Source: Deferribacterales bacterium (GTDB lineage Bacteria; Chrysiogenota; Deferribacteres; Deferribacterales; Geovibrionaceae). From it: a stretch of 64,000 nucleotides of DNA. Made by a program: the position numbers and the translations under genes. The notes beneath the pieces are model-generated. The model worked only from the letters and a program-made list of their open reading frames with translations, was not told the origin of the DNA and did no database searches. Each line of letters begins with the position of its first letter. Position 1 is the stretch's first letter. Below are positions 1 through 64,000 of the stretch, in pieces. Location of the stretch: positions 128,001 to 192,000 of the forward strand of contig JBFWLW010000004.1 in NCBI GenBank assembly GCA_050251945.1, in the 5' to 3' direction.

Positions 1-273
1 GATCTTTGTGGAAGTTCCGACGTTGTAAAACGTCATCATAATTCCCAGAACAGTTCCCAAAAGCCCTATGTATGGAGAGTTGCTGGCGACTGTGCCTATG
101 AAAGGCAGGTTTTTCTGAAGGTCAAGTTCCAGCTCTTTTCTGGATTTGTAACTGTCGGTTCTGACGCTTCTGTAAAAAAGGATACGCTCAACCGAGAGCA
201 TGACAACAACGAAACACAAAACCACCAAAAATCCGATTATTCCGTAGTCCACTAAGTTGTTTACCCATTCCAT
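1..273 (-). CDS. exbB: ExbB (MotA/TolQ/ExbB family), 3' end outside window
   Basis: Not in the ORF track. Manual translation from ATG 273 gives [20 protein letters not shown]...[20 protein letters not shown], containing the PxxGLLGTVxG ExbB/TolQ signature. Confidence 0.85.
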
Positions 274-566
274 TAAGTTCCCCCGTTGAAATTATTTGCT
301 TCCGGACAATCATCGTTCTTTTTAGCATAAACTGCGTTGTATTTGAAGATATATATCGTTATCATTTTGATGACTGGCGCTATGAAAGTAAAAAATATTG
401 GTGTCGAATTGATGGAGATTGGCAGAGGCTTTGGTGCTTGCGTCATGAATGAAAGTCTCACAGTGAAGAAATATTTGTGAGCATGTTTTGATGACACTAA
501 GTGTGTTTATGATGTATATTTTGAAAACGAGTATGTTGGAAAAAGCAGATACAGACAGTATCGCTT

Positions 567-872
567 ATGCGGTCACAATGGGGTTATCGCCGCATCGAGG
601 GCGAGATTGATATTGGTACGAAAATACCTACTTTTTCGGATATGATCTCCGTACTTAAGGAGGACAGACCATACAGAACCAGACTTAACGTTAATGTTGC
701 ATTCGGTATCATGGATAATTACGCCATGGAGAACATCGATCTGGATATGATAAAGGTCATAGATAAGTATAAGCCTGAAATACAGCGTATCGTGGACGAG
801 TGCAAAAAGCGGGCTAAGCGCATGTCTGACGAATCGGTTGCATACGACTATAGCCAAGGCTTCGCGGAGTGA
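567..872 (+). CDS. hypothetical protein (possibly 3' part of a decayed gene)
   Basis: 101-aa ORF with protein-like composition; no motif recognised. Confidence 0.35.
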   Translation: MRSQWGYRRIEGEIDIGTKIPTFSDMISVLKEDRPYRTRLNVNVAFGIMDNYAMENIDLDMIKVIDKYKPEIQRIVDECKKRAKRMSDESVAYDYSQGFAE

Positions 873-1057
873 TTTGTTTGCTTTATTCGTTGCTGTTTGA
901 TAAATTATGATATTTAAATTGATATAAGTATTTGTTTGTTATTTGTTTTTTGATGGTAAATAATCAGATATGTTTGATGTGTCAATTGAGAAAATTCGTA
1001 ACTTTAATATTATAAGATTTTATGTTATTTATTTGAAGCCTACTAAACAGGTGAATA

Positions 1058-2302
1058 ATGGATAAAAATATAAAAAGAATTACTAGCTGGTTATCAGAAA
1101 TTGATTCAAAGAACAAATTTTTGTTGGAAGAAAGCGAGCATGTAGCAATTTTAACTCATTTATATCATGCATATATATCTAACAGTATCATGGACTACGA
1201 CAATGATTACTATATTACCAAAGGATATGCTAATCAAATAGTAGAAAGTATTCCCGATGATATATTGTCCCATTTAAATTATGCACCTTACAATGATCTG
1301 CATAATCAATATTTTAAATTTGTAGACCTGTTTGCCGGAATCGGTGGTTTCAGGCTGGCGCTAAATAAGCATGGAGGAAAGTGTGTTTTTTCATCGGAGT
1401 GGGATAAGTCTGCACAAATGACATATTTTGCAAACTACGGTGATGTACCTTTTGGTGATATTAGAAGTTTTACGGGAGAACATATTTCAGACAGTCTTCT
1501 CGATATATCAATACCTGACCATGATATTTTAACAGCTGGGTTTCCGTGTCAACCTTTTTCCAGAGCAGGTGTTTCTGCGCGTAATGCTCTCCATAAAAGT
1601 CATGGTTTTGATTGTGAGACACAAGGGACTTTATTTTATGATATAATAAGAATTATCAGTGTAAAAAAGCCAAAAATAGTTTTTCTTGAAAATGTCAAAA
1701 ATCTTATTTCTCATGACAATGGAAGAACATTTAATGTGATCAAAAAAAATATCAACGAGCAAGGTTATAAATTTTACTATTATATTATAAATTCGGAAAC
1801 TTTAGTTCCTCAAAAGAGAATTCGTTGTTATATGATATGTATACGTGATGATATTAATAAGGCACATAATTTTAGTTTAGATATGACTGCTTTTAAAGGA
1901 AATCCTTTGTCTCTTGAAACGATTTTAGAGCCTGCTGATTATGTCAAGGAATATCAAATTTCAGAGAAACTCTGGCAAGGACATATCAACAGAACCAATA
2001 GAAATCTTGAACGCGGGACAGGGTTTACAGCCATGCTTGCAGATTTAAAAAAACCATCAAATACCCTTGTCGCTAGATATGGAAAAGATGGTAAAGAATG
2101 TTTAATTCCCATGCAATATGGTCCACCTCGAAAACTGTCCATAAGAGAGGCTGCAAGGCTTCAGGGTTTTCCTGATGACTTCGTTTTGCCACTTTCAAAA
2201 ACGCCTGTTTATAAACAAATGGGGAATTCTGTAGCTGTTCCTGTAGTTCAAGAATTAGCAAGACAAATTGTTTTATATCTGGAGAATGTAAATGCAATAT
2301 AA
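1058..2302 (+). CDS. dcm: DNA (cytosine-5)-methyltransferase, Dcm/M.EcoRII-like
   Basis: Motifs DLFAGIGG (I), GFPCQPFS (IV), ENV (VI), QxRxR (VIII), YKQMGNSV (X). HGFDCETQGTLFYD resembles Dcm HGFACDTQGTLFFD. Confidence 0.95.
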   Translation: MDKNIKRITSWLSEIDSKNKFLLEESEHVAILTHLYHAYISNSIMDYDNDYYITKGYANQIVESIPDDILSHLNYAPYNDLHNQYFKFVDLFAGIGGFRLALNKHGGKCVFSSEWDKSAQMTYFANYGDVPFGDIRSFTGEHISDSLLDISIPDHDILTAGFPCQPFSRAGVSARNALHKSHGFDCETQGTLFYDIIRIISVKKPKIVFLENVKNLISHDNGRTFNVIKKNINEQGYKFYYYIINSETLVPQKRIRCYMICIRDDINKAHNFSLDMTAFKGNPLSLETILEPADYVKEYQISEKLWQGHINRTNRNLERGTGFTAMLADLKKPSNTLVARYGKDGKECLIPMQYGPPRKLSIREAARLQGFPDDFVLPLSKTPVYKQMGNSVAVPVVQELARQIVLYLENVNAI

Positions 2303-3365
2303 AACTAGGAATGATTTGAATAGTGTTGAAAAAATATACTGGTATCTCAGGTATATGGTTGAAACTGACAAAGGTGCATTTTTTAAAAGAAAAAAAACAA
2401 TTATTATGTTGCGAGATACTCTGGGGTCAGCCATCAAAAGCTCTTCTGAATTTGGAGATGCAGATAGAGTGATGATTTTGAAGAAGATTATTGAAGATGC
2501 TTTGCTTGGTATATCAAAAAAAACAACTAAAAATTATATGAAATATGTTGAATTGTCTAATTCGATTAATGAGTTAGTTGCATCGGTGCAAGATATTGAT
2601 ATGTTGATATTTTGTTTAGATAAACTTCTTATTCCCAGCTGTGAGGCGCTTGATAAAGTCCCGACGACTGAAGCATCAACAATTGCAAAATCTTATGCTT
2701 CAAGTGTTTTGAAAACTCAGGGAACTATTGGGTTAGCAAATATTTTGAAAGAATGGGACTACATTACATTAGATATTTGTTTAAATAGGGAAAGAGATAT
2801 TGTTACTGAACTGTTTTTGTTGATAAAGAATGAATTATCGAATACTAAGATTTTTGAATTTAATGCTGATAAAGACAAAAACGATGCGAGTGTTACAACG
2901 GCTGTTGTGCAGGAATTTGAAAGACGTTTAGGACAGATGCGCAAACAAAGATCTGGAAAAGATTTGGAAAGTGCGACTGATTTTATTTTTAATTATTATG
3001 GTATTCCTTGTTCTGGTGCACCGGAGCATTTCAATGTTGGGCTTGAAGTTGATAATTGGGTAAAAGATAGTTCAGGCTGGTATGTCGGTTTTAGCTTAAA
3101 GCGGACTTTGAGAGAACGCTGGAAACAAACAGTTGTTGATAAAGATACTCTGACAAGTTTCAGAATAAGGAATATTGTACACTTGATTTTAATGGATTCT
3201 GATTTATCTAACAATAAAATTGCAGAAATGGGTTCAAAAAGGCATTTGTTTTTTGTATCTGATAATTCAGATGTGCTTGAGAGAACGAAAAATGATTCTG
3301 TGCTTAAAGATTACGTCAAGCCTTTTTCATCATTAATTGACTATTTGATGCAGATTAGAGAATAA
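2292..3365 (+). CDS. type II restriction endonuclease, EcoRII-C/SsoII/Ecl18kI-like
   Basis: Overlaps the MTase stop. RKQRSGKDLE and KRTLRERWKQ resemble the RxxRxGxxxE and KxTxRERW motifs of CCNGG/CCWGG-family enzymes. Confidence 0.8.
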   Translation: MQYKTRNDLNSVEKIYWYLRYMVETDKGAFFKRKKTIIMLRDTLGSAIKSSSEFGDADRVMILKKIIEDALLGISKKTTKNYMKYVELSNSINELVASVQDIDMLIFCLDKLLIPSCEALDKVPTTEASTIAKSYASSVLKTQGTIGLANILKEWDYITLDICLNRERDIVTELFLLIKNELSNTKIFEFNADKDKNDASVTTAVVQEFERRLGQMRKQRSGKDLESATDFIFNYYGIPCSGAPEHFNVGLEVDNWVKDSSGWYVGFSLKRTLRERWKQTVVDKDTLTSFRIRNIVHLILMDSDLSNNKIAEMGSKRHLFFVSDNSDVLERTKNDSVLKDYVKPFSSLIDYLMQIRE

Positions 3366-3366
3366 T

Positions 3367-3792
3367 TTATTTACGCGTTTTATTGTTTAGATTGAAATGC
3401 TGGTCGATAATATCAATAAATGACTTGTTGAGTATTTGGCATTCCCATAAGACGACAATATCCCAGCCTAGATTTTGTAACGAATCATGTACTATGTGGT
3501 CTCTCTCCACATTTTTATTTAGTTTTTTTTGCCAAAATTCAGTATTTGTTTTTGGAATCTTTGCATCTTTACAGTTTTGATGTAAATGCCAAAAACAACC
3601 ATGAATCAAAATCACAGTATGATATTTTGATAAAACGATATCAGGTTTGCCTGGTAAATCTGCTCTATGCAATCTGAAACGCAAACCTCTGTTATGAAGA
3701 TATTTCCTTACTATGATTTCAGGGGTGGTATTTTTACTTTTGATTTGTGACATATTCCAGCTGCGATGCTGTTGTGATATTGTATCGGTCAC
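3367..3792 (-). CDS. vsr: very short patch repair endonuclease Vsr
   Basis: RSWNMSQIKSKNTTPE, LPGKPDIV, HGCFWH, FW..K...N..RD, VLWECQ motifs; lies next to a 5mC MTase. Confidence 0.95.
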   Translation of the reverse strand: MTDTISQQHRSWNMSQIKSKNTTPEIIVRKYLHNRGLRFRLHRADLPGKPDIVLSKYHTVILIHGCFWHLHQNCKDAKIPKTNTEFWQKKLNKNVERDHIVHDSLQNLGWDIVVLWECQILNKSFIDIIDQHFNLNNKTRK

Positions 3793-3966
3793 TTTGTGCT
3801 CTTATGAATTTCTATATTTTCTTTAATATTAACATCGTTAAGTGTTTTATCATCCAAACTATCTCATTATGTTATTTTAACACATTTATTTCTTTCGATA
3901 AATCCGTATGAGATTGCCGCACCTGCTTGCGCAGGTTTGCGGGCGTCCATTCCGTCTGACAGATTG

Positions 3967-4008
3967 TTCAACAAAAAAGGCAGTCCGAAGACTGCCTTTT
4001 TTGTTGAA
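3967..4008. terminator. intrinsic terminator of tRNA-Phe (bidirectional-looking)
   Basis: Perfect 19-bp inverted repeat TTCAACAAAAAAGGCAGTC-cgaa-GACTGCCTTTTTTGTTGAA; cUUCGg loop on the minus strand. Confidence 0.9.
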
Positions 4009-4081
4009 TGCCCAGGGACGGAATCGAACCATCGACACGTGGATTTTCAGTCCACTGCTCTACCGACTGAGCTACCTGGGC
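4009..4081 (-). tRNA. tRNA-Phe (GAA), CCA not encoded
   Basis: Minus strand GCCCAGGTAGCTCAGTCGGTAGAGCAGTGGACTGAAAATCCACGTGTCGATGGTTCGATTCCGTCCCTGGGCA folds as a cloverleaf; TTGACA-17-TATTTT upstream (4135-4107). Confidence 0.97.
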
Positions 4082-4185
4082 GGTACGCTCTCAAAAGCGA
4101 GGTCTAAAAATATCGAAAAACACCTTAGATGTCAACATCTATTTTGCATTTTTTCAATAAAATATTTCCCGCTTTTATCAGCGCC

Positions 4186-5202
4186 TTATATTGTTCTGCC
4201 AACAGCCAGAGCTATCGAACGCAGGCTGCCCATAAGTTCGAGGAACTGTGTTGGTGTGAGCGACTGTGCGCCGTCTGACCATGCCTTTTCAGGGTTGGGG
4301 TGTACCTCAATTATAAGTCCGTCCGCGCCTATCGCAACCGCCGCCTTGCAGAGCGGTCCGACATATTGCCAATGACCTGCAGCGTGGCTGGGGTCTATCA
4401 TGATGGGCAGGTGGCTTTTTGATTTGATAACAGGTACAGCGCTTATGTCCAGCGTGTTTCTGGTGGCTGTTTCAAAAGTTCTCAAGCCCCTTTCGCAGAG
4501 AATTACGTTTTTGTTGCCCTCACAAAGGATATATTCGCTCGCTGTGAGGAATTCCTCAATGGTTGTGGACATGCCGCGTTTCAGCAGAACGGGCTTATCT
4601 GTCTTGCCCAGCTCTGTCAGAAGGGCAAAGTTTTGTATGTTTCTGGCACCAACCTGAAACATATCGGCGTATTTGTATACCATATCGACATATTTCGGGT
4701 TTGTGACCTCTGTTACCACTGGTAGACCTGTCACTTCTCTTGCCTTTGCGAGTATCTTAAGCCCTTCTTCTGCAAGTCCCTGGAAAGCGTAGGGGGATGT
4801 GCGGGGTTTGAATGCGCCGCCGCGAAGCATGGATGCGCCTGCCGCTTTAACGAATTCTGCCGTTTTGATTGTCTGTTCTTCGGACTCCACCGAACAGGGT
4901 CCCGCTATAACGGGAATGTTCTCTCCGCCGAAAAGAACTCCGCAGCAGTCGATTATGGTGGGTTCGTCTTTAACTTCGCGGCTGGAAAGCTTGTATGGCT
5001 TGCTGATGGGGATAACTTTGTCAACTCCCGCCATCTCGCCTATGACAGTCATCTTGTCCCGCTGTCCGTCAACGCCGACAAGCCCGACCACAACCCTTTC
5101 CTTGCCTTCAATGATGTGGGCGTGGAAACCTATCTCCTCCGCTGTTTCAATAACTCTTGCAACGCTGTCCTGCGCCGCTCCGATTTTCATAACTACTATC
5201 AT
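4186..5202 (-). CDS. aroF: DAHP synthase type I-beta with N-terminal regulatory domain
   Basis: [41 protein letters not shown] motifs. Confidence 0.95.
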
Positions 5203-5254
5203 TTTATACCTCCGGTATTTGAATTTCAGCGACTTAACGCGCCCCCGCAGGCAT

Positions 5255-5292
5255 AAAAAAACCGCGGGAGCCTGTAAAGCCGCCGCGGTCTT
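5255..5292 (-). terminator. attenuator terminator upstream of aroF
   Basis: Minus strand GACCGCGG-CGGCTTTACAGGCTC-CCGCGGTTTTTTT lies between the leader peptide and the aroF RBS. Confidence 0.85.
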
Positions 5293-5323
5293 TGGAAATT
5301 TTATATCATTGGTCAGACCGGAC

Positions 5324-5404
5324 TCAGACGGCTACACTCCTATTGCTAAAAAAGCAATAAAAAAAGAAACCAAAAAAGAATCCGTAAAAAAGTCTGCCAA
5401 GCAT
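5324..5404 (-). CDS. Phe/Tyr-rich attenuation leader peptide (26 aa)
   Basis: GGAG RBS, then MLGRLFYGFFFGFFFYCFFSNRSVAV* (9 Phe, 2 Tyr); TTGACA-17-TATTAG upstream (5454-5426). Confidence 0.88.
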   Translation of the reverse strand: MLGRLFYGFFFGFFFYCFFSNRSVAV

Positions 5405-5465
5405 TTGTTATTCTCCGTTTAGGGTCTAATATTCCAATTAGAAACGCATGTCAATACAAAAATTT

Positions 5466-5816
5466 TTAAGCTGACTTGTCAATTTTGTTAATTGCAGCTA
5501 TAAGGTCTTCACGTATAATTGGTTTATATATACACGCATTGACCAGCGCACATACTTTTTCAGCCTCTTCCCTGTACGCGGTGGTAATGATTATTGGAAT
5601 TTTTGAATCATGTTCTCTGATCTTATAGATCATTTCAAAGCCATCCATTTCCGGCATTGCAAGGTCGGTTATGATAAGATCCGGTTTAACTTCGAGAAAT
5701 TTCTTTAATCCCAGTACGCCATTTGCCGCTTCGTGAACATTTAATTCTTCTTTTTCCAATAACTTCTTCACGAGCATCCTCGTGAACTTTTCATCTTCAA
5801 CATATAAAATATTCAT
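5466..5816 (-). CDS. stand-alone response regulator receiver protein
   Basis: ILYVEDE, TDLAMPEMDG (phospho-Asp), TA, KP motifs; start moved to ATG 5816. Confidence 0.9.
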   Translation of the reverse strand: MNILYVEDEKFTRMLVKKLLEKEELNVHEAANGVLGLKKFLEVKPDLIITDLAMPEMDGFEMIYKIREHDSKIPIIITTAYREEAEKVCALVNACIYKPIIREDLIAAINKIDKSA

Positions 5817-6037
5817 TAAAATAATCTCCGGTGATAGATAAACATTATATGGACTATTTTGCATATTACAAGCGCTTTTTTTCCAAGTGTTTTGTGTATT
5901 ATTTATAAATTTTTAATCAATTCATAATTAACTAATTGTCCATTTTTCAGAAAATGCTCATAAAATTAAAATATTGCGGCTTTTTTGTATGCATGATATT
6001 TTTGCATATAAAATAATGAGATAAAACTGCGGGGATA

Positions 6038-7252
6038 ATGAAAAGTTCAGTTATCGGCTCTAATCCAAGAATAGTCAGTTTTTACAGCTCCTACATGGAT
6101 ATGCTGGGGGTTGTGAACGAAGCTTATAATTCGATCAACGTCGGACTGAAACGCGCTGTTGTAGATAAAAAAATATCATCTCTGGTTGTAATTATTGAAA
6201 ACAGGGACGACCTTGTTACATACAACAGACTGAAAGACCTTATAGACGAAAGGCGAATGAGCACGTTCATCGTTTGTGTGGATGAGTCTCTTGTTCAGCA
6301 GGTTTCAAACAGCCGAGTGATAACCATAAGCCACAAAAGCGTGACTTTGGACTTTTCAGAGATAATGGCAAAATCTGACGTGTGCAAGCCATATCTGAAG
6401 GAAACAGGCGGTACGAGATCGCCTGAAAAAATATTTGAACATATCAAATTTATGCTTGCGCGCGGCAACATCACCCTGCCTGTTGAGGGCGAGTGTGCTA
6501 TCCGCGTTCTCAGCGTCCTTGACCACGATAACATCACATTCAAGGCAATAGACGATATGACAAAACTTGACCCGGCTCTTCATTCCGGTATAATACGAAT
6601 GGCTAACTCTGCTTATTTCAGCGGGACTTACGGAAATATTGCAGACGTCCAGAAGGCGCTGGTGAGGCTGGGTATAAATAACGTTAAGGCATATCTGGTC
6701 AACTTTATAAATAAATCATTGGCAGCTAACAAAAATCTTCTTTTTGCCGACGAGATTGAAGAGGCTATTAAGGACTCACAGACCATAGCCGCTCTTTGTT
6801 ATGTGATGTCGGAATTTTTCAAGGTCTGTGCGAAAGGGCAGATGTATTCCGTGGGACTGCTTTCAAAGATAGGCGAAATATTTATCCTTGCGATAATATC
6901 CGATTATCTTTCCGGGGAAAGACCGGAAGATGTCAAAAACGGGAGCTACAGGAAGATGGCGGCTCAGAATAATATACTTGTCGGCGGAACGCTGATGAAA
7001 AAGTGGAAATTCTCGGAAGAATTTTACATGCCGCTGCTGTTTTCCGGCACTTTGAAAGATAATCAGTTCATGAACGAAACGAAAATACTGCATCTCGCAT
7101 GGAATATGCTGGAATATTTCGACAAAGAAGAAATTACAGACGGACTTCGTGCGGCTATGCATCGCACCGGAATACAGCTTAGTGAGAAGCAGTTACAAAA
7201 GATCAAGGCGGAAGCTGAAACAAAAATCAAAGATTTTGCAGCAGTTTATTGA
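6038..7252 (+). CDS. HDOD domain protein
   Basis: LP...DPAL...IIRMANSAYF...ALVRLG...GLL..IG...KW.F HDOD pattern; the usual HD residues are not conserved (SK). Confidence 0.85.
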   Translation: MKSSVIGSNPRIVSFYSSYMDMLGVVNEAYNSINVGLKRAVVDKKISSLVVIIENRDDLVTYNRLKDLIDERRMSTFIVCVDESLVQQVSNSRVITISHKSVTLDFSEIMAKSDVCKPYLKETGGTRSPEKIFEHIKFMLARGNITLPVEGECAIRVLSVLDHDNITFKAIDDMTKLDPALHSGIIRMANSAYFSGTYGNIADVQKALVRLGINNVKAYLVNFINKSLAANKNLLFADEIEEAIKDSQTIAALCYVMSEFFKVCAKGQMYSVGLLSKIGEIFILAIISDYLSGERPEDVKNGSYRKMAAQNNILVGGTLMKKWKFSEEFYMPLLFSGTLKDNQFMNETKILHLAWNMLEYFDKEEITDGLRAAMHRTGIQLSEKQLQKIKAEAETKIKDFAAVY

Positions 7253-7260
7253 TTAGGCTG

Positions 7261-7289
7261 TTGACAAAGGCATATAAATGCTATATAAC
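7261..7289 (+). promoter_or_regulatory. sigma70 promoter of tRNA-Arg
   Basis: TTGACA-17 nt-TATAAC, ending 10 nt before the tRNA. Confidence 0.75.
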
Positions 7290-7299
7290 TTCCCTCCCT

Positions 7300-7373
7300 G
7301 CGCCTGTCGCTCAACTGGATAGAGCATTTGACTACGGATCAAAAGGTTAGGAGTTCGAATCTCTTCAGGCGCA
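7300..7373 (+). tRNA. tRNA-Arg (ACG), CCA not encoded
   Basis: GCGCCTGTCGCTCAACTGGATAGAGCATTTGACTACGGATCAAAAGGTTAGGAGTTCGAATCTCTTCAGGCGCA folds as a cloverleaf. Confidence 0.97.
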
Positions 7374-7379
7374 TTACTT

Positions 7380-7413
7380 AAGCCGCTGTATCGGATGATA
7401 CGGCGGCTTTTTT
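7380..7413 (+). terminator. intrinsic terminator after tRNA-Arg
   Basis: AAGCCGCTGTATC-ggat-GATACGGCGGCTT followed by TTTT. Confidence 0.85.
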
Positions 7414-7463
7414 GTTTATTTACATCTTTATCCGTTGCGTTTAATATTGTGCATGAGGACAAT

Positions 7464-8789
7464 ATGACTGAATCGAACCGCATAGAGTTTAAACGGCAAC
7501 TGAATGATGATGACAATAAGTTTGAGAAAGAAGTAGTCGCATTCTTGAACTATAAAGACGGCGGTGTTATTTACATCGGAATTGACAAGGACGGTGCATA
7601 TTATCACATTGACGATATTGACGGTACTCAGCTTAAGATCAAAGACAGGATAAAAAGCAATATAGAGCCGTCAACTATGGGGCTTTTTGATGTGTCTGTT
7701 GAAGACGGTAAAGTTATTAAAGTCACTATCGCCAGGGGTTCAGAAAAGCCGTACTACATTAAAAAGAGCGGAATGACCGAAAAGGGATGTTATCTTCGGG
7801 TGGGTTCTTCCGCTGAGCCGATGCCGCAGAGGATGATTGAAGACCTGTTTTCCAAACGCACCAGAAATTCAATCGGCAAAATTGAATCGCCTATCAATAA
7901 ACTTACTTTTGAACAGCTTAAAATCTATTATCAGGAAAAAGGCAAACTACTTAACGACCAGTTTGCATACAACCTTGAACTGCTGACAAAAGACGAGAAA
8001 TACAACTACGCCGCTTACCTTCTTGCCGATAACAACAGCATATCTATCAAGGTTGCAAAGTACGGCACTTTAACAAAAGCAGAGCTTATAGAAAACAACG
8101 AATACGGCTACTGTTCTCTGGTGAAGGCGACCAAGCAGGTGCTTGATAAGATTGAGATAGAAAACAGGACGGTTGCACAGATAACCTCCAAAGAAAGGAT
8201 AGAGAGCAGACCATATGACCCGAAAGCTCTCAGAGAGGCGATAATCAACGCCATTGTGCATAACGATTATTCCAATGAACGCCCGCCTGTTTTTGAAATA
8301 TTTCCTGACAGGATAGAAATAACCTCTGCCGGAGGATTGCCTTATTCTTTTACAAGAGAGGAGTTTCTGGCGGGATATTCTGCTCCGAGAAACAAGGAGC
8401 TGATGAGAGTGTTTAAAGACCTTGATCTTGTGGAACAGCTTGGTTCAGGAATCCCCAGAATCCTTGAGAAGTATGACGAAAGCATATTTATGTTTACTGA
8501 TAACTTCCTGAAGACCACCTTTATATCCAGCATGAGGTTGGGGGACAGGTTGGGGGACGAGTTGGGGAACAAGTTGGGGAACAAGTTGGGGAACAGGTTG
8601 GGGAACTTGAACGAAAACAGACAGAAAATAGTCATGTTAATGATGGAAAATCCGGAAATATCTACACCTCAATTGTCTGAAAAAATTGGAATTTCTGAAA
8701 CAGCCATAGAAAACAATATCAGATTCCTGCGAGAAAACGGCTATATCGAAAGACAAGGCACTTTCGGCGGGAAATGGATAGTAAAATAA
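7464..8789 (+). CDS. AlbA_2 (Schlafen-like) + HATPase_c_4-like + HTH protein
   Basis: N-terminal IEFK...VAFLN..GG.IYIG; REAIINAIVHNDY, PRN...F..L.LVEQLGSG; C-terminal wHTH ending GGKW. Start moved to ATG 7464 (GAGGA RBS). Confidence 0.85.
   Translation: MTESNRIEFKRQLNDDDNKFEKEVVAFLNYKDGGVIYIGIDKDGAYYHIDDIDGTQLKIKDRIKSNIEPSTMGLFDVSVEDGKVIKVTIARGSEKPYYIKKSGMTEKGCYLRVGSSAEPMPQRMIEDLFSKRTRNSIGKIESPINKLTFEQLKIYYQEKGKLLNDQFAYNLELLTKDEKYNYAAYLLADNNSISIKVAKYGTLTKAELIENNEYGYCSLVKATKQVLDKIEIENRTVAQITSKERIESRPYDPKALREAIINAIVHNDYSNERPPVFEIFPDRIEITSAGGLPYSFTREEFLAGYSAPRNKELMRVFKDLDLVEQLGSGIPRILEKYDESIFMFTDNFLKTTFISSMRLGDRLGDELGNKLGNKLGNRLGNLNENRQKIVMLMMENPEISTPQLSEKIGISETAIENNIRFLRENGYIERQGTFGGKWIVK
8535..8606 (+). 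repeat. in-frame 12-bp tandem repeat x6
   Basis: RRGTTGGGGRAC x6, encoding RLGD RLGD ELGN KLGN KLGN RLGN. Confidence 0.95.
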
Positions 8790-8805
8790 TTTAATAGGTA
8801 AATAT

Positions 8806-9585
8806 ATGGCATACGATGAATATAACGATATTGATGTAACCAAACTTTCTGACCAAGAAAAAATCGATTATCTGGAAAATATTCTGATTGCAAGAGCAAC
8901 TGGAGGAGATGCGTCAGATAAAGACTATAAATTCTTGAGAAATTATTTCATACAAAATCAGACATTTAAAAAGCTTTTACCAGAAATTGTTATCAAATCC
9001 TATAATATTGATCATTATTGGCAAACAATAAAACATCAAATTTCAAGTTATGCATCTAGGCGGTCATACATATGGGAGGAAATGGCTCCTATCAAAAACT
9101 ATATTGAATCAGGTACAAGAGTATGTAGTGACCATATAATAAAAGCCCATGAGAAGTTTGATTGTGATTATATTATTGAAAAATGGCATAGCGGTGTTGA
9201 GTCAGTGACAACAGACCCTGAAAGAACATTAACACTTGCAAGGACAATACTTGAATCAACTCTGAAATATATTTTAGATGATATGAGTGAGAAATATAAT
9301 GAAAAAGATGAACTGCCCAAACTCTATAAGAGTGTAGCAGATAAATTAAGTTTGTCACCAAGCTTACACCATGAAGAAATTTTTAAGCAAATACTTGGAG
9401 GGTGTCAAAGTGCTGTCACAGGACTTGGGTCATTGAGAAATAAATTAAGTGATGCTCATGGTAAAGGTAAAACCGTTTATAAAGTTAAACCAAGGCATGC
9501 AGAACTTGCCATTAACCTCGCTGGAAGTATTTCTAAATTTTTATTAGAAACATATGAAGACCATGGTCGCAATGAGCATGAATAG
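8806..9585 (+). CDS. abortive infection family protein (Abi_C/AbiJ-like)
   Basis: ART.LES.LK.IL...LGSLRNKLSDAHGKG...RHAELAINLAG, a HEPN-like RNxxxxxH signature. Confidence 0.85.
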   Translation: MAYDEYNDIDVTKLSDQEKIDYLENILIARATGGDASDKDYKFLRNYFIQNQTFKKLLPEIVIKSYNIDHYWQTIKHQISSYASRRSYIWEEMAPIKNYIESGTRVCSDHIIKAHEKFDCDYIIEKWHSGVESVTTDPERTLTLARTILESTLKYILDDMSEKYNEKDELPKLYKSVADKLSLSPSLHHEEIFKQILGGCQSAVTGLGSLRNKLSDAHGKGKTVYKVKPRHAELAINLAGSISKFLLETYEDHGRNEHE

Positions 9586-9660
9586 ATGCTGCTTCAAAAA
9601 TGCTTCAAATCATTTTGAAGCAGGTTGATAAATAAGCATATTTTGTCATATTTCGTTTTT

Positions 9661-9701
9661 CTACGGATCAAAAGGTTAGGAGTTCGAATCTCTTCAGGCG
9701 C
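9661..9701 (+). repeat. attR: duplicated 3' half of tRNA-Arg
   Basis: CTACGGATCAAAAGGTTAGGAGTTCGAATCTCTTCAGGCGC, identical to 7332-7372. Confidence 0.93.
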
Positions 9702-9757
9702 GCTTTAAAGTATCAATAATGTAAAAGGCAGTCAGTGATTCAAAGCTGATGATGTCT

Positions 9758-10525
9758 CTACAGGTGCATGTATTTTTCTGCCATGAGGATTGATATAAGC
9801 TGCTGACGCTTGGAAACGCCTGTTTTAGCGTAGATATTTTTCAGATGGAATTTAACGGTGTTTTCGCTGATGTTAAGAATTTTTGCAATTTCCCAGTTGG
9901 TTTTTCCATTCAGAATCCAGTGGCATGCCTCATGCTCCTTGTCTGAAAGGCAGTTTAAAAGGAGCACCACGTTAAGCCGCTTTCTTGCTGCCATAATGTG
10001 GGTGACAATTGCAGAAGTAATAGCGATTGTTCTGTTATCAGGCTGCTCTTTTGGGTCGGCAAATGAAATGAGAATCCCGAAGTCTTTTGAATCAGAAATT
10101 TCGTAAACTGAAAATCCATATTCCAGTCCGAATTGTTTTCTTATGCGGATAAGCTCTTTTTCGGATACGGAAAGCTTCCTTTCATAAGCATCCCAGATAA
10201 TAAATGATGCTTTTATGTTATTTTCAATCCGTTTTTCAAGCTCTATCCTGACAGGGTCGCACACGAGCAGGTTGTTTGTATTGTAAAATTCCATCCAGTC
10301 CTTCGGATTTGAAATGTTTATCATCCTGATGCTGTCTTCCGTGACATAATGGTGAGGAGTGTAGCAGCATAGCACATATCGGAACCCGATATATTCTGCG
10401 ATATCTTTTAAAAGATGTTCGAATTTTTCTTCCGATGTCATGTTAAGGCAAGTGTCGAATACAGATAGTATCATTTGAAGATCAGTTTCTTTCAGAAAGT
10501 TCAATTCCTGCCGTTCATCAGTCAT
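9758..10525 (-). CDS. LuxR-family regulator with autoinducer-binding domain
   Basis: W..FY.....DPV, W, GL..G ligand-domain residues; C-terminal GKTNWEIAKILNISENTVKFH HTH. Confidence 0.92.
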   Translation of the reverse strand: MTDERQELNFLKETDLQMILSVFDTCLNMTSEEKFEHLLKDIAEYIGFRYVLCCYTPHHYVTEDSIRMINISNPKDWMEFYNTNNLLVCDPVRIELEKRIENNIKASFIIWDAYERKLSVSEKELIRIRKQFGLEYGFSVYEISDSKDFGILISFADPKEQPDNRTIAITSAIVTHIMAARKRLNVVLLLNCLSDKEHEACHWILNGKTNWEIAKILNISENTVKFHLKNIYAKTGVSKRQQLISILMAEKYMHL

Positions 10526-10536
10526 TTGTAATCCTA

Positions 10537-11274
10537 TTACAGGTTAAGATATTTTCCGGTCATAACAGCTGCCGTTGCCTGCTGTCTGTTCAGAACCCCG
10601 AGTTTTGTGCAGACACTTTGCATGTGATATTTAACAGTATTTTCGGCAATATTTAAATCATTTGATATCTCAATGTTGGATTTTCCCGCAAGAAGGTGTT
10701 CGCAAAGTAATTTTTCTTTGTCTGTGAGGGTATTGTATAGAAATACTATATCCAGACGTTTTCTTGCTGCGGTCATATGGTTTATGATTCTGAGCATAAA
10801 TTCCTCCATGCGGCTGTCAGCTGTCATGTTTCTGTCCGCAAAGGAAATGAGGAAAGTGAAATCTGAGTTCGACGAATCCTGATATACGGAAAAACCGTGA
10901 TTAAGTCCGTATGAACAGCGTTCATTTATCAGCTCAATCTCATATCGCGAGAGTTCTCTGTCAAATGAATCCCATTTTATGAATGAAGATTTTATCCCGT
11001 GTTGAAGCTTCAGTTCCATTTCAATGCGCACGGGGTCATTTGCCATATAATTGCAGGTTTGGTATTTAAGCATCCAGTCTGCCGGATTGGAAATGTTGAT
11101 AATATTAACAATTGAGCCTTTAGAATAGGAGATTTTGCAATAGCAGTAAAGAATGAACTGAAATCCCAGATAGTCGGCGGTTTCTCTGATGAGTCGGTGG
11201 TAGTCCTCTTCTGTCTGGATCCTGAAACATGAGTTGATTATGTATATAACCATAAGTAGATCATCTTTGCTCAT
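10537..11274 (-). CDS. LuxR-family regulator with autoinducer-binding domain (paralogue)
   Basis: WMLKY...Y...DPV, W, GL..G; C-terminal GKSN.EI...LNIAENTVKYH. Confidence 0.92.
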   Translation of the reverse strand: MSKDDLLMVIYIINSCFRIQTEEDYHRLIRETADYLGFQFILYCYCKISYSKGSIVNIINISNPADWMLKYQTCNYMANDPVRIEMELKLQHGIKSSFIKWDSFDRELSRYEIELINERCSYGLNHGFSVYQDSSNSDFTFLISFADRNMTADSRMEEFMLRIINHMTAARKRLDIVFLYNTLTDKEKLLCEHLLAGKSNIEISNDLNIAENTVKYHMQSVCTKLGVLNRQQATAAVMTGKYLNL

Positions 11275-11456
11275 TGCCGTCTCCGCTTAAAGCCCCGATT
11301 ATTATATTATAACACTTTCACGAATTTTTCAGATGCCGGTTCTGACTGCAATCCATTTGCTATTACCGTGTCAGTTTTTTATTTAGACGAAACTGCGAGA
11401 ACATTGTTACAGACCATAATTCAGACTACTCGTCAGGTATTTGCTTAATCAATCCA

Positions 11457-11470
11457 ACTTTCGGGTAGGT
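11457..11470 (-). promoter_or_regulatory. lux-box-like site 1 (luxR pair / export operon intergenic region)
   Basis: ACCTACCCGAAAGT, 4 nt, TTGATT-18-TAGTCT on the minus strand; identical 14-mer at 36650. Confidence 0.65.
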
Positions 11471-11517
11471 ATGGTTCTTTTTCTTGATAGTGATGTTGGC
11501 GCTGTTATAACATTGAA

Positions 11518-13026
11518 GTGAAATGTAAGAACAAGAGGGGTTTCATGCCTTGGTTATTACTTTATTCACTTCTGTTAAGTATTATTACAGTTTCAAATGT
11601 CAACGCAGAAAGTATTAAGCTTGAACAGGTTTTGTCTGTTGCGATGCAGAAGCAGGCAGACGTTCTCATACAGAAGCTGAACATAGATTACGCAAAAGGG
11701 AAGCGTTTGAGTTCTTCTTCAGCATTCGATGCCGTTTTGTCTGCATCGGCAGGTTACAAGGATGCTCAGTCCCCGCTGACAATTCAGCAGTCCGCCGCAT
11801 ATGGCATATCAACAGCGGACAGCCGTTTGCGGAGTTATATGGTTCAGCTTTCAAAGACCATGAGATCGGGGTTAAGCCTTACCGCAGAGATGAGTCTCTC
11901 AAATGAGATGGATGATACCTACGGAGCTTCGGATGACAATACCAGAACAGTGGGACTTACACTAGGAATCCCCTTTTTTGATCTTTTGGACGGTAATACC
12001 TCAAACTATGCTGAGAAATCAGCGGAAGAGGATGTGAAGTCTGCCATAGAATCGTATTACAGTCAGATAAGCCAAAGCATGTATCAAACCATGTCTGCAT
12101 GGTGGAATTTTACGGCGGCATATGAAGCTTATAAAATTTACAGGCAGAGTCAGCAGCTTAATGAGAAGTATTACGAAGACTACAAAAAGCTGGTTGAAAA
12201 GGATGAAAGACCCAGGTCGGATCTGATCCAGCTTCAGGCGAATATTGCTGTGATCAGCATGGAGACCAAGGCTGCGGAAAAGAGTTATGTATCTGCCGGC
12301 TATTCTCTTTGTTCGTCACTGGGTATTCCTTATGACAGAGAGAAGTTTCTCGATCCTGACACGAGTTGGATATCTTTTAATACGATTATTGAAAAGATAA
12401 ACGGGTATCTTGAAAACCCGTATGAAAGGCGGTTTGATATCCTTGCTGCTAAATCGGATGTCGAAAGTTCTTCCATTCTTATACGGGCGTATAAAAGAAA
12501 CCTGCGACCTGACGTGAATATAAATCTGTCTGCCGAAACCTCATCGAAAACCAAGAATGACCCGTTATATGATACGGACGGACGCAACAGAGGAAACACT
12601 CTTTCTGCGGAGGTCACATATTCCTTTCCCCTGTCGAATTCCTCAGCAAAAGGACTGCTTATGCAGCAGATGTCTCTGAGGCAGCAGAACCTTATTCAGT
12701 ATGAAGAGCTGAAGCGGGCAGCTGACATAGATATTGCGGACGCTGTTCAGGAGTTTCGTCTGGCTGTCGATTCGGTGGCGTTGGCGGAGCAGTCGGTTGC
12801 ATTTTATGAGCAGGCTTTGGTCACCGAGAAAAAGAAACAGGCTATCGGTATGAGCACGGTGCTTGATGTGCTGTCCACAGGGGACAGTCTGCGTGACGTG
12901 ATGCTTGAGAAGATAAGTTACCAGCTCAGTGCGGCTCTTGCCGCTGCAAAGCTCGCCTATGTCTCTGGAGCCATTCTTGAGGTGAGAGGCGGAGAGCTTA
13001 TTATTAACCGTGATTTCTTACCTTGA
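11518..13026 (+). CDS. TolC-family outer membrane efflux protein
   Basis: Signal peptide, OEP-like helical repeats (RRFDILAA...P; G.STVLDVL); first gene of the export operon. Confidence 0.85.
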   Translation: MKCKNKRGFMPWLLLYSLLLSIITVSNVNAESIKLEQVLSVAMQKQADVLIQKLNIDYAKGKRLSSSSAFDAVLSASAGYKDAQSPLTIQQSAAYGISTADSRLRSYMVQLSKTMRSGLSLTAEMSLSNEMDDTYGASDDNTRTVGLTLGIPFFDLLDGNTSNYAEKSAEEDVKSAIESYYSQISQSMYQTMSAWWNFTAAYEAYKIYRQSQQLNEKYYEDYKKLVEKDERPRSDLIQLQANIAVISMETKAAEKSYVSAGYSLCSSLGIPYDREKFLDPDTSWISFNTIIEKINGYLENPYERRFDILAAKSDVESSSILIRAYKRNLRPDVNINLSAETSSKTKNDPLYDTDGRNRGNTLSAEVTYSFPLSNSSAKGLLMQQMSLRQQNLIQYEELKRAADIDIADAVQEFRLAVDSVALAEQSVAFYEQALVTEKKKQAIGMSTVLDVLSTGDSLRDVMLEKISYQLSAALAAAKLAYVSGAILEVRGGELIINRDFLP

Positions 13027-13035
13027 GGAGGGTGT

Positions 13036-14295
13036 ATGTCTGAGATATTCAGAAGAAAGTCGCTGGAGAAACTTGCCTCTCCCGACAAACTGGATGAGCT
13101 TATGCTGGTCACCGATGCCAAAGGGTGGCTTGCTCTTCTGGCTTTGGGGCTTATTATTGCACTGGCAGTTTTCTGGGGTTTTTTCAGTACAATACCCGAA
13201 AAAGTTGACGGACTTGGTATTTTTCTACGTCCGGAAGGGCTTGCCGATGTGATTGCTCCTTCAACCGGACAGGTTAAGGATATATACGTCAGCACGGGTG
13301 ATATTATCAAAAAAGGCTATCCGGTTGCAAGGATAAACCAGATGGAACTTCTTGCTGAAATAAAAGACCTGCGGAGCGTAATAAACGACCTTAAATTTAA
13401 CCTCGAAAATCTTAAAAAAGCAGAAACTCAATCTGTTTCCATGAAACAGTCAATGAGCACACAGCGAAAAGTAGCTATCCATGAGAAGGTTCTGAATCTC
13501 CGAAAACAGGAAGCATGGCTGAAACAGAAGATAGAAAACCAGAAAAAACTTTACGATGACGGGCTTATCACGTGGCAGACCCTGATTGATTCACAGTCTA
13601 ATCTTGATTCTGTCAGACAGCAGATCAGTGACGCGGAGAGTTCACGCAGTCAGGATGAAATGGAGCTTCATGAGAGATTCGGTCAGAAGGACAAGCAGGT
13701 TGAAGACCTGAACACGCAGATTGCCCAGAAGGAGCGGGAGCTTGAGAAACAGCTGCTTGCTCTGGACAATTCTTCAAAAATAATAAGTCCTTACAACGGG
13801 CGGATTGTGGAGCTTAACGTTGACAGGGATTCTATGGTGAGTAAAGGCTCCCCTATAGCCCGGATAGAGATAAGCGACGACAGCATCAAGAACCTCGAGG
13901 CGGTGATGTATTTTCCGCCTATGCAGGGTAAAAAGGTTAAACCCGGAATGCGGGTCAATATTTCTCCGTCAACTGTCAAGCAGGAGGAATATGGCTTCAT
14001 CGTCGGTATCGTCACTTTTGTGTCCGAGTTTCCGGTGTCGTCTTCCGCCATGGAAAGTACATTACATAACGATTCTCTGGCTCAGAATTTCACCCAGAGC
14101 GGCGCCCCTGTCGAAATAAGAGCCGATCTCATACCCGATCCTTCAACACCAAGCGGATTTAAATGGTCTTCACGCAAAGGACCGGACATAACCATTGAAA
14201 CAGGGACTCTCTGCACTGCGAGCGTCGCTGTTTCGGAGCAAAAGCCTATAAATCTGGTTGTCCCGCTGTTTAAAAAATATGTTTTGGGCAGATAG
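13036..14295 (+). CDS. NHLP bacteriocin system secretion protein (HlyD-like)
   Basis: IFR.KSLEKLASPDKLDEL N-terminus, one TM, coiled coil, EEYGFI.G.V..VS.FP, WSS.KGP. Confidence 0.92.
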   Translation: MSEIFRRKSLEKLASPDKLDELMLVTDAKGWLALLALGLIIALAVFWGFFSTIPEKVDGLGIFLRPEGLADVIAPSTGQVKDIYVSTGDIIKKGYPVARINQMELLAEIKDLRSVINDLKFNLENLKKAETQSVSMKQSMSTQRKVAIHEKVLNLRKQEAWLKQKIENQKKLYDDGLITWQTLIDSQSNLDSVRQQISDAESSRSQDEMELHERFGQKDKQVEDLNTQIAQKERELEKQLLALDNSSKIISPYNGRIVELNVDRDSMVSKGSPIARIEISDDSIKNLEAVMYFPPMQGKKVKPGMRVNISPSTVKQEEYGFIVGIVTFVSEFPVSSSAMESTLHNDSLAQNFTQSGAPVEIRADLIPDPSTPSGFKWSSRKGPDITIETGTLCTASVAVSEQKPINLVVPLFKKYVLGR

Positions 14296-14298
14296 ATC

Positions 14299-16470
14299 AT
14301 GAAAATTCCGTTTATATCGTCCGGAACAAAAAATTATACCAAAACTCCGACGACCCTTCAGATGGAGGCGGTGGAGTGCGGGGCTGCGTGTCTCGCCATG
14401 ATCCTTGATTATCACGGATTAAAAGTTCCGCTTGAGATTGTAAGGCAGGACTGCGGCGTCTCGAGAAACGGAAGCAAAGCCAGCAATATGGTTAAAGCTG
14501 CACGAAAATACGGTCTTGATGCAAGGGGATACAGAAAAGAAGTCGGCGAGCTTCAGACCATGAAGATGCCTGTCATAATCTTCTGGAATTTCAATCACTT
14601 TGTGGTGCTTGAAGGATTCAGGAACGGCAAAGCGGTTCTTAATGACCCCGGTGTGGGCAGACGTTTTATCGAAATGGACGATTTTGACGATTCATACACA
14701 GGCGTAACTCTGACCTTTAAGCCGACGAAGAGTTTTGTCAGAGGCGGCGAATCCGGATCAATGTATAAAGCTCTTCTTGAGAGATTCCGCGGTTCGGAGA
14801 TTGCCGCGGCATACGTCATTCTGGCGGGGCTGTTTCTTGTTATACCGGGGCTTGTGATCCCCGCGTTTTCAAAGATTTTTGTGGACAGTATCCTTGTCGG
14901 CGGAATGGATGACTGGCTGCGCCCATTGCTGTTCGGCATGGCTGCAACTTTTCTCGTGAGGGGCGGGCTGACATGGCTCCAGCAATATTACCTTCTGCGG
15001 TTTGAAACCAAACTGGCAACTGTTTCCACCGCAAAATTCCTTATCCACGTCCTCAGACTTCCCATTACATTTTTTGCCCAGAGGATGCCCGGCGAGATCG
15101 TCAGCCGCATCCAGCTCAACGATGTGGTGGCGAACCTCATAGCAAACCAACTGACTGTGAACGTTATCAATCTGATGATGGTGGTGTTCTACACCGCTGT
15201 GATGTTCTATTACGATGTAATGCTGACGATTACCGGCATTCTGATAGCTCTCATAAACATTGGGATGCTTAAGCTGGTGTCATCTAAACGAATAATATTA
15301 AACCAGAAATTCCAGATGGAGGGTGGAAAGCTTATCGGAATCTCCATGTCCGGACTTTCCATGATAGAGCCGCTCAAGGCGAGCGGCGGTGAATCTGATT
15401 TCTTTGCGAAATGGGCAGGTCAGCAGGCAAAGGTAATAAACACACAACAGCAGCTGGCGGTTCCGACACAGCTTCTTATGGTGATGACTCCTTTTCTGAT
15501 GAGCGTCAACACGGTTGTAGTTCTGGGGTTTGGCGGGTTAAAGGTCATGAACGGCGAAATGACACTTGGTATGCTGGTGGCATTTCAAAGCCTTATGGCA
15601 AGTTTTATGACTCCGTTTAATCAGATAGTGAACATGGGTTCGACACTCCAGCAGACTGTTTCTGATGTGAACAGGCTGGATGATGCCATGCGCTATAAAG
15701 AGGATATCAGGTTTTCTGAATCACATGTTGTTTCCATGTCCGATAAGCTTGAAGGCGGTCTTGAGCTGAAAGACATCAGTTTTGGCTACAGCAGCCTGGA
15801 AGAGCCTCTCATAAGAGAATTCAGTGTTAAGCTGAACAAGGGGCAGCGTGTTGCCATTGTCGGCGGCTCCGGTTCGGGCAAATCCACTGTGGCGAAACTG
15901 GTCAGCGGGCTATATGAGCCATGGGGCGGTGAGATACTTTATGACGGATATAAAATCAGAGAGATAGAGGATTCCGCTCTTTACGACTCCATCGCAATGG
16001 TGGATCAGGATATTTTCATGTTTGAAGGTACTGTGCGGGACAACATAACCATGTGGGACAGCACGATTTCCGATGCTGACGTTCTTAAAGCCGCAAAGGA
16101 TGCCTGTATCCATGAAGATGTTGCGATACGCCCCGGTGCGTACCGCAGCAGAGTGGAAGAGGGCGGCGGCAATTTCAGCGGAGGGCAGAGACAGAGGCTT
16201 GAGATAGCGCGGGCACTGGTGCGCAATCCTTCCATACTTATTCTGGATGAAGCCACAAGCGCACTGGATGCGCAGACTGAAATGGATGTGGTGGATAATA
16301 TCAGAAAGCGGGGCGTGACCTGTCTGATCGTGGCGCACCGTTTAAGCACAATAAGGGACAGTGACGAGATCATTGTTATGGATAACGGGCTTATAGTCCA
16401 GAGGGGAACCCACGAAAGTATGATTTCCGGGGAGGATAAGCCGTATGCGCAACTCATCAGATCATACTGA
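14299..16470 (+). CDS. NHLP-type peptidase-containing ABC transporter (C39 peptidase/permease/ATPase)
   Basis: QMEAVECGAACL (catalytic Cys), WNFNHFVV (His), NDP; Walker A GGSGSGKS, FSGGQRQ, LDEATS. Confidence 0.96.
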   Translation: MKIPFISSGTKNYTKTPTTLQMEAVECGAACLAMILDYHGLKVPLEIVRQDCGVSRNGSKASNMVKAARKYGLDARGYRKEVGELQTMKMPVIIFWNFNHFVVLEGFRNGKAVLNDPGVGRRFIEMDDFDDSYTGVTLTFKPTKSFVRGGESGSMYKALLERFRGSEIAAAYVILAGLFLVIPGLVIPAFSKIFVDSILVGGMDDWLRPLLFGMAATFLVRGGLTWLQQYYLLRFETKLATVSTAKFLIHVLRLPITFFAQRMPGEIVSRIQLNDVVANLIANQLTVNVINLMMVVFYTAVMFYYDVMLTITGILIALINIGMLKLVSSKRIILNQKFQMEGGKLIGISMSGLSMIEPLKASGGESDFFAKWAGQQAKVINTQQQLAVPTQLLMVMTPFLMSVNTVVVLGFGGLKVMNGEMTLGMLVAFQSLMASFMTPFNQIVNMGSTLQQTVSDVNRLDDAMRYKEDIRFSESHVVSMSDKLEGGLELKDISFGYSSLEEPLIREFSVKLNKGQRVAIVGGSGSGKSTVAKLVSGLYEPWGGEILYDGYKIREIEDSALYDSIAMVDQDIFMFEGTVRDNITMWDSTISDADVLKAAKDACIHEDVAIRPGAYRSRVEEGGGNFSGGQRQRLEIARALVRNPSILILDEATSALDAQTEMDVVDNIRKRGVTCLIVAHRLSTIRDSDEIIVMDNGLIVQRGTHESMISGEDKPYAQLIRSY

Positions 16471-18628
16471 TAAAACAGGTCATTCGCGTAAACTTGACGA
16501 TGCGGTACTTAATGCCGCATTCAGGCGTATGACAGGGGTTATGGACAGGCGAATTGTTGAAACAGAGCCTTCCGATGATCCTGTGTTTGTTGCCGCCGCA
16601 GAGGTTGCGGGGGAGATGGGTTTTTCAATTCCGAATCTGCCTTATGACACAAACTGTTCCAATGTGGAAAAGCTGAAACAGATAGCAAGAATCGGCGGGT
16701 TTAGAACCAGAAACGTTCTGTTGGAGGGTGAGTGGTGGAAATCTGACTGCGGCATTCTGTTCGCTTTCACCCAAAACGATGAACCGGTGAGCCTCTTAAA
16801 AAGGAAATCCGGTTCATATATAATGAAAAACACTGTAACCGGAGAGGTTTCTGCCGTTAACAGACAGGTTGCAGACACTCTGGATCCTCTTGCCGTAACA
16901 TTTTATAAACCGTTTCCATCCAAACCGCTTAAGTTCATGGATATTTACAGGATGACTGTCAAAGAGAACAGGAGCGACTTTTTGTCTATTGCTGTGATCG
17001 GCACGATAGGCGGTCTGATAGGTGTGGTCACTCCCATGGTTTCCGGGGTCATTTTTGACGACATAATTCCGTCGGCAGAGCGGAGCAGGCTTTTTGATTT
17101 TATTCTTATTCTGTTCTGTCTGGCGTTTGTCAATGCACTTTTCGGCATAACAAAGGGACTTTGTTCTGTAAGAATTCAGAGCAGAATCAACAACACTGTC
17201 CAGTCTGCCCTTTGGGACAGACTGCTTGCCCTGCCTGTTCCGTTTTTCAGAAGTTATACGTCAGGCGAGCTGGCGAGCAACAGTCTGGGAATAAACGGCA
17301 TAATACAGGCTCTTTCCGGCGTGACGATGAATGCCATTCTGTCGACTATCTTCTCAATATTCTACCTGTTTCTGCTTTTTTACTACAATGCGGGGATGGC
17401 GGTAATCGCGATACTGATGTCGCTTCTGACAGTGCTGATATCTGCCGGAATCGGTATGTATAAGGTGAAAAGGCAGGGAGAGAGCGTCATAGCTGATAAC
17501 AAATCAGCAGGTTTTCTGTTTCAGGTGATGTTTGGAATTTCAAAAATCAGAATCACGGGAGCATATAAACGTGCTTTCGGGAAATACAGTCTGTTGTTTA
17601 CAGAGAAAAAAACCGCAGATATCAGGATGGGCGGAGCGGAAAACATTGTTGTAACCATAAATGCGATGATACCCATCATAACCAGCATGGTTTTATACGG
17701 CTGGATGTCTGTGAAGGTTGAGAATGTCACTACCGGTCAGTTTATTGCTTTTCTTTCAGCGTTCAGCTCATTTCAGACCTCACTTTTGTCAATGACCGAA
17801 TCGGTCATGACCTCGCTGAAAGTTGTGCCGCTGTATAAAAACATGCAGCCAATAATAGAGACCATGCCTGAGTTTGATGAAGTGAAGGGAATTCCAGATG
17901 GAATCAGAGGCGGAATTTCTGTCAGTCAGGTGAGCTTCAGGTACAGTGCGGATTCGCCGCAGATACTTTCTGATGTGTCCATTGAGGCGAAACACGGTGA
18001 GTTTGTTGCCATTGTAGGCGGGTCTGGTTCCGGAAAATCCACGCTGCTGCGCCTTCTGCTTGGATTTGAAAAACCGGAATCGGGAACTGTTTTTTATGAT
18101 GACCATGATCTGGACACTCTGGATGTGCTTGAGGTACGCAGACAGCTCGGCGTTGTTTTGCAGAACGACGTGCTCATTCAGGGCAGCATTATGGAGAATA
18201 TTGTTGGTCAGTCGGGCAGGCTGACTATTAACGACGCATGGTATGCGGCGGAGATGGCGGGGATTGCGGAGGATATAAAACAGATGCCTATGGGAATGCA
18301 CACGATGATTCCTGCGGGAGGTTCCGGAATATCCGGCGGTCAGAAACAAAGACTTATCATCGCACGGGCACTGGTTAAGAAACCGGCTCTTTTGTTGTTT
18401 GACGAAGCCACAAGTGCGCTGGACAACAAAACACAGGCGGAAGTCAGCAGAAATATCGAAGCGTTGCAAGTCACAAGAATAGTAATAGCCCATCGCCTTT
18501 CTACGATCCGCAATGCTGACAGAATATATGTTTTGGAAAAGGGACGTATTGTTCAGTGTGGGACATTTGACGAACTTATGGCACGGGACGGGCTTTTCCT
18601 GAAACTATCAAGGAGACAGATCGCATGA
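16445..18628 (+). CDS. NHLP-type second ABC transporter (no active peptidase)
   Basis: R.V.L.GEWW..D.G degenerate N-domain; GGSGSGKS, ISGGQKQ, FDEATS. Confidence 0.93.
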   Translation: MRNSSDHTDKTGHSRKLDDAVLNAAFRRMTGVMDRRIVETEPSDDPVFVAAAEVAGEMGFSIPNLPYDTNCSNVEKLKQIARIGGFRTRNVLLEGEWWKSDCGILFAFTQNDEPVSLLKRKSGSYIMKNTVTGEVSAVNRQVADTLDPLAVTFYKPFPSKPLKFMDIYRMTVKENRSDFLSIAVIGTIGGLIGVVTPMVSGVIFDDIIPSAERSRLFDFILILFCLAFVNALFGITKGLCSVRIQSRINNTVQSALWDRLLALPVPFFRSYTSGELASNSLGINGIIQALSGVTMNAILSTIFSIFYLFLLFYYNAGMAVIAILMSLLTVLISAGIGMYKVKRQGESVIADNKSAGFLFQVMFGISKIRITGAYKRAFGKYSLLFTEKKTADIRMGGAENIVVTINAMIPIITSMVLYGWMSVKVENVTTGQFIAFLSAFSSFQTSLLSMTESVMTSLKVVPLYKNMQPIIETMPEFDEVKGIPDGIRGGISVSQVSFRYSADSPQILSDVSIEAKHGEFVAIVGGSGSGKSTLLRLLLGFEKPESGTVFYDDHDLDTLDVLEVRRQLGVVLQNDVLIQGSIMENIVGQSGRLTINDAWYAAEMAGIAEDIKQMPMGMHTMIPAGGSGISGGQKQRLIIARALVKKPALLLFDEATSALDNKTQAEVSRNIEALQVTRIVIAHRLSTIRNADRIYVLEKGRIVQCGTFDELMARDGLFLKLSRRQIA

Positions 18629-19158
18629 AAAATGCGGAAGAATGCAGAAAACTTTTCGTAATGCGGACGGAGGATTTTGAGGAGCTTTACAGAGAGCTGT
18701 ATCCGTTTGTCCGCAGATATCTTTCATGGAGAGTGAGCGACGGCGAGACAGCCGACGATATGGCTCAGGAGATTTTTGCGAAGGTGTGGAAACACAGGCA
18801 GAGTTTTGAAGGGAAATGCTCTCTTAAAACATGGGTCATGAGAATAGCCGCTAACCACTTGAAAGATTACTACAAATCAAAAAGACCCGACATGACTGAC
18901 GATTCTCATTTGTCTGTCATTTGCTCGGATGATGACATAGAAACGGCATATCAGGCAAAATGTAAGCTCAGCGTGGTGCAGAGGATAATTAAATCCATGC
19001 CTCTGTCATATCGTGAGCCTTTTGTTCTCATCCGGTTTGATAACCTTTCATACAGGGAAGCTGCGGATGTTCTCAGCATCAGTGTGAGTCTGGTCAAAGT
19101 CCGTGTCCACAGGGCGCATATGATGCTGACGGATGCCATGAGGGGGGAAGAGATATGA
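18625..19158 (+). CDS. ECF RNA polymerase sigma factor
   Basis: ADDMAQEIF.K.W...F...KTWV.RIA.N (region 2); LSYREAADVL.ISV..VKVR.HRA (region 4). Confidence 0.95.
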   Translation: MKNAEECRKLFVMRTEDFEELYRELYPFVRRYLSWRVSDGETADDMAQEIFAKVWKHRQSFEGKCSLKTWVMRIAANHLKDYYKSKRPDMTDDSHLSVICSDDDIETAYQAKCKLSVVQRIIKSMPLSYREPFVLIRFDNLSYREAADVLSISVSLVKVRVHRAHMMLTDAMRGEEI

Positions 19159-19454
19159 AATACGATATTACCCGTTTCAGAGAATCGGTTACGGATATGC
19201 TTGCCGGAGAGCTTTCGGAAAAGGACTCTGCGGGGCTTATTGCTGCAATGAAAAGGGACGTAACTTTTGCGCAGGAGTATCGTCTGATGAATAAAGCATG
19301 GGAAGATGTTGCGTCGGAAGAATACCAAACCCCGCCCATGTCGGACAGACTGGCACAATTTGTTTTCGGCGGTGAACTGACCGAAGATGATTTGGACATG
19401 GTTTCCGGAGGAATAGGACAGGATCCGCTTCCGGACGAAGATGACGACAAATAA
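19155..19454 (+). CDS. putative zinc-free anti-sigma factor with C-terminal double-glycine leader motif
   Basis: 4-nt overlap with the sigma gene; DMLAGELS...QEYR.M resembles an anti-sigma domain lacking HxxxCxxC; ends ELTEDDLDMVSGG-IGQDPLPDEDDDK. Confidence 0.7.
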   Translation: MKYDITRFRESVTDMLAGELSEKDSAGLIAAMKRDVTFAQEYRLMNKAWEDVASEEYQTPPMSDRLAQFVFGGELTEDDLDMVSGGIGQDPLPDEDDDK

Positions 19455-19470
19455 GGATATGGGGTAAATT

Positions 19471-20034
19471 ATGAGTTCAGAAAGCTTTCAGAGTTTTATT
19501 CAGGCAATTTCCGGCGATGTGGAAGCTACAGCCAGATTTAAGGAATGTATATTAAAGGGGAGAGAGTCTGTCGTGGCTTATGCCCATGAACTTGGCTACG
19601 AAATAGACGCAGATGATCTTGAAATTCTTTATGAGAAGTTTAAGCAATCTGTTAAAGACGTTATTGAAACATCGGAAGCCGATGAAAGCGAAGGTATGAA
19701 AAACCTTAAGAGCTTTATGAGGTTTTCCGGCGGCAATGAAGATGTGAAAAGAAGACTTGCAGAACTTGGCTTCGGTGACCCTCAGGCAGTCGTAAATTAT
19801 GCGAAAGAGCTTGGGTATGAGTTTTCGGAGAAGGATCTGGATGAATTCAGCAAACAGCTTCTTGATAAGTCCGAAGAACTCAGCGATGAGGATTTGGAAA
19901 AGGTTGCAGGTGGATTCCTTTTATTAAGCCTCGCACTAACCGCTTTGGTAGGAGTAGTGTCGATGGCAATAGCGGCAGTTTCCGGAGCTGCTGTAGGAGC
20001 AGCAGTGGCAATAGCAGTGACATCAGCAAAATGA
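19471..20034 (+). CDS. RiPP precursor P1, tandem double Nif11 leader, hydrophobic core
   Basis: 148-aa leader with two A.ELGYE....DL motifs ending ELSDEDLEKVAGG; core FLLLSLALTALVGVVSMAIAAVSGAAVGAAVAIAVTSAK. Confidence 0.9.
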   Translation: MSSESFQSFIQAISGDVEATARFKECILKGRESVVAYAHELGYEIDADDLEILYEKFKQSVKDVIETSEADESEGMKNLKSFMRFSGGNEDVKRRLAELGFGDPQAVVNYAKELGYEFSEKDLDEFSKQLLDKSEELSDEDLEKVAGGFLLLSLALTALVGVVSMAIAAVSGAAVGAAVAIAVTSAK

Positions 20035-20080
20035 TTCTCATAACACTAGCTTTTTTAACAACAAATATAAGAGGTAAATT

Positions 20081-20635
20081 ATGAGTTCAGAAAGTTTTCA
20101 GAGTTTTATTCAGGCAATTTCCGGCGATGCGGGAGCTACAGCCAGATTTAAGGAATGCTTAATAAAGGGTAAAGAGTTTGTTGTGGCTTATGCCCATGAA
20201 CTTGGCTACGAAATAGACGCAGATGATCTTGAAGTTCTTTATGAGAAGTTTAAGCAATCTGTTAAAGACGTTATTGAAACATCGGAAGCCGATGAAAGCG
20301 AAGGGATGAAAAACCTTAAGAACTTTATGAGGTTTTCCGGCAGCAATGAAGATGTGAAAAGAAAACTTGCAGAACTTGGCTTCGGTGACCCTCAGGCAGT
20401 CGTAAGTTATGCGAAAGAGCTTGGGTATGAGTTTTCGGAGAAGGATCTGGATGAATTCAGCAAGCAGCTTCTTGATAAGTCCGAAGAACTCAGCGATGAG
20501 GATTTGGAAAAGGTTGCAGGTGGATTTACGTTAGTTGCAGCACTGTTAGTAGCAGCCGCATTAGCGGCGGTTATAGCGTTGGGAGCTGTCGGAGTCGGAG
20601 GAGCTGTCGCAGTGGCATCTGTGGATTCATTCTGA
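20081..20635 (+). CDS. RiPP precursor P2, tandem double Nif11 leader, hydrophobic core
   Basis: Leader nearly identical to P1; core FTLVAALLVAAALAAVIALGAVGVGGAVAVASVDSF. Confidence 0.9.
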   Translation: MSSESFQSFIQAISGDAGATARFKECLIKGKEFVVAYAHELGYEIDADDLEVLYEKFKQSVKDVIETSEADESEGMKNLKNFMRFSGSNEDVKRKLAELGFGDPQAVVSYAKELGYEFSEKDLDEFSKQLLDKSEELSDEDLEKVAGGFTLVAALLVAAALAAVIALGAVGVGGAVAVASVDSF

Positions 20636-20672
20636 TGATGCAGGTCGGATGCAGATTGCAGGTGGGGAGCAT

Positions 20673-22139
20673 ATGAGAAACATGGATTACTTATCATCTT
20701 TTTCGCAAGAAGAAGTGAGAATATTAGCACAACTCAAAAGAGTTTTTGAATGTACAGATGGCGACCCGGATATCCGGGAAGTTGTTTCTGGTAAAGCAGT
20801 TACTGATAAAGCTGTTGAAAGGTTTAAGCAGATAGGCGTATCTCTGGATATGAAGGATATCGCTTTTATCTGGGAGATACCTTATGAGTGCACCCTTTAT
20901 ATTACAGCTCTTTTGTTAAAAGATAAAATTACTCTGCCGGATGGTGTTGCTGAAAAAGCGGAAAACTACCCTTTGCTTAAGCTTTGGAGAAGATATGTTG
21001 AGGTTGCGATGCAATCCGTGTGCAGCTGTCAGCCGTCAGAAAATATTGTGACAACAAACAGCGCACTGAACAACTGGAGAAAAAGGAGAATTGCGGCTGC
21101 AAAAAGCGAATTGGGGCATTTTGGCAACGTGATAAGCCACCCTCTGTATGCCTTTGAGTTGAGTTCAGGATGCGGTGTGGGGTGCTGGTTTTGTTCCTTT
21201 GCTACAGATAAACTGAAAGATGTTCTGGATTATGAGACAAACAAAGATTATTTCGCAGCTGTAATCGGCAGATGTGTCGAACTGTTCGGGAAACAGGGTG
21301 CAGGCTCGGCACTGCCGTACTACAGGACGGAACCGCATGATAACCCTCATTATATCGATTATCTGAAAGATTTTGAAGAGATAACGGGCTCGGTTTTATG
21401 CACTTCGACAGCCGTTGGAAACGATAAGGATTGGGTTAAGGCTTTGCTGGCATATTATGGTGACAAAAGTCCATGGCCAAGACTCAGTGTTCTGTCTGTT
21501 GGTATGCTTAAAACCATTTATGAGAATTTTACGCCTGAAGAGCTTATACATCGACAGCTTTTAATGCAGATGAAAGAGAATTTACGCCCGAAAGTATCCG
21601 GAGGACGGATTCTGGAGGAGAAAAGCGGCATCAGGGATATTTCACCGGATGCTGATATAAAGCAAACTATTGTTCCTCAGGGTTCAATAGCCTGCGCATC
21701 AGGTTTTCTGATCAACCTTGTCAGACGCACGATAGATGTTTTCAGTCCTTGCTACACGTCAGCAAAATGGCCTTACGGATACAGAGTTTTTGACAGTGCC
21801 GTTTATGAGGACGAAAACGATTTTCCTATTGTAATTCAGAAGCTTATCAACAAAAACATGCATATGTCTCCGCCGATGGACAAGCCTTTGCGATTTCGTG
21901 ATGACATGGTTTATAAAAAGACTGATGCCGGATTTGATCTTGTTACGCCGAACCAGATTCACCATTTCAGGCTGAAAGACAAATGCGGTCCCGTTGGTGA
22001 ACTGATAAATTCCGGCAATATGACCAATGCTGAAATTCAGAGAAAATTAATTGATGAACACGGTATTAATCCGTTTGTGGTTGGAGCTTCCATACAGAAG
22101 CTGTTTGACGACGGCATGATTGATGAGGTTTACAGTTAA
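20673..22139 (+). CDS. radical SAM peptide epimerase, PoyD/OspD type
   Basis: WR.RRI, FELSSGCGVGCWFC and SIACASGFLINLV....FSPC....WPYGY match my recollection of proteusin epimerase motifs; no SPASM domain; start moved to ATG 20673. Confidence 0.88.
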   Translation: MRNMDYLSSFSQEEVRILAQLKRVFECTDGDPDIREVVSGKAVTDKAVERFKQIGVSLDMKDIAFIWEIPYECTLYITALLLKDKITLPDGVAEKAENYPLLKLWRRYVEVAMQSVCSCQPSENIVTTNSALNNWRKRRIAAAKSELGHFGNVISHPLYAFELSSGCGVGCWFCSFATDKLKDVLDYETNKDYFAAVIGRCVELFGKQGAGSALPYYRTEPHDNPHYIDYLKDFEEITGSVLCTSTAVGNDKDWVKALLAYYGDKSPWPRLSVLSVGMLKTIYENFTPEELIHRQLLMQMKENLRPKVSGGRILEEKSGIRDISPDADIKQTIVPQGSIACASGFLINLVRRTIDVFSPCYTSAKWPYGYRVFDSAVYEDENDFPIVIQKLINKNMHMSPPMDKPLRFRDDMVYKKTDAGFDLVTPNQIHHFRLKDKCGPVGELINSGNMTNAEIQRKLIDEHGINPFVVGASIQKLFDDGMIDEVYS

Positions 22140-22169
22140 TATATCAAAATGTGTCTACGGAGGCAGCGG

Positions 22170-22511
22170 ATGTCAGTTGAAAAAGTTAAAGAGTTTTTCA
22201 AGCGTCTGGAAGATGACGAGGCATTCAGGGATGATTTCCTGAAAGACGAAAAACTTGAAAAAGGCAACTATGAAGCAATCTGCAAGGCAGCCTCTGCGAA
22301 GGGCTATGAGTTCACCGCCGAAGACTTTAATGTGGCAAAAGAGGAAATGAAAAAAACAGAACTCACCTCCGACCAGCTCGAAAAAATAGCAGGTGGAGCA
22401 GGTTTAGGCATATGTTTTGTCGGCGGATACGGATCCTGGTATTCGAGTGAGAGCGGATATCACGAAGGCAGCTCCTATGGCTTTTGCCTGATATTCGGCT
22501 TTAATTTTTAA
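22170..22511 (+). CDS. Nif11-leader RiPP precursor P3
   Basis: MSVEKVKEFF...LEKIAGG; core AGLGICFVGGYGSWYSSESGYHEGSSYGFCLIFGFNF. Confidence 0.92.
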   Translation: MSVEKVKEFFKRLEDDEAFRDDFLKDEKLEKGNYEAICKAASAKGYEFTAEDFNVAKEEMKKTELTSDQLEKIAGGAGLGICFVGGYGSWYSSESGYHEGSSYGFCLIFGFNF

Positions 22512-22532
22512 TAATTTCGACAGGAGGAAGTC

Positions 22533-22886
22533 ATGTCAGTTGAAAAAGTTAAAGAATTTTTTAAACGCCTGGAAGATGACGAGGCATTCAGGGATGATTT
22601 CCTGAAAGACGAAAAACTTGAAAAAGGCAACTATAAAGCAATTTGCAAGGCAGCCTCTACGAAGGGCTATGAGTTCACCGCCGAAGACTTTAAGGCGGCG
22701 AAGGAAGAGATGAAAGATACGGAGCTTACTCATGAACAGCTCGAGAAGGTCAGCGGAGGGGTCAGCATTTGTATATCTATCGGAGAAAGTCTTACCTGTT
22801 CATCTATATCCACGTATTATCAAACTTGTGCGCATCAGGCATATTCGGAAATGGTGAGCGGTTGTTCAGCTCCTGCGCTCGCATAA
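22533..22886 (+). CDS. Nif11-leader RiPP precursor P4
   Basis: Core VSICISIGESLTCSSISTYYQTCAHQAYSEMVSGCSAPALA. Confidence 0.92.
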   Translation: MSVEKVKEFFKRLEDDEAFRDDFLKDEKLEKGNYKAICKAASTKGYEFTAEDFKAAKEEMKDTELTHEQLEKVSGGVSICISIGESLTCSSISTYYQTCAHQAYSEMVSGCSAPALA

Positions 22887-22962
22887 AGCATACATGTAAA
22901 TAATGACTGGCAAAAAGTAACAGCTTTGAAGGATGCAATTGTGAAGACACTGGAGGCATATT

Positions 22963-23322
22963 ATGTCAGTTGAAAAAGTAAAAGAGTTTTTCAAACGTCT
23001 GGAAGATGACGAGGCATTCAGGGATGATTTCCTGAAAGATGAAACACTTGAAAAAGACAACTATGAAGCAATCTGCAAGGCAGCCTTTGTGAAGGGTTAT
23101 GAGTTCACCCTTGAAGACTTTAAGGCGGCAAAGGAAGAGATGAAAGATATTGAGCTTACTCATGATCAGCTTGATAAGGTCAGCGGAGGAATACCGGGCG
23201 ACCTCCTGTGTGCAGTTCCTCCAATTGGTGGCTGTTCATCTGCAGCCACGTATTATAGTACGTGTGAGCATCAGGCATGGGCGGAAATAAATAGCGGTTG
23301 TTCAGCTCCTGCGCTCGCATAA
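22963..23322 (+). CDS. Nif11-leader RiPP precursor P5
   Basis: Core IPGDLLCAVPPIGGCSSAATYYSTCEHQAWAEINSGCSAPALA. Confidence 0.92.
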   Translation: MSVEKVKEFFKRLEDDEAFRDDFLKDETLEKDNYEAICKAAFVKGYEFTLEDFKAAKEEMKDIELTHDQLDKVSGGIPGDLLCAVPPIGGCSSAATYYSTCEHQAWAEINSGCSAPALA

Positions 23323-23398
23323 AGCATACATGTAAATAATGACTGGCAAAAAGTAACAGCTTTGAAGGATGCAATTGTGAAGATACTGGAGGCATATT

Positions 23399-23758
23399 AT
23401 GTCAGTTGAAAAAGTTAAAGAGTTTTTCAAACGTCTGGAAGATGACGAGGCATTCAGGGATGATTTCCTGAAAGATGAAACACTTGAAAAAGACAACTAT
23501 GAAGCAATCTGCAAGGCAGCCTTTGTGAAGGGTTATGAGTTCACCCTTGAAGACTTTAAGGCGGCAAAGGAAGAGATGAAAGATATTGAGCTTACTCATG
23601 ATCAGCTTGATAAGGTCAGCGGAGGAATACCGGGCGACCTCCTGTGTGCAGTTCCTCCAATTGGTGGCTGTTCATCTGCAGCCACGTATTATAGTACGTG
23701 TGAGCATCAGGCATGGGCGGAAATAAATAGCGGTTGTTCAGCTCCTGCGCTCGCATAA
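23399..23758 (+). CDS. Nif11-leader RiPP precursor P6 (protein identical to P5)
   Basis: Identical translation to 22963-23322. Confidence 0.9.
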   Translation: MSVEKVKEFFKRLEDDEAFRDDFLKDETLEKDNYEAICKAAFVKGYEFTLEDFKAAKEEMKDIELTHDQLDKVSGGIPGDLLCAVPPIGGCSSAATYYSTCEHQAWAEINSGCSAPALA

Positions 23759-23834
23759 AGCATACATGTAAATAATGACTGGCAAAAAGTAACAGCTTTG
23801 AAGGATGCAATTGTGAAGATACTGGAGGCATATT

Positions 23835-24143
23835 ATGTCAGTTGAAAAAGTTAAAGAGTTTTTCAAACGTCTGGAAGATGACGAGGCATTCAGGGATGAT
23901 TTCCTGAAAGATGAAACACTTGAAAAAGACAACTATGAAGCAATCTGCAAGGCAGCCTTTGTGAAGGGTTATGAGTTCACCCTTGAAGACTTTAAGGCGG
24001 CAAAGGAAGAGATGAAAGATATTGAGCTCAATGAAAACCAGCTCGCAGGCATAAGCGGCGGTGTAAGTGCCGATTCTAATAAGCCTGTGTCTTATTGTCA
24101 ACCATTTGGTATCGGCGGATACAGCATATATATTCCTGAATAA
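23835..24143 (+). CDS. Nif11-leader RiPP precursor P7
   Basis: ...LAGISGG; core VSADSNKPVSYCQPFGIGGYSIYIPE. Confidence 0.9.
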   Translation: MSVEKVKEFFKRLEDDEAFRDDFLKDETLEKDNYEAICKAAFVKGYEFTLEDFKAAKEEMKDIELNENQLAGISGGVSADSNKPVSYCQPFGIGGYSIYIPE

Positions 24144-24177
24144 GTGTTTTAACCATCTGATAAAAGGAGCGGTGATA

Positions 24178-25536
24178 ATGGCAAAATATGCGGTTTTGAA
24201 TAAAGACTGGGCTTTGCGCGGCTGGACGACACTTGAAAAAGCGGCAGTTAATACCGTAAGCGGGCGTGTTGTTCCTCTTGTAAACAGGGCGGACTATGTT
24301 TTAAGGTCGTGTGACGGTAAAACGGATTTTGAAATGCCTATTTTTCTGGATACGCATCTTGAAATTCTCAACATCCTCGAAAAACAAAAGATTGTAACGA
24401 TTATGGATACCGAATCTTCAATTCAGCCGTACCAAAAGTTCAGAAAGGCTGAATGCCCGTATGTAATGAATGTGCATTGGGCGATAACCGGCAGGTGTAA
24501 TCTGAAATGTATGCATTGTTTCATGGAGTCACCGTCAATAAGGTCGGATAATCCGACATTTAAACAGATTGAGACGACAGTAAAAAGTTTCATCGAGGCT
24601 AATGTGCCTGCCGTGAGTCTGACAGGCGGTGAGCCGCTGATTAGAAAAGACCTTTTTGACATAATTGCTTTGCTGAACAGCGAACATATTGCAGTCAGAC
24701 AGATTTATACCAACGGAATACTTATTACAGAAGAGATTCTTAAAAAATTTGAGGCATTGCCTTTTAAAGTTCAGTTTAATGTCAGCTTTGACGGTGTCGG
24801 CTGGCACGACAGAATGCGTGGACTGAAAGGAACAGAAGAAAAGACTCTGCGAGCCATACGGATGATCAAAGAGGCGGGGCATGAGCTTTGCGTTGCAACA
24901 ACTATTGACAGATTGAGTGTCGTAAGTCTGTTTGAAACATATGAGACGATGAAACAGTATGGTGTGGGAGTGTGGCGGATAATGACTGCGGAGGATAGCG
25001 GAAACTGGCACGAACACAGAGACCTTTCGCTCACGTTAGACGAGGAACTGAAAGCATATTCGCCATTGTTTAAAAGATGGCATGAAGACGGGCACCCGAT
25101 GGTGGTTCAGTTCGGGTATCTTTTTGACGGACGGAAAGAGGGTTTCGAAGAATTTAAACCTCCGGTAACCATTAAACACGACGCAAAAAGCAAAGCATGT
25201 TCAACATGTGCATATTCCACATATCTTGGTCCGGAAGGAAAACTGCTCCCGTGCCATATTTATACCGGAACTGAACTTGAAAAACAGCTTCCAAGTATTT
25301 ATGAGGTCGGTTTTGCGGGAGCATACAATAACGAACTTCTGCGCAGCATCAATGATATGACAATCGGAGACCTGTTCGGAGAAAATCCGGAATGCGAAGG
25401 ATGTGCTCATCTCGAACGCTGCGGAATAGGCTGTCGGGCGAAAGCGTATTCAGACTACGGCAAGGTTACTGCCAAAGACGGGCAGATGTGTGCTGTAATG
25501 CTCAACAAATATACCGAGAGAATGCAGGAAATATAG
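24178..25536 (+). CDS. radical SAM/SPASM peptide maturase with probable N-terminal RRE
   Basis: CNLKCMHC, TGGEP, SFDG...HD..RG; SPASM C..C...G...PC...CEGC.....C.IGCRA...C; N-terminal L..CDG.T is PqqD-like. Start moved to ATG 24178 (AGGAG RBS). Confidence 0.93.
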   Translation: MAKYAVLNKDWALRGWTTLEKAAVNTVSGRVVPLVNRADYVLRSCDGKTDFEMPIFLDTHLEILNILEKQKIVTIMDTESSIQPYQKFRKAECPYVMNVHWAITGRCNLKCMHCFMESPSIRSDNPTFKQIETTVKSFIEANVPAVSLTGGEPLIRKDLFDIIALLNSEHIAVRQIYTNGILITEEILKKFEALPFKVQFNVSFDGVGWHDRMRGLKGTEEKTLRAIRMIKEAGHELCVATTIDRLSVVSLFETYETMKQYGVGVWRIMTAEDSGNWHEHRDLSLTLDEELKAYSPLFKRWHEDGHPMVVQFGYLFDGRKEGFEEFKPPVTIKHDAKSKACSTCAYSTYLGPEGKLLPCHIYTGTELEKQLPSIYEVGFAGAYNNELLRSINDMTIGDLFGENPECEGCAHLERCGIGCRAKAYSDYGKVTAKDGQMCAVMLNKYTERMQEI

Positions 25537-25545
25537 GGGAATATT

Positions 25546-25824
25546 ATGTCAGCTGAAAAAGTTAAAGAGTTTTTCAAACGTCTGGAAGATGACGAGGCAT
25601 TCAGAGATGATTTCCTGAAAGACGAAACACTTGAAAAGGAGAACACCGAAGCGGTTTGCAAGGCAGCTGCTGCAAGAGGTTATGAGTTTTCTGCCGGTGA
25701 CTTTAAAGCGGCAAAGGAAGAGATGAAAGATATTGAGCTTAGTCATGATCAGCTTGAGAAAGTCAGCGGAGGAGGGGATGTTTATAATGACTCTGATAAT
25801 TGTATGGTTGCGATGAAGTCCTGA
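25546..25824 (+). CDS. Nif11-leader RiPP precursor P8
   Basis: Core GDVYNDSDNCMVAMKS. Confidence 0.9.
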   Translation: MSAEKVKEFFKRLEDDEAFRDDFLKDETLEKENTEAVCKAAAARGYEFSAGDFKAAKEEMKDIELSHDQLEKVSGGGDVYNDSDNCMVAMKS

Positions 25825-25873
25825 AATACAAAATTTTTGAGAAAGGCAATTGTGAAAAACAGGAGGACATACC

Positions 25874-26221
25874 ATGTCAGTTGAAAAAGTTAAAGAATTT
25901 TTCAAACGTCTGGAAGATGACGAGGCATTCAGGGATGATTTCCTGAAAGACGAAACACTTGAAAAAAGCAACACCGAAACAATCTTCAGCGCTGCCGCTG
26001 CAAGAGGCTACAAATTTTCTGCCGATGATCTTAAAGCTGCTAAAGAAGAGATGAAAGATACGGAGCTTACTAATGATCAGCTTGATAAGGTCAGCGGAGG
26101 GGTTGGGCTTGGCATATGTTTTGTGTATGGCATTGGTTTGTTTGGTGTTTCAGACGGAGAAAACAATGCCGTAATTGAGGGAGTTACAGCTGGTGTCTGT
26201 TTTGGTGTCGGATTTAATTAA
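25874..26221 (+). CDS. Nif11-leader RiPP precursor P9
   Basis: Core VGLGICFVYGIGLFGVSDGENNAVIEGVTAGVCFGVGFN. Confidence 0.92.
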   Translation: MSVEKVKEFFKRLEDDEAFRDDFLKDETLEKSNTETIFSAAAARGYKFSADDLKAAKEEMKDTELTNDQLDKVSGGVGLGICFVYGIGLFGVSDGENNAVIEGVTAGVCFGVGFN

Positions 26222-26237
26222 GGTCAAGGAAAGTTTT

Positions 26238-26585
26238 ATGTCAGTCGAAAAAGTAAAAGAATTTTTTAAACGTCTGGAAGATGACGAGGTATTCAGAGAT
26301 GATTTCCTTAAAGACGAAACACTCGAAAAAGGCAATACTGAAACAATCTTCAGGGCTGCCGCTGCACTGGGTTATGAGTTCTCAGCTGATGATCTTAAGG
26401 CTGCAAAAGAAGAAATGAAAGATATTGAGCTTACTAATGATCAGCTTGAGAAGGTCAGCGGCGGGTTTGGTTTCGCTTTTTGTGTGGGATACGGATATGG
26501 ATATTGGACTGTAGTTGATAACGACAATACTGCGTCCGGTTCCGGAGGAGCCGTTGCTTTTTGTCTCGGTTTTGGATTCAACTAA
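26238..26585 (+). CDS. Nif11-leader RiPP precursor P10
   Basis: Core FGFAFCVGYGYGYWTVVDNDNTASGSGGAVAFCLGFGFN. Confidence 0.92.
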   Translation: MSVEKVKEFFKRLEDDEVFRDDFLKDETLEKGNTETIFRAAAALGYEFSADDLKAAKEEMKDIELTNDQLEKVSGGFGFAFCVGYGYGYWTVVDNDNTASGSGGAVAFCLGFGFN

Positions 26586-26596
26586 GGAGAATAATT

Positions 26597-26911
26597 ATGT
26601 CAGTTGAAAAAGTTAAAGAATTTTTCAAACGTCTGGAAGATGACGAGGCGTTCAGAGATGATTTCCTTAAAGACGAAACACTCGAAAAAGGCAACACCGA
26701 AGCGGTTTGCAAGGCAGCCTCTGCGAAGGGTTATGAGTTTTCTGCCGATGACCTTAAAGCTGCAAAAGAAGAGATGAAAGATACGGAGCTTAGTCATGAA
26801 CAGCTTGATAAGGTCAGCGGAGGGGTATCATGCTCATCTTCTACAGCTTTTACCGACACCTGTGACGCTATAATGACGGCTATGCTGGAGGATATGGGAT
26901 TGTTGAAGTGA
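26597..26911 (+). CDS. Nif11-leader RiPP precursor P11
   Basis: Core VSCSSSTAFTDTCDAIMTAMLEDMGLLK. Confidence 0.92.
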   Translation: MSVEKVKEFFKRLEDDEAFRDDFLKDETLEKGNTEAVCKAASAKGYEFSADDLKAAKEEMKDTELSHEQLDKVSGGVSCSSSTAFTDTCDAIMTAMLEDMGLLK

Positions 26912-26992
26912 TAGTTTTCTGCATACGCTTAATATAGTGGCAAAAAGTAAAAGCTTTGAAGGATGCAATTGTGAAAAACAGGAGGACATACC

Positions 26993-27280
26993 ATGTCAGC
27001 CGAAAAAGTTAAAGAATTTTTTAAACGTCTGGAAGATGACGAGGCGTTCAGAGATGATTTCCTTAAAGACGAAACACTCGAAAAAGGCAACACCGAAGCG
27101 GTTTGCAAGGCAGCCTCTGCGAAGGGTTATGAGTTTTCTGCCGATGACCTTAAAGCTGCAAAAGAAGAGATGAAAGATACGGAGCTTACTGATGAACAGC
27201 TTGATAAGGTAAGCGGAGGGACTACTTATTGGCTTTTAAATTGCCAGACGGTTATGTTTCATTGGGTTTCTGGAGAATAA
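26993..27280 (+). CDS. Nif11-leader RiPP precursor P12
   Basis: Core TTYWLLNCQTVMFHWVSGE. Confidence 0.9.
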   Translation: MSAEKVKEFFKRLEDDEAFRDDFLKDETLEKGNTEAVCKAASAKGYEFSADDLKAAKEEMKDTELTDEQLDKVSGGTTYWLLNCQTVMFHWVSGE

Positions 27281-27282
27281 TT

Positions 27283-27579
27283 ATGTCAGTTGAAAAAGTT
27301 AAAGAATTTTTCAAACGTATGGAAGATGACGAGGCGTTCAGGGATGATTTCCTGAAAGACGAAACACTCGAAAAAGGCAACACTGAATCAGTTTGCAAGG
27401 CTGCCGCTGCAAGAGGCTACGAGTTCACAGCTGATGATCTTAAGGCTGCAAAAGAAGAGATGAAAGATACGGAACTTACTTATGAACAGCTTGATAAGGT
27501 AAGCGGCGGTTTTAAGATCGGTTGGTGTTGGGTAACCGGTACTGCTCCTTGGTGTCTCTTAGTGGGATTCGGAGAATAA
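27283..27579 (+). CDS. Nif11-leader RiPP precursor P13
   Basis: Core FKIGWCWVTGTAPWCLLVGFGE. Confidence 0.92.
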   Translation: MSVEKVKEFFKRMEDDEAFRDDFLKDETLEKGNTESVCKAAAARGYEFTADDLKAAKEEMKDTELTYEQLDKVSGGFKIGWCWVTGTAPWCLLVGFGE

Positions 27580-27581
27580 TT

Positions 27582-27911
27582 ATGTCAGTTGAAAAAGTTA
27601 AAGAATTTTTCAAACGTATGGAAGATGACGAGGCATTCAGGGATGATTTCCTGAAAGATGAAACACTTGAAAAAGACAATACGAAAGCAATTTTCAGAGC
27701 TGCCGCAGCAAGGGGGTATGAGTTTTCCGCTGAAGACCTTAAGGCGGCGCAGGACGAAATGAAAGCAACAGAACTTTCGGATGAGGAGCTTGAGAAGATC
27801 CGCGGCGGCTCATACGGCGTCGGTTTTTGTTTCAGGTATGGTGTGTTAGTGTCCAGTGAGGGTGTTGTTTTCGATACTTACGCCGTGTGTTTTACCCTCG
27901 GGTATTATTGA
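27582..27911 (+). CDS. Nif11-leader RiPP precursor P14
   Basis: ...LEKIRGG; core SYGVGFCFRYGVLVSSEGVVFDTYAVCFTLGYY. Confidence 0.92.
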   Translation: MSVEKVKEFFKRMEDDEAFRDDFLKDETLEKDNTKAIFRAAAARGYEFSAEDLKAAQDEMKATELSDEELEKIRGGSYGVGFCFRYGVLVSSEGVVFDTYAVCFTLGYY

Positions 27912-27978
27912 AATCAGAGGAGAATGTCATGTCTGCGTCGAAAAAGAGAATCCATCTAAATTAATTAAAAAATGATAA

Positions 27979-28986
27979 TTAATTGACGGGAATGCCAAGC
28001 GCAGCACGAACCTTTTCAGGGTAATGTTTCTCATAAAAGAAGTAGTTTGAAAACAGCAGAATATCGTTTCCTGCACCTCTGGCCAGTTTAACCGTATTCT
28101 CAAAGCTGTAGTTGTCGGCGATTGCCCCCATCTGAAGATCATCACTTATTACAAACCCTTTGAAACCCATATTGTGAAGCAATGAGATTGTCTTTTCTGA
28201 CAAAGTTGCAGGGTAGTAGGGATCAATCTTTGAATTATAAACATGCGCTGTCATGATCATGTCGGCATAGCCGTCCGCGATAAGCCTTCGGAACGGCTCA
28301 AGCTCAATACTGCTCCATGTTTCGGAAACATCAGTGAACCCCTGATGCGAATCCTTCTTTGCGCTGCCATGACCGGGGAAATGTTTAAGGCAGGTCAGGA
28401 TGCCGTATTTTCTGTGGGCATTGATAAAAGCTTTCGCGTATTCAACCACAACATCTGCATCGGCAGAATAACTCCTCTCTTTTGCGCCGATTACAGGTGA
28501 TTCAGGATTGATATTAAGGTCTGTTACAGGGGCAAAATTAACGTTAAAACCAACGTCTGCAAGGTCTCTTGCGGTGAGTTCATATATTTGTTCAGCCTGA
28601 TCCGGTGTCATATTGCTGGAAATATATTGAGCCGTCGGCTCTTCCGTAAACCCCTTTTCAACGGTCAGTCTCTGCACTTTGCCGCCCTCTTCGTCAACTG
28701 CGATTAAAAGCGGGACGAACGAATGATTATGGCTGTTAAGCTCTGCAATAAGCCGCTTAACCTGTTTTCTGGACTCAATGTTATAACCATAGAACACAAC
28801 ACCGGCAACAAGACCTTTTTCAATCTGATCCTTAAGCTCTTTAAGTTCACTATCTTTATAGTCTGTGGCATGGAAACCGACCATGACCATGCGCTTTGAC
28901 ACAACATTTTTATCTATTGCGGATGTGTCGGCAAATGAGCTGTAAAATGTTGATAATATAAATATAATAATAGACAATTTTTTCAC
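27979..28986 (-). CDS. secreted glycoside hydrolase family 3 (beta-N-acetylhexosaminidase, NagZ-like)
   Basis: Signal peptide; DEEGG.VQRL, NFAPV.D, KHFPGHG...DSH, MTAH, ISDDL.MGA. Confidence 0.93.
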   Translation of the reverse strand: MKKLSIIIFILSTFYSSFADTSAIDKNVVSKRMVMVGFHATDYKDSELKELKDQIEKGLVAGVVFYGYNIESRKQVKRLIAELNSHNHSFVPLLIAVDEEGGKVQRLTVEKGFTEEPTAQYISSNMTPDQAEQIYELTARDLADVGFNVNFAPVTDLNINPESPVIGAKERSYSADADVVVEYAKAFINAHRKYGILTCLKHFPGHGSAKKDSHQGFTDVSETWSSIELEPFRRLIADGYADMIMTAHVYNSKIDPYYPATLSEKTISLLHNMGFKGFVISDDLQMGAIADNYSFENTVKLARGAGNDILLFSNYFFYEKHYPEKVRAALGIPVN

Positions 28987-29050
28987 GGTAACATAACTCC
29001 AAGAAAATTTTCTTTTTCTTCAATTCGTTTGAAAACGCCTCAGCTGTTTT

Positions 29051-29413
29051 TTAATAATTAATGCCCAAAACAAAGCATACTCCGTAAGTGACTGTGGTTT
29101 CATTGGAAATCGTGGTCATGTCGGCCGCAACTCCGTCAGTGAAAAAACCGTATCCCCAAATGAAACATATTGCGGCTCCCCAGCCGCCTCCTGCTATCCT
29201 TTGCAGTTCTTCTTCAGACAGTTCAGAGTTTTTTAGCTCTTCTTTCGCCTGGTTGAGGTCTTCAGTTGTAAACGGATAACCTGCCTGTGCTGCCGCATCC
29301 AGAATTGAGTCGGGGTTGCCTTTTTCCAGTTTTTCGTTTTTCAGAAAAACGTTGCGGAAATCCTCTTCCTCTTCGATTCGTTTGAAAAACGCTTTTACGT
29401 TCTCAACTGACAT
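29051..29413 (-). CDS. Nif11-leader RiPP precursor P15
   Basis: ...LQRIAGG; core GWGAAICFIWGYGFFTDGVAADMTTISNETTVTYGVCFVLGINY. Confidence 0.92.
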   Translation of the reverse strand: MSVENVKAFFKRIEEEEDFRNVFLKNEKLEKGNPDSILDAAAQAGYPFTTEDLNQAKEELKNSELSEEELQRIAGGGWGAAICFIWGYGFFTDGVAADMTTISNETTVTYGVCFVLGINY

Positions 29414-29468
29414 AAATTTCTCCTTGTAATAATTTGATAAAGTAACCTAAGACACAAGAGTGACTATG

Positions 29469-29744
29469 TTACGAGTTAATGCCTATCGGAGAGCATTTGC
29501 CACTGATCAGTGGGATCCCGCCTGCAACTTTTTGAAGTTGGTCATCGGTAAGTTCAATGTTGTTGATTTCATTCTTGGCAAGCTCAAATTCTTCCTTTGT
29601 GAAAGGATAACCGACATCGCCGGCCGCTTTAAAAACCGAATCAGGATTCTCTTTTTCAAGTGATTTGTGCTGCACTAATTCGCTGCGGAAATCCTCATCC
29701 GTTTCCAGACGGCTAAAGAACGCTTTAACGTTTTCAATTGACAT
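29469..29744 (-). CDS. Nif11-leader RiPP precursor P16
   Basis: ...LQKVAGG; core IPLISGKCSPIGINS. Confidence 0.9.
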   Translation of the reverse strand: MSIENVKAFFSRLETDEDFRSELVQHKSLEKENPDSVFKAAGDVGYPFTKEEFELAKNEINNIELTDDQLQKVAGGIPLISGKCSPIGINS

Positions 29745-29796
29745 AGATTCTCCATAAAGCTCAGTCAGTCGACGGCTTCTGCCTTAGACTGCAATT

Positions 29797-30063
29797 TTAG
29801 TTGACTATATTGCCGCAGCCGTAAACATAACTCATTCCTCCGCTGACCTTATCAAGCTGGTCTTCGGACAGTATTCTGTTATTGATTTCGTTTTTGGCAA
29901 TTTCAACTTCCTCAGCAGTGAAAATGAATCCTGCCTGCGCTGCCAGCGTTATGACAGATCCGATATTATCTTTTACCAATCTGTCATTTTTTAAGAATTC
30001 TTCTCTGAAATCTTTGTCCTCTTCCAGACGTTTAAAGAATGCATTTGCGCTTTCAATTGACAT
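29797..30063 (-). CDS. Nif11-leader RiPP precursor P17
   Basis: ...LDKVSGG; core MSYVYGCGNIVN. Confidence 0.9.
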   Translation of the reverse strand: MSIESANAFFKRLEEDKDFREEFLKNDRLVKDNIGSVITLAAQAGFIFTAEEVEIAKNEINNRILSEDQLDKVSGGMSYVYGCGNIVN

Positions 30064-30164
30064 TGTTCTCTCCTTACAGGCTGTTCTACATATTCAGACG
30101 ACAAAACCATCCGGCAGTTACATGGATATTTATTTTATCAGGATATGATTTATAAACTCAACAA

Positions 30165-30178
30165 ACTATAGGGTAGGT
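30165..30178 (-). promoter_or_regulatory. lux-box-like site 2 (upstream of P17-P15-GH3)
   Basis: ACCTACCCTATAGT, 3 nt, TTGAGT-18-TAAAAT on the minus strand. Confidence 0.65.
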
Positions 30179-30215
30179 TTGCGCTGATCGCCCGTAACTT
30201 AAACGCCGGTAAATC

Positions 30216-32522
30216 CTATTTGTCGGAAGTCAGAAACAGAAATATACCGGAAGCGAGCAGAAAAAGAAGTCCTACCGCAAAAAGCCCCTTGTCCATAGCT
30301 GTGAAGGAGAACAGTGCGCCCAGAATCAGAGGACCCAGCATCTGACCGAGTTTGTCGGTCGTTCTCTGGAGGCTCACGGCAGATCCGGTTCCGATATATT
30401 TTGACGCTTCCTGTTCATAAGCGTAGACCATCTGCGTCGAACCGAGAATACTGCTGGAAATACCCATGAGGAACAGTGCGACCCCGACGGCAGCGACTCC
30501 CTTTATCATTATTATGATCAGGAGACTGATTCCGCCTATCGCCCCTCCGGTGAAGATCACAAGTCTGCGTTTGTGCCTGAATCTGTCGGAGAGTCTGCCG
30601 ATGTAAGGTGAAAGGTAGACAACGGTTGCTCCGTAGACCATCATAACCCTGCCTATGTTCGATTGACTGACGTTCAGGCTGTGCAGATAAACAGGTGTTG
30701 CAAACAGCAAAAGCCCCATCTGGCAAAGGGAGTAGGGAATGATTGAAAAAGTGAACACCGCAAAAATCCTTTTATCGGAAACATATTGATGCATCTGAGC
30801 TAGGGTTTCATAAATCGGAACGGAAAATGAACCGTGCGGTTTTTCGAAGTATGATTTCATAAAGATAAGCGTAAAAATAAGGGGTATGGTCATCAATGCC
30901 GCAGAACACCAGAATACCGCCGTGAAGCCTATTCTTTCGGCTAACATTGCGCCGACCGCACCGCCTGAAATATGTCCGGTAATTATTCCGGCAACGAGTG
31001 ATGCCGTGTTTGCCGATCTGTTTTCATTATCGGAATTTTTCAGCACGAAGGTGATGGCTGCCGTCCATGTAAGCCCGTATCCTGCACCCGATACGCACCT
31101 TGCGAAAATAAAGGATGATACGTCGGATGCGGCGGCAGAGAAAGCCGCCCCCATAAGGCTGACTGCGCAGCCTGCTATGAACGGTTCCTGCCAGCCCCGC
31201 CTGTCCATCCACCAGCCTGCAAGAAAAATCATGGGAAGAGTGGCGGTTATTTCCGCCGAAACGGGGAGGCTGCTTAAAAACTGCGAGAATGAGGACATAA
31301 CTCCGGATGCCGCTACGAGGCTTTTCATATGCAGCGGGATAAAGGACACTGCAAAAGTTGATGCAAAAAGATATGTCGCGGCTGCCGTGCGCATGAGTTT
31401 CGGTTCGCCTTGTTCTGACGCCGCCGCATTAACACTTTTCCTTGTGAATGCGAAGAGGAAAATGAGAAGTTCCGTCGCGAACATCAGCGATATGACAAAA
31501 ATAGTCAGCCCGTCCATCAGCAGTTTGCGGCTGATATCGCCGAGATATTTATCGGAAACGCTCACGCGTATAAACCCATCGATCTTGTTTTGTCCTCCGA
31601 AAGTGTTTTTGATTGGTTTCAGATCAGTTATATCTGCTGAAACAGATTTTACGGATTCAGTTGTATAGAGCAGCTTCATTCCCGAATCGAAAATGTCGGA
31701 TGAGCCTATTTCGGGAGTGTATGATGTAACCTTTTTCTGGGATTCGTTTATGCCCGCCAGTTTTGAAATCCGCACTCCTTTGGAAAGGAGCATCTCGATA
31801 TCTTTTCTGAACGACTGTTCGATAAACCCGGCGTTCACGGCGGCGTGCGCTCTGTTTTCATGCTCCGATTTGGATGAGATCAGGCAGATGAACACTATCT
31901 GGCTCAGAACCACGATTCCGATAACCGATGCGGCTACGGCGCCCCTTGAAAAACCTTCAGAGAGGCTGTGCCTGAAAAAGAGTTTCAGCAGAAGAAGCAG
32001 CATTAAGAGTGAAGAGGTGATGACGAGAATCAGTGTCTGCAGAGTCCATGTAACTATTCTCTTTGTGGCTTCTTTCACCGTATCATCCGCAGCCAGCAGG
32101 TTCATAACCGCAACAGTTTTACCCGATGCGTCTTTCATCGGCATGGCAAGCAGATACCCTTCTTCAAGCTTAACGCTGCCTTCGGCGGTCACTGCTTTTG
32201 TTCCTTTGCCGTGGAGCTTCCTGCCATCGGGGGAATAAACGGAAATATCCATGACCCCGGCATTATCTTTTATTGTCTGATCCAGCAGTTTTCCCAGACC
32301 CAGAAAGCTGTTGATTTCCTTGCCGAAATAGAGTGCGCCTTCAATGTCCCTCACCAGCTTAAGCTCAATGATGCGGAACTTTGAAAGATACATATCCTCG
32401 AAATTTTTCTGATATGAAAGAATTGATATGGCTGCGCAGAAGAACTGCGAGGCCATGATAACCACCAGAAGAAGCAGAATTATGAAAGACTTCAGTTTAA
32501 CGTTGTCACTTAATGCTGTCAT
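30216..32522 (-). CDS. MFS transporter fused to N-terminal extracytoplasmic domains
   Basis: Last ~400 aa are MFS-like (GWWMDRRGW, GRLSDRFR); the first ~360 aa have TM-loop-TM twice with related K.DIE..L..G segments. Confidence 0.8.
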   Translation of the reverse strand: MTALSDNVKLKSFIILLLLVVIMASQFFCAAISILSYQKNFEDMYLSKFRIIELKLVRDIEGALYFGKEINSFLGLGKLLDQTIKDNAGVMDISVYSPDGRKLHGKGTKAVTAEGSVKLEEGYLLAMPMKDASGKTVAVMNLLAADDTVKEATKRIVTWTLQTLILVITSSLLMLLLLLKLFFRHSLSEGFSRGAVAASVIGIVVLSQIVFICLISSKSEHENRAHAAVNAGFIEQSFRKDIEMLLSKGVRISKLAGINESQKKVTSYTPEIGSSDIFDSGMKLLYTTESVKSVSADITDLKPIKNTFGGQNKIDGFIRVSVSDKYLGDISRKLLMDGLTIFVISLMFATELLIFLFAFTRKSVNAAASEQGEPKLMRTAAATYLFASTFAVSFIPLHMKSLVAASGVMSSFSQFLSSLPVSAEITATLPMIFLAGWWMDRRGWQEPFIAGCAVSLMGAAFSAAASDVSSFIFARCVSGAGYGLTWTAAITFVLKNSDNENRSANTASLVAGIITGHISGGAVGAMLAERIGFTAVFWCSAALMTIPLIFTLIFMKSYFEKPHGSFSVPIYETLAQMHQYVSDKRIFAVFTFSIIPYSLCQMGLLLFATPVYLHSLNVSQSNIGRVMMVYGATVVYLSPYIGRLSDRFRHKRRLVIFTGGAIGGISLLIIIMIKGVAAVGVALFLMGISSSILGSTQMVYAYEQEASKYIGTGSAVSLQRTTDKLGQMLGPLILGALFSFTAMDKGLFAVGLLFLLASGIFLFLTSDK

Positions 32523-33630
32523 AAAGCCTGTCCGCTGCTTTTAATATTTCAAACGGGGGATTCCATCTGATTTTTTCTGCCGTGGCAATATTTAAGGCTA
32601 TGAGAGCCGGAGCATTCCAGATCATGGGGATACTCCCGGGTTTTTTTCCGTGAAAAATCTGTGCGATAACATCTGCGTGAAAGGCTCCGGCATGACTGAA
32701 CCCTGCCTGCGAAACGCTCATGAGAATGCCCGCCGCTACCTCGTTTTCGCCGCGCTGAGAGAAGGACGGTTTTTTTGCTTTTATAAGTATATCAACGAGT
32801 TTGGAAATATTGTCGTCAGTAATGCCTCTGTGCACTGTGACATAAACTGCATCCGCCTGCCTGACCAGTTTTGAGTAGCAGCTGAGAGCGTTCTGTTCTG
32901 CCTGCTCCTGTGAAATCCCTGAAAACGGAGCCTGGCATATGATCATCCGGAATTTAAGTTTTTTTGACAGAGCGGCTATGTCGTTGTATGCGCTGTATGT
33001 CCGCCCCTCTTCGGAATCCTCCATGATAAATCCGAGTTTTCTGAACCCTGTCAGAGAGTGGAACAGTTCCACCTGTTTTCTGTATCTGTCGGGTTCAACT
33101 TTTGCATGGAGGTGTGCGAAACCAGAATCTGTCGCACTTTTGATGATTTTCGATCCGATTGGATCGGATGTTGAAGCGACAATCGTCGGGACATTCATAT
33201 TCTTGTCCGCCATGTCCTGCCCTGCCCAAGTCCCCATTGCGATTATCAGATTTAAATCTTTTTTGGTTTTGATGCGCTGTCCGAGTGATTTCTTTGCAGC
33301 TATGCGTTTTTCAGGATCGAAACAGGAACTGTAGTAAGCATCGGGGACGAACTGAACGTATTCGCTTTTAATATTCGTGCAGATCCATTTCCAGAATTCT
33401 GCATGGGTTTTAAAGTTTTTATCGGAAAAAGTTTTTTTTTGTACCCAGCCTTTGTTCATCATGCCTCTTATAATCTGTGAGAGGATAAGGCTGTAGTCCG
33501 GATAGTCACCGCTTTCAAAATAACCGATGCGCCATTTTTCTCCGTCCGGTCTTCTGACAGGTGAAGAATCAGCATAGACGCTGAATGACGAGAGAAACAG
33601 CAATAATATGACAATGTATTTAGTGATCAT
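32506..33630 (-). CDS. periplasmic solute-binding protein (ABC_sub_bind-like)
   Basis: Signal peptide; IIAMGT.A, SDPI.S.II, A.IF.GKKPG.IP, LNI.TA..I. Confidence 0.8.
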   Translation of the reverse strand: MITKYIVILLLFLSSFSVYADSSPVRRPDGEKWRIGYFESGDYPDYSLILSQIIRGMMNKGWVQKKTFSDKNFKTHAEFWKWICTNIKSEYVQFVPDAYYSSCFDPEKRIAAKKSLGQRIKTKKDLNLIIAMGTWAGQDMADKNMNVPTIVASTSDPIGSKIIKSATDSGFAHLHAKVEPDRYRKQVELFHSLTGFRKLGFIMEDSEEGRTYSAYNDIAALSKKLKFRMIICQAPFSGISQEQAEQNALSCYSKLVRQADAVYVTVHRGITDDNISKLVDILIKAKKPSFSQRGENEVAAGILMSVSQAGFSHAGAFHADVIAQIFHGKKPGSIPMIWNAPALIALNIATAEKIRWNPPFEILKAADRLYDSIK

Positions 33631-34808
33631 TTGGCAATTTCAAAACTGCCGTTATGCATAACTTTAACCATAATAGGTCTGCCTGTGGGATCCCCTTTTT
33701 TATCAAAGCTGTATTGTCCGGTGAGACCTTTGTAATTTTTCAGATTATGCAGGGCATCCGCAACTTTTGAAGGCACTGTTGTGTTTGCCTGACGTATTCC
33801 TTCCGCCAGCACGTTTACGGCATCAAACCCCTGAGCCGCCCCGATGTCAGGTTTTTTACCGTACTTTTTAATGAATTCTGCGGAAAAACTTTTTACAGCC
33901 GGATAGTCGGCATCCGGATGGAAAACTGATGCCGCATAAACTCCTTCCGCATATTTTCCGGCAATCTGTGTGAGCATGGGGTGGTCGAGTGCGTCACCGC
34001 CGAGTATGGGAACATCAATGCCAAGCTTTCTTATTTCGGATATTATCTCTGCCGCTTTAGGCATTATCCCTATGAGAACGATGGCTCTGAATCTGTAGTT
34101 GTTCTTCCAGTATAAAATATCCTGTCTTATCTGTTCCGTGTTGATGGTTGAGTCGTATGACTGGCGGTCGAGAATCTTAAGTCCAAGCTCTTCGGCTTTA
34201 ATCTCAAAGGCATTGCTCTGCCCCTGACCGAAATCATCCCTTATCTGATAGATAAGAATGTCGTCTATGCCGTGTTTTTTGCAGTATTCGGCTATTCCTC
34301 TGCCGAAGCCTGCATCATTGGGGATATTGCGAAAGACCAGACCGTATCCCTGCGACGTAAGTTTCGGGTTTGTGGACAGAGGGGAGAGCATGAGCAGCCC
34401 GTTATACTGATACATTATTGAGGCTGGAATTGATATGAACGAGTTTGAGTGCCCTATAACTGCCACCATATCGGTATTTTCTGAGAATTCCTGTGCAATG
34501 AGCTGTCCCTGCTCAGCAGTCCTTTTATCGTCACCCCAGACAACTTTGATTTTTCTCCCGTTCAGCAGACCGCCGGAGGCGTTTATTCTGTCCGTTGAGA
34601 GGCTGATTCCCTGCATGAGAAGGTTTCTCTTTTCGCTCCATGGACCTGCTGCTCCTATGATTATGTCGCCTTTTGCTTTTTCGGCTTTAGCGGCACGCTG
34701 CTTTGCAGGAGTGTCCCCGCTTCCGCACGAGAAGCTCAGGAGAGAAACTGTAATACAGACTGCAATCAGTACGGCATATCTGATTGCCCTTTTGAGCACT
34801 AAAGGCAT
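33627..34808 (-). CDS. branched-chain amino acid-type solute-binding lipoprotein (LivJ/K-like)
   Basis: Lipobox-like FSC; INA.GG.L.GRKI....DD, VIGH..S, ST.P.L, YKGLTG...FD..GD. Confidence 0.9.
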   Translation of the reverse strand: MPLVLKRAIRYAVLIAVCITVSLLSFSCGSGDTPAKQRAAKAEKAKGDIIIGAAGPWSEKRNLLMQGISLSTDRINASGGLLNGRKIKVVWGDDKRTAEQGQLIAQEFSENTDMVAVIGHSNSFISIPASIMYQYNGLLMLSPLSTNPKLTSQGYGLVFRNIPNDAGFGRGIAEYCKKHGIDDILIYQIRDDFGQGQSNAFEIKAEELGLKILDRQSYDSTINTEQIRQDILYWKNNYRFRAIVLIGIMPKAAEIISEIRKLGIDVPILGGDALDHPMLTQIAGKYAEGVYAASVFHPDADYPAVKSFSAEFIKKYGKKPDIGAAQGFDAVNVLAEGIRQANTTVPSKVADALHNLKNYKGLTGQYSFDKKGDPTGRPIMVKVMHNGSFEIAK

Positions 34809-34832
34809 AAAAACTCCTTGAAAACTGCCACG

Positions 34833-36314
34833 TCAGCGGTTCACCGGATGAACAGGTATTATGTCTCTGCATATCCGGCTCATCAGTATGTTCTGAATTC
34901 TTTCGTGCACTGTTCCGCCGGATCCGGAAAATATTTTTAATGCTTTCTGGGCTGAATTCATTCCTGAGTCAATTACAGATTCAGGGTATGCAAGCATCTG
35001 TTTTTCTTCGCTGTTCAGCCCTTCGGAGGCAATATCAAGAGCTTTTTCACACAGGTTGCGGATACTTATACCGCCGAAAGCGGCGTTCATCCCGTCAATG
35101 ACGGCTCCTTTTCTGAGCCCTGCTATATTTTTCCATCCTGTCGAGCGGATAAGCTCAAAAGCCTCTTCATGATTTTGCAGAAGTCCCTTTTGTAAAGCGC
35201 TTGATGATATTATAACCGAGTCCGCCACTCTTTGCGTCATATCTTTTGAGGGAAGATTCGTGCATGGAACACGACCTTCGATGTAGCTGTAATCACAGTT
35301 TGATATAAAGAAAGATGCAAACTCTGCGGCTCCGGCATCAATGGCTTTTATGAAACGGTCAGCGGGGATATCCTGTTTGAACCCGTATCTGATTCTCGCA
35401 TCGGAAAACTGAGCGAACTGATGATATTCGGCATGAAATGCCTGCGGAGTTATCTCGATTTCTTCGCCGGTGTAAAGCTCGTTTGCTTTCCATCGCTTCT
35501 GTCTTAAAAAATCAAAAACGCACGGATTTTCAGGAATCACATAAAGAGAGTTGTTCTCTTTGAAATGAGACGGCATCTTCTGAACTGCGTGCATCACTGT
35601 GCCGTCTCCCATCATCCACCGGAAGTATTCCAGAAGGCTGTCAAAAGGTTTCTGCGGAAACCGGCAGGTTTTCAGGTCACTTTCAAAATACGTTTGACTG
35701 AACATTCTGTTCCACATGTTCAGTCTGTCGGCACAATAACCTGTCGGAAGCCCGTTTCCGAATGCGCTGTTACCGTAGACTGCAATAAAAACAGGGCTGA
35801 AAGCCATTACGATATTCAGTGCGTCCAGTGAATCTTCCGGTTTTATGCCTGTGCACGGGCTTGTCTGTGCTTTTGCGTTTATACCTGTACAGTGCTTCCA
35901 GTTTCTGAATTTGTTCCAGTAGTCGTATATGGGTCTTCTAAGCCTGAACCTTTGGTAAGCTTCTTCCGAACACTCCTGCAAAGGGTGTTCCGCTATGTTG
36001 AGAACAGCCATGCCTTTATCGTCGAGAACGCTTAGAACATTGTTCAGCGCAGAGTTTATTTCTTTGTTCAGGTCCCGCAGTCCGCAGCCGGAATCGCTGA
36101 ACGGTCCGACGGACAGCTCGGCGTTGTTGTATCCGTTGTCGTATCCTATTACGGCAAGACCCTGTTTGCAGCTGAATACGGATTTTCGTACTGTTTCGTT
36201 CTGAAACGAACCGCTGCATATATCGTCGACCATTGAAAATGCTGCCGCACTCTTTCCGTCGGTTTTATAAACCACCGGAAGTTCGACTTCCGCTCCGCAG
36301 GATAGTATTTTCAT
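34833..36314 (-). CDS. glutamate-cysteine ligase (GCS2/GshA)-like carboxylate-amine ligase
   Basis: GAEVE, NNAELS.GP, AQTS, A.YGNS.F..G..TG...R...W, DARIR, YIEGR follow the order of GCS-family motifs. Confidence 0.7.
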   Translation of the reverse strand: MKILSCGAEVELPVVYKTDGKSAAAFSMVDDICSGSFQNETVRKSVFSCKQGLAVIGYDNGYNNAELSVGPFSDSGCGLRDLNKEINSALNNVLSVLDDKGMAVLNIAEHPLQECSEEAYQRFRLRRPIYDYWNKFRNWKHCTGINAKAQTSPCTGIKPEDSLDALNIVMAFSPVFIAVYGNSAFGNGLPTGYCADRLNMWNRMFSQTYFESDLKTCRFPQKPFDSLLEYFRWMMGDGTVMHAVQKMPSHFKENNSLYVIPENPCVFDFLRQKRWKANELYTGEEIEITPQAFHAEYHQFAQFSDARIRYGFKQDIPADRFIKAIDAGAAEFASFFISNCDYSYIEGRVPCTNLPSKDMTQRVADSVIISSSALQKGLLQNHEEAFELIRSTGWKNIAGLRKGAVIDGMNAAFGGISIRNLCEKALDIASEGLNSEEKQMLAYPESVIDSGMNSAQKALKIFSGSGGTVHERIQNILMSRICRDIIPVHPVNR

Positions 36315-36358
36315 TGATATGTTTTCCTTAGCTATTTTTAAATAAATTAATTAAGAGA

Positions 36359-36550
36359 TTATTGGCTACTCTGCTCTTTTAAAACACGTCTTATATCTTC
36401 GTCTGTGAATTCATAGCCTTTTTCAGCCACAAACAAAAACAGGCTCTCTGCTTTATTGTCTTTAAGTCTTTTGTCCTGCATAAATTCTGTTCTGAATTCT
36501 GCATCAGTTTCAAGCCTTTTGACGAAATTCAAAACGTTTTCCACGGACAT
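36359..36550 (-). CDS. core-less Nif11 leader-only peptide (63 aa)
   Basis: AAGGAG RBS; MSVENVLNFVKRLETDAEFR...A.EKGYEFTDEDIRRVLKEQSSQ*; no ELxxxxLxxVxGG motif and no core. Confidence 0.8.
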   Translation of the reverse strand: MSVENVLNFVKRLETDAEFRTEFMQDKRLKDNKAESLFLFVAEKGYEFTDEDIRRVLKEQSSQ

Positions 36551-36649
36551 GGGTGACTCCTTGCTCGGAACCGACAATACCGACGGATTATTAATAACCG
36601 GATAAAAATGCATTCTATTTTTACTCGCTATATTGATAAAATCAATTAG

Positions 36650-36663
36650 ACTTTCGGGTAGGT
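36650..36663 (-). promoter_or_regulatory. lux-box-like site 3 (upstream of the leader-only/ligase operon)
   Basis: ACCTACCCGAAAGT, 4 nt, TTGATT, then an AT-rich -10-like segment 16-17 nt further on. Confidence 0.65.
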
Positions 36664-36704
36664 GCTTGCTGATTCAGTAATATTTGTTTGAGAAAGGATG
36701 ATTC

Positions 36705-36739
36705 AGCCGCACTGTGGCTGTTGAACAGGCGGCTTTTTT
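36705..36739 (+). terminator. intrinsic terminator-like hairpin at the right edge of the RiPP cluster
   Basis: AGCCGC-a-CTGT...ACAG-GCGGCT followed by TTTTT. Confidence 0.55.
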
Positions 36740-36920
36740 GTTTCCACGAATTTTTTGCGCTGGTATCAGATTTGCCCATTGTAATGGTATCAGTTTGGCT
36801 TTGTGTTTGTATTGTGTTGGTTACAAAAGGATTTATTGATTCAAACCCTTGCCGTGAAAATTAAACAATATCATTTAAATACCTGAAGAAAAATATATAA
36901 TAAATAAAAACAATGACGGC

Positions 36921-38120
36921 GTGATTATGAATAAGGATAAGTTTCTTTCAAGGAACTTACTGCTCTTATTTTGCTCGATGTCCATGTCTTTTTTCGTTGA
37001 GTACAGCATAATAGCAGTATTTCCGGTTTATATTTCGGAGAATCTCCATTACGGCAGAAGCTATGTGGGGCTTTTCATAGGTATTTTTTCTGTTTCGGCA
37101 CTTGTGATAAAATTTTTCACCGGCTACATCGCCGACAGAACGGGTAGAATGGCGGTTTTGATTGCCGGACTTGTTCTGGGACTCATTTGTTCGGGTTTTT
37201 ATGCGTTTACAACGATGTTTACAGCTCTGGTTTTCGTACGTCTTGCACAGGGTGCGGGTTCCGGCGCAGTCAGAGCGGTATATCCCGCTATTACCGTTGA
37301 CATTGTCGGTAAGCATAACGCAGGCAAGGGTCTCGGGTTTATCGGGCTTACATGCATGATAGGCATGGTAGTTGCGTCGCCTATAGTGTTTTATTTTCTG
37401 GAAAACATTGATTATGAAATGCTTTTTATGGCTTTGGGGATAATATTGAGCCTGTCTCTGATCCCTGTGATGTTTATGCGTGTTCCGAAGATAATTCTGC
37501 CTTCCCGCAAGCTGACCCTCGCCAGTTTTCTGGAATACAGGGTTCTTATGCCTGCATTTCTCAGGTTTATCGTCAGCATCTGGCACGGGCTTTTTGTTTC
37601 GTATGCCGTACTCCATGCCCGCCATTCCGGTATAGCCAACGCCGGAGTGGTTCTCACGGCTTATGCGCTGGGTAATATCATCATGCGCCCCTTTGCGGGT
37701 TATGTCTTTGATAAAAAATCTCCGGGAGTGATAGCGTGGCTTGCTTATTCTCTTCTTCTCACTGGATACTGCATTTTTGCCGTATCGACGGAATATTTCG
37801 GGATAATTTCGGGCGCGTTTATCATAGGAATGGGGGCTGGTATTGAGCATACGATGATGCCTACCATAGCGGCGAAGATAGTGGATAAAGCTTCGCTGGG
37901 CAGGGCGAACTCAACACTTGAGTGTGCTTTTTCGCTGGGTATAGTCACAGGAGCCGTTTTCTGCGGGAAAGCCACTGAATCCATACCGTTCGATAAGCTG
38001 TTCATCTTTGTAGGTCTTCTGAATATAATTCCTGCGGTTCTTTTCTATATTTTCGTTCTTAAGATTTACGACAGGCACTTTGAAATAGAAGGAGGCCCCG
38101 CAGAACGGGGCCAAATATAA
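36921..38120 (+). CDS. MFS transporter
   Basis: About 12 hydrophobic segments; GYIADRTGR and GYVFDKK motif A copies. Confidence 0.92.
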   Translation: MIMNKDKFLSRNLLLLFCSMSMSFFVEYSIIAVFPVYISENLHYGRSYVGLFIGIFSVSALVIKFFTGYIADRTGRMAVLIAGLVLGLICSGFYAFTTMFTALVFVRLAQGAGSGAVRAVYPAITVDIVGKHNAGKGLGFIGLTCMIGMVVASPIVFYFLENIDYEMLFMALGIILSLSLIPVMFMRVPKIILPSRKLTLASFLEYRVLMPAFLRFIVSIWHGLFVSYAVLHARHSGIANAGVVLTAYALGNIIMRPFAGYVFDKKSPGVIAWLAYSLLLTGYCIFAVSTEYFGIISGAFIIGMGAGIEHTMMPTIAAKIVDKASLGRANSTLECAFSLGIVTGAVFCGKATESIPFDKLFIFVGLLNIIPAVLFYIFVLKIYDRHFEIEGGPAERGQI

Positions 38121-38131
38121 GGAGGTGTATG

Positions 38132-39607
38132 TTAAAGTTTCAGTTTCGCGGCGTTGCGTCCTGCGATACGCCCCATTGTCATGGCGTTAGCCAGAGGCAG
38201 ACCAACTGAATAGTATTCGTGGTGGAATACTCCGCCGGCACATTCTCCGGCAGCATAAAGACCTTTTATGACACGTCCGTCCGCCTGCATAACCTGAGCA
38301 TCGGTGTTGATGTTGATACCGCCGAAAGTAAGCGTGATACCGGGCATCAGAGGATAGAATGCATAGAAGGGACCTTTTTCGAGTTTGATCGCATTGTTTG
38401 TCTTCTGGGGAACAAGGTTAATGGCTGTTCCGTCGGCATTGACAGCCCCATTATAGTCTTTAACGGTTTTCATGAAATCATCTTTGGGAACTTTGATCTT
38501 TTCGGCAAGTTCCTCAAGAGTGTCAGCCTGAACATAAGGTATCTTGTTAGTGTCAAAAAGTTTGACCATGACGTCTATGGCGCCGAATTTTGTTCTCATT
38601 TCAGAGTCGAAGACCATAGCGGCGGTCTGCATGGGCTGATTGAGCAGAACGGGGCAAACGTAGCCGTATCCGAGACCCTCGTCAATATATCTTTTACCCT
38701 TAACGTTTATCATAAGTCCGTACTGAACTATGTATGAAGGGTTACCGGCGTGAGGATTCACCGGACTGACGTTTGCGAGCATGATAGATTCTGAACCCCC
38801 CATCCTCACGAGACCGGCACCGATTTCTTTTGCCATTAAATGACCGTCTCCGGTGTTGCCCTGAGAACCTCTGTACCATGCTTCATCCGCATCGGGTCCT
38901 ACGAACATTTCGAGCATTTCTTTATTTCTGGCATAACCGCCTGTTCCGAGAACTACTCTGCCCATGTAGTCGACAAGCCCCGCTTTTGTTTCCGCCCTAA
39001 CGCCGATAACTTCGCCTTTATCGTTAAGAATGAGCTGTCTTGCCTTTGTGTCACAGTGTATCTGACCTTTAAGTTTCTGCTGATAAGCTTCTCTGAGCTT
39101 TGCCAGAACCACGCGCATGTTTCTGTACATTCCGGGGTCAAAGATAACAGATTTCGCTTTTTTGCCCGGGCGGAAGATGGGATCTGGAGCTGTGGGACCA
39201 TAGCTTCTTATCCAGCGTGTGTTTTCAAGGCTGTTTTCAGCGATGACCTTCATGATCTCTTTGTTTCCTCTGCCAAGGCTCGCCTTGTCTATCTCCTCAT
39301 AAAATATCTGTTTGGATTCAGGAGTGTCTTCAGAGGCGACACCTATTGAACCGCCTGAAAACTTCGTACTGCCGCCTATCTCTTCGAGGGGCAGTTTTTC
39401 GATCATGATGGTTTTAACGCCGAGCTCTGCCGCCTGAAGAGCGGCACATGTTGCCGCCATACCGGAACCGACAACTATAACGTCAGCTTTGATCTTCTTT
39501 TTGGGTTCGGGAAGGATGGTTGCATGTGCAGCCGGAATACCTGCGGCAGCGAATATTCCCGCACCTGCACCTACGGTTTTAATAAAGTCTCTTCTGGAAA
39601 AATTCAT
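38132..39607 (-). CDS. Tat-exported FAD-binding oxidoreductase (flavocytochrome c flavin subunit/TcuA-like)
   Basis: SRRDFIK Tat motif; VVGSGMA, GGST..SGG, TGGY, TGDG, GLYAAGE..GG. Start moved to ATG 39607. Confidence 0.9.
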   Translation of the reverse strand: MNFSRRDFIKTVGAGAGIFAAAGIPAAHATILPEPKKKIKADVIVVGSGMAATCAALQAAELGVKTIMIEKLPLEEIGGSTKFSGGSIGVASEDTPESKQIFYEEIDKASLGRGNKEIMKVIAENSLENTRWIRSYGPTAPDPIFRPGKKAKSVIFDPGMYRNMRVVLAKLREAYQQKLKGQIHCDTKARQLILNDKGEVIGVRAETKAGLVDYMGRVVLGTGGYARNKEMLEMFVGPDADEAWYRGSQGNTGDGHLMAKEIGAGLVRMGGSESIMLANVSPVNPHAGNPSYIVQYGLMINVKGKRYIDEGLGYGYVCPVLLNQPMQTAAMVFDSEMRTKFGAIDVMVKLFDTNKIPYVQADTLEELAEKIKVPKDDFMKTVKDYNGAVNADGTAINLVPQKTNNAIKLEKGPFYAFYPLMPGITLTFGGININTDAQVMQADGRVIKGLYAAGECAGGVFHHEYYSVGLPLANAMTMGRIAGRNAAKLKL

Positions 39608-39676
39608 ATAGAACCTCCTGTCAGTATAAAAAACACAAATTTGATGCCTAATAAATATCTCATGGGAGGCTGTGCC

Positions 39677-39920
39677 ACAAGTTACAGAACAGCGTATATG
39701 AATGGTTACAGATTTCAGTCGGACACTTTGAACGGCAATAAAGCTTTCAACGGGCGCGAAAATAGACGTTTCATAAGTCAATGACTAAGCGGCGCTCCAA
39801 TCTGTGACCATTGCTATCCGCTGTATTGAGGAGTATTTCAGATATTTCAGAAAAGGCGGTCTGTTTTTTGCGGTACCTGACAAAACTGTGACCTTTATTA
39901 CAAGGCAATCTGTAACTTGT
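39677..39920. promoter_or_regulatory. paired direct-repeat operators of the divergent flavoprotein/porin promoters
   Basis: CTGTRACC-N15-TCTGTAACTTGT at 39711-39677 (-) and 39886-39920 (+). Confidence 0.7.
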
Positions 39921-39981
39921 TGATTTGTCTGGAATACTTGATTCTTTCCATATCAGATTTCCGTATGATAAAGGAGGAAAC

Positions 39982-41217
39982 ATGAAAACCGGATTGTATT
40001 TTGTTTTAATTATTCTTATCACGGCAATGCAGGCGTTTGCCGCGACAAACATCAAAGAGATGTTTGAAGAGGGAACGGGTTCTGTTGAGATCAGAACTCT
40101 CTATTTCAACAGAACATTCAACAGCAGCAAGGCAGATATGGAGGATCAGGCGATAGGCGGTGTGCTGCATTATAAGACAGCACCTTTACACGGCGTATCT
40201 TTCGGCGCTGGTTTTTATACTTCAAACGACATCAACAGTGATGATGACGATGACGTATACGGCAACCTTGCAAAAGTTTCCGACGGAAGCCACGAAAGCT
40301 ATACCAAAATGGCGGAATATTTCGTACAGGGCGACTGGTTTGACACCACCATACGTTACGGTGCACAGGAAATCGTGACTCCGTTCGTAAATAAATACGA
40401 CTTCCGTATGTCTCCTAAAACTTACAAAGGTCTCGCTGTTGTTAACAGATCCGTTGAAAACCTTGAAGCGTCACTGTATTACATAACGGATTTTATGGAT
40501 AACAACTCTTTGGACTATGTTGACGCGGGCTATTCATTCAACAAGAATATGGATGACAACCCTCTTTATGCGGCAGGTCTTAAATATTCGGCAGAGGTCA
40601 GTGAATCTTTCAAAATCGTTCCTCAGGCATGGTATTACACAATGCAGGACGGCTTTGCATTCACTTACGGCAATGTTGAGTTTACAGGCACGGCACCTGT
40701 CGGAAAATATTCCGTAAAACCCTCGTATCTTTTGCAGAAAGCGATAGGCTCAAAAGACGGCGGAGACCTTGACACATATCAGTATGGTGTTGCGGGCAAC
40801 CTGAAAACACACGGTTTTGACATCAGCCTTTATTACGCCAAAACAGGCGACGATGCGGTATCCGCTCCGTGGGGCAACTCAAAGGTTATTGTTCAGCAGG
40901 TACTTGCCTCAACAAGGGCAGAGGAAAAAGCATACGCCGCAAAAGTGGGGTATGATTTCACGAAACTTGGCGCAACAGGGCTTTCATTCGCAGTTTTCTA
41001 TGCAAATTACGATACGCCGGACTCCGGTGCCAACAAAAGCGATGACCAGAGTGAGACCGACTACGACCTGACATATAAATTCAGTATGCCCGCTCTGAAG
41101 GGTCTCTCGCTGAGAGCAAGATATGCCGATATAGACACCGACGGCGGCACAGACTATGTGGATAAACGTTTGTATGCGGTGTATACTTTCAATTTCGGGG
41201 GTAAAGCGGCGAAATAA
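39982..41217 (+). CDS. OprD-family outer membrane porin
   Basis: Signal peptide; G.Q...TPF....D.RM.P, ETD.D..Y......LKGLSLRARYA, RL...Y.F. Start moved to ATG 39982. Confidence 0.85.
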   Translation: MKTGLYFVLIILITAMQAFAATNIKEMFEEGTGSVEIRTLYFNRTFNSSKADMEDQAIGGVLHYKTAPLHGVSFGAGFYTSNDINSDDDDDVYGNLAKVSDGSHESYTKMAEYFVQGDWFDTTIRYGAQEIVTPFVNKYDFRMSPKTYKGLAVVNRSVENLEASLYYITDFMDNNSLDYVDAGYSFNKNMDDNPLYAAGLKYSAEVSESFKIVPQAWYYTMQDGFAFTYGNVEFTGTAPVGKYSVKPSYLLQKAIGSKDGGDLDTYQYGVAGNLKTHGFDISLYYAKTGDDAVSAPWGNSKVIVQQVLASTRAEEKAYAAKVGYDFTKLGATGLSFAVFYANYDTPDSGANKSDDQSETDYDLTYKFSMPALKGLSLRARYADIDTDGGTDYVDKRLYAVYTFNFGGKAAK

Positions 41218-41312
41218 GCTTTCAACCTCCCTAAGGTTTTATCTATTATAATCACAAAGGCGGCCCGCGGCAAAGCTTCGGGCTGCCAAATTTTATAATA
41301 TAGGGGGCGGCT

Positions 41313-42776
41313 GTGTTCAGTAACTGGAATCCCGACAGAGGGTCAGAGACACCTCTTTATATGCAGTTGGCAAACTATCTCCGCTCTGAGATAATTGACG
41401 GAAGAATACTTCCCGAAACAAAGCTTCCTTCGCTTTCTGTTATGCAGAACGTTTTTGCCGTCAGCAGAAACACCTGTATCAATGCTTTGGAACAGATAAG
41501 CAGTGAAGGACTCATTGAGATCAGCCCCAAGAAAAAACCTGTTGTCATTTACACAACGAATAACCTGCCTTCCAGTTCGTCACCCGACTGGTTCAGATAT
41601 ATCAAACACGGAAAACATTTTCCCACAGACGAACACTACCACAGGTTGAGCTATCTCAGAGGTCAGGCGGGGCTTATCAATACCTATGAAATGAGGCTGG
41701 GCAAAGAGTTCCATCCGGAGGTTCCGGTAAACGAGGCTTTGGCAAAGGTGTCGAAGAAGATATCCGGTCTGTATCACCACAGTTTTTTCGATGTCAAAGG
41801 TATTCCTATGGTTCGCGAACTGGTCTGCTCCGCTGTCAGAGAATACGGGATAGAGGCGGATCCTTCGCAGGTGCTTCTTACCTCCGGACCAATGAACGCA
41901 ATGACCCTTATCTGCAAGGGACTTTTGTCAATAGGTACAAACGTTTTTACCGTGTCTCCCAACTCCCTTAAACCGATGAACTTTTTTAACACTTTCGGTC
42001 TTAACGTGATCAACGTGAATCAGGACAGCGGCGGGATAAATATAGAGGATCTGAAGTCCAAAACTCACAAGGCAAGAGGCGGAATTCTGCATGCCAACCC
42101 TGTGGCGTTCTGGCCTAACATGCTTACCATGTCCGACCAGAGGATAAAAGACGTGTTTTCCCTTTGCTCTGCGAAAAAACTTCCGGTGATGGAAAACGAT
42201 ATGATGCGGGAATACTGGCTTGTGAAAGAGCCGCCTGTTCCTTTGAAGGCATATGATAAAAGCGGTGTCTGCATCTATATTTACTCTTTCACCCGTCCGC
42301 TTATACCCGGTCTGCGCATGGCGGCGATCATCGCGCCTTCGCAGGTCATAAATCAGCTTGCCGACGTTAAACTGCAAAGCGAATGGGGAACTGATACCAT
42401 AAGTCAGCTTACTTTCGGCGAACTCATCTCGGAAAATCTTTTCAAAAACTATATGGACAGCATCAGACCGGCACTTCTTGAGCGGAGAGATGAGGTGGAT
42501 CTCCTTATGAAGAGGTATCTCGGCGATATCGCGACATGGAAAAAAGCTGACTGCGGGCTGAATTTCTGGATCAGATTCAACAGCGATATTGATACGAGCA
42601 GCCTTGCATGTGAAAAAGAGGGGATACTGATATATTCGGGAGCGTTGACAGGAAACAGCTATAAGAACTGCCTGTGGCTCTGTTATTCCTGTATTTCAAT
42701 AACAGAAATGGAGACAGTGCTTATGGTCATTTCCCGTTTGGCAAAATCAGCAATCTCAAAGATGAAAACCGACTGA
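41313..42776 (+). CDS. MocR/GabR-family regulator (GntR wHTH + aminotransferase-like domain)
   Basis: PLY.QL...I..G.....KLPS...VSRNT; SFTRPLIPGLR where SFSKxxxPGLR is usual. Confidence 0.9.
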   Translation: MFSNWNPDRGSETPLYMQLANYLRSEIIDGRILPETKLPSLSVMQNVFAVSRNTCINALEQISSEGLIEISPKKKPVVIYTTNNLPSSSSPDWFRYIKHGKHFPTDEHYHRLSYLRGQAGLINTYEMRLGKEFHPEVPVNEALAKVSKKISGLYHHSFFDVKGIPMVRELVCSAVREYGIEADPSQVLLTSGPMNAMTLICKGLLSIGTNVFTVSPNSLKPMNFFNTFGLNVINVNQDSGGINIEDLKSKTHKARGGILHANPVAFWPNMLTMSDQRIKDVFSLCSAKKLPVMENDMMREYWLVKEPPVPLKAYDKSGVCIYIYSFTRPLIPGLRMAAIIAPSQVINQLADVKLQSEWGTDTISQLTFGELISENLFKNYMDSIRPALLERRDEVDLLMKRYLGDIATWKKADCGLNFWIRFNSDIDTSSLACEKEGILIYSGALTGNSYKNCLWLCYSCISITEMETVLMVISRLAKSAISKMKTD

Positions 42777-42796
42777 AAAGTGTACATCCGCTGTAT

Positions 42797-42831
42797 CTGT
42801 GACCATTCGTGACTCTTCTTCTGTAACTTGT
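42797..42831 (+). promoter_or_regulatory. paired direct-repeat operator upstream of the cytochrome gene
   Basis: CTGTGACC-N15-TCTGTAACTTGT, same as the sites at 39677 and 39886. Confidence 0.7.
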
Positions 42832-42886
42832 TCTATTTTGACGTTTGCTATACCGTTTTAATATCAATAATTAATAAGAGGTTGAT

Positions 42887-43276
42887 ATGAAACGGAAATG
42901 CTATATCTATCTTTCAGTCTGCACGGTGTTTATTCTGTTTGCCGCTTTAACTGCATTTGCTGGTGGAATCAACGAAAAGGCTCAGTATTGTCTCAACTGT
43001 CACGGTGATTATAAGGATCTGGCGGCTAAGGAACCTTTCTATGACAAGTTCAACGGAAAGGACTCGAAAAGGGGCATCACAAAGGTCAATCCCCACAGAT
43101 ACTGGCCCCATGAGAACGTGAGCGATTCGGGTATCCCCGACTGTACCAAATGCCACACACCGCACAAAGAGGACATCCAGTCTGCGGCTGAGGTCGTGCG
43201 TCCGAACGTTGACGCCTGCTATACATGTCATCACATGCAATTGTTTGATAAATGCGACACATGCCACGCCGAATAG
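42887..43276 (+). CDS. small tetraheme cytochrome c
   Basis: Signal peptide; four CxxCH motifs (CLNCH, CTKCH, CYTCH, CDTCH) plus NPH. Confidence 0.92.
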   Translation: MKRKCYIYLSVCTVFILFAALTAFAGGINEKAQYCLNCHGDYKDLAAKEPFYDKFNGKDSKRGITKVNPHRYWPHENVSDSGIPDCTKCHTPHKEDIQSAAEVVRPNVDACYTCHHMQLFDKCDTCHAE

Positions 43277-43326
43277 ATCCTGTCTGAAATGTTGCAGAGC
43301 CGCTGTATTGCGAGAAGTGCAGCGGC

Positions 43327-44745
43327 TTATTTCTCCGCGGAATCGGATTTAGGCAGGATGATGCTAACCACCAGACCGCCTTCCGGTGCATTTTCAAGCC
43401 GTATCTCGCCTCCGTGGGCGTGTATAATGTCTTTGGCTATGGCAAGCCCCAGCCCCGTGCCTCCTGTATCTCTGTTCCGTGAGGTGTCAAGCCGTTTGAA
43501 CGGCAGAAACGCCTGTTCGATGAGATGCGGCGGAATACCCATCCCCTTGTCTTTAACAGTTACGGTGACAGAATCTGTACTGTCGGTCAGTTCAACTCTG
43601 ACGCTCTCTCCGTATCTGCATCCGTTTTCTATAACGTTTGTGACTGCTCTTTTCATAGCTGTTGGCTGGCAATTTAACTGTGCGTGTTGGATGCCGGAAT
43701 ATTCCACGTTATATCCTGCATCCTGACAGGTATCACAGATGCTTACTATCAGGGAGACGATATCCGTTTTAACATATGCTTCCTGAGCGGCATCCTCTCT
43801 GGCAAAAATCAGATATTCTTTGATCATCATCTCCATATCTGAAAGGCTGGAAAGAATCTGTTCTTTGCCGTGTTCATCTTTTAGATTTTCGGAAAGAAGC
43901 CGGGTACGGGTCAACAGGGTTCTCAGGTCATGCGATATAGCAGCCAGCATATTGGTGCGTTCATCTACAAATCTGCTGAGCTGAATCTGCATCTTGCTGA
44001 ACGCGTCAGCTATTTTTTTATATTCCGGAATCACCATTTCGGGGATAGTGGTCGGTGTGCGTTCGCGTCCGAGGGTTTCGGCGGCGGCTGACAATTTGAA
44101 CAGCGGTTTCAGCAAAGAGCGGGCTGTCCATATGGAAGCTACCAGTATTATGATTATCATGACTACGGGAGGCAGCAGAAGATTTAAATATGGCTGTAAA
44201 GTGAGATTGCCGTGTTTTGTTCTGAACACGAGCCAGTCCCCGTTTGCCAGAGGAACACTTATGGAAAAGTCCATGGATATTGAAACGTCTCCCCTGCCTC
44301 TGTCCTCCAGTTCGTCCTCCATGCTGACCGGCAGTTTCGCCACAACCACAGTCAAGGGTTTAATTCTGTTGCTGTAGTCTAAATATATATGTTTAGAAGT
44401 TACCACAGGAGAAACAGAACCGCCGATGCGATTTTTCAGTTCGTCCTGAAGTTTTGAAAGAGTTTCGGGGAGGTGGGTTAGGACGGGGCTGAACCGTTCT
44501 TTTGGAATAACGGTAAGATCAAACCATTCGTATTTTTCTGAGGCATTTTCAAGAGCGATTCCTTGTTCTGCGGCGGGGATTGCGTCCAAAGTTTTTTTGG
44601 TACGTAAAACCTCATCTGCCAGCCATCCGGACTCGAACAGATAAACGTCAGGCAATGAAATAAAACGGTTGGAAACCGTGTTTACCAGAACAAGAGCTAA
44701 CAGTATAAAAAACATCAGTATTATCAGTCTGGGGGCGATTCTCAT
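43327..44745 (-). CDS. sensor histidine kinase (HAMP, HisKA, HATPase)
   Basis: Two TMs; SHDLRT H-box; N, D.G.GI, F and GTGLGL boxes. Confidence 0.95.
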   Translation of the reverse strand: MRIAPRLIILMFFILLALVLVNTVSNRFISLPDVYLFESGWLADEVLRTKKTLDAIPAAEQGIALENASEKYEWFDLTVIPKERFSPVLTHLPETLSKLQDELKNRIGGSVSPVVTSKHIYLDYSNRIKPLTVVVAKLPVSMEDELEDRGRGDVSISMDFSISVPLANGDWLVFRTKHGNLTLQPYLNLLLPPVVMIIIILVASIWTARSLLKPLFKLSAAAETLGRERTPTTIPEMVIPEYKKIADAFSKMQIQLSRFVDERTNMLAAISHDLRTLLTRTRLLSENLKDEHGKEQILSSLSDMEMMIKEYLIFAREDAAQEAYVKTDIVSLIVSICDTCQDAGYNVEYSGIQHAQLNCQPTAMKRAVTNVIENGCRYGESVRVELTDSTDSVTVTVKDKGMGIPPHLIEQAFLPFKRLDTSRNRDTGGTGLGLAIAKDIIHAHGGEIRLENAPEGGLVVSIILPKSDSAEK

Positions 44746-45479
44746 GGTATATCCGCCTGTTCGATATCGGGAGTGAAAAAATACCCTTCGTTTCGGATAG
44801 TCTTTATAAATTCCGGATTCTGCGGGTCTGTTTCTATTTTGCGGCGCAGACGGCTTATCTGCACGTCGATAGATCTGTCGAACTGGTGAGACGAACGTCC
44901 GTGGAGTGCGTCGAGCAGCTGGTCGCGGTTGATAACTCTCTGTGCGCTTTCAACGAAAACCATCAGAAGGTCAAATTCCGTGCTGGTAAGAACTATCAGT
45001 GTTCTATCGGGGGAAAAAAGAGTTCTTCGTTTGGAATCAATAGTCCATCCGGCAAATCTGTATGCAGAAGGCTTTTTTTCCATTCTTTTTCGCGGGTCTT
45101 CGCCGAATCGGCGCAGGATGTTGCGGATACGTGCGAGAAGTTCCCGCGAGCTGAAAGGTTTTGTGACGTAATCGTCTGCACCCAGCTCAAGCCCGATTAT
45201 CCTGTCCGTTTCCGAATCGACGGCAGTAAGGATTATCACAGGTATATTATATCCGTTCTGAAGGCGCCGGCACAAGGTCAGTCCGTCGTCCCCCGGCATC
45301 ATCAGATCGAGCAGAATAAGGTCGATGCTCTCTTTCTTAAGCGCAGTGAACATCTCTGTTCCGTTCGCCGCCTGACTTGTGGTCAGTCCGCGGCTTTGTA
45401 AAAATTCGGCAAGAATGCTGCGGATGGAATAATCGTCATCAACAATAAGTATGTGCTGTGATGTATTGTCAGGCTTCAT
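44742..45479 (-). CDS. OmpR-family response regulator
   Basis: VDDD, LDLMMP, GADDY.TKPF; wHTH RSIDVQISRLRRK, TIR.EGY. Confidence 0.96.
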   Translation of the reverse strand: MKPDNTSQHILIVDDDYSIRSILAEFLQSRGLTTSQAANGTEMFTALKKESIDLILLDLMMPGDDGLTLCRRLQNGYNIPVIILTAVDSETDRIIGLELGADDYVTKPFSSRELLARIRNILRRFGEDPRKRMEKKPSAYRFAGWTIDSKRRTLFSPDRTLIVLTSTEFDLLMVFVESAQRVINRDQLLDALHGRSSHQFDRSIDVQISRLRRKIETDPQNPEFIKTIRNEGYFFTPDIEQADIP

Positions 45480-45617
45480 ACATCAATATAACACAGGTTC
45501 AGACGCACTATAAAGTCAGTTCTGCGTCTGAAATATAATGTTACATTTTGATACCCACTGTTACGCGTGCAAAGTCTATTATGGTCTCATCGAATGACAA
45601 CAGGAGGACTCTTTATT

Positions 45618-46418
45618 ATGAGTTTAGGAAAAATAACTGCTTTCGCGTTTTTACTGCTCACTCTGGCAATGACAGCAACACCCGCTGATGCGCAGGAAAG
45701 CGGACTGGAAGGAAGCATTATGCTCGGTGGCGGGATGGTTTCCGAATATGAAGGTTCAAAAGATTACGGTTTCGTCCCCATGTTTATGGGCAAGCTGGAA
45801 TATGACAGATACTACCTTGAACTCAGAGGGCTTGAAGTGCGCGCGAATGTATCCGGTCGGGAAGGGATAGAGTTCGGACCGACGCTTTCTCTGCACGGCG
45901 GGCGCGACAGCGATGTGGATAATAAATACGTCTCTGAAATGCGCAAGATAGACGACGCAACCGAAGCAGGGGTATTCGCGAAGATTTCGACAAAAGACCT
46001 TTTCAGGGACAGAGACGAGCTGTCGCTTGAAGCGGTATACTCCGCCGACACAGGCGACACCCATGAAGGATACACTGTAAGTCTTGAATCCGCATATGAG
46101 TTCTTTCCTGTTGAAAAAGTTATGCTGGGGGTCAGTCTCTCCGCAACCTATGCGGATGAGAACTATAATCAGACGTATTTTGGTGTGGACGCGGACAATG
46201 CTGCCAGAAGCGGACTGGAAGAATACAGCGCCGGAGGCGGACTTAAGAACGTCGGCATTGGTTTTAAAGCAGGCTACAGCTTTAACAGGAACTGGGGCGT
46301 TATCGGCATTGCAAAATATGAACGTCTGCTTGGCGATGCGGCTGACAGTCCGATAATTGACAAGGACGGTTCAGAGGGACAGTTCATGACCGGTGCCGGT
46401 GTGATGTACAGATTCTGA
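45618..46418 (+). CDS. mipA: MipA/OmpV-family outer membrane protein
   Basis: Signal peptide; YEGS.DY...P, Y...YFGV, LLGDAADSPI, C-terminal YRF. Start moved to ATG 45618. Confidence 0.9.
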   Translation: MSLGKITAFAFLLLTLAMTATPADAQESGLEGSIMLGGGMVSEYEGSKDYGFVPMFMGKLEYDRYYLELRGLEVRANVSGREGIEFGPTLSLHGGRDSDVDNKYVSEMRKIDDATEAGVFAKISTKDLFRDRDELSLEAVYSADTGDTHEGYTVSLESAYEFFPVEKVMLGVSLSATYADENYNQTYFGVDADNAARSGLEEYSAGGGLKNVGIGFKAGYSFNRNWGVIGIAKYERLLGDAADSPIIDKDGSEGQFMTGAGVMYRF

Positions 46419-46427
46419 ATATAGCAA

Positions 46428-47477
46428 ATGAAGAGATACATACTGACGGGTTCTGCAATCCTTCTTCTGATATGCATTGCCGTATTTATTATTGTTGGCA
46501 GAAAACCCGAAAAAAAAGACGAAATTTCTTCAGCGGCAATGACTGTCACCACTTCAATGGTCAGACGGATAAAGCTGGCGGAGACCGTCAGTGCAGCCGG
46601 ATCAATCGCCCCTTGGCGCGAAGCGGTCATTGCTTCTGAAATAAGCGGGCAGCGCCTCGGTCAGATACTAGCCGACATCGGCGACAGGGTTACAAAAGGG
46701 CAGGTTCTGGCGAGGTTTAAAACCGATACTCTGCTTGCTGAACGTGCGGAACTTAAAGCTGCATGGGATCAGGCGGATGCGGATGCACTGAGGGCTTTGG
46801 CGCTTAAGGGCACCGGAGCTATGAGTGAACAGACCATCGACGGATATATGAATACGGCGGCAGGCGCGAAAGCGAGGCTGGATTCAAAAGATCTCCAGAT
46901 AGGATATGCGGCGGTGACGGCACCGGATTCGGGCATCATTTCCTCCAGCTCGGCGATACTCGGTGCTGTCGGCTCGCAGGGACAGGAACTGTTCCGCATC
47001 ATCCGTCAGGGGCGTCTGGAGTGGAGGGGCGAGCTTACACCCGGTCAGTTGAACAGGGTCGGAAAAGGGCAGACAGTCGTATTAAAACTGTCCGACGGCG
47101 GCTCTGCCGAAGCTGTGATAAGCAGGATCGCCCCCTCTCTGGATGATAAATCCCGAATGGCGACGGTGTATGCCGACATAAAGAACGGAAGTTCCGCGCG
47201 GGCGGGGATGTATTGCGAAGGCGTGATAACCCTGCCGGAAACTCCCGCTCTGGTACTGCCCTCCGAAAGTGTGGTCGTACGGGACGGGTTCAGCTATGTG
47301 TTCAGTATTGAATCCTCTGAAAAAGGTACGTTCGCTGTTCGCCGTAAGGTTGAAACAGGGCGTATTCGCCGCGGTCTGACAGAAATAATAAGCGGCGTCG
47401 GAGAAAAGGATATTATAGCCGTACGCGGAGCCGGATTTCTGAACGACAGGGATGCCGTGACCGTTATTACGAAATAG
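46428..47477 (+). CDS. RND efflux periplasmic adaptor
   Basis: N-terminal anchor; GD.V.KGQVLA, AP.SG.I, GM, P..SVV. Confidence 0.92.
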   Translation: MKRYILTGSAILLLICIAVFIIVGRKPEKKDEISSAAMTVTTSMVRRIKLAETVSAAGSIAPWREAVIASEISGQRLGQILADIGDRVTKGQVLARFKTDTLLAERAELKAAWDQADADALRALALKGTGAMSEQTIDGYMNTAAGAKARLDSKDLQIGYAAVTAPDSGIISSSSAILGAVGSQGQELFRIIRQGRLEWRGELTPGQLNRVGKGQTVVLKLSDGGSAEAVISRIAPSLDDKSRMATVYADIKNGSSARAGMYCEGVITLPETPALVLPSESVVVRDGFSYVFSIESSEKGTFAVRRKVETGRIRRGLTEIISGVGEKDIIAVRGAGFLNDRDAVTVITK

Positions 47478-47499
47478 CAGATACAGCGAAGGATATAAG

Positions 47500-50400
47500 A
47501 TGAATTTTGCCGGTTGGTCGCTCAGAAACCCGATACCTTCCATATTATTTTTTGCACTTCTGACCTTTGCGGGACTTTATGGTTTTAAAAACCTGCATAT
47601 ACAGGATCTGCCTGATATCGACCTTCCGTCAGTTAACGCGGAACTGTCGCTTCCCGGGGCTTCTACCGTCCAGCTTGAAACGGAGGTTGCGCGCAAGGTC
47701 GAGGATTCGATTGCCGCAATTGCGGGCATCAAACATATAAATACGACCATCACGGACGGTCTGGTGTCTATAAACGTGCAGTTCGTGCTTGATAAGAACC
47801 TGTCTGATGCTCTTCTTGAAACAAAGGACGCTATAGACCGGATAAGATCAGACCTGCCGCCGAATCTGGAAGAACCTGTGATATCCGCTGACCGCATCGG
47901 TTCCAGCGCATTGATGGTATATGCCGTCTCTTCAACAGGCATGGGCGGGGATGAACTTTCGTGGTTTACGGATGATGTTATCGCCAAAAAGATACTCTCA
48001 GTCGATGGTGTGGGAAAATTCGAGCGCATAGGCGGGACAGACAGGGAGATAAAAATAGAAATAGACCCTGTGAAGCTCGCCTCGCTCAATGTGACTGCGG
48101 CGGATGTTTCTCAGACTTTAAAGAGTGTTCAGACAGAGGCTTCGGGCGGGCGGAGCAGGCTCGACGGGCAGGAACAGCTTATCCGCACAGTAACAACCGT
48201 TTCCACAGCACCGGAGCTTTCAGAGTTGGTCATTCCGTCTTCGGACGGGCGGACTGTCCGGCTGGAACAGGTGGCGCGGGTGCTTGATACACACGCGGAA
48301 CGCAGTCAGTTGTCACTTCTGGACGGTAAAGAGGTTGTCGGGTTTAACGTATACAGAGCCAAAGGAGCGGACGAGGTAAAAATTGCCGGAAAAGTGCATA
48401 AAGCTCTTGCCAGACTTGAAAAAGAACATCCGGAAATTAAACTGACGCAGGTAAATAATACCGTTAATTACACTATAACCCAGTACGAAGGGTCGATGAG
48501 CATGCTTTATGAAGGCGCCCTTCTTGCTGTCATAGTCGTTTGGTTCTTTCTGCGGGACTGGCGGGCGACGCTCATCTCGGCGACGGCTCTTCCGCTTTCA
48601 ATCATACCGACCTATGCAGTGATGAACTGGCTGGGATATTCACTTAACACCCTGACTTTGCTCGCGCAGGCGGTGGTTGTGGGGATTCTGGTGGACGACG
48701 CTATCGTTGAGATAGAGAATATTGTCCGCCACAAACGAATGGGCAAACCCGTTTTCACTGCTGTTTCGGATGCAGTAAGCGAAATAGCGCTGGCTGTCAT
48801 AGCCACAACCTTTACTATAGTTGCCGTATTCCTGCCGACATCACTTATGGAAGGGGTGGGCGGGCTGTTCTTTAAACAGTTCGGATGGACGGTGGTAATT
48901 TCCGTGCTGTTCTCCCTGCTGGTTGCACGGCTTTTGACACCCGTGATGGCGCTCTGGTTTCTGAAAGACGACGTTCATCCGCATAAACCCGACGGCTTTG
49001 CTATGAGGACGTATATAAACGTTGTGGAGTGGTGCCTTGATCACGGCAAGACCACTTTTGCCCTTGCCTTTGTCTACATGGTGCTGACATACATGCTTGC
49101 CTCCGGTCTGTCCACCGGTTTCATACCGGCTTCTGATGAAGGGTACACCCGGATTGGCATAGAACTTCCACCCGGAAGCTCTATAGAACAGAGCAGGCAG
49201 ACAGCGGAGGAACTGCGCGGTGTTCTGGGCGATGTCAAAGGTATTGCCAATGTGTTCTGCGTCGTGGGTGAATCGGGCAATTCCGGCGAAACGGATAAAA
49301 GCAGTATGACGCTGGTGTTTACCCCCATGGGCGAAAGACCGTCGCAGACGGAAATTGAGAACGCAGTGCGGCAGAAGCTGAAACTTGTGGCGGGCGCACG
49401 TTTTTCGCTGGGTTCGGAAAACGACGGGCTCAATGTGATATTCGCAGGCGATAATGCGGATGCGCTCAATTCCACTGTGCCTGCATTTGAAAAAGAATTG
49501 AGAACTCTGGGATATCTGAATAACATCAAATCCACAGCCAGTCTTCAGAAGAAGGAAATAATCGTGCGCCCGAATATTAAGCGTTCCGCAGAGCTGGGCG
49601 TGACAGCCTCTGACATAGCGTCAACGCTCAGGGTTGCCACTGCCGGAGATTACGACTCGTTCCTTGCAAAGCTGAACCTTGACAACAGACAGGTGTATAT
49701 CCGCACTTATATGTCGGATGCCGATGTTTCTGATCTGTCGGTGATAAGCAATCTGCGGATTCCGGCGCGGGACGGCTCTACGGCGCTCTCGAATATTGCC
49801 GAAATTTCAACAGGTAACGGACCGTCGGTGATAAACCGTTATGACCGCATGAGATATGTCACCGTCAGCGCAGACATCGGCACGGTGCCGCTCGGAAAAG
49901 CCATTGACGATGCAAAAGCTTTGCCGTCTATGAAGCACATACCCGACAGCGTTCAGATAATTGACGGAGGTGATGCGGAACTCATGAATGAGCTTTTTTC
50001 CGGCTTCGGCGTCGCCATGCTGACAGGTATTCTATGCATGTACTGCGTTCTGGTGCTGCTGTTCAAAGATTTTTTACAACCCGTATCCATCCTTTCGGCA
50101 CTTCCGCTGTCCATCGGCGGTTCGGTTGCCGCTCTGATTCTCAGCGGAGCGGAACTCAGCCTTGTCGCTCTCATCGGCATGGTGATGCTCATGGGAATAG
50201 TCACCAAAAACTCAATTCTGCTGGCTGATTACGCCATAATGAATATGAAAGAACACGATATGCCGCTGACCGGAGCGCTCCTTGACGCTTGTCATAAGCG
50301 GGCTCAGCCGATAGTTATGACGACCGTAGCCATGATAGCCGGAATGATGCCCATTATGCTCGGTTTCGGCGGCGACGCAAGTTTTCGCCGTCCCATGGCG

Positions 50401-50511
50401 TTTGCGGTGACGGGCGGTCTGCTGACATCTACATTTCTGAGCCTTCTGATTGTGCCTGTAGTATTTAAATTTATTCATGAGACCGAAAAGCGGCTGTTCA
50501 TACGAAACTGA
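47500..50511 (+). CDS. RND efflux permease (AcrB family)
   Basis: 1003 aa; GILVDDAIV..ENI, GIV.KN.ILL, R..PI.MT. Confidence 0.96.
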   Translation: MNFAGWSLRNPIPSILFFALLTFAGLYGFKNLHIQDLPDIDLPSVNAELSLPGASTVQLETEVARKVEDSIAAIAGIKHINTTITDGLVSINVQFVLDKNLSDALLETKDAIDRIRSDLPPNLEEPVISADRIGSSALMVYAVSSTGMGGDELSWFTDDVIAKKILSVDGVGKFERIGGTDREIKIEIDPVKLASLNVTAADVSQTLKSVQTEASGGRSRLDGQEQLIRTVTTVSTAPELSELVIPSSDGRTVRLEQVARVLDTHAERSQLSLLDGKEVVGFNVYRAKGADEVKIAGKVHKALARLEKEHPEIKLTQVNNTVNYTITQYEGSMSMLYEGALLAVIVVWFFLRDWRATLISATALPLSIIPTYAVMNWLGYSLNTLTLLAQAVVVGILVDDAIVEIENIVRHKRMGKPVFTAVSDAVSEIALAVIATTFTIVAVFLPTSLMEGVGGLFFKQFGWTVVISVLFSLLVARLLTPVMALWFLKDDVHPHKPDGFAMRTYINVVEWCLDHGKTTFALAFVYMVLTYMLASGLSTGFIPASDEGYTRIGIELPPGSSIEQSRQTAEELRGVLGDVKGIANVFCVVGESGNSGETDKSSMTLVFTPMGERPSQTEIENAVRQKLKLVAGARFSLGSENDGLNVIFAGDNADALNSTVPAFEKELRTLGYLNNIKSTASLQKKEIIVRPNIKRSAELGVTASDIASTLRVATAGDYDSFLAKLNLDNRQVYIRTYMSDADVSDLSVISNLRIPARDGSTALSNIAEISTGNGPSVINRYDRMRYVTVSADIGTVPLGKAIDDAKALPSMKHIPDSVQIIDGGDAELMNELFSGFGVAMLTGILCMYCVLVLLFKDFLQPVSILSALPLSIGGSVAALILSGAELSLVALIGMVMLMGIVTKNSILLADYAIMNMKEHDMPLTGALLDACHKRAQPIVMTTVAMIAGMMPIMLGFGGDASFRRPMAFAVTGGLLTSTFLSLLIVPVVFKFIHETEKRLFIRN

Positions 50512-50734
50512 AAAACGGCTATGCAATCCGGAATTTCCGAAAACAGTTGACACAGGCTGATTTCATTGATAACTAGTGTATGTTGAAATAATGATATTAA
50601 TACTCAATATCTTTTTATCGCATCCGGTTTTCCTTATCAAAGCATAACCGGAATAAAATTCAGGAACAGTCTATATTTCGTTCAGGATGGGACTATTCCA
50701 ATATCGGAAACACTTTGATATACTCTGCATAATT

Positions 50735-50753
50735 GATAATGATTTTCAATACC
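50735..50753 (+). promoter_or_regulatory. Fur box
   Basis: GATAATGATTTTCAATACC, 15/19 match to GATAATGATAATCATTATC, upstream of a TonB-dependent receptor fragment. Confidence 0.7.
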
Positions 50754-50810
50754 ACGCGAAGAGTCATGATATGGTACATGCAGTGCGATGGTGAAAAAAC
50801 TGGAGGAAAG

Positions 50811-51287
50811 ATGAAGCAGAGGCGTTTATTTAAGACCGGAGGATTTGTGATAGCGGTTTCCATGATACTTTCATCGCTTTCGGCTAAAGCGGAGGAAGAG
50901 GTTCAGGAGATCAAACCTGTTGTTGTTACGGCTACAGGGTTTGAACAGTACATTGCGGATGCGCCCGCAAGCATCAGCGTGATCACGAAAGAGGAGATCG
51001 CCAAGATGCCTGCGACAACCATCACAGATCTGCTCAAAACCGTTGAGGGCGTCAGCATCACAGGATGGATGGCGAGCGAAACCGACATCGTTCTGCGCGG
51101 TATGCCGGGCGAGTATACCCTTATAATGGTGGACGGAAAACGGCAGAACACCAGAGAGACAATGAACAGAGGATCAGCCGGCGTTCAGGCGAACATGATT
51201 CCGCCGCTTGATGCCATTGAGAGGATAGAGATTGTCAGAGGGCCCATGTCCTCTGTTTACGGTTCAGCCTCTCCTTGTTTTTTCTGA
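50811..51287 (+). pseudogene. truncated TonB-dependent receptor (CirA/IrgA-like plug only)
   Basis: Signal peptide, VVVTATG..Q...DAPASISVI, RGM...YTLI.VDG, IERIEIVRGPMSS.YGS, then a stop before the usual GGVINIIT and barrel. Confidence 0.88.
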
Positions 51288-51540
51288 AAATTGCATATCC
51301 GGTTGCAATCTGCAATCACCAGACCACCGGATTTCCAACATGACCAAAAAACGGTTTAAAACGGTTCGGGATGTTTTGTTCTTACAAGATATACGTATAT
51401 CTGCAAAGGCTGTATGAATGAGGGTGCGGAAATCAAGGAGGCGGTTTGAGCGGTTTTTTCAGGGATTTAACTGACGGAAAGACTGCCGGAATGTTTTGCG
51501 GATAGATTGCAGCTTCAGTCTGGCGGTTATTTTTCCAAGG

Positions 51541-52024
51541 TTACAAAATGCTTACGGTACAGTTCTCATTAAAGCCGTGTTTTTTACCCTTGATGGACTC
51601 AATGTCAATGCGTATTACCACTGTACCTTTAAGGTTGTTCAGGGGGTACTCTAACTTTTTGTCGGTGAAAAGTGCAACGATCATATCCAGAGCTTCTGTT
51701 TTTTCTGTTTCGTCCTCAACGAAGACTGCGTTTTCAAGACCGATAACGATTCTGTGCTTTGCATTCAAAATGCAGGCTTTGTCGCTTTCAATCACTCCTT
51801 TGTCAAGGGAGACGCTGAAACATACGAGACTTTTTTTTCATCATCTCTATTTTTGTGTCGGCAAGTGCGGAGTGAACGTATATTGCTGTTCCGTCGTAGA
51901 CATAGAAGACGGGAACCGTAAAAGGAATGTTGCTGTCCGCAAGGACAAGGTTCATTACCTGTCTTTTTTTAAGTATTTCGGTTATTTTAGACATTTCCGT
52001 TATCTGGCGCGGTTTTCTTCTCAT
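51541..52024 (-). pseudogene. frameshifted pyridoxamine 5'-phosphate oxidase-like (NimA-type) protein
   Basis: MRRK.RQIT...P..VP.FY...IY.HSA...K continues in the +1 frame as LVCFSV...KAC...EK..AL...GK; the break is at an A8 run (51838-51831). Confidence 0.75.
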
Positions 52025-52202
52025 TGGTCCGTTGTTTGGGTGCATAATCATTCCGACGGAAATAATATAAAAACGGCATCCGGTGTGAAAATGGATGCCG
52101 CAAAGCAACCCTTACCACATGGCGCCTTTATATGTGATGTGATGAGTTAAATTTTGCTTTAAAAATAAAACTGTTTCCGGATTTGCATTTAAACGATATA
52201 AG

Positions 52203-53642
52203 TCAACAATTTTCTGTTCCGGCTCTGGGATTCATGTATTCCTCCACCAGTGATGCTATGTCCATGATTGATTTTTCAAGCTCCTCCTCGCGTATTGAGG
52301 AAGGGCAGATCAGGATATGAGTGGTATCGGTTTTATTGAAAAAATAACCCGGGTGGAAATGCTTGAAATATTTATTCTTAAACGCAACCCGCGTGTTAAT
52401 GCCGGGGAAATCCAGCCAGAAGTGGAAATTGCAGTTCTTTTCCACCCATTTGCCGTATTTGCTCAGATATTTATTACACATTTCCAGTGCCAGAGCGCGT
52501 CTGTTCCCGATAAACCTTCTGACAGCCTTCATCATTATTTCATACATGCCGCTTCTGAACATTTCGTCAACGACAATCTGAATGAAATAGTTTGCCTTAA
52601 CCCCGTCCTGTATGAACACGTTTCCGAGATGATTAATGATGAATTCGTCGGCGACTATCCAGCTCGTCTGCAGATCAAACGGGCATGACCGCACAAACAT
52701 CCCGAAGTAGATTACGTTTCCGTTTTTGTCCATGGATTTCAATGGGGGCGGAAATGGCGAAGTGTGCCATACGTCTCTCAGGTGTTCAAGCTCTATTACC
52801 GGAAGATGGTATTTATCAATTATCTGCATAATCGTCTTTTTTCTCTGCTTGCTCATGACCGTCCCTGTCGGCGCCTGATCGGTAAGGTCTACGTGCAGAA
52901 TGGGATGCTTATGTTTCATGATCGCTTTTTCAAGCTCCATTGCCGAAAGACCGTGCTCGTCTATGGAAATCGGGATCATGTTCATTCCGATTGAATGTAT
53001 ATCCGAGATGGCGGATATTATGTTGCTTTGCTCGTGGAGGAAGTTTGACCCGCTTGTCATAAGCGATTCGTAGAGCGGGTGCAAGATCTGCACGCCACCC
53101 GGGCATATCAGTATATTATTGATATTCGCTTTTATGCCGAGCTTTTCAACATGTTTGACTATGGATTGCCTGAGAGGGATATAGCCGAATATGGAATAGT
53201 CGGATTTACAGTCCAGTTCATATGATCTTGCCACTGCGTTTTTCATGGCTTCGACAATGTACGGGTGGATATCGAAATCGCTGCTGAGACCGAAATCGGA
53301 CAATCCTCCGGCATCCGCCCAGAACTTCATTTCGTTATTCCCCGGTTTGTGTTTCGCTCTTTTGATGTATGAAGACCAGTCGGCGACATTATTTCTTTTG
53401 CTGCTGGCAACAATATACCCGGATTTCGGATATGTAAGTATCAGACCTTCCTGAAGGAGAGTGTTATATGCGGAGTTGACAGTATTGGCGCTTATGCTCA
53501 GAATTTTTGTCAGAGTTCTTCTGCTGGGCATTTTACTCCCGGGAGTAAGTTTTCCGATTTCAATCTGTCTTCTGAATTCTTCGGCTATTTGCAAATATAT
53601 TGGTACATCAGAATTTTTCTGGATTTTGATAGTATCTATCAT
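52203..53642 (-). CDS. MocR/GabR-family regulator
   Basis: PIY.QI...I..G.L.PG.KMPS.R.L...ISANTV..AY..L..EG; aminotransferase-like domain (QAPTG.VMS..RK). Confidence 0.9.
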   Translation of the reverse strand: MIDTIKIQKNSDVPIYLQIAEEFRRQIEIGKLTPGSKMPSRRTLTKILSISANTVNSAYNTLLQEGLILTYPKSGYIVASSKRNNVADWSSYIKRAKHKPGNNEMKFWADAGGLSDFGLSSDFDIHPYIVEAMKNAVARSYELDCKSDYSIFGYIPLRQSIVKHVEKLGIKANINNILICPGGVQILHPLYESLMTSGSNFLHEQSNIISAISDIHSIGMNMIPISIDEHGLSAMELEKAIMKHKHPILHVDLTDQAPTGTVMSKQRKKTIMQIIDKYHLPVIELEHLRDVWHTSPFPPPLKSMDKNGNVIYFGMFVRSCPFDLQTSWIVADEFIINHLGNVFIQDGVKANYFIQIVVDEMFRSGMYEIMMKAVRRFIGNRRALALEMCNKYLSKYGKWVEKNCNFHFWLDFPGINTRVAFKNKYFKHFHPGYFFNKTDTTHILICPSSIREEELEKSIMDIASLVEEYMNPRAGTENC

Positions 53643-53819
53643 GTTGCCGCCCCCCCTAGTAATAATTAATTATACCACAATAAAACAGCGGTTAAAACTG
53701 GTCTCATCCGATAGTCGGGAACTGGTGCTATGACAGTGCGCTTATGCCAATTATTCTTTAGAAGGTCAGTCGATGAAAACGATAACTTAACGCGACGGAC
53801 AACGTTTACGGAGGTTTTT

Positions 53820-56549
53820 ATGTCTAAAACATCATCAGGTGTTAGCCGAAGGACAGTCCTTAAAGCTGCGGGCGTCCTGAGTGCATCCATGGCATTGGGT
53901 CCCTGCCTTACAAAAAAAGCAGAGGCCGGCGAGAAAAATGCTTTAACTACAGCTCCGCACGGAAAAGACGGTTGGCACTACAGCCACTGCCGTATGTGCA
54001 TGAGGGGCGACTGTGCGAATATGTACAGAGTTGAGAACGGTGTTGTTGTTGAGCTGAAGGGGAACCCCATGTCGGCAAACGGCAAGGGTACCATGTGTGC
54101 CAGAGGAAACTCTCTGATACAGAACCTTTATAACCCTTACAGGGTTAAGGCGCCCATGAAAAGAACCAACCCCAGAAAAGGTCTTAACGAAGACCCGCAA
54201 TGGGTCGAGATATCATGGGACGAAGCTCTTAACACAACAGCAAAAGTGCTGAAAAAAGTGAGAGACAAAGACCCCAGAAGACTCATTTTTCAGGTCGGTT
54301 TCGGAGATATGAACTATTTCTGTACTTATCTTTTTTATTTTGCTGCCGCATACGGCACTCCTAACTATCTGAAAAGTAACGGAACTCTCTGCGCTCTGCA
54401 CTATGCTGCCGATCTTGTTCAGGGTATCTTCCCTGTTACTGTTTCCGATCTTACATATGCAAAATACGTTCTTGTTCTCGGCAGACACTCGGGCATGTCC
54501 ATCGGAGCCGCAAACGGCGGTGCCAGAGGCGCTGTGGACGCTATTGTTGACGAAAAGACTAAGTTTGTCGTGGTCGACCCCCGCTGTTCTGCTGAAGCCG
54601 GAAAAGGCGACTGGATACCGATCAAACCAGGAACAGACCTTGCGTTTCTTATGGCGATAGCGCACACCATCCTTTTTGAGATTAAAAAATATGACGTTGA
54701 ATCTCTGCGCTGGTGGACGAACGCACCCTATCTTATCGACGAAGAGGGCAATTATTTCAGAGGACAGGACGGAAAGCCCCAAATATACGACCTTTCCGAC
54801 AAAAAAGTTAAGTCTTTCGATGATAAAACGCTTAAGACACCCCATATTGAAGCGAAAAATGTGAAAGTCAGCGGACATAAACTCACAGCCAGCTTTGTTC
54901 TGGTGCGGGAAAGTCTGAAAAACAGCACACCCGAATGGGCTTCAAAAATTTCAACCGTACCTGCGAAAAAGATACGTCAGGTTGCAAAAGACTTTATTGA
55001 TAACGCGAGCCTCGGCAAAACTGTTGATCTTAAAGACAACAGCGGAAAGGTTAGAACTTTCCCCCTGAGAACATCCTCTGTCATTTGCCAGCGCGGTGTT
55101 ATGGGACAGAGAGACGGAGTCGGCGGCGACCTTATGACAAAGGTCATCAATATGCTCGTGGGCTGTCTTGACGTTCCCGGCGGAAACATTGCCTGCGCCA
55201 GAGGACCGCACCTTTCCCCTGACAAAGACGGTGTTGTCGAACCTAAAATGGAAGCAATGTTCCATGAACCCACATGGCCGCCCCAGCATATAGACCTTTA
55301 CGAATTTTTCCCTCACAGACACTCAATGCCTGCGCTCGCATATAAAGTGGCTATGGATCCCCATAAATACGGTCTTGAGTATGAGATAGACGCACTGCTC
55401 ACAGTTGGCGGAAACCCTATTTCAAGTACGACAGAACCTTATATGGTTGCAGAATCCGTTTCAAAGATACCTTTCTCTGCAACTCTGGCATACCACTACG
55501 ACGAGATGGCTCATATGTCGGATATCCTTCTGCCCTCACACGCGATACTTGAGAAAGAATCCGTTAACTGCTACGAGTCAGCTTTCGATGTTTATCAGAA
55601 AGACACCATGGGACTTAAAATGCTGATGTACAGAGATCCATTCCCGACAGTCTATAATTCGAGACAGTCTCAGGATATCATAATGGATATCTCCGAACGC
55701 ATGGGAATGATAGGCGATTTCAACGATGCCATGAACAAAATGGGTGTTATGATCGGCGAGATCTCAATAGCGTTCCTTGATAAAGAGAACCATTTCGACC
55801 TCAACAAACGCTATTCCGTGAGGGAAGTGTGGGACAGAGGTGTTCAGAAGTATTTCGGCAAACAATACACTATGGACAGCATGAACAAGACGGGTCTGAT
55901 AATAACCAGAGAGGCTCCCGCCGAGTGTTACAATACCGGACGCTTCAATAAAGGCGAAACGAGATTCCCGTTCTATTTCAGCAGATTGAAAGACAGCGGC
56001 GATAAACTCCGCCAGTATTTCACCGCACACAAAGATCAGATATACCTGCCCGACTGGGATATGGAAGACCATCTGGAATACTACGAACCGACGATCTCAT
56101 GGCGTCCCAACAAGGTCAACTCCGTCAAAAAAGGCGATAAATACGACCTTGTCACTCTGACATACAAAACGCAGTATTCACCGATGAGAATAGGTGCTGT
56201 TGATCAGCTTCCTTACCTCAACGAAACCGGTGAAACGTTTGACCCGTACTACGGAACCGTATCTCTGAGTGTTAATACCGCCGCAGAGAAAGGGCTTAAA
56301 ACAGGTGATACTGTCGTTGTTGAATCCGAGGATGGAAAAGTTTCCGGAAAACTGTTTGTTACAGAGCTTTTACAGCCGGGTGTTGTCGGCATTGCCGGCA
56401 GTCTTGGCAGACTTCTGAAAACAACCGGAGCCGCCGGCGACAAGTATATTCACTATAACAAGCTCACAAGCACGAAGATAAAAGATTGCGACCCTGTGGC
56501 AATGGGTATCACCAACGCCGTGCCTGTAAGAATATACAAACAAAGCTAG
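53820..56549 (+). CDS. Tat-exported molybdopterin oxidoreductase catalytic subunit (DMSO reductase family, ArrA/PsrA/PadB-like branch)
   Basis: SRRTVLK; CRMCMRGDC...C Fe-S motif; KRTNPRKG.NEDP....ISWDEA; GTPN...TLC; VDPR; PGTD.A. Start moved to ATG 53820. Confidence 0.92.
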   Translation: MSKTSSGVSRRTVLKAAGVLSASMALGPCLTKKAEAGEKNALTTAPHGKDGWHYSHCRMCMRGDCANMYRVENGVVVELKGNPMSANGKGTMCARGNSLIQNLYNPYRVKAPMKRTNPRKGLNEDPQWVEISWDEALNTTAKVLKKVRDKDPRRLIFQVGFGDMNYFCTYLFYFAAAYGTPNYLKSNGTLCALHYAADLVQGIFPVTVSDLTYAKYVLVLGRHSGMSIGAANGGARGAVDAIVDEKTKFVVVDPRCSAEAGKGDWIPIKPGTDLAFLMAIAHTILFEIKKYDVESLRWWTNAPYLIDEEGNYFRGQDGKPQIYDLSDKKVKSFDDKTLKTPHIEAKNVKVSGHKLTASFVLVRESLKNSTPEWASKISTVPAKKIRQVAKDFIDNASLGKTVDLKDNSGKVRTFPLRTSSVICQRGVMGQRDGVGGDLMTKVINMLVGCLDVPGGNIACARGPHLSPDKDGVVEPKMEAMFHEPTWPPQHIDLYEFFPHRHSMPALAYKVAMDPHKYGLEYEIDALLTVGGNPISSTTEPYMVAESVSKIPFSATLAYHYDEMAHMSDILLPSHAILEKESVNCYESAFDVYQKDTMGLKMLMYRDPFPTVYNSRQSQDIIMDISERMGMIGDFNDAMNKMGVMIGEISIAFLDKENHFDLNKRYSVREVWDRGVQKYFGKQYTMDSMNKTGLIITREAPAECYNTGRFNKGETRFPFYFSRLKDSGDKLRQYFTAHKDQIYLPDWDMEDHLEYYEPTISWRPNKVNSVKKGDKYDLVTLTYKTQYSPMRIGAVDQLPYLNETGETFDPYYGTVSLSVNTAAEKGLKTGDTVVVESEDGKVSGKLFVTELLQPGVVGIAGSLGRLLKTTGAAGDKYIHYNKLTSTKIKDCDPVAMGITNAVPVRIYKQS

Positions 56550-56558
56550 GAGCAGATC

Positions 56559-57164
56559 ATGAAACTGGTAATGATAATGGATAAAAGACGGTGTTTCGGC
56601 TGTAACGGGTGTACCGTTGCCTGCAAACAGGCAAATGCAACGCCTCCCGGTACTTTTTATACAAAGACGCTGACCGAGGAACACGGGAAATTTCCTAACA
56701 GCAAAATAGGGTATATGCCGCTCATATGCAACCATTGCGACAATGCACCCTGCGTTTCCGTCTGCCCTACGAAAGCATCCAAAAAACTGGCGGACGGCAC
56801 CGTTCAGGTTACAGCATCCGAATGTATCGGATGTCAGATGTGCATGGAAGCATGTCCTTACGGCGCAAGATATTTCAATGCGGAAGACAAACCCACATAC
56901 TGGGGAGACAAAGGTCAGGACGTTTATGAGAAACAGAGAAGCGGCGAACATGTGAAAGGAACCGTAGAAAAATGTACTTTCTGCGTATCCAGAAGAGAGA
57001 GAGGGCTTGTCCCCGCATGCGTGGACACCTGCCCTGCTATTGCCAGAATATTCGGAGACCTCGACGATCCTTCGAGCGAAGTATCCAAAGTATTTAAAAA
57101 ATTCAAACCGAAACCCTATCTTCCGGAAAAAGGGACAAAACCCAGCGTGTTTTATATCGAGTAA
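56559..57164 (+). CDS. 4x[4Fe-4S] electron transfer subunit (DmsB/PsrB-like)
   Basis: CFGCNGCTVAC, CNHCDNAPCVSVCP, CIGCQMCMEACPY, KCTFC...PACVDTCP. Confidence 0.96.
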   Translation: MKLVMIMDKRRCFGCNGCTVACKQANATPPGTFYTKTLTEEHGKFPNSKIGYMPLICNHCDNAPCVSVCPTKASKKLADGTVQVTASECIGCQMCMEACPYGARYFNAEDKPTYWGDKGQDVYEKQRSGEHVKGTVEKCTFCVSRRERGLVPACVDTCPAIARIFGDLDDPSSEVSKVFKKFKPKPYLPEKGTKPSVFYIE

Positions 57165-57224
57165 CAACAAAGTTATGCTGTTCCGTCTTCAAAAAGGGCG
57201 GAACAGCCCCCAAAGAGGTGTGAA

Positions 57225-57893
57225 ATGACAGATGCTACAGACAGATTTAACGATGAGACAGCTATAAATGATGCCGCAACAGACGAAGCCGTTTTCAGGC
57301 TTCTTGCAGCATTTTATAACATTAACCCGGATATGAACCTTGTCAAAGCTGTTCTGAAACTGACACCTGAACAGATCTCAGATGCTGAGATAGGAAAATG
57401 CATCACCATGATAAGGGATTTTGCATCTAAAGTTGATGAAGACGAAAGTCTTCTTATAGAACTGAAAAGGGACTGGACTAAGCTTTTCAGAGGCGTTGCG
57501 CCGGACTACGGTCCCAAACCGCCTTATGAACAGCTTTATGTGGGAAGCAAAGGGCTTGAGGTTATCAGCGAACTTGCGGATGTGTACTTTGCAAACAATT
57601 ATTTTGAATTTTTCGAGATAAACAACAGGCATGACTACATCGGCACAGAGCTTGCCTTTGTTGCGTATTTATCATCTCTCAGAAGGATTGCCGCCGAATC
57701 CGGCAACGTTACCGAATATCTCAGATTGAGCGGTCTGTCCGAAGATTTTATCAGATATCATATCTGCCATTGGGCGGAAAGGTTTTGCGAAGAAGCCTTT
57801 AAACATTGTTCCACCGATTTCTACAGAGGAGTTATGCACCTCACATTATCGCTTATTAATACAAAAGGAGGTTTTTGCGATGGGATTTCTTAA
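57225..57893 (+). CDS. TorD/DmsD-family chaperone
   Basis: W..LF.G......PPYE..Y, DYIG.EL.F, F...H...W...F, FY. Confidence 0.88.
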   Translation: MTDATDRFNDETAINDAATDEAVFRLLAAFYNINPDMNLVKAVLKLTPEQISDAEIGKCITMIRDFASKVDEDESLLIELKRDWTKLFRGVAPDYGPKPPYEQLYVGSKGLEVISELADVYFANNYFEFFEINNRHDYIGTELAFVAYLSSLRRIAAESGNVTEYLRLSGLSEDFIRYHICHWAERFCEEAFKHCSTDFYRGVMHLTLSLINTKGGFCDGIS

Positions 57894-58779
57894 TACTAAA
57901 CTCACTGCTACCAAACTTGTTCTCATGTGCGCCGTATTTATGTTTGTTTCATTTAACGCTTTCGCCGTGGATTACCCTCTGGGTTCCGAAGGCATAAAAG
58001 CCGCTTCTTTCCCCGGTCCCGGTTTTTATTATGTTATGTATAACCAGTATTACACTTCCGACACAAACAGGGACAAGGACGGCGACAAAAAAGATATAGG
58101 ATTTGATGTCGATTCCTATGCCATGGCGCATCGTTTCGTTTATGTTACAGACAGGAAAATACTCGGCGCCGATTACGGAATGAACGTAATCGTACCCGTG
58201 GTCAACGCGAATCTTAAAATAGATGCCGCAAAAGTTGACGAAAGCAGCTTCGGCGTTGGAGATATCACGGTTGAGCCTATCGTTATGGCATGGCACAGAC
58301 CTCAGCAGGATGTAACAATCAGCCTGTCATTCCTTCTGCCCACAGGAGAATATGACGAAAACGACGCTCTTTCAGTGGGCGGGGACCACTACAATATAAC
58401 AGCAACTGCAGGAACTACGCTGTTCACACCTGACAGGCTCTGGAGCCTTTCCGTACTGGCAAGGTATGAAAAACACTCTGAAAACAGATCGCAGGATCTC
58501 ACATACGGCGACGATTTCTTCTTTGAGTGGGGCGCCGGCAGAAGCATCGGTCTCTTTGACGTCGGTCTGAGCGGTTATGCACACTGGCAGGTAACAGAGG
58601 ACAGCGGCAGCGCCAAGACATCTGACGATCTTGACAGAGTATATGCGGCAGGTCCCGAAATTCAGGTGGCTATCCCGCAGATAAAAGGTCAGCTGAGGTT
58701 CAAATATCTGAAAGAATTTGATGCTGAAGATACAAAAGAGGGAGATGCCGTCTGGGTTACTCTGGTTAAAGCTTTCTAG
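57880..58779 (+). CDS. SphA / phenol-MetA-pathway-like outer membrane beta-barrel
   Basis: Signal peptide; Y..G.EG......P.PG.Y, G.GD....P....W, PTGEYD; C-terminal F. Confidence 0.8.
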   Translation: MGFLNTKLTATKLVLMCAVFMFVSFNAFAVDYPLGSEGIKAASFPGPGFYYVMYNQYYTSDTNRDKDGDKKDIGFDVDSYAMAHRFVYVTDRKILGADYGMNVIVPVVNANLKIDAAKVDESSFGVGDITVEPIVMAWHRPQQDVTISLSFLLPTGEYDENDALSVGGDHYNITATAGTTLFTPDRLWSLSVLARYEKHSENRSQDLTYGDDFFFEWGAGRSIGLFDVGLSGYAHWQVTEDSGSAKTSDDLDRVYAAGPEIQVAIPQIKGQLRFKYLKEFDAEDTKEGDAVWVTLVKAF

Positions 58780-58816
58780 AAAACGTATCGCCCTGTAGGT
58801 ATGTTTTTATCAAATC

Positions 58817-58846
58817 AGGCGGAGTCTTTTGGCGGCTCCGCCTTTT
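58817..58846 (+). terminator. intrinsic terminator of the molybdoenzyme operon
   Basis: AGGCGGAGTC-ttttggc-GGCTCCGCCT followed by TTT. Confidence 0.75.
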
Positions 58847-58858
58847 CCGTTTTCGGTG

Positions 58859-59134
58859 TTACTGGTTGTTGTCGGGTCTTTTCGGAGGCATTCCGCTCGG
58901 CATACATGACATTGTCTGCTTCATCTGTTTGCAAACGCCTGTAAAGTTCTCTCCGCGCATACCTTTAAAACTGCATGCGGTTCCTTCGGTGAGATTGGCA
59001 CATGCCGTAATCGCTTCTTTCGGAGGTTCGGGAGGTGTGGAGCCGTCAGGCGGCTGTGGCGGATTGTCCGATGCTATGGCTGAAAATGAGATGCAAAGTA
59101 GTGCTAACATGATAGTAATGAGCGATAATTTCAT
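58859..59134 (-). CDS. small secreted Pro-rich protein with four Cys
   Basis: AAGGAG RBS; signal peptide MKLSLITIMLALLCISFSAIA; PP.EA..AC....G..CSF....G.C.......C.P. Confidence 0.75.
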   Translation of the reverse strand: MKLSLITIMLALLCISFSAIASDNPPQPPDGSTPPEPPKEAITACANLTEGTACSFKGMRGENFTGVCKQMKQTMSCMPSGMPPKRPDNNQ

Positions 59135-59312
59135 TTTCTTCTCCTTGAAGATCAGTTGAGAGATTATATTCCTTTCTGAGAACAAGTTGACTGTTTTTGT
59201 TGTGTCGTAATTATGTAAGTATTTTAGCCTTCTATTAATTCATAATTACCTGATTTAATTTGCATAATAATTTCATAGAATTTTTTTGGTGAATAACTGT
59301 CAATACAATCAA

Positions 59313-59381
59313 ATAAACCAGCCTCCTTTTGGTTTATGTCGGGCGCATCAGGCAACGGTCAGCCGGATGCGCCTTTTTTTT
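59313..59381 (+). ncRNA. candidate small RNA (anti-SD loop plus terminator); 5' end unknown
   Basis: Hairpin ATAAACCA-GCCTCCTTT-TGGTTTAT, then GGCGCATC-a-GGC...GCC-g-GATGCGCC-T8; no + strand gene directly upstream. Confidence 0.4.
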
Positions 59382-59499
59382 GCGCTGCTTTGATTAATAG
59401 GTTTTCAGGCTATTTATTATCCGCCACCGAGTAGAAATGCCGTCCGCATAGGTCTAATAATCTCTGTGAACTAATAATTTTATCGCAGGGATATCAATA

Positions 59500-61293
59500 A
59501 TGAACACTGAAAAAACCGAACCGAAACGGGGATTATGGCATATTATGTCACCCGTTATGGGCGAAATACGCATGGGTGTGTTTCTTGGCGGGCTTGCCTC
59601 CGCTGTTTCCATAGTCTCTCTGGTACTGATAGCCTATTCAGTTGCATCCGCAGCAGGTGAAAAACCTCTCGGATGGCTTGATCTTTCTGTAGAAACGGCT
59701 GTGCTGCTGCTTATCATAACTACAGTTGTTGCCTATATATCCAGAAGCATGGGGTTCCGGATATCCCATCTGGGAGCGTTTCGTCTGGAGGAGATTTTGC
59801 GGACGGAAATATCCGCCCATCTTTCCCGCGTTCCGCTTGGTTATGTCATAAACAGCGGTTCCGGCGCTCTGAAAAAAGTGATGCTTGACGACGTTAAGAA
59901 TCTTCATGCTTTTGTTGCGGACACCACACCTTTCATCGGCAGAAGCTCCACGGCTCCTGTTGTGTCGATGCTTGTGATGTTTGTCATAGACTGGCGGCTG
60001 GCGCTTGTCTCTCTTTCCGTTCTGGCTGTCGGGGCGGCTCTTCTTTATACGGTCATGCGGGATTCCGTTGAACTGAGAAAGATGTACGACAAAAGTCAGG
60101 AAAGCGTTAACGCCGCGGTGATAGAGTACGTTCAGGCAATGCCAGTGGTCAGGATATTCGACGACGGCACCAGTTCATTCCGCAGATTCAGCGAGGCGCT
60201 TGAGAACTATCGTGTCGTTGTTAAAAAATGGATAACCGTAACGGGCGTTCCGGCGAAACTCGGTATGATGGTTTTAAGCCCGCTTCCCACCATTCTGGCA
60301 GTGACAGCGGCGGGGATATGGCTGATGGGCAGAGGTTCTCTGGACATGTTCAGCCTTGTTTCCTCAATACTTCTGAGCACGGGGATGTCGGATGCCATGA
60401 TGCCCCTTATGTGGATATCCAATTTCGTAAAAAAATCCGAGGCGAGCGCTCTTCGCATACAGGATATGATGGACGTTCCCGAACTCCCTGAATCCGATAG
60501 ACCGCAAATGCCTGCGGATGCCTCCGTTGAATTTGACAACGTGTCTTTCCGCTATGAGAACAGAGAAGAGTATGCTCTGAAAGACGTGAGTTTCAGGGTT
60601 CCGGCGGGTACCGTTACCGCTCTGGTGGGACCTTCAGGCGCGGGGAAAAGCACCGTTGCAAAGCTGATTCCCAGATTCTGGGATGTTGATCAGGGCAGTG
60701 TAAAGGTTGGCGGCAAGGATATCCGCAACATCGCCACCGAAACGCTTATGCAGACGGTATCTTTTGTTTTTCAGGACACCTTTCTTTTTAACGACACGCT
60801 GAAAGAGAACATCCGCATGGCAAATCCCTCCGCCACCGACGGGGAAGTGGTCAGTGCGGCGAAATCGGCACAGATACACGAATTTATCATGTCTCTGCCG
60901 GATGGCTATTCCACCATGGCAGGCGACAGGGGTGTGCGGCTTTCCGGCGGACAGAAACAGCGCATAACCATTGCGAGGGCAATACTGCACAACTCCCCCA
61001 TTGTGGTTCTGGACGAGGCGACAGCATTTGCGGATCCGGAGAACGAGGAGGAGATAATCAAGGCGCTTGCTATGCTTATGAAGAATAAGACGGTGATAGT
61101 GATAGCTCACAGGCTTTCAAGCATAAAGGATGCGGATCAGATAGTTGTTTTCGATGGCGGAATGGCTGTCGAAAAAGGGCGTCACGATGACCTTGTCAGA
61201 CATGGCGGAGTGTATGCGCGTCTGTGGCGCAGTTATGAGAACGCGCAGGCGTGGGATCTGCACAGGAACGGAGGCGGCAATGAAAGCAAATAA
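59500..61293 (+). CDS. ABC transporter permease/ATPase, YbtP/IrtA-like
   Basis: SHL.AF.LE..LR, SG.LKK...DDV..LH.FVAD, EYVQ.MPVV; GPSGAGKS, LSGGQKQ, DEATAFADPENE. Confidence 0.9.
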   Translation: MNTEKTEPKRGLWHIMSPVMGEIRMGVFLGGLASAVSIVSLVLIAYSVASAAGEKPLGWLDLSVETAVLLLIITTVVAYISRSMGFRISHLGAFRLEEILRTEISAHLSRVPLGYVINSGSGALKKVMLDDVKNLHAFVADTTPFIGRSSTAPVVSMLVMFVIDWRLALVSLSVLAVGAALLYTVMRDSVELRKMYDKSQESVNAAVIEYVQAMPVVRIFDDGTSSFRRFSEALENYRVVVKKWITVTGVPAKLGMMVLSPLPTILAVTAAGIWLMGRGSLDMFSLVSSILLSTGMSDAMMPLMWISNFVKKSEASALRIQDMMDVPELPESDRPQMPADASVEFDNVSFRYENREEYALKDVSFRVPAGTVTALVGPSGAGKSTVAKLIPRFWDVDQGSVKVGGKDIRNIATETLMQTVSFVFQDTFLFNDTLKENIRMANPSATDGEVVSAAKSAQIHEFIMSLPDGYSTMAGDRGVRLSGGQKQRITIARAILHNSPIVVLDEATAFADPENEEEIIKALAMLMKNKTVIVIAHRLSSIKDADQIVVFDGGMAVEKGRHDDLVRHGGVYARLWRSYENAQAWDLHRNGGGNESK

Positions 61294-63070
61294 AAGATTT
61301 CTTACAGTTTATGAAACATATAAAGAAGCACAGCAAATATGCGGAGCGCAGGCTCCTAAGTACCGCAGAAGCGTTAAACTTTTCATTATAGCTTTCACCG
61401 CGCAGGGACTGTCTTTCGTATGTTTTCTGCCTCTGATGTATAACCTTTTTTCGGAAGAAGGCAATTCGGACAGGGCGTGGTTATGGCTGGGGGTTATGGC
61501 TCTGTGCATGGCTGTGGAGGTGGTTTGCCGGTGGTTTGCGCACAATTTCGATTATTCAGGCACCATTGTCGAGGTTACGCACAGTCTGCGGAGCAAACTC
61601 GGTGCAAAGCTCAGGGTCATATCCCTTGAAAAGCTCTACAAATACCGCACAGGAGACCTGAACTCGGTATTTTCGGCGAATGTTGACGAATCGGTCATGC
61701 ATATCGGTGTTATCGGTTCTCTTTTGATACAGATAATTCTTGTCCCTCTGCTGGTGATAATCGCGGCGTTCGTGGTTGACTGGCGGCTGGGACTTGCAAT
61801 GGCGGTTATACTGCCGCTTGGAATACCGCTTTATAAATGGCGCAGGCGTGCAAACAGAGAGGAAAAATATGAAACAGTTCAGGCTCACGCTGACGTTGAA
61901 TCAGATATCATAGAATACACTCAGGGGCTTACTGTCTTAAGAGCTGTGAACATGACGGGAGCGAAGGCACAGAGGCTTCAAAGATCTGTGAAAACCCTCA
62001 GAAGAGTTCAGTCGGAAGGGCTTCTTAAAGGCTCAGTTCCTGCTGTGCTTCTGACCTCGCTGGTGGAGCTTGGGCTTCTTGCGATACTGATTCTGGGCGG
62101 TTTTTTCGTTCAAAACGGCAGTCTGCATGTGTACGTTCTGGCGGGACTGCTGATAGCCATAGCGCGTTTTGCGGAACCAATAGCGCTTTACATCAACGTC
62201 ACCACGGTTTTCGATACAGTGCAGTCCGCTTTTGAAAGGATACGTTCCGTTCTGGGCGCAAAGGAACTTCAGGTTATTGCAGGAGAGAAAGCACCGGAAG
62301 GGTATGACATAGAATTTAAAAACGTAACCTTTACATATGACGGAGAGGATCAGCATGCAATAGAAGGGGTGTCTTTCAAAATCCCTTACCGTTCGCTTAC
62401 AGCCGTTGTTGGACCATCCGGCTCCGGCAAAACAACTGTAACAAAGCTCATAATGCGCTACGGCGACCCGTCGGAAGGTGTTATAACCTTAGGCGGCGCG
62501 GATATACGCACCATGGAACAGTCCGCCCTGATGAAAAATATCTCCGTGGTCTTTCAGGACATTTATCTGTTTGACGACACAATCATAAACAACATCCGCA
62601 TGGGCAGACCCGGCGCCACTGACGAAGAGGTGAGATGTGCCGCTGATTCTGCATACTGTCACGAATTCATAACAAGGCTGCCGGACGGATATTACACAAG
62701 AGTGGGCGATATCGGGGGCAGTCTTTCGGGCGGGGAGCGCCAGCGGATAAGCATTGCACGCGCGATACTCAAGAATTCGCCTGTGGTTATACTGGACGAA
62801 CCGACTGCCGCTCTGGACACTGAGAGCGAGGAGGCGGTTCAGAAAGCGGTGGATGTTCTTGTCAGAGACAGAACGGTCATTGTGATAGCTCACAGGCTCT
62901 CCACCATAAAAGCGGCTGACACCATTTTTGTTATTGAGGGCGGCAGGATAGCCGAACAGGGAACTCACGAACAGCTTATCGCAAGAAAAGGGAAATACGC
63001 CGACATGTGGGACGCACAGCAGAGGAGCAAAAACTGGAATCTCGCTCTTCAGGAGGCTGTAAATGTCTGA
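61280..63070 (+). CDS. ABC transporter permease/ATPase, YbtQ/IrtB-like
   Basis: EY.QGL.VLRA, RFAEP; GPSGSGKT, LSGGERQRISIARA, DEPTAALD.ESE. Start moved to ATG 61280. Confidence 0.9.
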   Translation: MKANKRFLTVYETYKEAQQICGAQAPKYRRSVKLFIIAFTAQGLSFVCFLPLMYNLFSEEGNSDRAWLWLGVMALCMAVEVVCRWFAHNFDYSGTIVEVTHSLRSKLGAKLRVISLEKLYKYRTGDLNSVFSANVDESVMHIGVIGSLLIQIILVPLLVIIAAFVVDWRLGLAMAVILPLGIPLYKWRRRANREEKYETVQAHADVESDIIEYTQGLTVLRAVNMTGAKAQRLQRSVKTLRRVQSEGLLKGSVPAVLLTSLVELGLLAILILGGFFVQNGSLHVYVLAGLLIAIARFAEPIALYINVTTVFDTVQSAFERIRSVLGAKELQVIAGEKAPEGYDIEFKNVTFTYDGEDQHAIEGVSFKIPYRSLTAVVGPSGSGKTTVTKLIMRYGDPSEGVITLGGADIRTMEQSALMKNISVVFQDIYLFDDTIINNIRMGRPGATDEEVRCAADSAYCHEFITRLPDGYYTRVGDIGGSLSGGERQRISIARAILKNSPVVILDEPTAALDTESEEAVQKAVDVLVRDRTVIVIAHRLSTIKAADTIFVIEGGRIAEQGTHEQLIARKGKYADMWDAQQRSKNWNLALQEAVNV

Positions 63071-64000
63071 AAGGAAAACGCCTTTAAAAAGTTTGATGCT
63101 AATAGGCTCACTGTATCTTACGCAGTACATGGGATTCAGCTTCTTTCTTGAGGCTCTGGTTGCCATCCTGCGCAAGAACGGAGCCTCGCTCCAGTCCATC
63201 AGCACTATATATCTGCTTGGCGTGTTCTGGCTTTTGAAATTCCTTTGGGCGCCTGTCATAGACAGGTTCTCACCTGTTAAAAGATGGAAATACAAAGGGT
63301 GGCTTCTTCTGTTTCAGATAGCAATGGCGGCAGTTTTTGTGACCACCGCGATGTTTGCCGTTATAAATGATCTTAAGATGGTTGTCGCCATGGGGATGCT
63401 GATGGGGTTCTTTTCGTCCACGCAGGATGTTGTAGCAGATGCGCTTGTTTACAGACTGCTCGCCACGGGCGAAAGGAGCGTCGGCAATGCCGTGAAAACA
63501 GCCGGAACAATGCTTGGCTGGATGCTTGGCAGCGGCGTGGGGCTTGTCGTCTACGCTCATGTGGGATGGGAAAGCTGTCTGTATATCCTTGCCGGAGTCA
63601 TGTTTATTTCGTTCATGCAGATTTTGTTTTTCAAAGAACCCGAATTCACCGCCGTAAAATATGCGGAAACAGGGTACTGGCGGTACTTTATCCGCTTCTG
63701 GCGCAGTGAAAATCGCTCTTACTGGCTGGTGATTCTGATAATTTTCCCTATGGGATATACCGCCACACACGCCCTTATGACACCTGTGCTTGTGGACAGC
63801 GGTCTCAGGCTTGATGTGATAGGTCTGGTGGTCAACGTTATGGGCACCATTGTGGGTGCGCTCTCTGCTTTTCCCTCGGGATATCTGCTTAAAAGATTCG
63901 GTAAAAAAGCCGTTCTTATGGGGCTTTCTGGCATACACGCAATAGTGGCTCTGCTTCTTTTCATTCCACTTTCGGTTCACAACAGCCCTGTGCTGTCCGC
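63063..64000 (+). CDS. RhtX/FptX/YbtX (AmpG-like) MFS siderophore permease, 3' end outside window
   Basis: Not in the ORF track. Manual translation: MSERK...SLYLTQ...LRKNGASL...LKFLWAPVIDRF...STQDVVADA. Confidence 0.85.
   Translation, partial: MSERKTPLKSLMLIGSLYLTQYMGFSFFLEALVAILRKNGASLQSISTIYLLGVFWLLKFLWAPVIDRFSPVKRWKYKGWLLLFQIAMAAVFVTTAMFAVINDLKMVVAMGMLMGFFSSTQDVVADALVYRLLATGERSVGNAVKTAGTMLGWMLGSGVGLVVYAHVGWESCLYILAGVMFISFMQILFFKEPEFTAVKYAETGYWRYFIRFWRSENRSYWLVILIIFPMGYTATHALMTPVLVDSGLRLDVIGLVVNVMGTIVGALSAFPSGYLLKRFGKKAVLMGLSGIHAIVALLLFIPLSVHNSPVLS

Follow-up and report, generated by a model that had tools for sequence, protein, structure and literature searches.

A single enzyme processes many precursors in the prochlorosin system. 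In the Pleurocapsa plp locus, as described in PMC11002830, a PoyD homologue (PlpD) and a radical SAM/SPASM splicease (PlpX) accompany precursors with nitrile-hydratase-like or Nif11 leaders. PoyD-type enzymes are described as epimerising in an alternating pattern (PMC8326336) and StsB as making Cys-Gly sactionines (PMC10288494); for lah, the last 13 leader residues were reported to be enough for cleavage (PMC6363468). The first-pass annotation of the locus studied here knew of no characterised cluster with its composition. This was too strong, since plp, by the published account, already combines a PoyD homologue with a SPASM enzyme (PMC11002830).

The locus was analysed within a window of 64,000 nucleotides (the whole stretch of DNA examined); its features are collected in Table 1. 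We interpret it, with a probability of about 0.6 for the explanation as a whole, as a horizontally acquired RiPP island that would produce two kinds of modified peptides and export them through one pump.

Table 1. Features of the island, in window coordinates, with the evidence for each (scores in bits)
Feature	Coordinates	Strand	Evidence
Island, ~27 kb	9703..36761		gap vs congener G002 at same site
Copy of tRNA-Arg 3′ end	9661..9702	+	left island edge; 2 window matches, 0 expected by chance
LuxR-type regulator 1, autoinducer-binding and GerE HTH	9758..10525	-	PF03472 52.8, PF00196 66.8
LuxR-type regulator 2	10537..11274	-	PF03472 43.7, PF00196 56.8
24-nt element, copy 1	11447..11470	+	48 nt 5′ of exporter operon start codon
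Outer-membrane efflux factor, TolC-like	11518..13026	+	Pfam OEP 102.5, 2 stretches
NHLP-bacteriocin-system HlyD adaptor	13036..14295	+	TIGR03794 373.4 (cut-off 156.2)
C39 peptidase/permease/ATPase (PCAT, NHLM ABC1)	14299..16470	+	TIGR03796 1053.4 (cut-off 853.3); Peptidase_C39 127.1
Second ABC subunit without peptidase (NHLM ABC2)	16445..18628	+	TIGR03797 858.5 (cut-off 709.4)
ECF sigma factor	18625..19158	+	TIGR02937 92.2 (cut-off 42.9); Pfam Sigma70_r2, r4_2
99-aa orphan ORF	19155..19454	+	4-nt overlap with sigma gene stop; no family
Double-Nif11-leader precursor 1, 39-aa Cys-free Ala/Val/Leu core	19471..20034	+	TIGR03798 72.6, 2 stretches
Double-Nif11-leader precursor 2, 36-aa Cys-free core	20081..20635	+	TIGR03798 73.2, 2 stretches
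PoyD-family radical SAM peptide epimerase	20649..22139	+	TIGR04517 336.7 (cut-off 325)
Five single-leader precursors	22170..24143 (22170-22511, 22533-22886, 22963-23322, 23399-23758, 23835-24143)	+	translation, Nif11 model
Radical SAM/SPASM maturase, N-terminal RRE-like domain	24178..25536	+	CX3CX2C and 7-8-Cys SPASM pattern
Seven single-leader precursors	25546..27911 (25546-25824, 25874-26221, 26238-26585, 26597-26911, 26993-27280, 27283-27579, 27582-27911)	+	translation, Nif11 model
Glycoside hydrolase family 3 (NagZ-like), signal-peptide-like N-terminus	27979..28986	-	Glyco_hydro_3 204.6
Three diverged single-leader precursors	29051..30063 (29051-29413, 29469-29744, 29797-30063)	-	TIGR03798 55.6, 52.5, 40.9
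768-aa protein, N-terminal membrane/periplasmic part and MFS transporter	30216..32522	-	MFS_1 at residues 382-715
Two periplasmic solute-binding proteins	32506..34808 (32506-33630, 33627-34808)	-	Pfam ABC_sub_bind, Peripla_BP_6
GCS2-family carboxylate-amine ligase	34833..36314	-	Pfam GCS2 36.6; GCS2 clusters as Atlas neighbours
Leader-only Nif11 protein, 63 aa from conserved start	36359..36550	-	Pfam Nif11 28.5 (cut-off 23.8)

Aligned by blastn, the congener G002 matched the window at 85–88% identity up to position 9688/9702 and again from 36762, with no match between. The tRNA-Arg gene itself lies at 7299–7374. The 24-nt element recurs at 36640–36663, with 21 of 24 bases identical to the first copy (0.01 matches expected). 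The Nif11 and PoyD models gave no match in any of 40 relatives searched. By these comparisons the island is strain-specific and lies at a tRNA-Arg site.

ORF translation and family models bore out the earlier gene inventory as a whole. The proposed C39-ABC/ABC/HlyD exporter is a complete NHLM-type set, with all three models above cut-off; its “TolC” is an outer-membrane factor by Pfam, but reached only 65.6 bits with the TolC model TIGR01844 (cut-off 225). Cleavage after GG would fall to the C39 domain, and export of the products from the diderm cell to both ABC subunits together with HlyD and the outer-membrane factor. Both LuxR proteins carry Autoind_bind and GerE domains. Of the supposed ECF sigma pair, the sigma factor was confirmed, whereas its partner is an ORF that matched no family model and found only itself among 2 candidates in a homologue search. 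The C-terminal part of this ORF can be aligned to the final 13 residues of the leader plus GG and is followed by a 13-residue acidic tail; we infer that it is a candidate anti-sigma factor. Expression would be controlled by both LuxR proteins and by the sigma factor, possibly with this ORF as its anti-sigma. A homologue of the Peripla_BP_6 protein follows the exporter genes in two other loci, L167 and L169 (261 bits). Pfam scans of 24 island proteins and 31 further window proteins gave no match to a lanthipeptide synthetase or dehydratase, YcaO or B12-binding domain, in agreement with the annotated absence of LanM/LanB, YcaO and B12-radical SAM enzymes from the window. Nor did they reveal a core-modifying enzyme of known RiPP type outside the radical SAM group.

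The count of 17 precursors with leaders ending in GG (two double-leader, 12 plus-strand single-leader and three minus-strand single-leader) plus one leader-only gene was reproduced, as was that of 16 cores, because the genes starting at 22963 and 23399 encode an identical protein. Across the 3.07-Mb genome TIGR03798 matched 20 times, always within window positions 19471–36550, and it exceeded its cut-off in none of 14 control genomes. Seventeen matches were above the cut-off, three of these only if scored with in-frame neighbours; those below were the leader-only protein (30.3 bits, cut-off 32.3) and, in both double leaders, the first of the two Nif11 units. The ORF of the leader-only protein may reach 36613; in alignment the protein stops just short of the PCAT recognition stretch. 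Both double leaders are 148 aa long and the leaders of the 12 plus-strand single precursors 76 aa. The latter, annotated as near-identical, are indeed alike, but their amino-acid identity averages 82% with a minimum of 71%; the three minus-strand leaders share 51% identity with them. The design of constant leader and variable core held (mean DNA identity 84% for leaders, 49% for cores), and the two double-leader genes are 96% identical in leader DNA and 51% in the core. The array contains twelve 272-nt repeats, and the 436-nt units of the two genes with identical product differ at only 2 positions, so this duplication is recent; the array would have grown by tandem duplication of leader-plus-core units. 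Its size and its double leaders are still unusual.

All 15 single-leader cores contain Cys (1–4 each; 31 of 457 residues, 6.8%), compared with 0.8% Cys in the leaders of these precursors and 1.3% in 14 large island proteins. Neither of the two double-leader cores, which adjoin the PoyD-family gene and consist of Ala/Val/Gly stretches, has any. This distribution suggests that the epimerase and the SPASM enzyme may split the precursors between them, and not, as the annotation had it, be shared by all 17.

The single PoyD-type epimerase of the annotation was confirmed, though its score only just exceeds the cut-off. Residues C175/C179/C182, C349 and C368 are invariant in 39 homologues; the start codon is uncertain, a database record beginning 22 codons later. 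The closest relatives (58–55% identity) are metagenome proteins and proteins of anaerobic Firmicutes or Synergistota, and such epimerases are common in anaerobes (named matches include Peptococcaceae, Synergistaceae and Desulfotomaculum). The gene begins 13 nt 3′ of the second double-leader gene and lies directly 5′ of the five single-leader genes. The enzyme would turn L- into D-residues in the two Cys-free, 36–39-residue Ala/Val/Gly/Leu double-leader cores, whose products would be membrane-active peptides.

The one annotated radical SAM/SPASM enzyme is present with both Cys signatures; its start, earlier given as 24067, was corrected to 24178. It reached no NCBIfam model (best 96.8 bits, cut-off 395) and stayed below the thioether-maturase cut-offs of StsB (90.8, 625), PapB (61.6, 340) and AlbA (66.7, 850); the StsB model was the only one of a characterised family to align over nearly the whole enzyme. 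CX3CX2C and the full SPASM Cys set are invariant in 67 homologues. Top Foldseek matches of its AF2 model (pLDDT 94.9) were the RRE-bearing RiPP maturases SuiB, SkfB, TigE and CteB; the fold matches thus include the thioether formers SkfB and CteB but also the non-thioether enzymes SuiB, TigE and PqqE. Among 157 loci fetched for its relatives, which are related to each other so that counts are not independent, 87 had Nif11-type precursors, with a maximum of 10 in one locus, and none of the 157 had PoyD. Cys occurred in 123 of 147 delimitable cores (24 had none) and made up 8.3% of residues against 0.4% in leaders. Some of these cores carry CxC...G-rich repeats, some others lack Tyr altogether, and a two-Cys hydrophobic type like that of the window is found in a Treponema MAG and metagenome loci. 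Judged by its homologues, the enzyme is a member of a widespread, uncharacterised family adjoining Nif11 arrays with Cys-rich cores. The cassette of SPASM enzyme, Nif11 array and NHLM exporter is, in this sample, widespread, and the pairing of this family with PoyD still appears unusual.

Gly alone stands out around Cys (background 14–16%). It lies four residues after 15 of 27 Cys in the window (56%; shuffle mean 3.2, at least 15 in 0/5000 shuffles) and after 165 of 448 in the external cores (37%; shuffle mean 74.7, reached in 0/2000 shuffles), a pattern suggestive of sactionine-like rings closed by Cys-Gly thioethers in the Cys-bearing cores. The SPASM enzyme would bind the shared 76-aa leader and form radical thioether cross-links at Cys of the 15 single-leader cores. 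Where Cys-x3-Gly occurs, the likely acceptor would be the Gly α-carbon at +4, giving a small sactionine-type ring; in the 6 of 15 precursors that lack it, other acceptors would have to serve.

These same six precursors, the failure to reach a curated model and the abundance of Tyr, Trp and Phe in window and external cores alike would also fit a chemistry other than sactionine formation at the Cys-bearing cores. Options are a β/γ-carbon thioether (ranthipeptide-like), a Cys-aromatic or carbon-carbon link, or Cys oxidation. The structural neighbours are correspondingly diverse: Lys-Trp cross-linking (SuiB), cyclopropylglycine (TigE), thioether (SkfB/CteB), Cys/Ser oxidation (anSME). We nevertheless consider such a chemistry unlikely, since only Gly is enriched around Cys, and Gly is described as linkable at the α-carbon only (PMC10288494). 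A PlpX-kind splicease in a plp-like proteusin/spliceotide locus, excising a tyramine equivalent at X-Tyr-Gly to leave an α-keto-β-amino acid, has a precedent in plp, for whose Nif11/NHLP precursors a PoyD homologue is reported alongside a SPASM splicease (PMC11002830, PMC10849128, PMC11414181). It was kept open because YG is enriched in the window cores (10 in 14 distinct cores; shuffle mean 4.3, reached by 20/5000 shuffles). It is quite improbable, however: YG is absent from 8 of these 14 cores while Cys is in all, it occurs in only 31 of 132 distinct cores near the relatives, some of which are Tyr-free, much of the excess falls within Cys-x3-Gly as Cys-x-x-Tyr-Gly, and a small PlpY-like gene was not seen.

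Doubtful, but deserving more weight, is a different split of the work, in which the single-leader peptides, or all 17 peptides, are substrates for epimerisation by the PoyD homologue, or the double-leader pair are unmodified class-II-type bacteriocins merely using the pump. PoyD is reported to act in vitro on short core fragments without a leader (PMC8326336), and its gene here also precedes five single-leader genes. In locus L172 and similar ones (L171, L143, L144) a SPASM enzyme accompanies Cys-free hydrophobic GG peptides with no PoyD within the stretch examined, so such cores can occur without an epimerase. The Bacteriocin_IIc model (24.0 bits, cut-off 27.1) and a CTB bacteriocin model gave weak matches, in line with the bacteriocin alternative. 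On the other hand, the double leader forms a recognition module of its own, carried solely by the two genes immediately 5′ of the PoyD gene, and long Ala/Val/Gly runs are, as described for polytheonamide, a known type of alternating-epimerisation substrate (PMC8326336). A passenger island, silent or in decay, with most precursors never made, is very improbable. It was missing from all 40 relatives, and one unit was missing in one low-depth contig of another sample, but no frame is broken among the 17 precursors, the two enzymes and the pump genes, a purine-rich stretch lies 5′ of each precursor start codon, and the duplication is recent.

On the preferred reading, of epimerised double-leader and thioether-bridged single-leader peptides, the island resembles several described systems in part. 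As described, the plp/pcp loci (PlpD, PlpX/PlpY, PlpA; spliceotides/proteusins) likewise combine a PoyD-type epimerase and a second radical SAM/SPASM enzyme with several precursors whose leaders are of Nif11 or nitrile-hydratase-like type (PMC11002830, PMC11414181). The likeness is one of gene content. The island SPASM enzyme has its own N-terminal domain, no PlpY-like gene is present, the cores share Cys rather than X-Tyr-Gly, far more precursors are arrayed, and a Deferribacterota-type anaerobe carries the locus. With PoyD, OspD, AvpD and PlpD (polytheonamide, cyanobacterial proteusins) the epimerase shares the family model, CX3CX2C, further conserved Cys and adjoining long-leader precursors, but it would act on peptides that join a double Nif11 leader to an Ala/Val/Gly core, and no B12 methyltransferases, hydroxylase or LanM lie beside it. 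The hairpin sactipeptides StsA/StsB (Streptomyces sparsogenes) and BlaA/BlaB are reported to acquire Cys-to-Gly α-carbon thioethers from a radical SAM/SPASM enzyme (PMC10288494), as predicted here. The hairpins of StsA, however, are short and nested, with Gly at +5, +9 and +13 from Cys, against +4 and mostly one or two Cys per core in the island, whose enzyme scores far under the StsB family cut-off; StsB uses a separate RRE protein, and the island leaders are of Nif11 type with PCAT export.

Prochlorosins (ProcM, many ProcA) are described with the same conserved Nif11 leader, hypervariable cores and GG cleavage by PCAT (PMC10783134); the island lacks LanM, and its predicted radical SAM chemistry would be oxygen-sensitive and Cys-centred, with no Ser/Thr dehydration. 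The lah cluster of Lachnospiraceae bacterium C6A11 (LahT, LahA1-9) is reported to have nine Nif11-type precursors with diverse cores and one PCAT (PMC6363468), compared with 17 precursors here, alongside two radical SAM enzymes. Relative to the NHLP/Nif11 export system (Haft, Basu and Mitchell 2010; TIGR03794/03796/03797), all three models of which are well exceeded, the island operon is headed by an added outer-membrane factor gene.

The gene inventory of the first-pass annotation was borne out almost gene for gene by ORF listing and translation (Table); the SPASM gene start differs, the true start being at 24178. In agreement with it, Pfam searches of two sets of window proteins (24 and 31) matched no lanthipeptide, YcaO or B12 enzyme. 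Readings that invoke lanthipeptide, YcaO/azoline or B12-methylation chemistry were rejected, since the corresponding enzymes were absent from these scans, and no lanthipeptide synthetase family that would include a single ProcM-like LanM was detected among the 55 proteins scanned. An Atlas look-up assigned the GCS2 protein to the GCS2 family only.

Table. Positions of features in the window and, where an L number is given, in loci fetched from other genomes or metagenomes.
Feature	Position	Strand	Remarks
tRNA-Arg(ACG) gene	7299–7374		
Copy of tRNA-Arg(ACG) 3′ end	9661–9702		
Alignment with congener G002	ends 9688/9702, resumes 36762		
Island	9703–36761		
Two LuxR genes	left end of island		
24-nt element, first copy	11447–11470		
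Operon-like run	11518–27911	+	exporter genes, sigma, precursors, both radical SAM enzymes
Run, first part		+	outer-membrane efflux factor, NHLP-system HlyD adaptor, C39-peptidase ABC transporter (PCAT, 14299–16470; C39 domain at about residues 1–150), second ABC subunit
Run, middle		+	ECF sigma factor (18625–19158), 99-aa ORF (19155–19454), two duplicated-Nif11-leader precursors, PoyD-family radical SAM enzyme (20649–22139)
Run, end		+	five single-leader precursors, radical SAM/SPASM enzyme (24178–25536), seven further single-leader precursors
Class A precursors			two double-leader genes; cores of 39 and 36 residues, Ala/Val/Leu/Gly, one charged residue each, no Cys
Class B precursors	22170, 25874, 26238, 27283, 27582, 29051		two Cys; after each come hydrophobic residues, with Gly at +4
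Class C precursors	22533 and identical pair 22963/23399		four Cys
Class C precursor	26597		two Cys; resembles 22533 less closely (core identity 37%)
Remaining precursors			short cores with one Cys
Junction in run X3	27411 joined to 27710		298 nt skipped
Minus-strand block		-	GH3 hydrolase, three diverged precursors, MFS fusion protein, two solute-binding proteins, GCS2-family ligase, core-less Nif11 protein
Leader-only (core-less) Nif11 gene	36359–36550	-	
24-nt element, second copy	36640–36663		
Terminator-like hairpin	36716–36734		
Plug-domain ORF and following ORF	50733–52150		
Stretch at the same site in G002	L173 4091–14109		
PoyD-family locus of G057	L180 7464–11198		
Peripla_BP_6 homologues	L167 8733–9965; L169 15333–16565		
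Genes with 9-residue cores	L172 11436–11675; L168 2479–2718; L171 4056–4295		

The island is acquired. Its left edge is a 35–42-nt copy of the 3′ end of tRNA-Arg(ACG), 2.3 kb downstream of the gene itself, and defence-type genes (Schlafen/AlbA_2 ATPase and Abi_C) lie between the tRNA gene and the island; no integrase was seen with it. In the congener G002, blastn identity of 85–88% stops at the island's left edge and resumes beyond its right edge, and both flanking genes are on one contig with a different 10 kb in between. The Nif11 and PoyD models had matches in none of 40 relatives (six of the same genus), in which the SPASM enzyme had only housekeeping paralogues, 23–29% identical. The tRNA-linked site looks to have received more than one element.

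The G002 stretch at this chromosomal site is ~10 kb long and holds seven or more ORFs of 230–630 aa. No Rfam family was detected over window 9000–37500. Outside the island, a 184-aa ORF matches TonB-dependent receptors in the Plug domain alone; the next ORF (200 aa) has no family, and the two may be parts of a split receptor gene.

All 17 Nif11 precursors scored over the TIGR03798 cut-off, three of these reaching it only with their in-frame neighbours included in the score. The leader-only protein was below the cut-off of TIGR03798 (29.9–30.3 vs 32.3) and above that of Pfam PF07862 (28.5 vs 23.8). The Nif11 model gave 20 matches in the 3.07-Mb genome, every one within the island, and none over cut-off in 14 control genomes. 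GG stands at leader positions 75–76 in 15 genes and 147–148 in two, and the precursors adjoin a PCAT exporter of NHLM type.

A 272-nt unit (leader plus 44 nt upstream) occurs in twelve copies, 69–87% identical to the reference copy, and mean DNA identity is 84% for leaders and 49% for cores. Two 436-nt units have 2 base differences. The island was found in contigs of public sequencing runs (one study contributes X1, with 30 of 30 bins, and X2, with 25), and fragments 95–99% alike were found in two other studies; contigs of the four runs used show DNA presence only, and parts they leave uncovered carry no meaning. A look-up of RNA runs that contain the array returned none. One contig of run X3, at a depth of 2.9, skips one precursor unit (Table), a weak hint that array copy number may vary between strains.

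In the SPASM enzyme, the CX3CX2C motif (C107/C111/C114) and the SPASM Cys C341, C359, C406, C409, C415 and C419 were invariant, and C438 was present in at least 90% of sequences. Across alignments of 10 and 67 members, the cluster motif and the whole SPASM Cys pattern are retained, as is an N-terminal domain of ~95 residues. Alignments with the structural matches given next, rather than a domain model, suggest that the N-terminal domain is an RRE; the predicted architecture is RRE, radical SAM and SPASM with two sets of auxiliary-cluster Cys. An AlphaFold2 model (pLDDT 94.9, pTM 0.92) had its best Foldseek matches in SuiB, SkfB, TigE, CteB, anSME, ChlB and PqqE, near full length for SuiB, CteB and SkfB; by sequence, the best PDB matches were SkfB, a lipid synthase, SuiB and CteB. 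The modelled fold appears to be that of a RiPP maturase with two auxiliary clusters, and it does not indicate which reaction is catalyzed.

No NCBIfam model was reached by the SPASM enzyme (best 96.8 bits vs a cut-off of 395). Models of characterised maturases were missed by wide margins (StsB 90.8 vs 625, WgkB 88 vs 650, AlbA 66.7 vs 850, PapB 61.6 vs 340), and StsB was the only model of a characterised family to align near full length. Database searches gave 561 relatives, the best at 56, 54, 50, 46 and 49% identity, and a literature search, subscription papers excluded, returned no paper on this SPASM family or on Nif11 arrays served by it.

We collected 157 loci with relatives of the SPASM enzyme (77 from species-representative genomes and 80 from metagenomes; 26–43% identity), a sample that leaves out the closest relatives (P0002–P0006, 56–46% identity) and in which metagenome relatives reach 41% or less. 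C39-ABC was present in 65 loci, the second ABC in 63, HlyD in 17 and an ECF sigma factor in 11; PoyD, TolC and GCS2 were in 0/157, which is weak evidence because many loci are short contigs. Nif11-type precursors were found at 87/157 loci (169 genes), 16 of which had three or more, with a maximum of 10, and the island's array is the largest among the sampled loci.

At loci L167 and L169, the gene directly 3′ of the exporter genes encodes a protein closely homologous (261 bits) to the Peripla_BP_6 protein of the island, and this binding protein may be part of the Nif11/SPASM system. At L172, L168 and L171, Nif11-leader genes with a 9-residue Cys-free core stand just before HlyD; their products could be exported signals rather than antibiotics.

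Cys, the donor in thioether maturase substrates, was present in 15/15 single-leader cores (31 Cys per 457 residues; 0.8% Cys in leaders), and at the loci of relatives in 123 of 147 delimited cores, 97 of which had at least two (Cys share 8.3% in cores and 0.4% in leaders). In the 14 distinct single-leader cores, Gly was at +4 of 15/27 Cys (shuffle mean 3.2), a count reached by none of 5000 shuffles; Cys-x3-Gly occurs in 9/15 single-leader precursors and is missing from 6/15. Beside relatives, Gly was at +4 of 165/448 Cys (shuffle mean 74.7; reached by 0/2000 shuffles), and counts over the 157 loci describe a family habit, not independent trials, since the loci are related to one another. Gly at +6 of Cys (49% in these external cores) reflects the many cores that carry CxC. 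Cores of class B type recur outside the window, at L025 (from a Treponema MAG) and at the metagenome loci L152, L156 and L162. Among characterised enzymes, StsB and BlaB form Cys-Gly alpha-carbon thioethers in CxCxC...GxGxG hairpins (PMC10288494), and this chemistry is the nearest to what the family's cores suggest.

The SPASM enzyme might instead be a splicease of the PlpX type acting at X-Tyr-Gly. Spliceases are described as rSAM/SPASM enzymes that target X-Tyr-Gly sites in Nif11 or NHLP precursors (PMC11002830, PMC10849128, PMC11414181), and the founding plp cluster also has a PoyD homologue, PlpD (PMC11002830). YG is indeed enriched in the window cores (10 vs 4.3 by shuffling; reached in 20/5000 shuffles), but it occurs in only 6/14 distinct window cores and 31/132 cores beside relatives, and much of the excess falls within a Cys-x-x-Tyr-Gly form of the +4 motif. 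We consider splicing unlikely.

The second radical SAM enzyme is a PoyD homologue (TIGR04517, 336.7 bits vs a cut-off of 325). Among 39 sequences its CX3CX2C Cys (C175, C179 and C182) and two further Cys (C349 and C368) were invariant; in PoyD, one conserved non-cluster Cys (Cys372) is described as the H-atom donor, and the epimerisation pattern as alternating (PMC8326336). Its best database relatives were metagenome proteins (58–55% identical), and named relatives were from Peptococcaceae, Defluviitaleaceae, Synergistaceae, Desulfotomaculum and Moduliflexus. Gene adjacency and the distinctive leader of class A favor these precursors as substrates, and the PoyD homologue is predicted to epimerise their cores.

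The double-leader architecture is not restricted to the window: when 1.84 billion representatives were scanned in full with HMMER, 154 proteins matched at E ≤0.001. Thirteen of 16 fetched were 179–212 residues long, and nearly all of the 13 had a Gly/Ala/Val-rich core with at most two Cys after GG. Cys-free hydrophobic GG peptides with single leaders were also found at SPASM loci (L172 and others) that have no PoyD in the stretch covered.

A search for PoyD beside the SPASM family found it in 3/50 genomes, on other contigs, and one more PoyD was found in 1/107 genomes of a Synergistaceae-centred family, with no Nif11 precursor near it by the model used. Three rabbit-gut Lachnospiraceae genomes had PoyD with other GG precursors, an ECF sigma factor and PCAT, and one of the three additionally encodes a different SPASM enzyme. 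In G057, a rabbit-gut Lachnospiraceae genome, the PoyD-family gene lies ~0.9 kb after a different rSAM/SPASM gene, again with GG precursors, ECF sigma and PCAT, forming another uncharacterised two-radical-SAM locus. Loci that combine PoyD and a further radical SAM enzyme thus exist elsewhere in nature, and the pairing of the window's SPASM family with PoyD and double leaders is so far unique among the loci sampled.

The exporter trio and the sigma factor scored over their curated cut-offs. The pump consists of the usual NHLM trio and an outer-membrane factor, a component that a diderm host needs. The 99-aa ORF overlaps the stop codon of the ECF sigma gene. It matched no family and no homologue (itself the sole match among 2 candidates), and no ORF like it followed the sigma gene in the 11 loci that have one. 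Towards the C-terminus it can be aligned with the final 13 leader residues plus GG of the precursors, and an acidic tail of 13 residues comes after this stretch; in the Lah system, the last 13 leader residues are reported to be enough for C39-domain cleavage (PMC6363468). We hypothesize that this ORF is an anti-sigma factor and that the pump acts on it. Complex prediction with the ECF sigma factor scored 0.00, uninformative for or against, and a literature search (subscription papers excluded) returned no anti-sigma factor with a double-glycine site.

The LuxR proteins have autoinducer-binding domains, and two of the genome's four Autoind_bind proteins are in the island; the LuxI model PF00765 had no match in the genome, but none in any control genome either. 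A 24-nt element lies 48 nt before the exporter operon, with a second copy in the same orientation near the head of the minus-strand block (21/24 bases identical; 0.01 matches expected), and may be a regulator site. The last base of the second copy is the end coordinate chosen in the first-pass annotation, and a terminator-like hairpin follows. Sigma-70 promoter-like sites were no more frequent than chance predicts (33 vs 32.4 expected) and terminator-like sites numbered 29 vs 19.0 expected; neither set was drawn on in the analysis. No inverted repeats were found in four intergenic regions. The leader-only Nif11 protein ends exactly where the PCAT recognition stretch would start. It might work on an enzyme in trans, in the manner of splicease Y proteins (PMC11414181), or serve the neighbouring GCS2 ligase.

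We infer all of the chemistry and regulation of the island. In the fullest reading, to which we give a probability of about one in five, it is the radical-SAM equivalent of a prochlorosin library, and three features not described before hold jointly. A promiscuous SPASM enzyme of a new family would form minimal Cys-x3-Gly sactionine rings and other links in 14 unrelated cores behind a shared Nif11 leader; a PoyD-type epimerase would read a duplicated Nif11 leader and convert the Cys-free Ala/Val/Gly cores to membrane-spanning peptides in which D and L residues alternate; and a small anti-sigma-like protein would carry the pump's 13-residue recognition stretch and GG site, so that the peptidase-transporter would cleave or retain it and library transcription would depend on free pump capacity.

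If this chemistry is true, many cross-linked peptides could be made compactly and without oxygen, a single leader and a single enzyme sufficing for 14 natural substrates, and such substrate tolerance is sought in peptide engineering. A large enzyme family that has no name and is common among anaerobes of gut, rumen and sediment would gain a function, with Cys-x3-Gly as a directly testable substrate rule. Class A peptides would be candidates for new membrane peptides with D-amino acids from hosts other than sponges and cyanobacteria, and the GG-tagged partner of the ECF sigma factor would be a new coupling of export and transcription. If it is false, the island would be an ordinary though very large bacteriocin-type island.

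The earlier interpretation stands in part: its inventory holds, and its view that no comparable cluster is characterised is too strong. The island belongs to known kinds, i.e. Nif11/NHLM RiPP systems, PoyD epimerases and rSAM/SPASM maturases. What appears to set it apart from these, judged from sequence, is an array larger than at any other sampled locus, an uncharacterised SPASM family whose substrate signature, Cys-x3-Gly, is clear, the so far unique pairing of this family with PoyD and double leaders, and a putative GG-tagged sigma partner.

Follow-up and report, generated by a model that had tools for sequence, protein, structure and literature searches.

The peptide-cleaving ABC exporter of a RiPP cluster rather likely has a second role, as signalling protease or receptor in a switch built on an ECF sigma, in which the decoy leader of a soluble anti-sigma factor would report a free C39 site and RiPP clusters of at least two phyla would match precursor synthesis to export capacity. 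The switch would come in cleavable (GG) and non-cleavable (AAG) versions, possibly with a dedicated reader in the second exporter subunit, namely its dead C39-like domain. The cluster was analyzed in a stretch of 64,000 nucleotides (the window), and its features are listed in Table 1. In the 99-aa protein encoded after the ECF sigma factor, the usual membrane sensor appears to have been replaced by a copy of the exporter's cleavage signal, which would mean that the timing of peptide gene expression is probably set by the exporter itself. Whether the protein is a class I anti-sigma factor with a sensing module that mimics a substrate of the upstream-encoded peptide exporter was judged an even call.

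Table 1. Features of the exporter, sigma factor and precursor cluster, with positions in the window.
Feature	Position	Strand	Remarks
Two LuxR-type regulators (autoinducer-binding + GerE)	9758..11274	-	Divergent from exporter operon
Predicted ECF promoter TGTAAC-N16-CGTCTAA	11383..11410	-	136 nt before LuxR pair
TolC-like outer membrane efflux protein	11518..13026	+	
NHLP-system HlyD adaptor	13036..14295	+	TIGR03794 above cut-off
NHLP exporter subunit with C39 peptidase (ABC1)	14299..16470	+	TIGR03796; Cys, His, Asp present
Second exporter subunit (ABC2)	16445..18628	+	TIGR03797
ECF sigma factor, 177 aa	18625..19158	+	Start overlaps ABC2 stop (ATGA)
Soluble anti-sigma factor, 99 aa (P0001)	19155..19454	+	Start overlaps sigma stop
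Anti-sigma domain, residues 1-71: three-helix bundle + helix 4	19155..19367	+	Predicted contacts with sigma regions 4 and 2
Predicted ECF promoter GTAAC-N16-CGTCTGA, inside anti-sigma gene	19260..19287	+	211 nt before first precursor
Leader-like C39 recognition motif, residues 74-86	19374..19412	+	Leu-12, Leu-7, Val-4, Gly-2, Gly-1
13-residue acidic tail after GG	19413..19451	+	Net charge -5
Two precursors, doubled Nif11 leaders, hydrophobic cores	19471..20635	+	
PoyD-family radical SAM epimerase	20649..22139	+	TIGR04517 above cut-off
Five Nif11-leader precursors	22149..24143	+	
Radical SAM/SPASM-type maturase	24067..25536	+	None named above cut-off among families shown
Seven Nif11-leader precursors	25546..27911	+	
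Three Nif11-leader precursors	29051..30063	-	
Predicted ECF promoter TGTAAC-N16-CGTCTGA	30094..30121	-	58 nt before minus-strand precursor trio

ATGA overlaps, each with a ribosome-binding site, were found at both the ABC2/sigma and sigma/anti-sigma junctions, which bears out the original prediction that the pair is translationally coupled to the exporter genes. Within the preceding run (TolC, HlyD, ABC1, ABC2), genes were spaced by 9 nt or 3 nt or overlapped. The sigma factor (18625-19158) matched Sigma70_r2 and r4_2 above cut-off, and TIGR02937 as well, all three exporter models (TIGR03794, TIGR03796, TIGR03797) were above cut-off, and PF07862 was matched by 17 neighboring precursors. The C39 Cys-His-Asp triad was intact in 16/16 exporters aligned, and a cognate exporter with these residues intact was present in the window locus.

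The 99-aa protein was modelled with helices at residues 5-16, 22-34, 36-53 and 64-71, and residues 1-71 resembled a class I anti-sigma domain, as expected from the anti-sigma-like N-terminus claimed earlier. The best Foldseek rows were MucA and RsiW (E 0.2-1.9), and the best VIA rows were RsiW (Z 6.8, rmsd 4.8, 70 aligned), MucA (Z 6.7, rmsd 2.6, 53 aligned) and PupR (6.3, 2.5, 54); taken one by one, these matches were weak, with E values over 0.2 and Z scores below 8. The ESM Atlas gave below-bar leads only, chiefly anti-sigma clusters. Pfam and NCBIfam contained no family for the protein, the sole match being sub-threshold and to a leader model, and the Nif11 leader domain (PF07862, TIGR03798) was not matched. 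The earlier statements that it has no transmembrane segment and no zinc ligands held: the top 19-residue Kyte-Doolittle mean was 0.39, vs. 1.9-2.7 for ten membrane anti-sigmas, and the zf-HC2 ligands (Hx3Cx2C) were absent from a protein that contains no Cys or His at all.

Sigma binding, the check proposed for structure prediction, was modelled with a complex score of 0.77 vs. 0.00 for the best control (one of three runs gave 0.35 only), although this score may have its source in likeness to solved sigma/anti-sigma structures. The 0.77 mark was attained by 116/157 solved pairs and 2/215 mismatched pairs, with runs agreeing in at least 48% of contacts and a partner pLDDT of at least 66. Helix 1 was placed on sigma region 4 (residues 9-19 with 161-169) and helix 4 at region 2 (residues 59-71), an arrangement that matches the class I interface in PMC7406223. 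The protein showed features of a class I anti-sigma (ASDI), as it adjoins an ECF sigma and has a three-helix bundle with a fourth helix and predicted contacts to both regions; the models support its assignment as an anti-sigma-fold partner of the adjoining sigma. The confident interface spanned residues 9-71 and left the leader-like motif outside, so that the cut by itself would leave the sigma bound and a second step would be needed.

The C-terminus of the protein reads ELTEDDLDMVSGG, followed by the 13-residue tail, and the motif positions are occupied by Leu75, Leu80, Val83, Gly85 and Gly86. Hydrophobic residues at -12, -7 and -4 and a terminal GG, GA or GS define PCAT substrates, and this pattern is present. 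The last 13 leader residues suffice for LahT150, and the anti-sigma motif holds every determinant shown for that peptidase (PMC6363468). A strict-pattern scan (EL[ST]xxxLxxVxGG) of all ORFs of at least 50 aa in the 3.07-Mb genome returned 13 matches, all in this cluster (12 precursors and the anti-sigma), where composition predicts 0.03. The earlier claim that this is the same motif as in the precursors therefore stood for the pattern but not for the residues within it, since the anti-sigma has Asp-6 and Met-5 and 14/16 local precursors scored have Lys-5. Asp-6 with Met/Leu-5 was found in 19/20 anti-sigma motifs vs. 0/56 precursors of the same loci, and the anti-sigma motif, judged by its residues, would differ in kind from that of the local precursors. 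Recent copying of the motif out of the local precursors was rejected as its source because Asp-6/Met-5 is missing from those and shared with Bacillota anti-sigmas, whose motifs were alike at 8-10/13 residues. DNA identity across the motif did not discriminate (22-30/39 for local precursors, 26-29/39 for Bacillota).

Conservation was the other check proposed, and all six full-length relatives retained the motif at 30-52% identity; in 6/6 the GG was followed by an acidic tail of 13-15 residues, alike among the four closest (K/Q-x-D-P-E/L-x-D). Single-sequence word searches gave the self-match only, both for the 99-aa protein and for the sigma at E 1e-20, and no relative was found in 67 further genomes from the same phylum as the window or among viral contigs and plasmids. 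P0003 (a repeat protein) and P0010 (an NHLP-like precursor) were left out of the relatives. Among the pattern-scan matches listed, L003, L006, L007 and L009 were precursors, L004 was in the wrong frame and L002 duplicated L005; L098 (G895) was likewise a precursor and not an anti-sigma. Synteny evidence comprised this window and Bacillota loci. The N-terminal domains of the window protein and the Bacillota anti-sigmas did not align (hhalign 0.2%), and the window sigma formed a long branch with 20-35% identity to all others.

A motif-free profile search over 401 Bacillota genomes identified 17 anti-sigmas, a number equivalent to about four or five independent comparisons because the groups are clades. 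Twelve were short, motif-bearing and linked to an exporter or precursor (11 of these adjoined an exporter), and five were membrane-bound, without the motif and without a neighboring exporter. TIGR03796 was found in 11/12 short-form genomes vs. 11/389 others, which supports the association of motif-bearing forms, and not of motif-less forms, with the C39 exporter. Such an anti-sigma was absent from 13/26 exporter loci, and two of these 13 (L080, L081) did have a sigma. It is rather improbable that the motif is what remains of a co-opted leader, goes unread by the exporter and now has the sole role of an additional element for sigma binding or stability. The hydrophobic -5 residue specific to anti-sigmas, the loss of GG in one clade and the room left in the complex model for contacts by unnamed residues would suit a remnant, but the exporter was on the same contig for 24/26 motif-bearing Bacillota anti-sigmas, the other two lay beside a precursor on 3.1- and 6.6-kb contigs, no motif-bearing copy was seen away from an exporter cluster among the loci mapped, and 11 membrane forms associated with the same subfamily of sigmas lacked the motif.

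The tails and maturases bear on two further readings. Formally the protein is an 86-residue leader with a 13-residue cargo, and it could be a dual-use precursor: the anti-sigma domain would be a leader of unusual type, and the acidic tail, once exported, would act as a signal peptide perceived either externally or by nearby regulators. Tails are similar in the four closest relatives and exporters of this kind take any cargo that follows a leader (PMC6959990), but this reading is improbable given that tails were wholly unlike between groups (acidic, mixed-charge, zinc-ribbon) and no receptor was a constant neighbor in the loci mapped. The constant neighbor across loci was the exporter. RiPP maturases bind leader helices as well, and a PoyD-type or other radical SAM enzyme might be the reader in place of the exporter, so that the sigma would sense free modification capacity. 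The analogy to leader-binding maturases is noted in PMC6363468 and a radical SAM gene was present in most loci; nevertheless, a maturase reader is decidedly improbable, as maturases differed between loci (PoyD in the window; DUF7005 with radical SAM, YcaO with LanM-type, or none flagged elsewhere) and those of the window sit downstream of a sigma-type promoter and would therefore be absent before induction.

Capture by the exporter without cutting is unlikely, but it is a serious rival because 12/26 Bacillota relatives have Ala-Ala-Gly in place of the canonical, in-register GG. These relatives keep the acidic helix, Leu-12 and Leu-7, and their adjoining precursors retained Gly-2 (7/7 scored). 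PMC6959990 describes a narrow C39 cleft with specificity for GG, so the Ala-Ala-Gly relatives may not be cut. Either the active C39 domain or its dead C39-like counterpart in the second subunit would bind the motif helix and pull the anti-sigma off the sigma or tether it, precursors would displace it, and GG cleavage would be incidental. TIGR03797 is described as lacking a peptidase domain (PMC2887384). The N-terminal region of the second subunit (16571-16939) was modelled as a C39-like domain (pLDDT 90) with no Cys at the start of its first helix; the best Foldseek rows were HlyB-type C39-like domains (E 8e-4), then LahT and PCAT1, and sequence methods did not detect the domain, which was found by the fold search alone. 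Asp-6 with Met/Leu-5 is peculiar to anti-sigma motifs and suggests a second constraint, and in L079, L088 and L096 helix 4 and the motif are all that remains, while in L008, L036 and L062 the motif comes after helix 3 and helix 4 is nearly or wholly missing. Against capture alone, a perfect GG and a short tail of nearly fixed length (mostly 13-16 residues) are conserved in the window copy, in its six relatives and in 14 Bacillota relatives, and spacing between helix 4 and the motif varies by over 20 residues among relatives, which speaks against a single steric mechanism.

The ECF-type promoter occurs in three copies in the genome, every one in this cluster, and the copy inside the anti-sigma gene faces 14 precursors; the sigma thus probably transcribes the precursor genes, i.e., drives the cargo. 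The promoter was located 3' of the anti-sigma in 20/20 loci, and upstream of the sigma instead for membrane forms. In one subgroup the exporter operon was also preceded by the same promoter, which argues for a feedback loop and not only an assembly checkpoint. A sigma-70 promoter scan was at chance level (34 found vs. 31.5 expected), and no clear box was seen in a LuxR box search.

In the best reading, the exporter, when idle, would clip or capture the anti-sigma and thereby liberate the sigma, after which precursors would compete with the anti-sigma. As modelled, residues 1-71 would bind and silence the co-translated sigma; judging by the promoter motifs, free sigma would transcribe the LuxR pair along with the genes for precursors and maturases. 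The C39 domain would dock residues 74-86 as a leader and cut after GG, and the 13-residue tail would be exported or discarded. In the weakest step, the clipped domain, with its small uncharged end, might be degraded by ClpXP or another cytosolic protease, in the way that RseA degradation is completed, and this would release the sigma. ClpX is encoded in the genome. The cut would leave a VSGG end, not an ssrA-like xAA degron for ClpXP, and C-terminal GG is not among the degrons (VAA, AAA, GAA) described in 10.1101/491043; VAA or AAA was present at the matching place in many Bacillota relatives. Newly made precursors would compete for the same C39 site, and cargo synthesis would thereby be matched to free export capacity.

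That the transporter binds, clips or exports the anti-sigma was the central proposal of the original prediction, and its export branch fared worst. Secretion of the whole anti-sigma by the assembled exporter, as for FlgM (PMC6978683, in part), would suit the gene order (a single operon for exporter, sigma and anti-sigma, with the cargo controlled by the sigma), but is hardly probable at all: in PCATs the part after GG is translocated and the leader side released in the cytosol (PMC6959990), and the sigma-binding domain lies before GG, so only the 13-residue tail would leave. For the proposed release of the sigma upon exporter activity or precursor load, transcription of the precursors by the sigma was supported as most likely, and clipping would not be sufficient.

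If correct, export peptidase occupancy would be a new ECF signalling input and PCAT transporters would have a new job; clusters with many precursors and one exporter would have an answer to how intracellular peptide build-up is avoided. Such clusters are predicted to be woken by anti-sigma deletion or sigma supply, with the regulon named by the promoter motif, and the module would offer a portable secretion-load sensor for engineering. A literature search found no paper describing an anti-sigma read by a peptide exporter, and the word 'sigma' appears nowhere in the main text of the paper describing NHLP (PMC2887384).

Several known systems share parts of this arrangement. The proteases of RseA-type systems are DegS/PrsW and RseP/RasP, whereas the first protease proposed here is the C39 domain of an ABC exporter. 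These systems have a membrane helix and outside sensor, in place of which a double-glycine leader motif is found here. As predicted for the 99-aa protein, RseA (sigmaE), RsiW (SigW), MucA (AlgU) and RsdA (SigD) bind regions 4 and 2 of the co-encoded ECF sigma with a three-helix bundle and helix 4 (PMC7406223), and for RseA and RsdA a cut downstream of the domain, a VAA end and cytosolic degradation are described in part of 10.1101/491043, a release similar to that proposed here. Substrates of NHLP/Nif11 and PCAT exporters (LahA/LahT, CtA/PCAT1) carry the same recognition residues at -12, -7, -4 and GG (PMC6363468, PMC6959990), but here the putative substrate is a regulator, not cargo. The second subunit, given without a peptidase domain in PMC2887384, was modelled here with a dead C39-like fold. 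MibW of microbisporicin lies in the membrane and presumably responds to the product once this has been exported. MibX/MibW are, as here, an ECF sigma and anti-sigma in a RiPP cluster, and peptide export is proposed to release the sigma (PMC4203916, in part); in contrast to the 99-aa protein, MibW is not described in that part as a leader motif carrier. In BceAB-BceRS the load on an ABC transporter sets transcription (PMC6978683, in part), as proposed here, but signalling runs through a histidine kinase and not a substrate-mimicking anti-sigma. In FlgM/sigma-28, an export machine controls an anti-sigma and cargo genes follow the machine, a parallel drawn from the same part of PMC6978683; here the sigma is of the ECF type, the fold class I, the machine an ABC exporter and the anti-sigma domain would stay inside, and in one subgroup the sigma would also drive the exporter.

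The ECF sigma gene and the gene for the 99-aa protein lay where originally predicted, and the claimed coupling to the exporter genes was confirmed, with ATGA overlaps chaining the pair onto the last of them. The cluster opens with two minus-strand LuxR regulators, then TolC, HlyD (TIGR03794), the C39 exporter subunit (TIGR03796) and the second subunit (TIGR03797). The sigma and 99-aa genes follow, with two precursors, a PoyD-type epimerase (TIGR04517) and five precursors, and the cluster ends with a radical SAM enzyme and seven precursors, after which three further precursors lie on the minus strand. Besides this sigma, the genome encodes a single clear ECF sigma. The module was absent from all other genomes among 68 of the window's phylum, which suggests gain by lateral transfer, and the low-GC stretch beside the cluster suggests an island.

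Features in the window and in comparison loci from other genomes (L-numbers)
Feature	Position	Strand	Remark
Cluster flank	1-9585		GC 34-44%; Schlafen/AlbA_2 and Abi_C genes
LuxR-type regulators	9758-11274	-	tandem pair, divergent from exporter operon
Predicted promoter	11410	-	ahead of LuxR pair; outside pattern derivation
Second subunit, N-terminal region	16571-16939		C39-like model
ECF sigma	18625-19158		
99-aa gene	19155-19454	+	
Predicted promoter	19260-19287	+	inside anti-sigma gene; used in deriving pattern
Met62 onward	19338-19454		within 99-aa gene
Two precursors	19471-20635		tandem Nif11 domains, long Ala/Val/Leu-rich cores; adjoin epimerase; resemble proteusin or polytheonamide-like D-amino-acid peptides
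15 more precursors	22149-30063		leaders near-identical; cores diverse, Cys-rich
Precursors identical as proteins	22963 and 23399		436-nt tandem repeat
Glycoside hydrolase family 3	27979-28986		between both precursor arrays, downstream of minus-strand trio
Predicted promoter	30121	-	ahead of precursor trio; used in deriving pattern
Genes of 768, 374, 393 aa	30216-34808	-	upstream of precursor trio; genes of like sizes (membrane, binding-protein) precede exporter in many Bacillota loci
DUF7005 gene	L011:10311-11354		with related loci, first gene under sigma promoter in most Syntrophomonas-type clusters
Minimal anti-sigma-like proteins	L079:13404-13616; L088:17886-18158; L096:9851-10114		helix 4 plus AAAG-type motif; gene apart from sigma gene in two cases
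Disrupted locus	L089:5244-6279		sigma gene split over two frames; exporter broken by insertion; promoter ahead of anti-sigma gene itself

The 99-aa protein matched no Pfam or NCBIfam family and, as had been claimed, lacked a membrane segment and zinc ligands (no Cys or His). An AlphaFold2 model from a seven-row alignment (mean pLDDT 74) comprised three helices, a linker, helix 4 (residues 64-71) and helix 5 across the motif (77-83). The first five Foldseek rows were all MucA or RsiW (E 0.2-1.9), and the VIA top three of 48,161 chains were RsiW (Z 6.8, rmsd 4.8, 70 aligned), MucA (6.7, 2.6, 53) and PupR (6.3, 2.5, 54); an anti-sigma fold was assigned because these rows agree, though every single score is weak. 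Structure modelling supported the proposed sigma binding: the complex scored 0.77 vs 0.00 for the best control, a level attained by 116 of 157 solved pairs, against 2 of 215 that were mismatched, although a passing score may stem from resemblance to solved complexes. At least 48% of contacts were common to the runs and partner pLDDT was at least 66, with one run of three at 0.35. Confident predicted contacts involved residues 9-71, helix 1 lying against sigma region 4 and region 2 being contacted by helix 4, as described for class I anti-sigmas (PMC7406223). Residues 74-99 were absent from these contacts, so the motif may be left unbound by sigma. By its modelled fold and complex, the 99-aa protein is an anti-sigma.

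The strict pattern EL[ST]xxxLxxVxGG occurred 13 times across the genome's ORFs, always in the cluster (13/13; 0.03 expected). Searching 1.84 billion representatives yielded 4 matches (the 99-aa protein, two relatives and one repeat protein), and a profile search gave 8, among them four further relatives and one precursor. The motif was kept in all six full-length relatives (30-52% identity), each with Leu-12, Leu-7, Asp-6, Gly-2, Gly-1 and an acidic tail of 13-15 residues. The original prediction had equated the motif with that of the precursors; the strict pattern is indeed common to both, but Asp-6 followed by Met or Leu in position -5 is specific to the anti-sigmas (19 of 20 GG-type motifs scored, vs 0 of 56 precursors of the same loci). 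The anti-sigma motif thus forms its own lineage, and a fresh copy from a neighbouring precursor was ruled out on the same residues. In a second Bacillota group, the zinc-ribbon loci, the motif ended in Val-Ala-Ala-Gly followed by a CxxC..CxxC tail (8/8 scored), and the precursors carried Gly-2 (7/7 scored). Later finds counted, 12 of 26 Bacillota motif-bearing anti-sigmas were without an in-register GG.

Pattern scans of genomes gave eight loci, four of which (Syntrophomonadaceae or Clostridia) showed exporter, ECF sigma, a motif-ended protein of 83-101 aa and precursors in that order. To keep the motif out of selection, a profile was built from the N-terminal domain alone of those loci, and 401 Bacillota genomes were searched (17 matches). 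Twelve matches (80-128 aa) lay after an ECF sigma and bore the motif; the exporter was at most ~7 kb away in 11, and the twelfth sat next to a precursor on a 6.6-kb contig. The other five (301-324 aa) carried a membrane helix and lacked the motif, and such an exporter was missing from the region fetched, one of the five being on a 1.8-kb contig; four other long forms that were scanned had DUF4367 as an outside domain. TIGR03796 was present in 22 of the 401 genomes, i.e. 11 of 12 with short forms vs 11 of 389 others, and the twelfth held a TIGR03796 fragment at a contig end. Counted from the exporter, 26 loci comprised 13 with sigma and motif-bearing anti-sigma, 2 with sigma and no such anti-sigma in view, and 11 with no sigma. 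With all searches pooled, the exporter was on the contig for 24 of 26 motif-bearing Bacillota anti-sigmas, and 11 membrane forms (two on tiny contigs) had neither motif nor exporter nearby. From this contrast, which amounts to few independent comparisons because each of these groups forms a clade in the tree of sigmas, the leader motif occupies the place of the membrane sensor in the sister proteins. Alternatives in which sigma is not under the exporter's control through cutting or capture of the anti-sigma are, taken together, considered rather unlikely. Window-type and Bacillota-type proteins aligned in hhalign at 95.9% over the motif vs 0.2% over the N-terminal domain alone, and their sigmas share 25-35% identity; on these comparisons the two modules would have either two origins or a single old one.

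ECF promoters typically carry AAC and CGTC elements. When the sequence preceding 30063 was compared with the anti-sigma gene, GTAAC-N16-CGTC emerged, with 3 matches in the window vs 0.20 expected, two of them used in the derivation; the longer GTAAC-N16-CGTCT(A/G)A occurred only at these three sites in the whole genome. By sequence, cargo genes of the cluster appear to bear a promoter matching the sigma. One site falls a third of the way along the anti-sigma gene, so a transcript from it cannot yield the full-length protein. That transcript would cover Met62 onward, resembling a short double-glycine precursor; ahead of Met62 there is no clear ribosome-binding site. The codons beneath this promoter read V-T-F-A-Q-E-Y-R-L, and those of four close relatives (E-T-F-x-x-E-F-R-L) would allow the same promoter sequence; conservation of the protein here may thus be partly due to the hidden promoter. 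In Bacillota, TGT(G/A)(A/C)TA(C/G)-N15/16-(T/C)GTAT lay downstream of the anti-sigma stop and ahead of the next precursor or DUF7005 gene in 20 of 20 loci, the same loci from which it was derived; outside the derivation it also preceded precursors, at seven sites in L080 and a single one in L079. Six membrane-form loci had a similar site ahead of the sigma gene instead. The position of DUF7005 points to a part in RiPP maturation. A site also preceded the exporter operon in 6 of the 7 zinc-ribbon loci having the exporter in view; for most GG-type loci in Bacillota, the fetched region did not reach the start of the operon. The window's LuxR pair, under a predicted sigma promoter, could complete the same loop onto the exporter operon.

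The C39 catalytic triad was intact in all 16 exporters aligned. The TIGR03797 subunit has been described as without a peptidase domain (PMC2887384); its N-terminal region was modelled as a C39-like domain (pLDDT 90) without the catalytic Cys, conserved in 12 aligned loci, with HlyB-type dead domains, LahT and PCAT1 as best fold matches. On this model the exporter holds one active leader-binding fold and one that is probably dead. As to cutting, the last 13 leader residues were enough for LahT150, with -12, -7 and -4 hydrophobic and tested changes at -3, -5 and -8 tolerated (PMC6363468), and the 99-aa sequence has these features. In PCAT1, the segment following GG is translocated and the leader stays behind, released into the cytosol (PMC6959990); by analogy the anti-sigma domain, which precedes GG, would stay inside, contrary to the export first proposed. 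We infer that C39 would recognise the motif and cut after GG, with loss of the tail alone. Since the tail makes no confident sigma contact, a second step would be required, in which the clipped domain would be degraded. Precursors would compete for the exporter. We give cutting followed by degradation about an even chance and consider capture of the anti-sigma without cutting unlikely.

Full-text literature searches, excluding subscription papers, found no published account of a leader-motif anti-sigma. The main text of an ECF re-classification preprint names no bacteriocin, C39 or DUF4367, its supplementary group descriptions may cover the context, and it considers that further soluble anti-sigma variants probably exist (10.1101/2019.12.11.873521). 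A class I anti-sigma bearing an export-leader mimic, its proposed sensor, is real and conserved and apparently undescribed. ClpXP degrades RseA and RsdA when a VAA end becomes exposed, and acidic ends prevent it (10.1101/491043); ClpX is encoded in the present genome. The acidic tail of the 99-aa protein, masking a small-residue end, would fit the scheme, but a GG end is not among the degrons shown in that source. The components are already known, and their wiring is apparently new.
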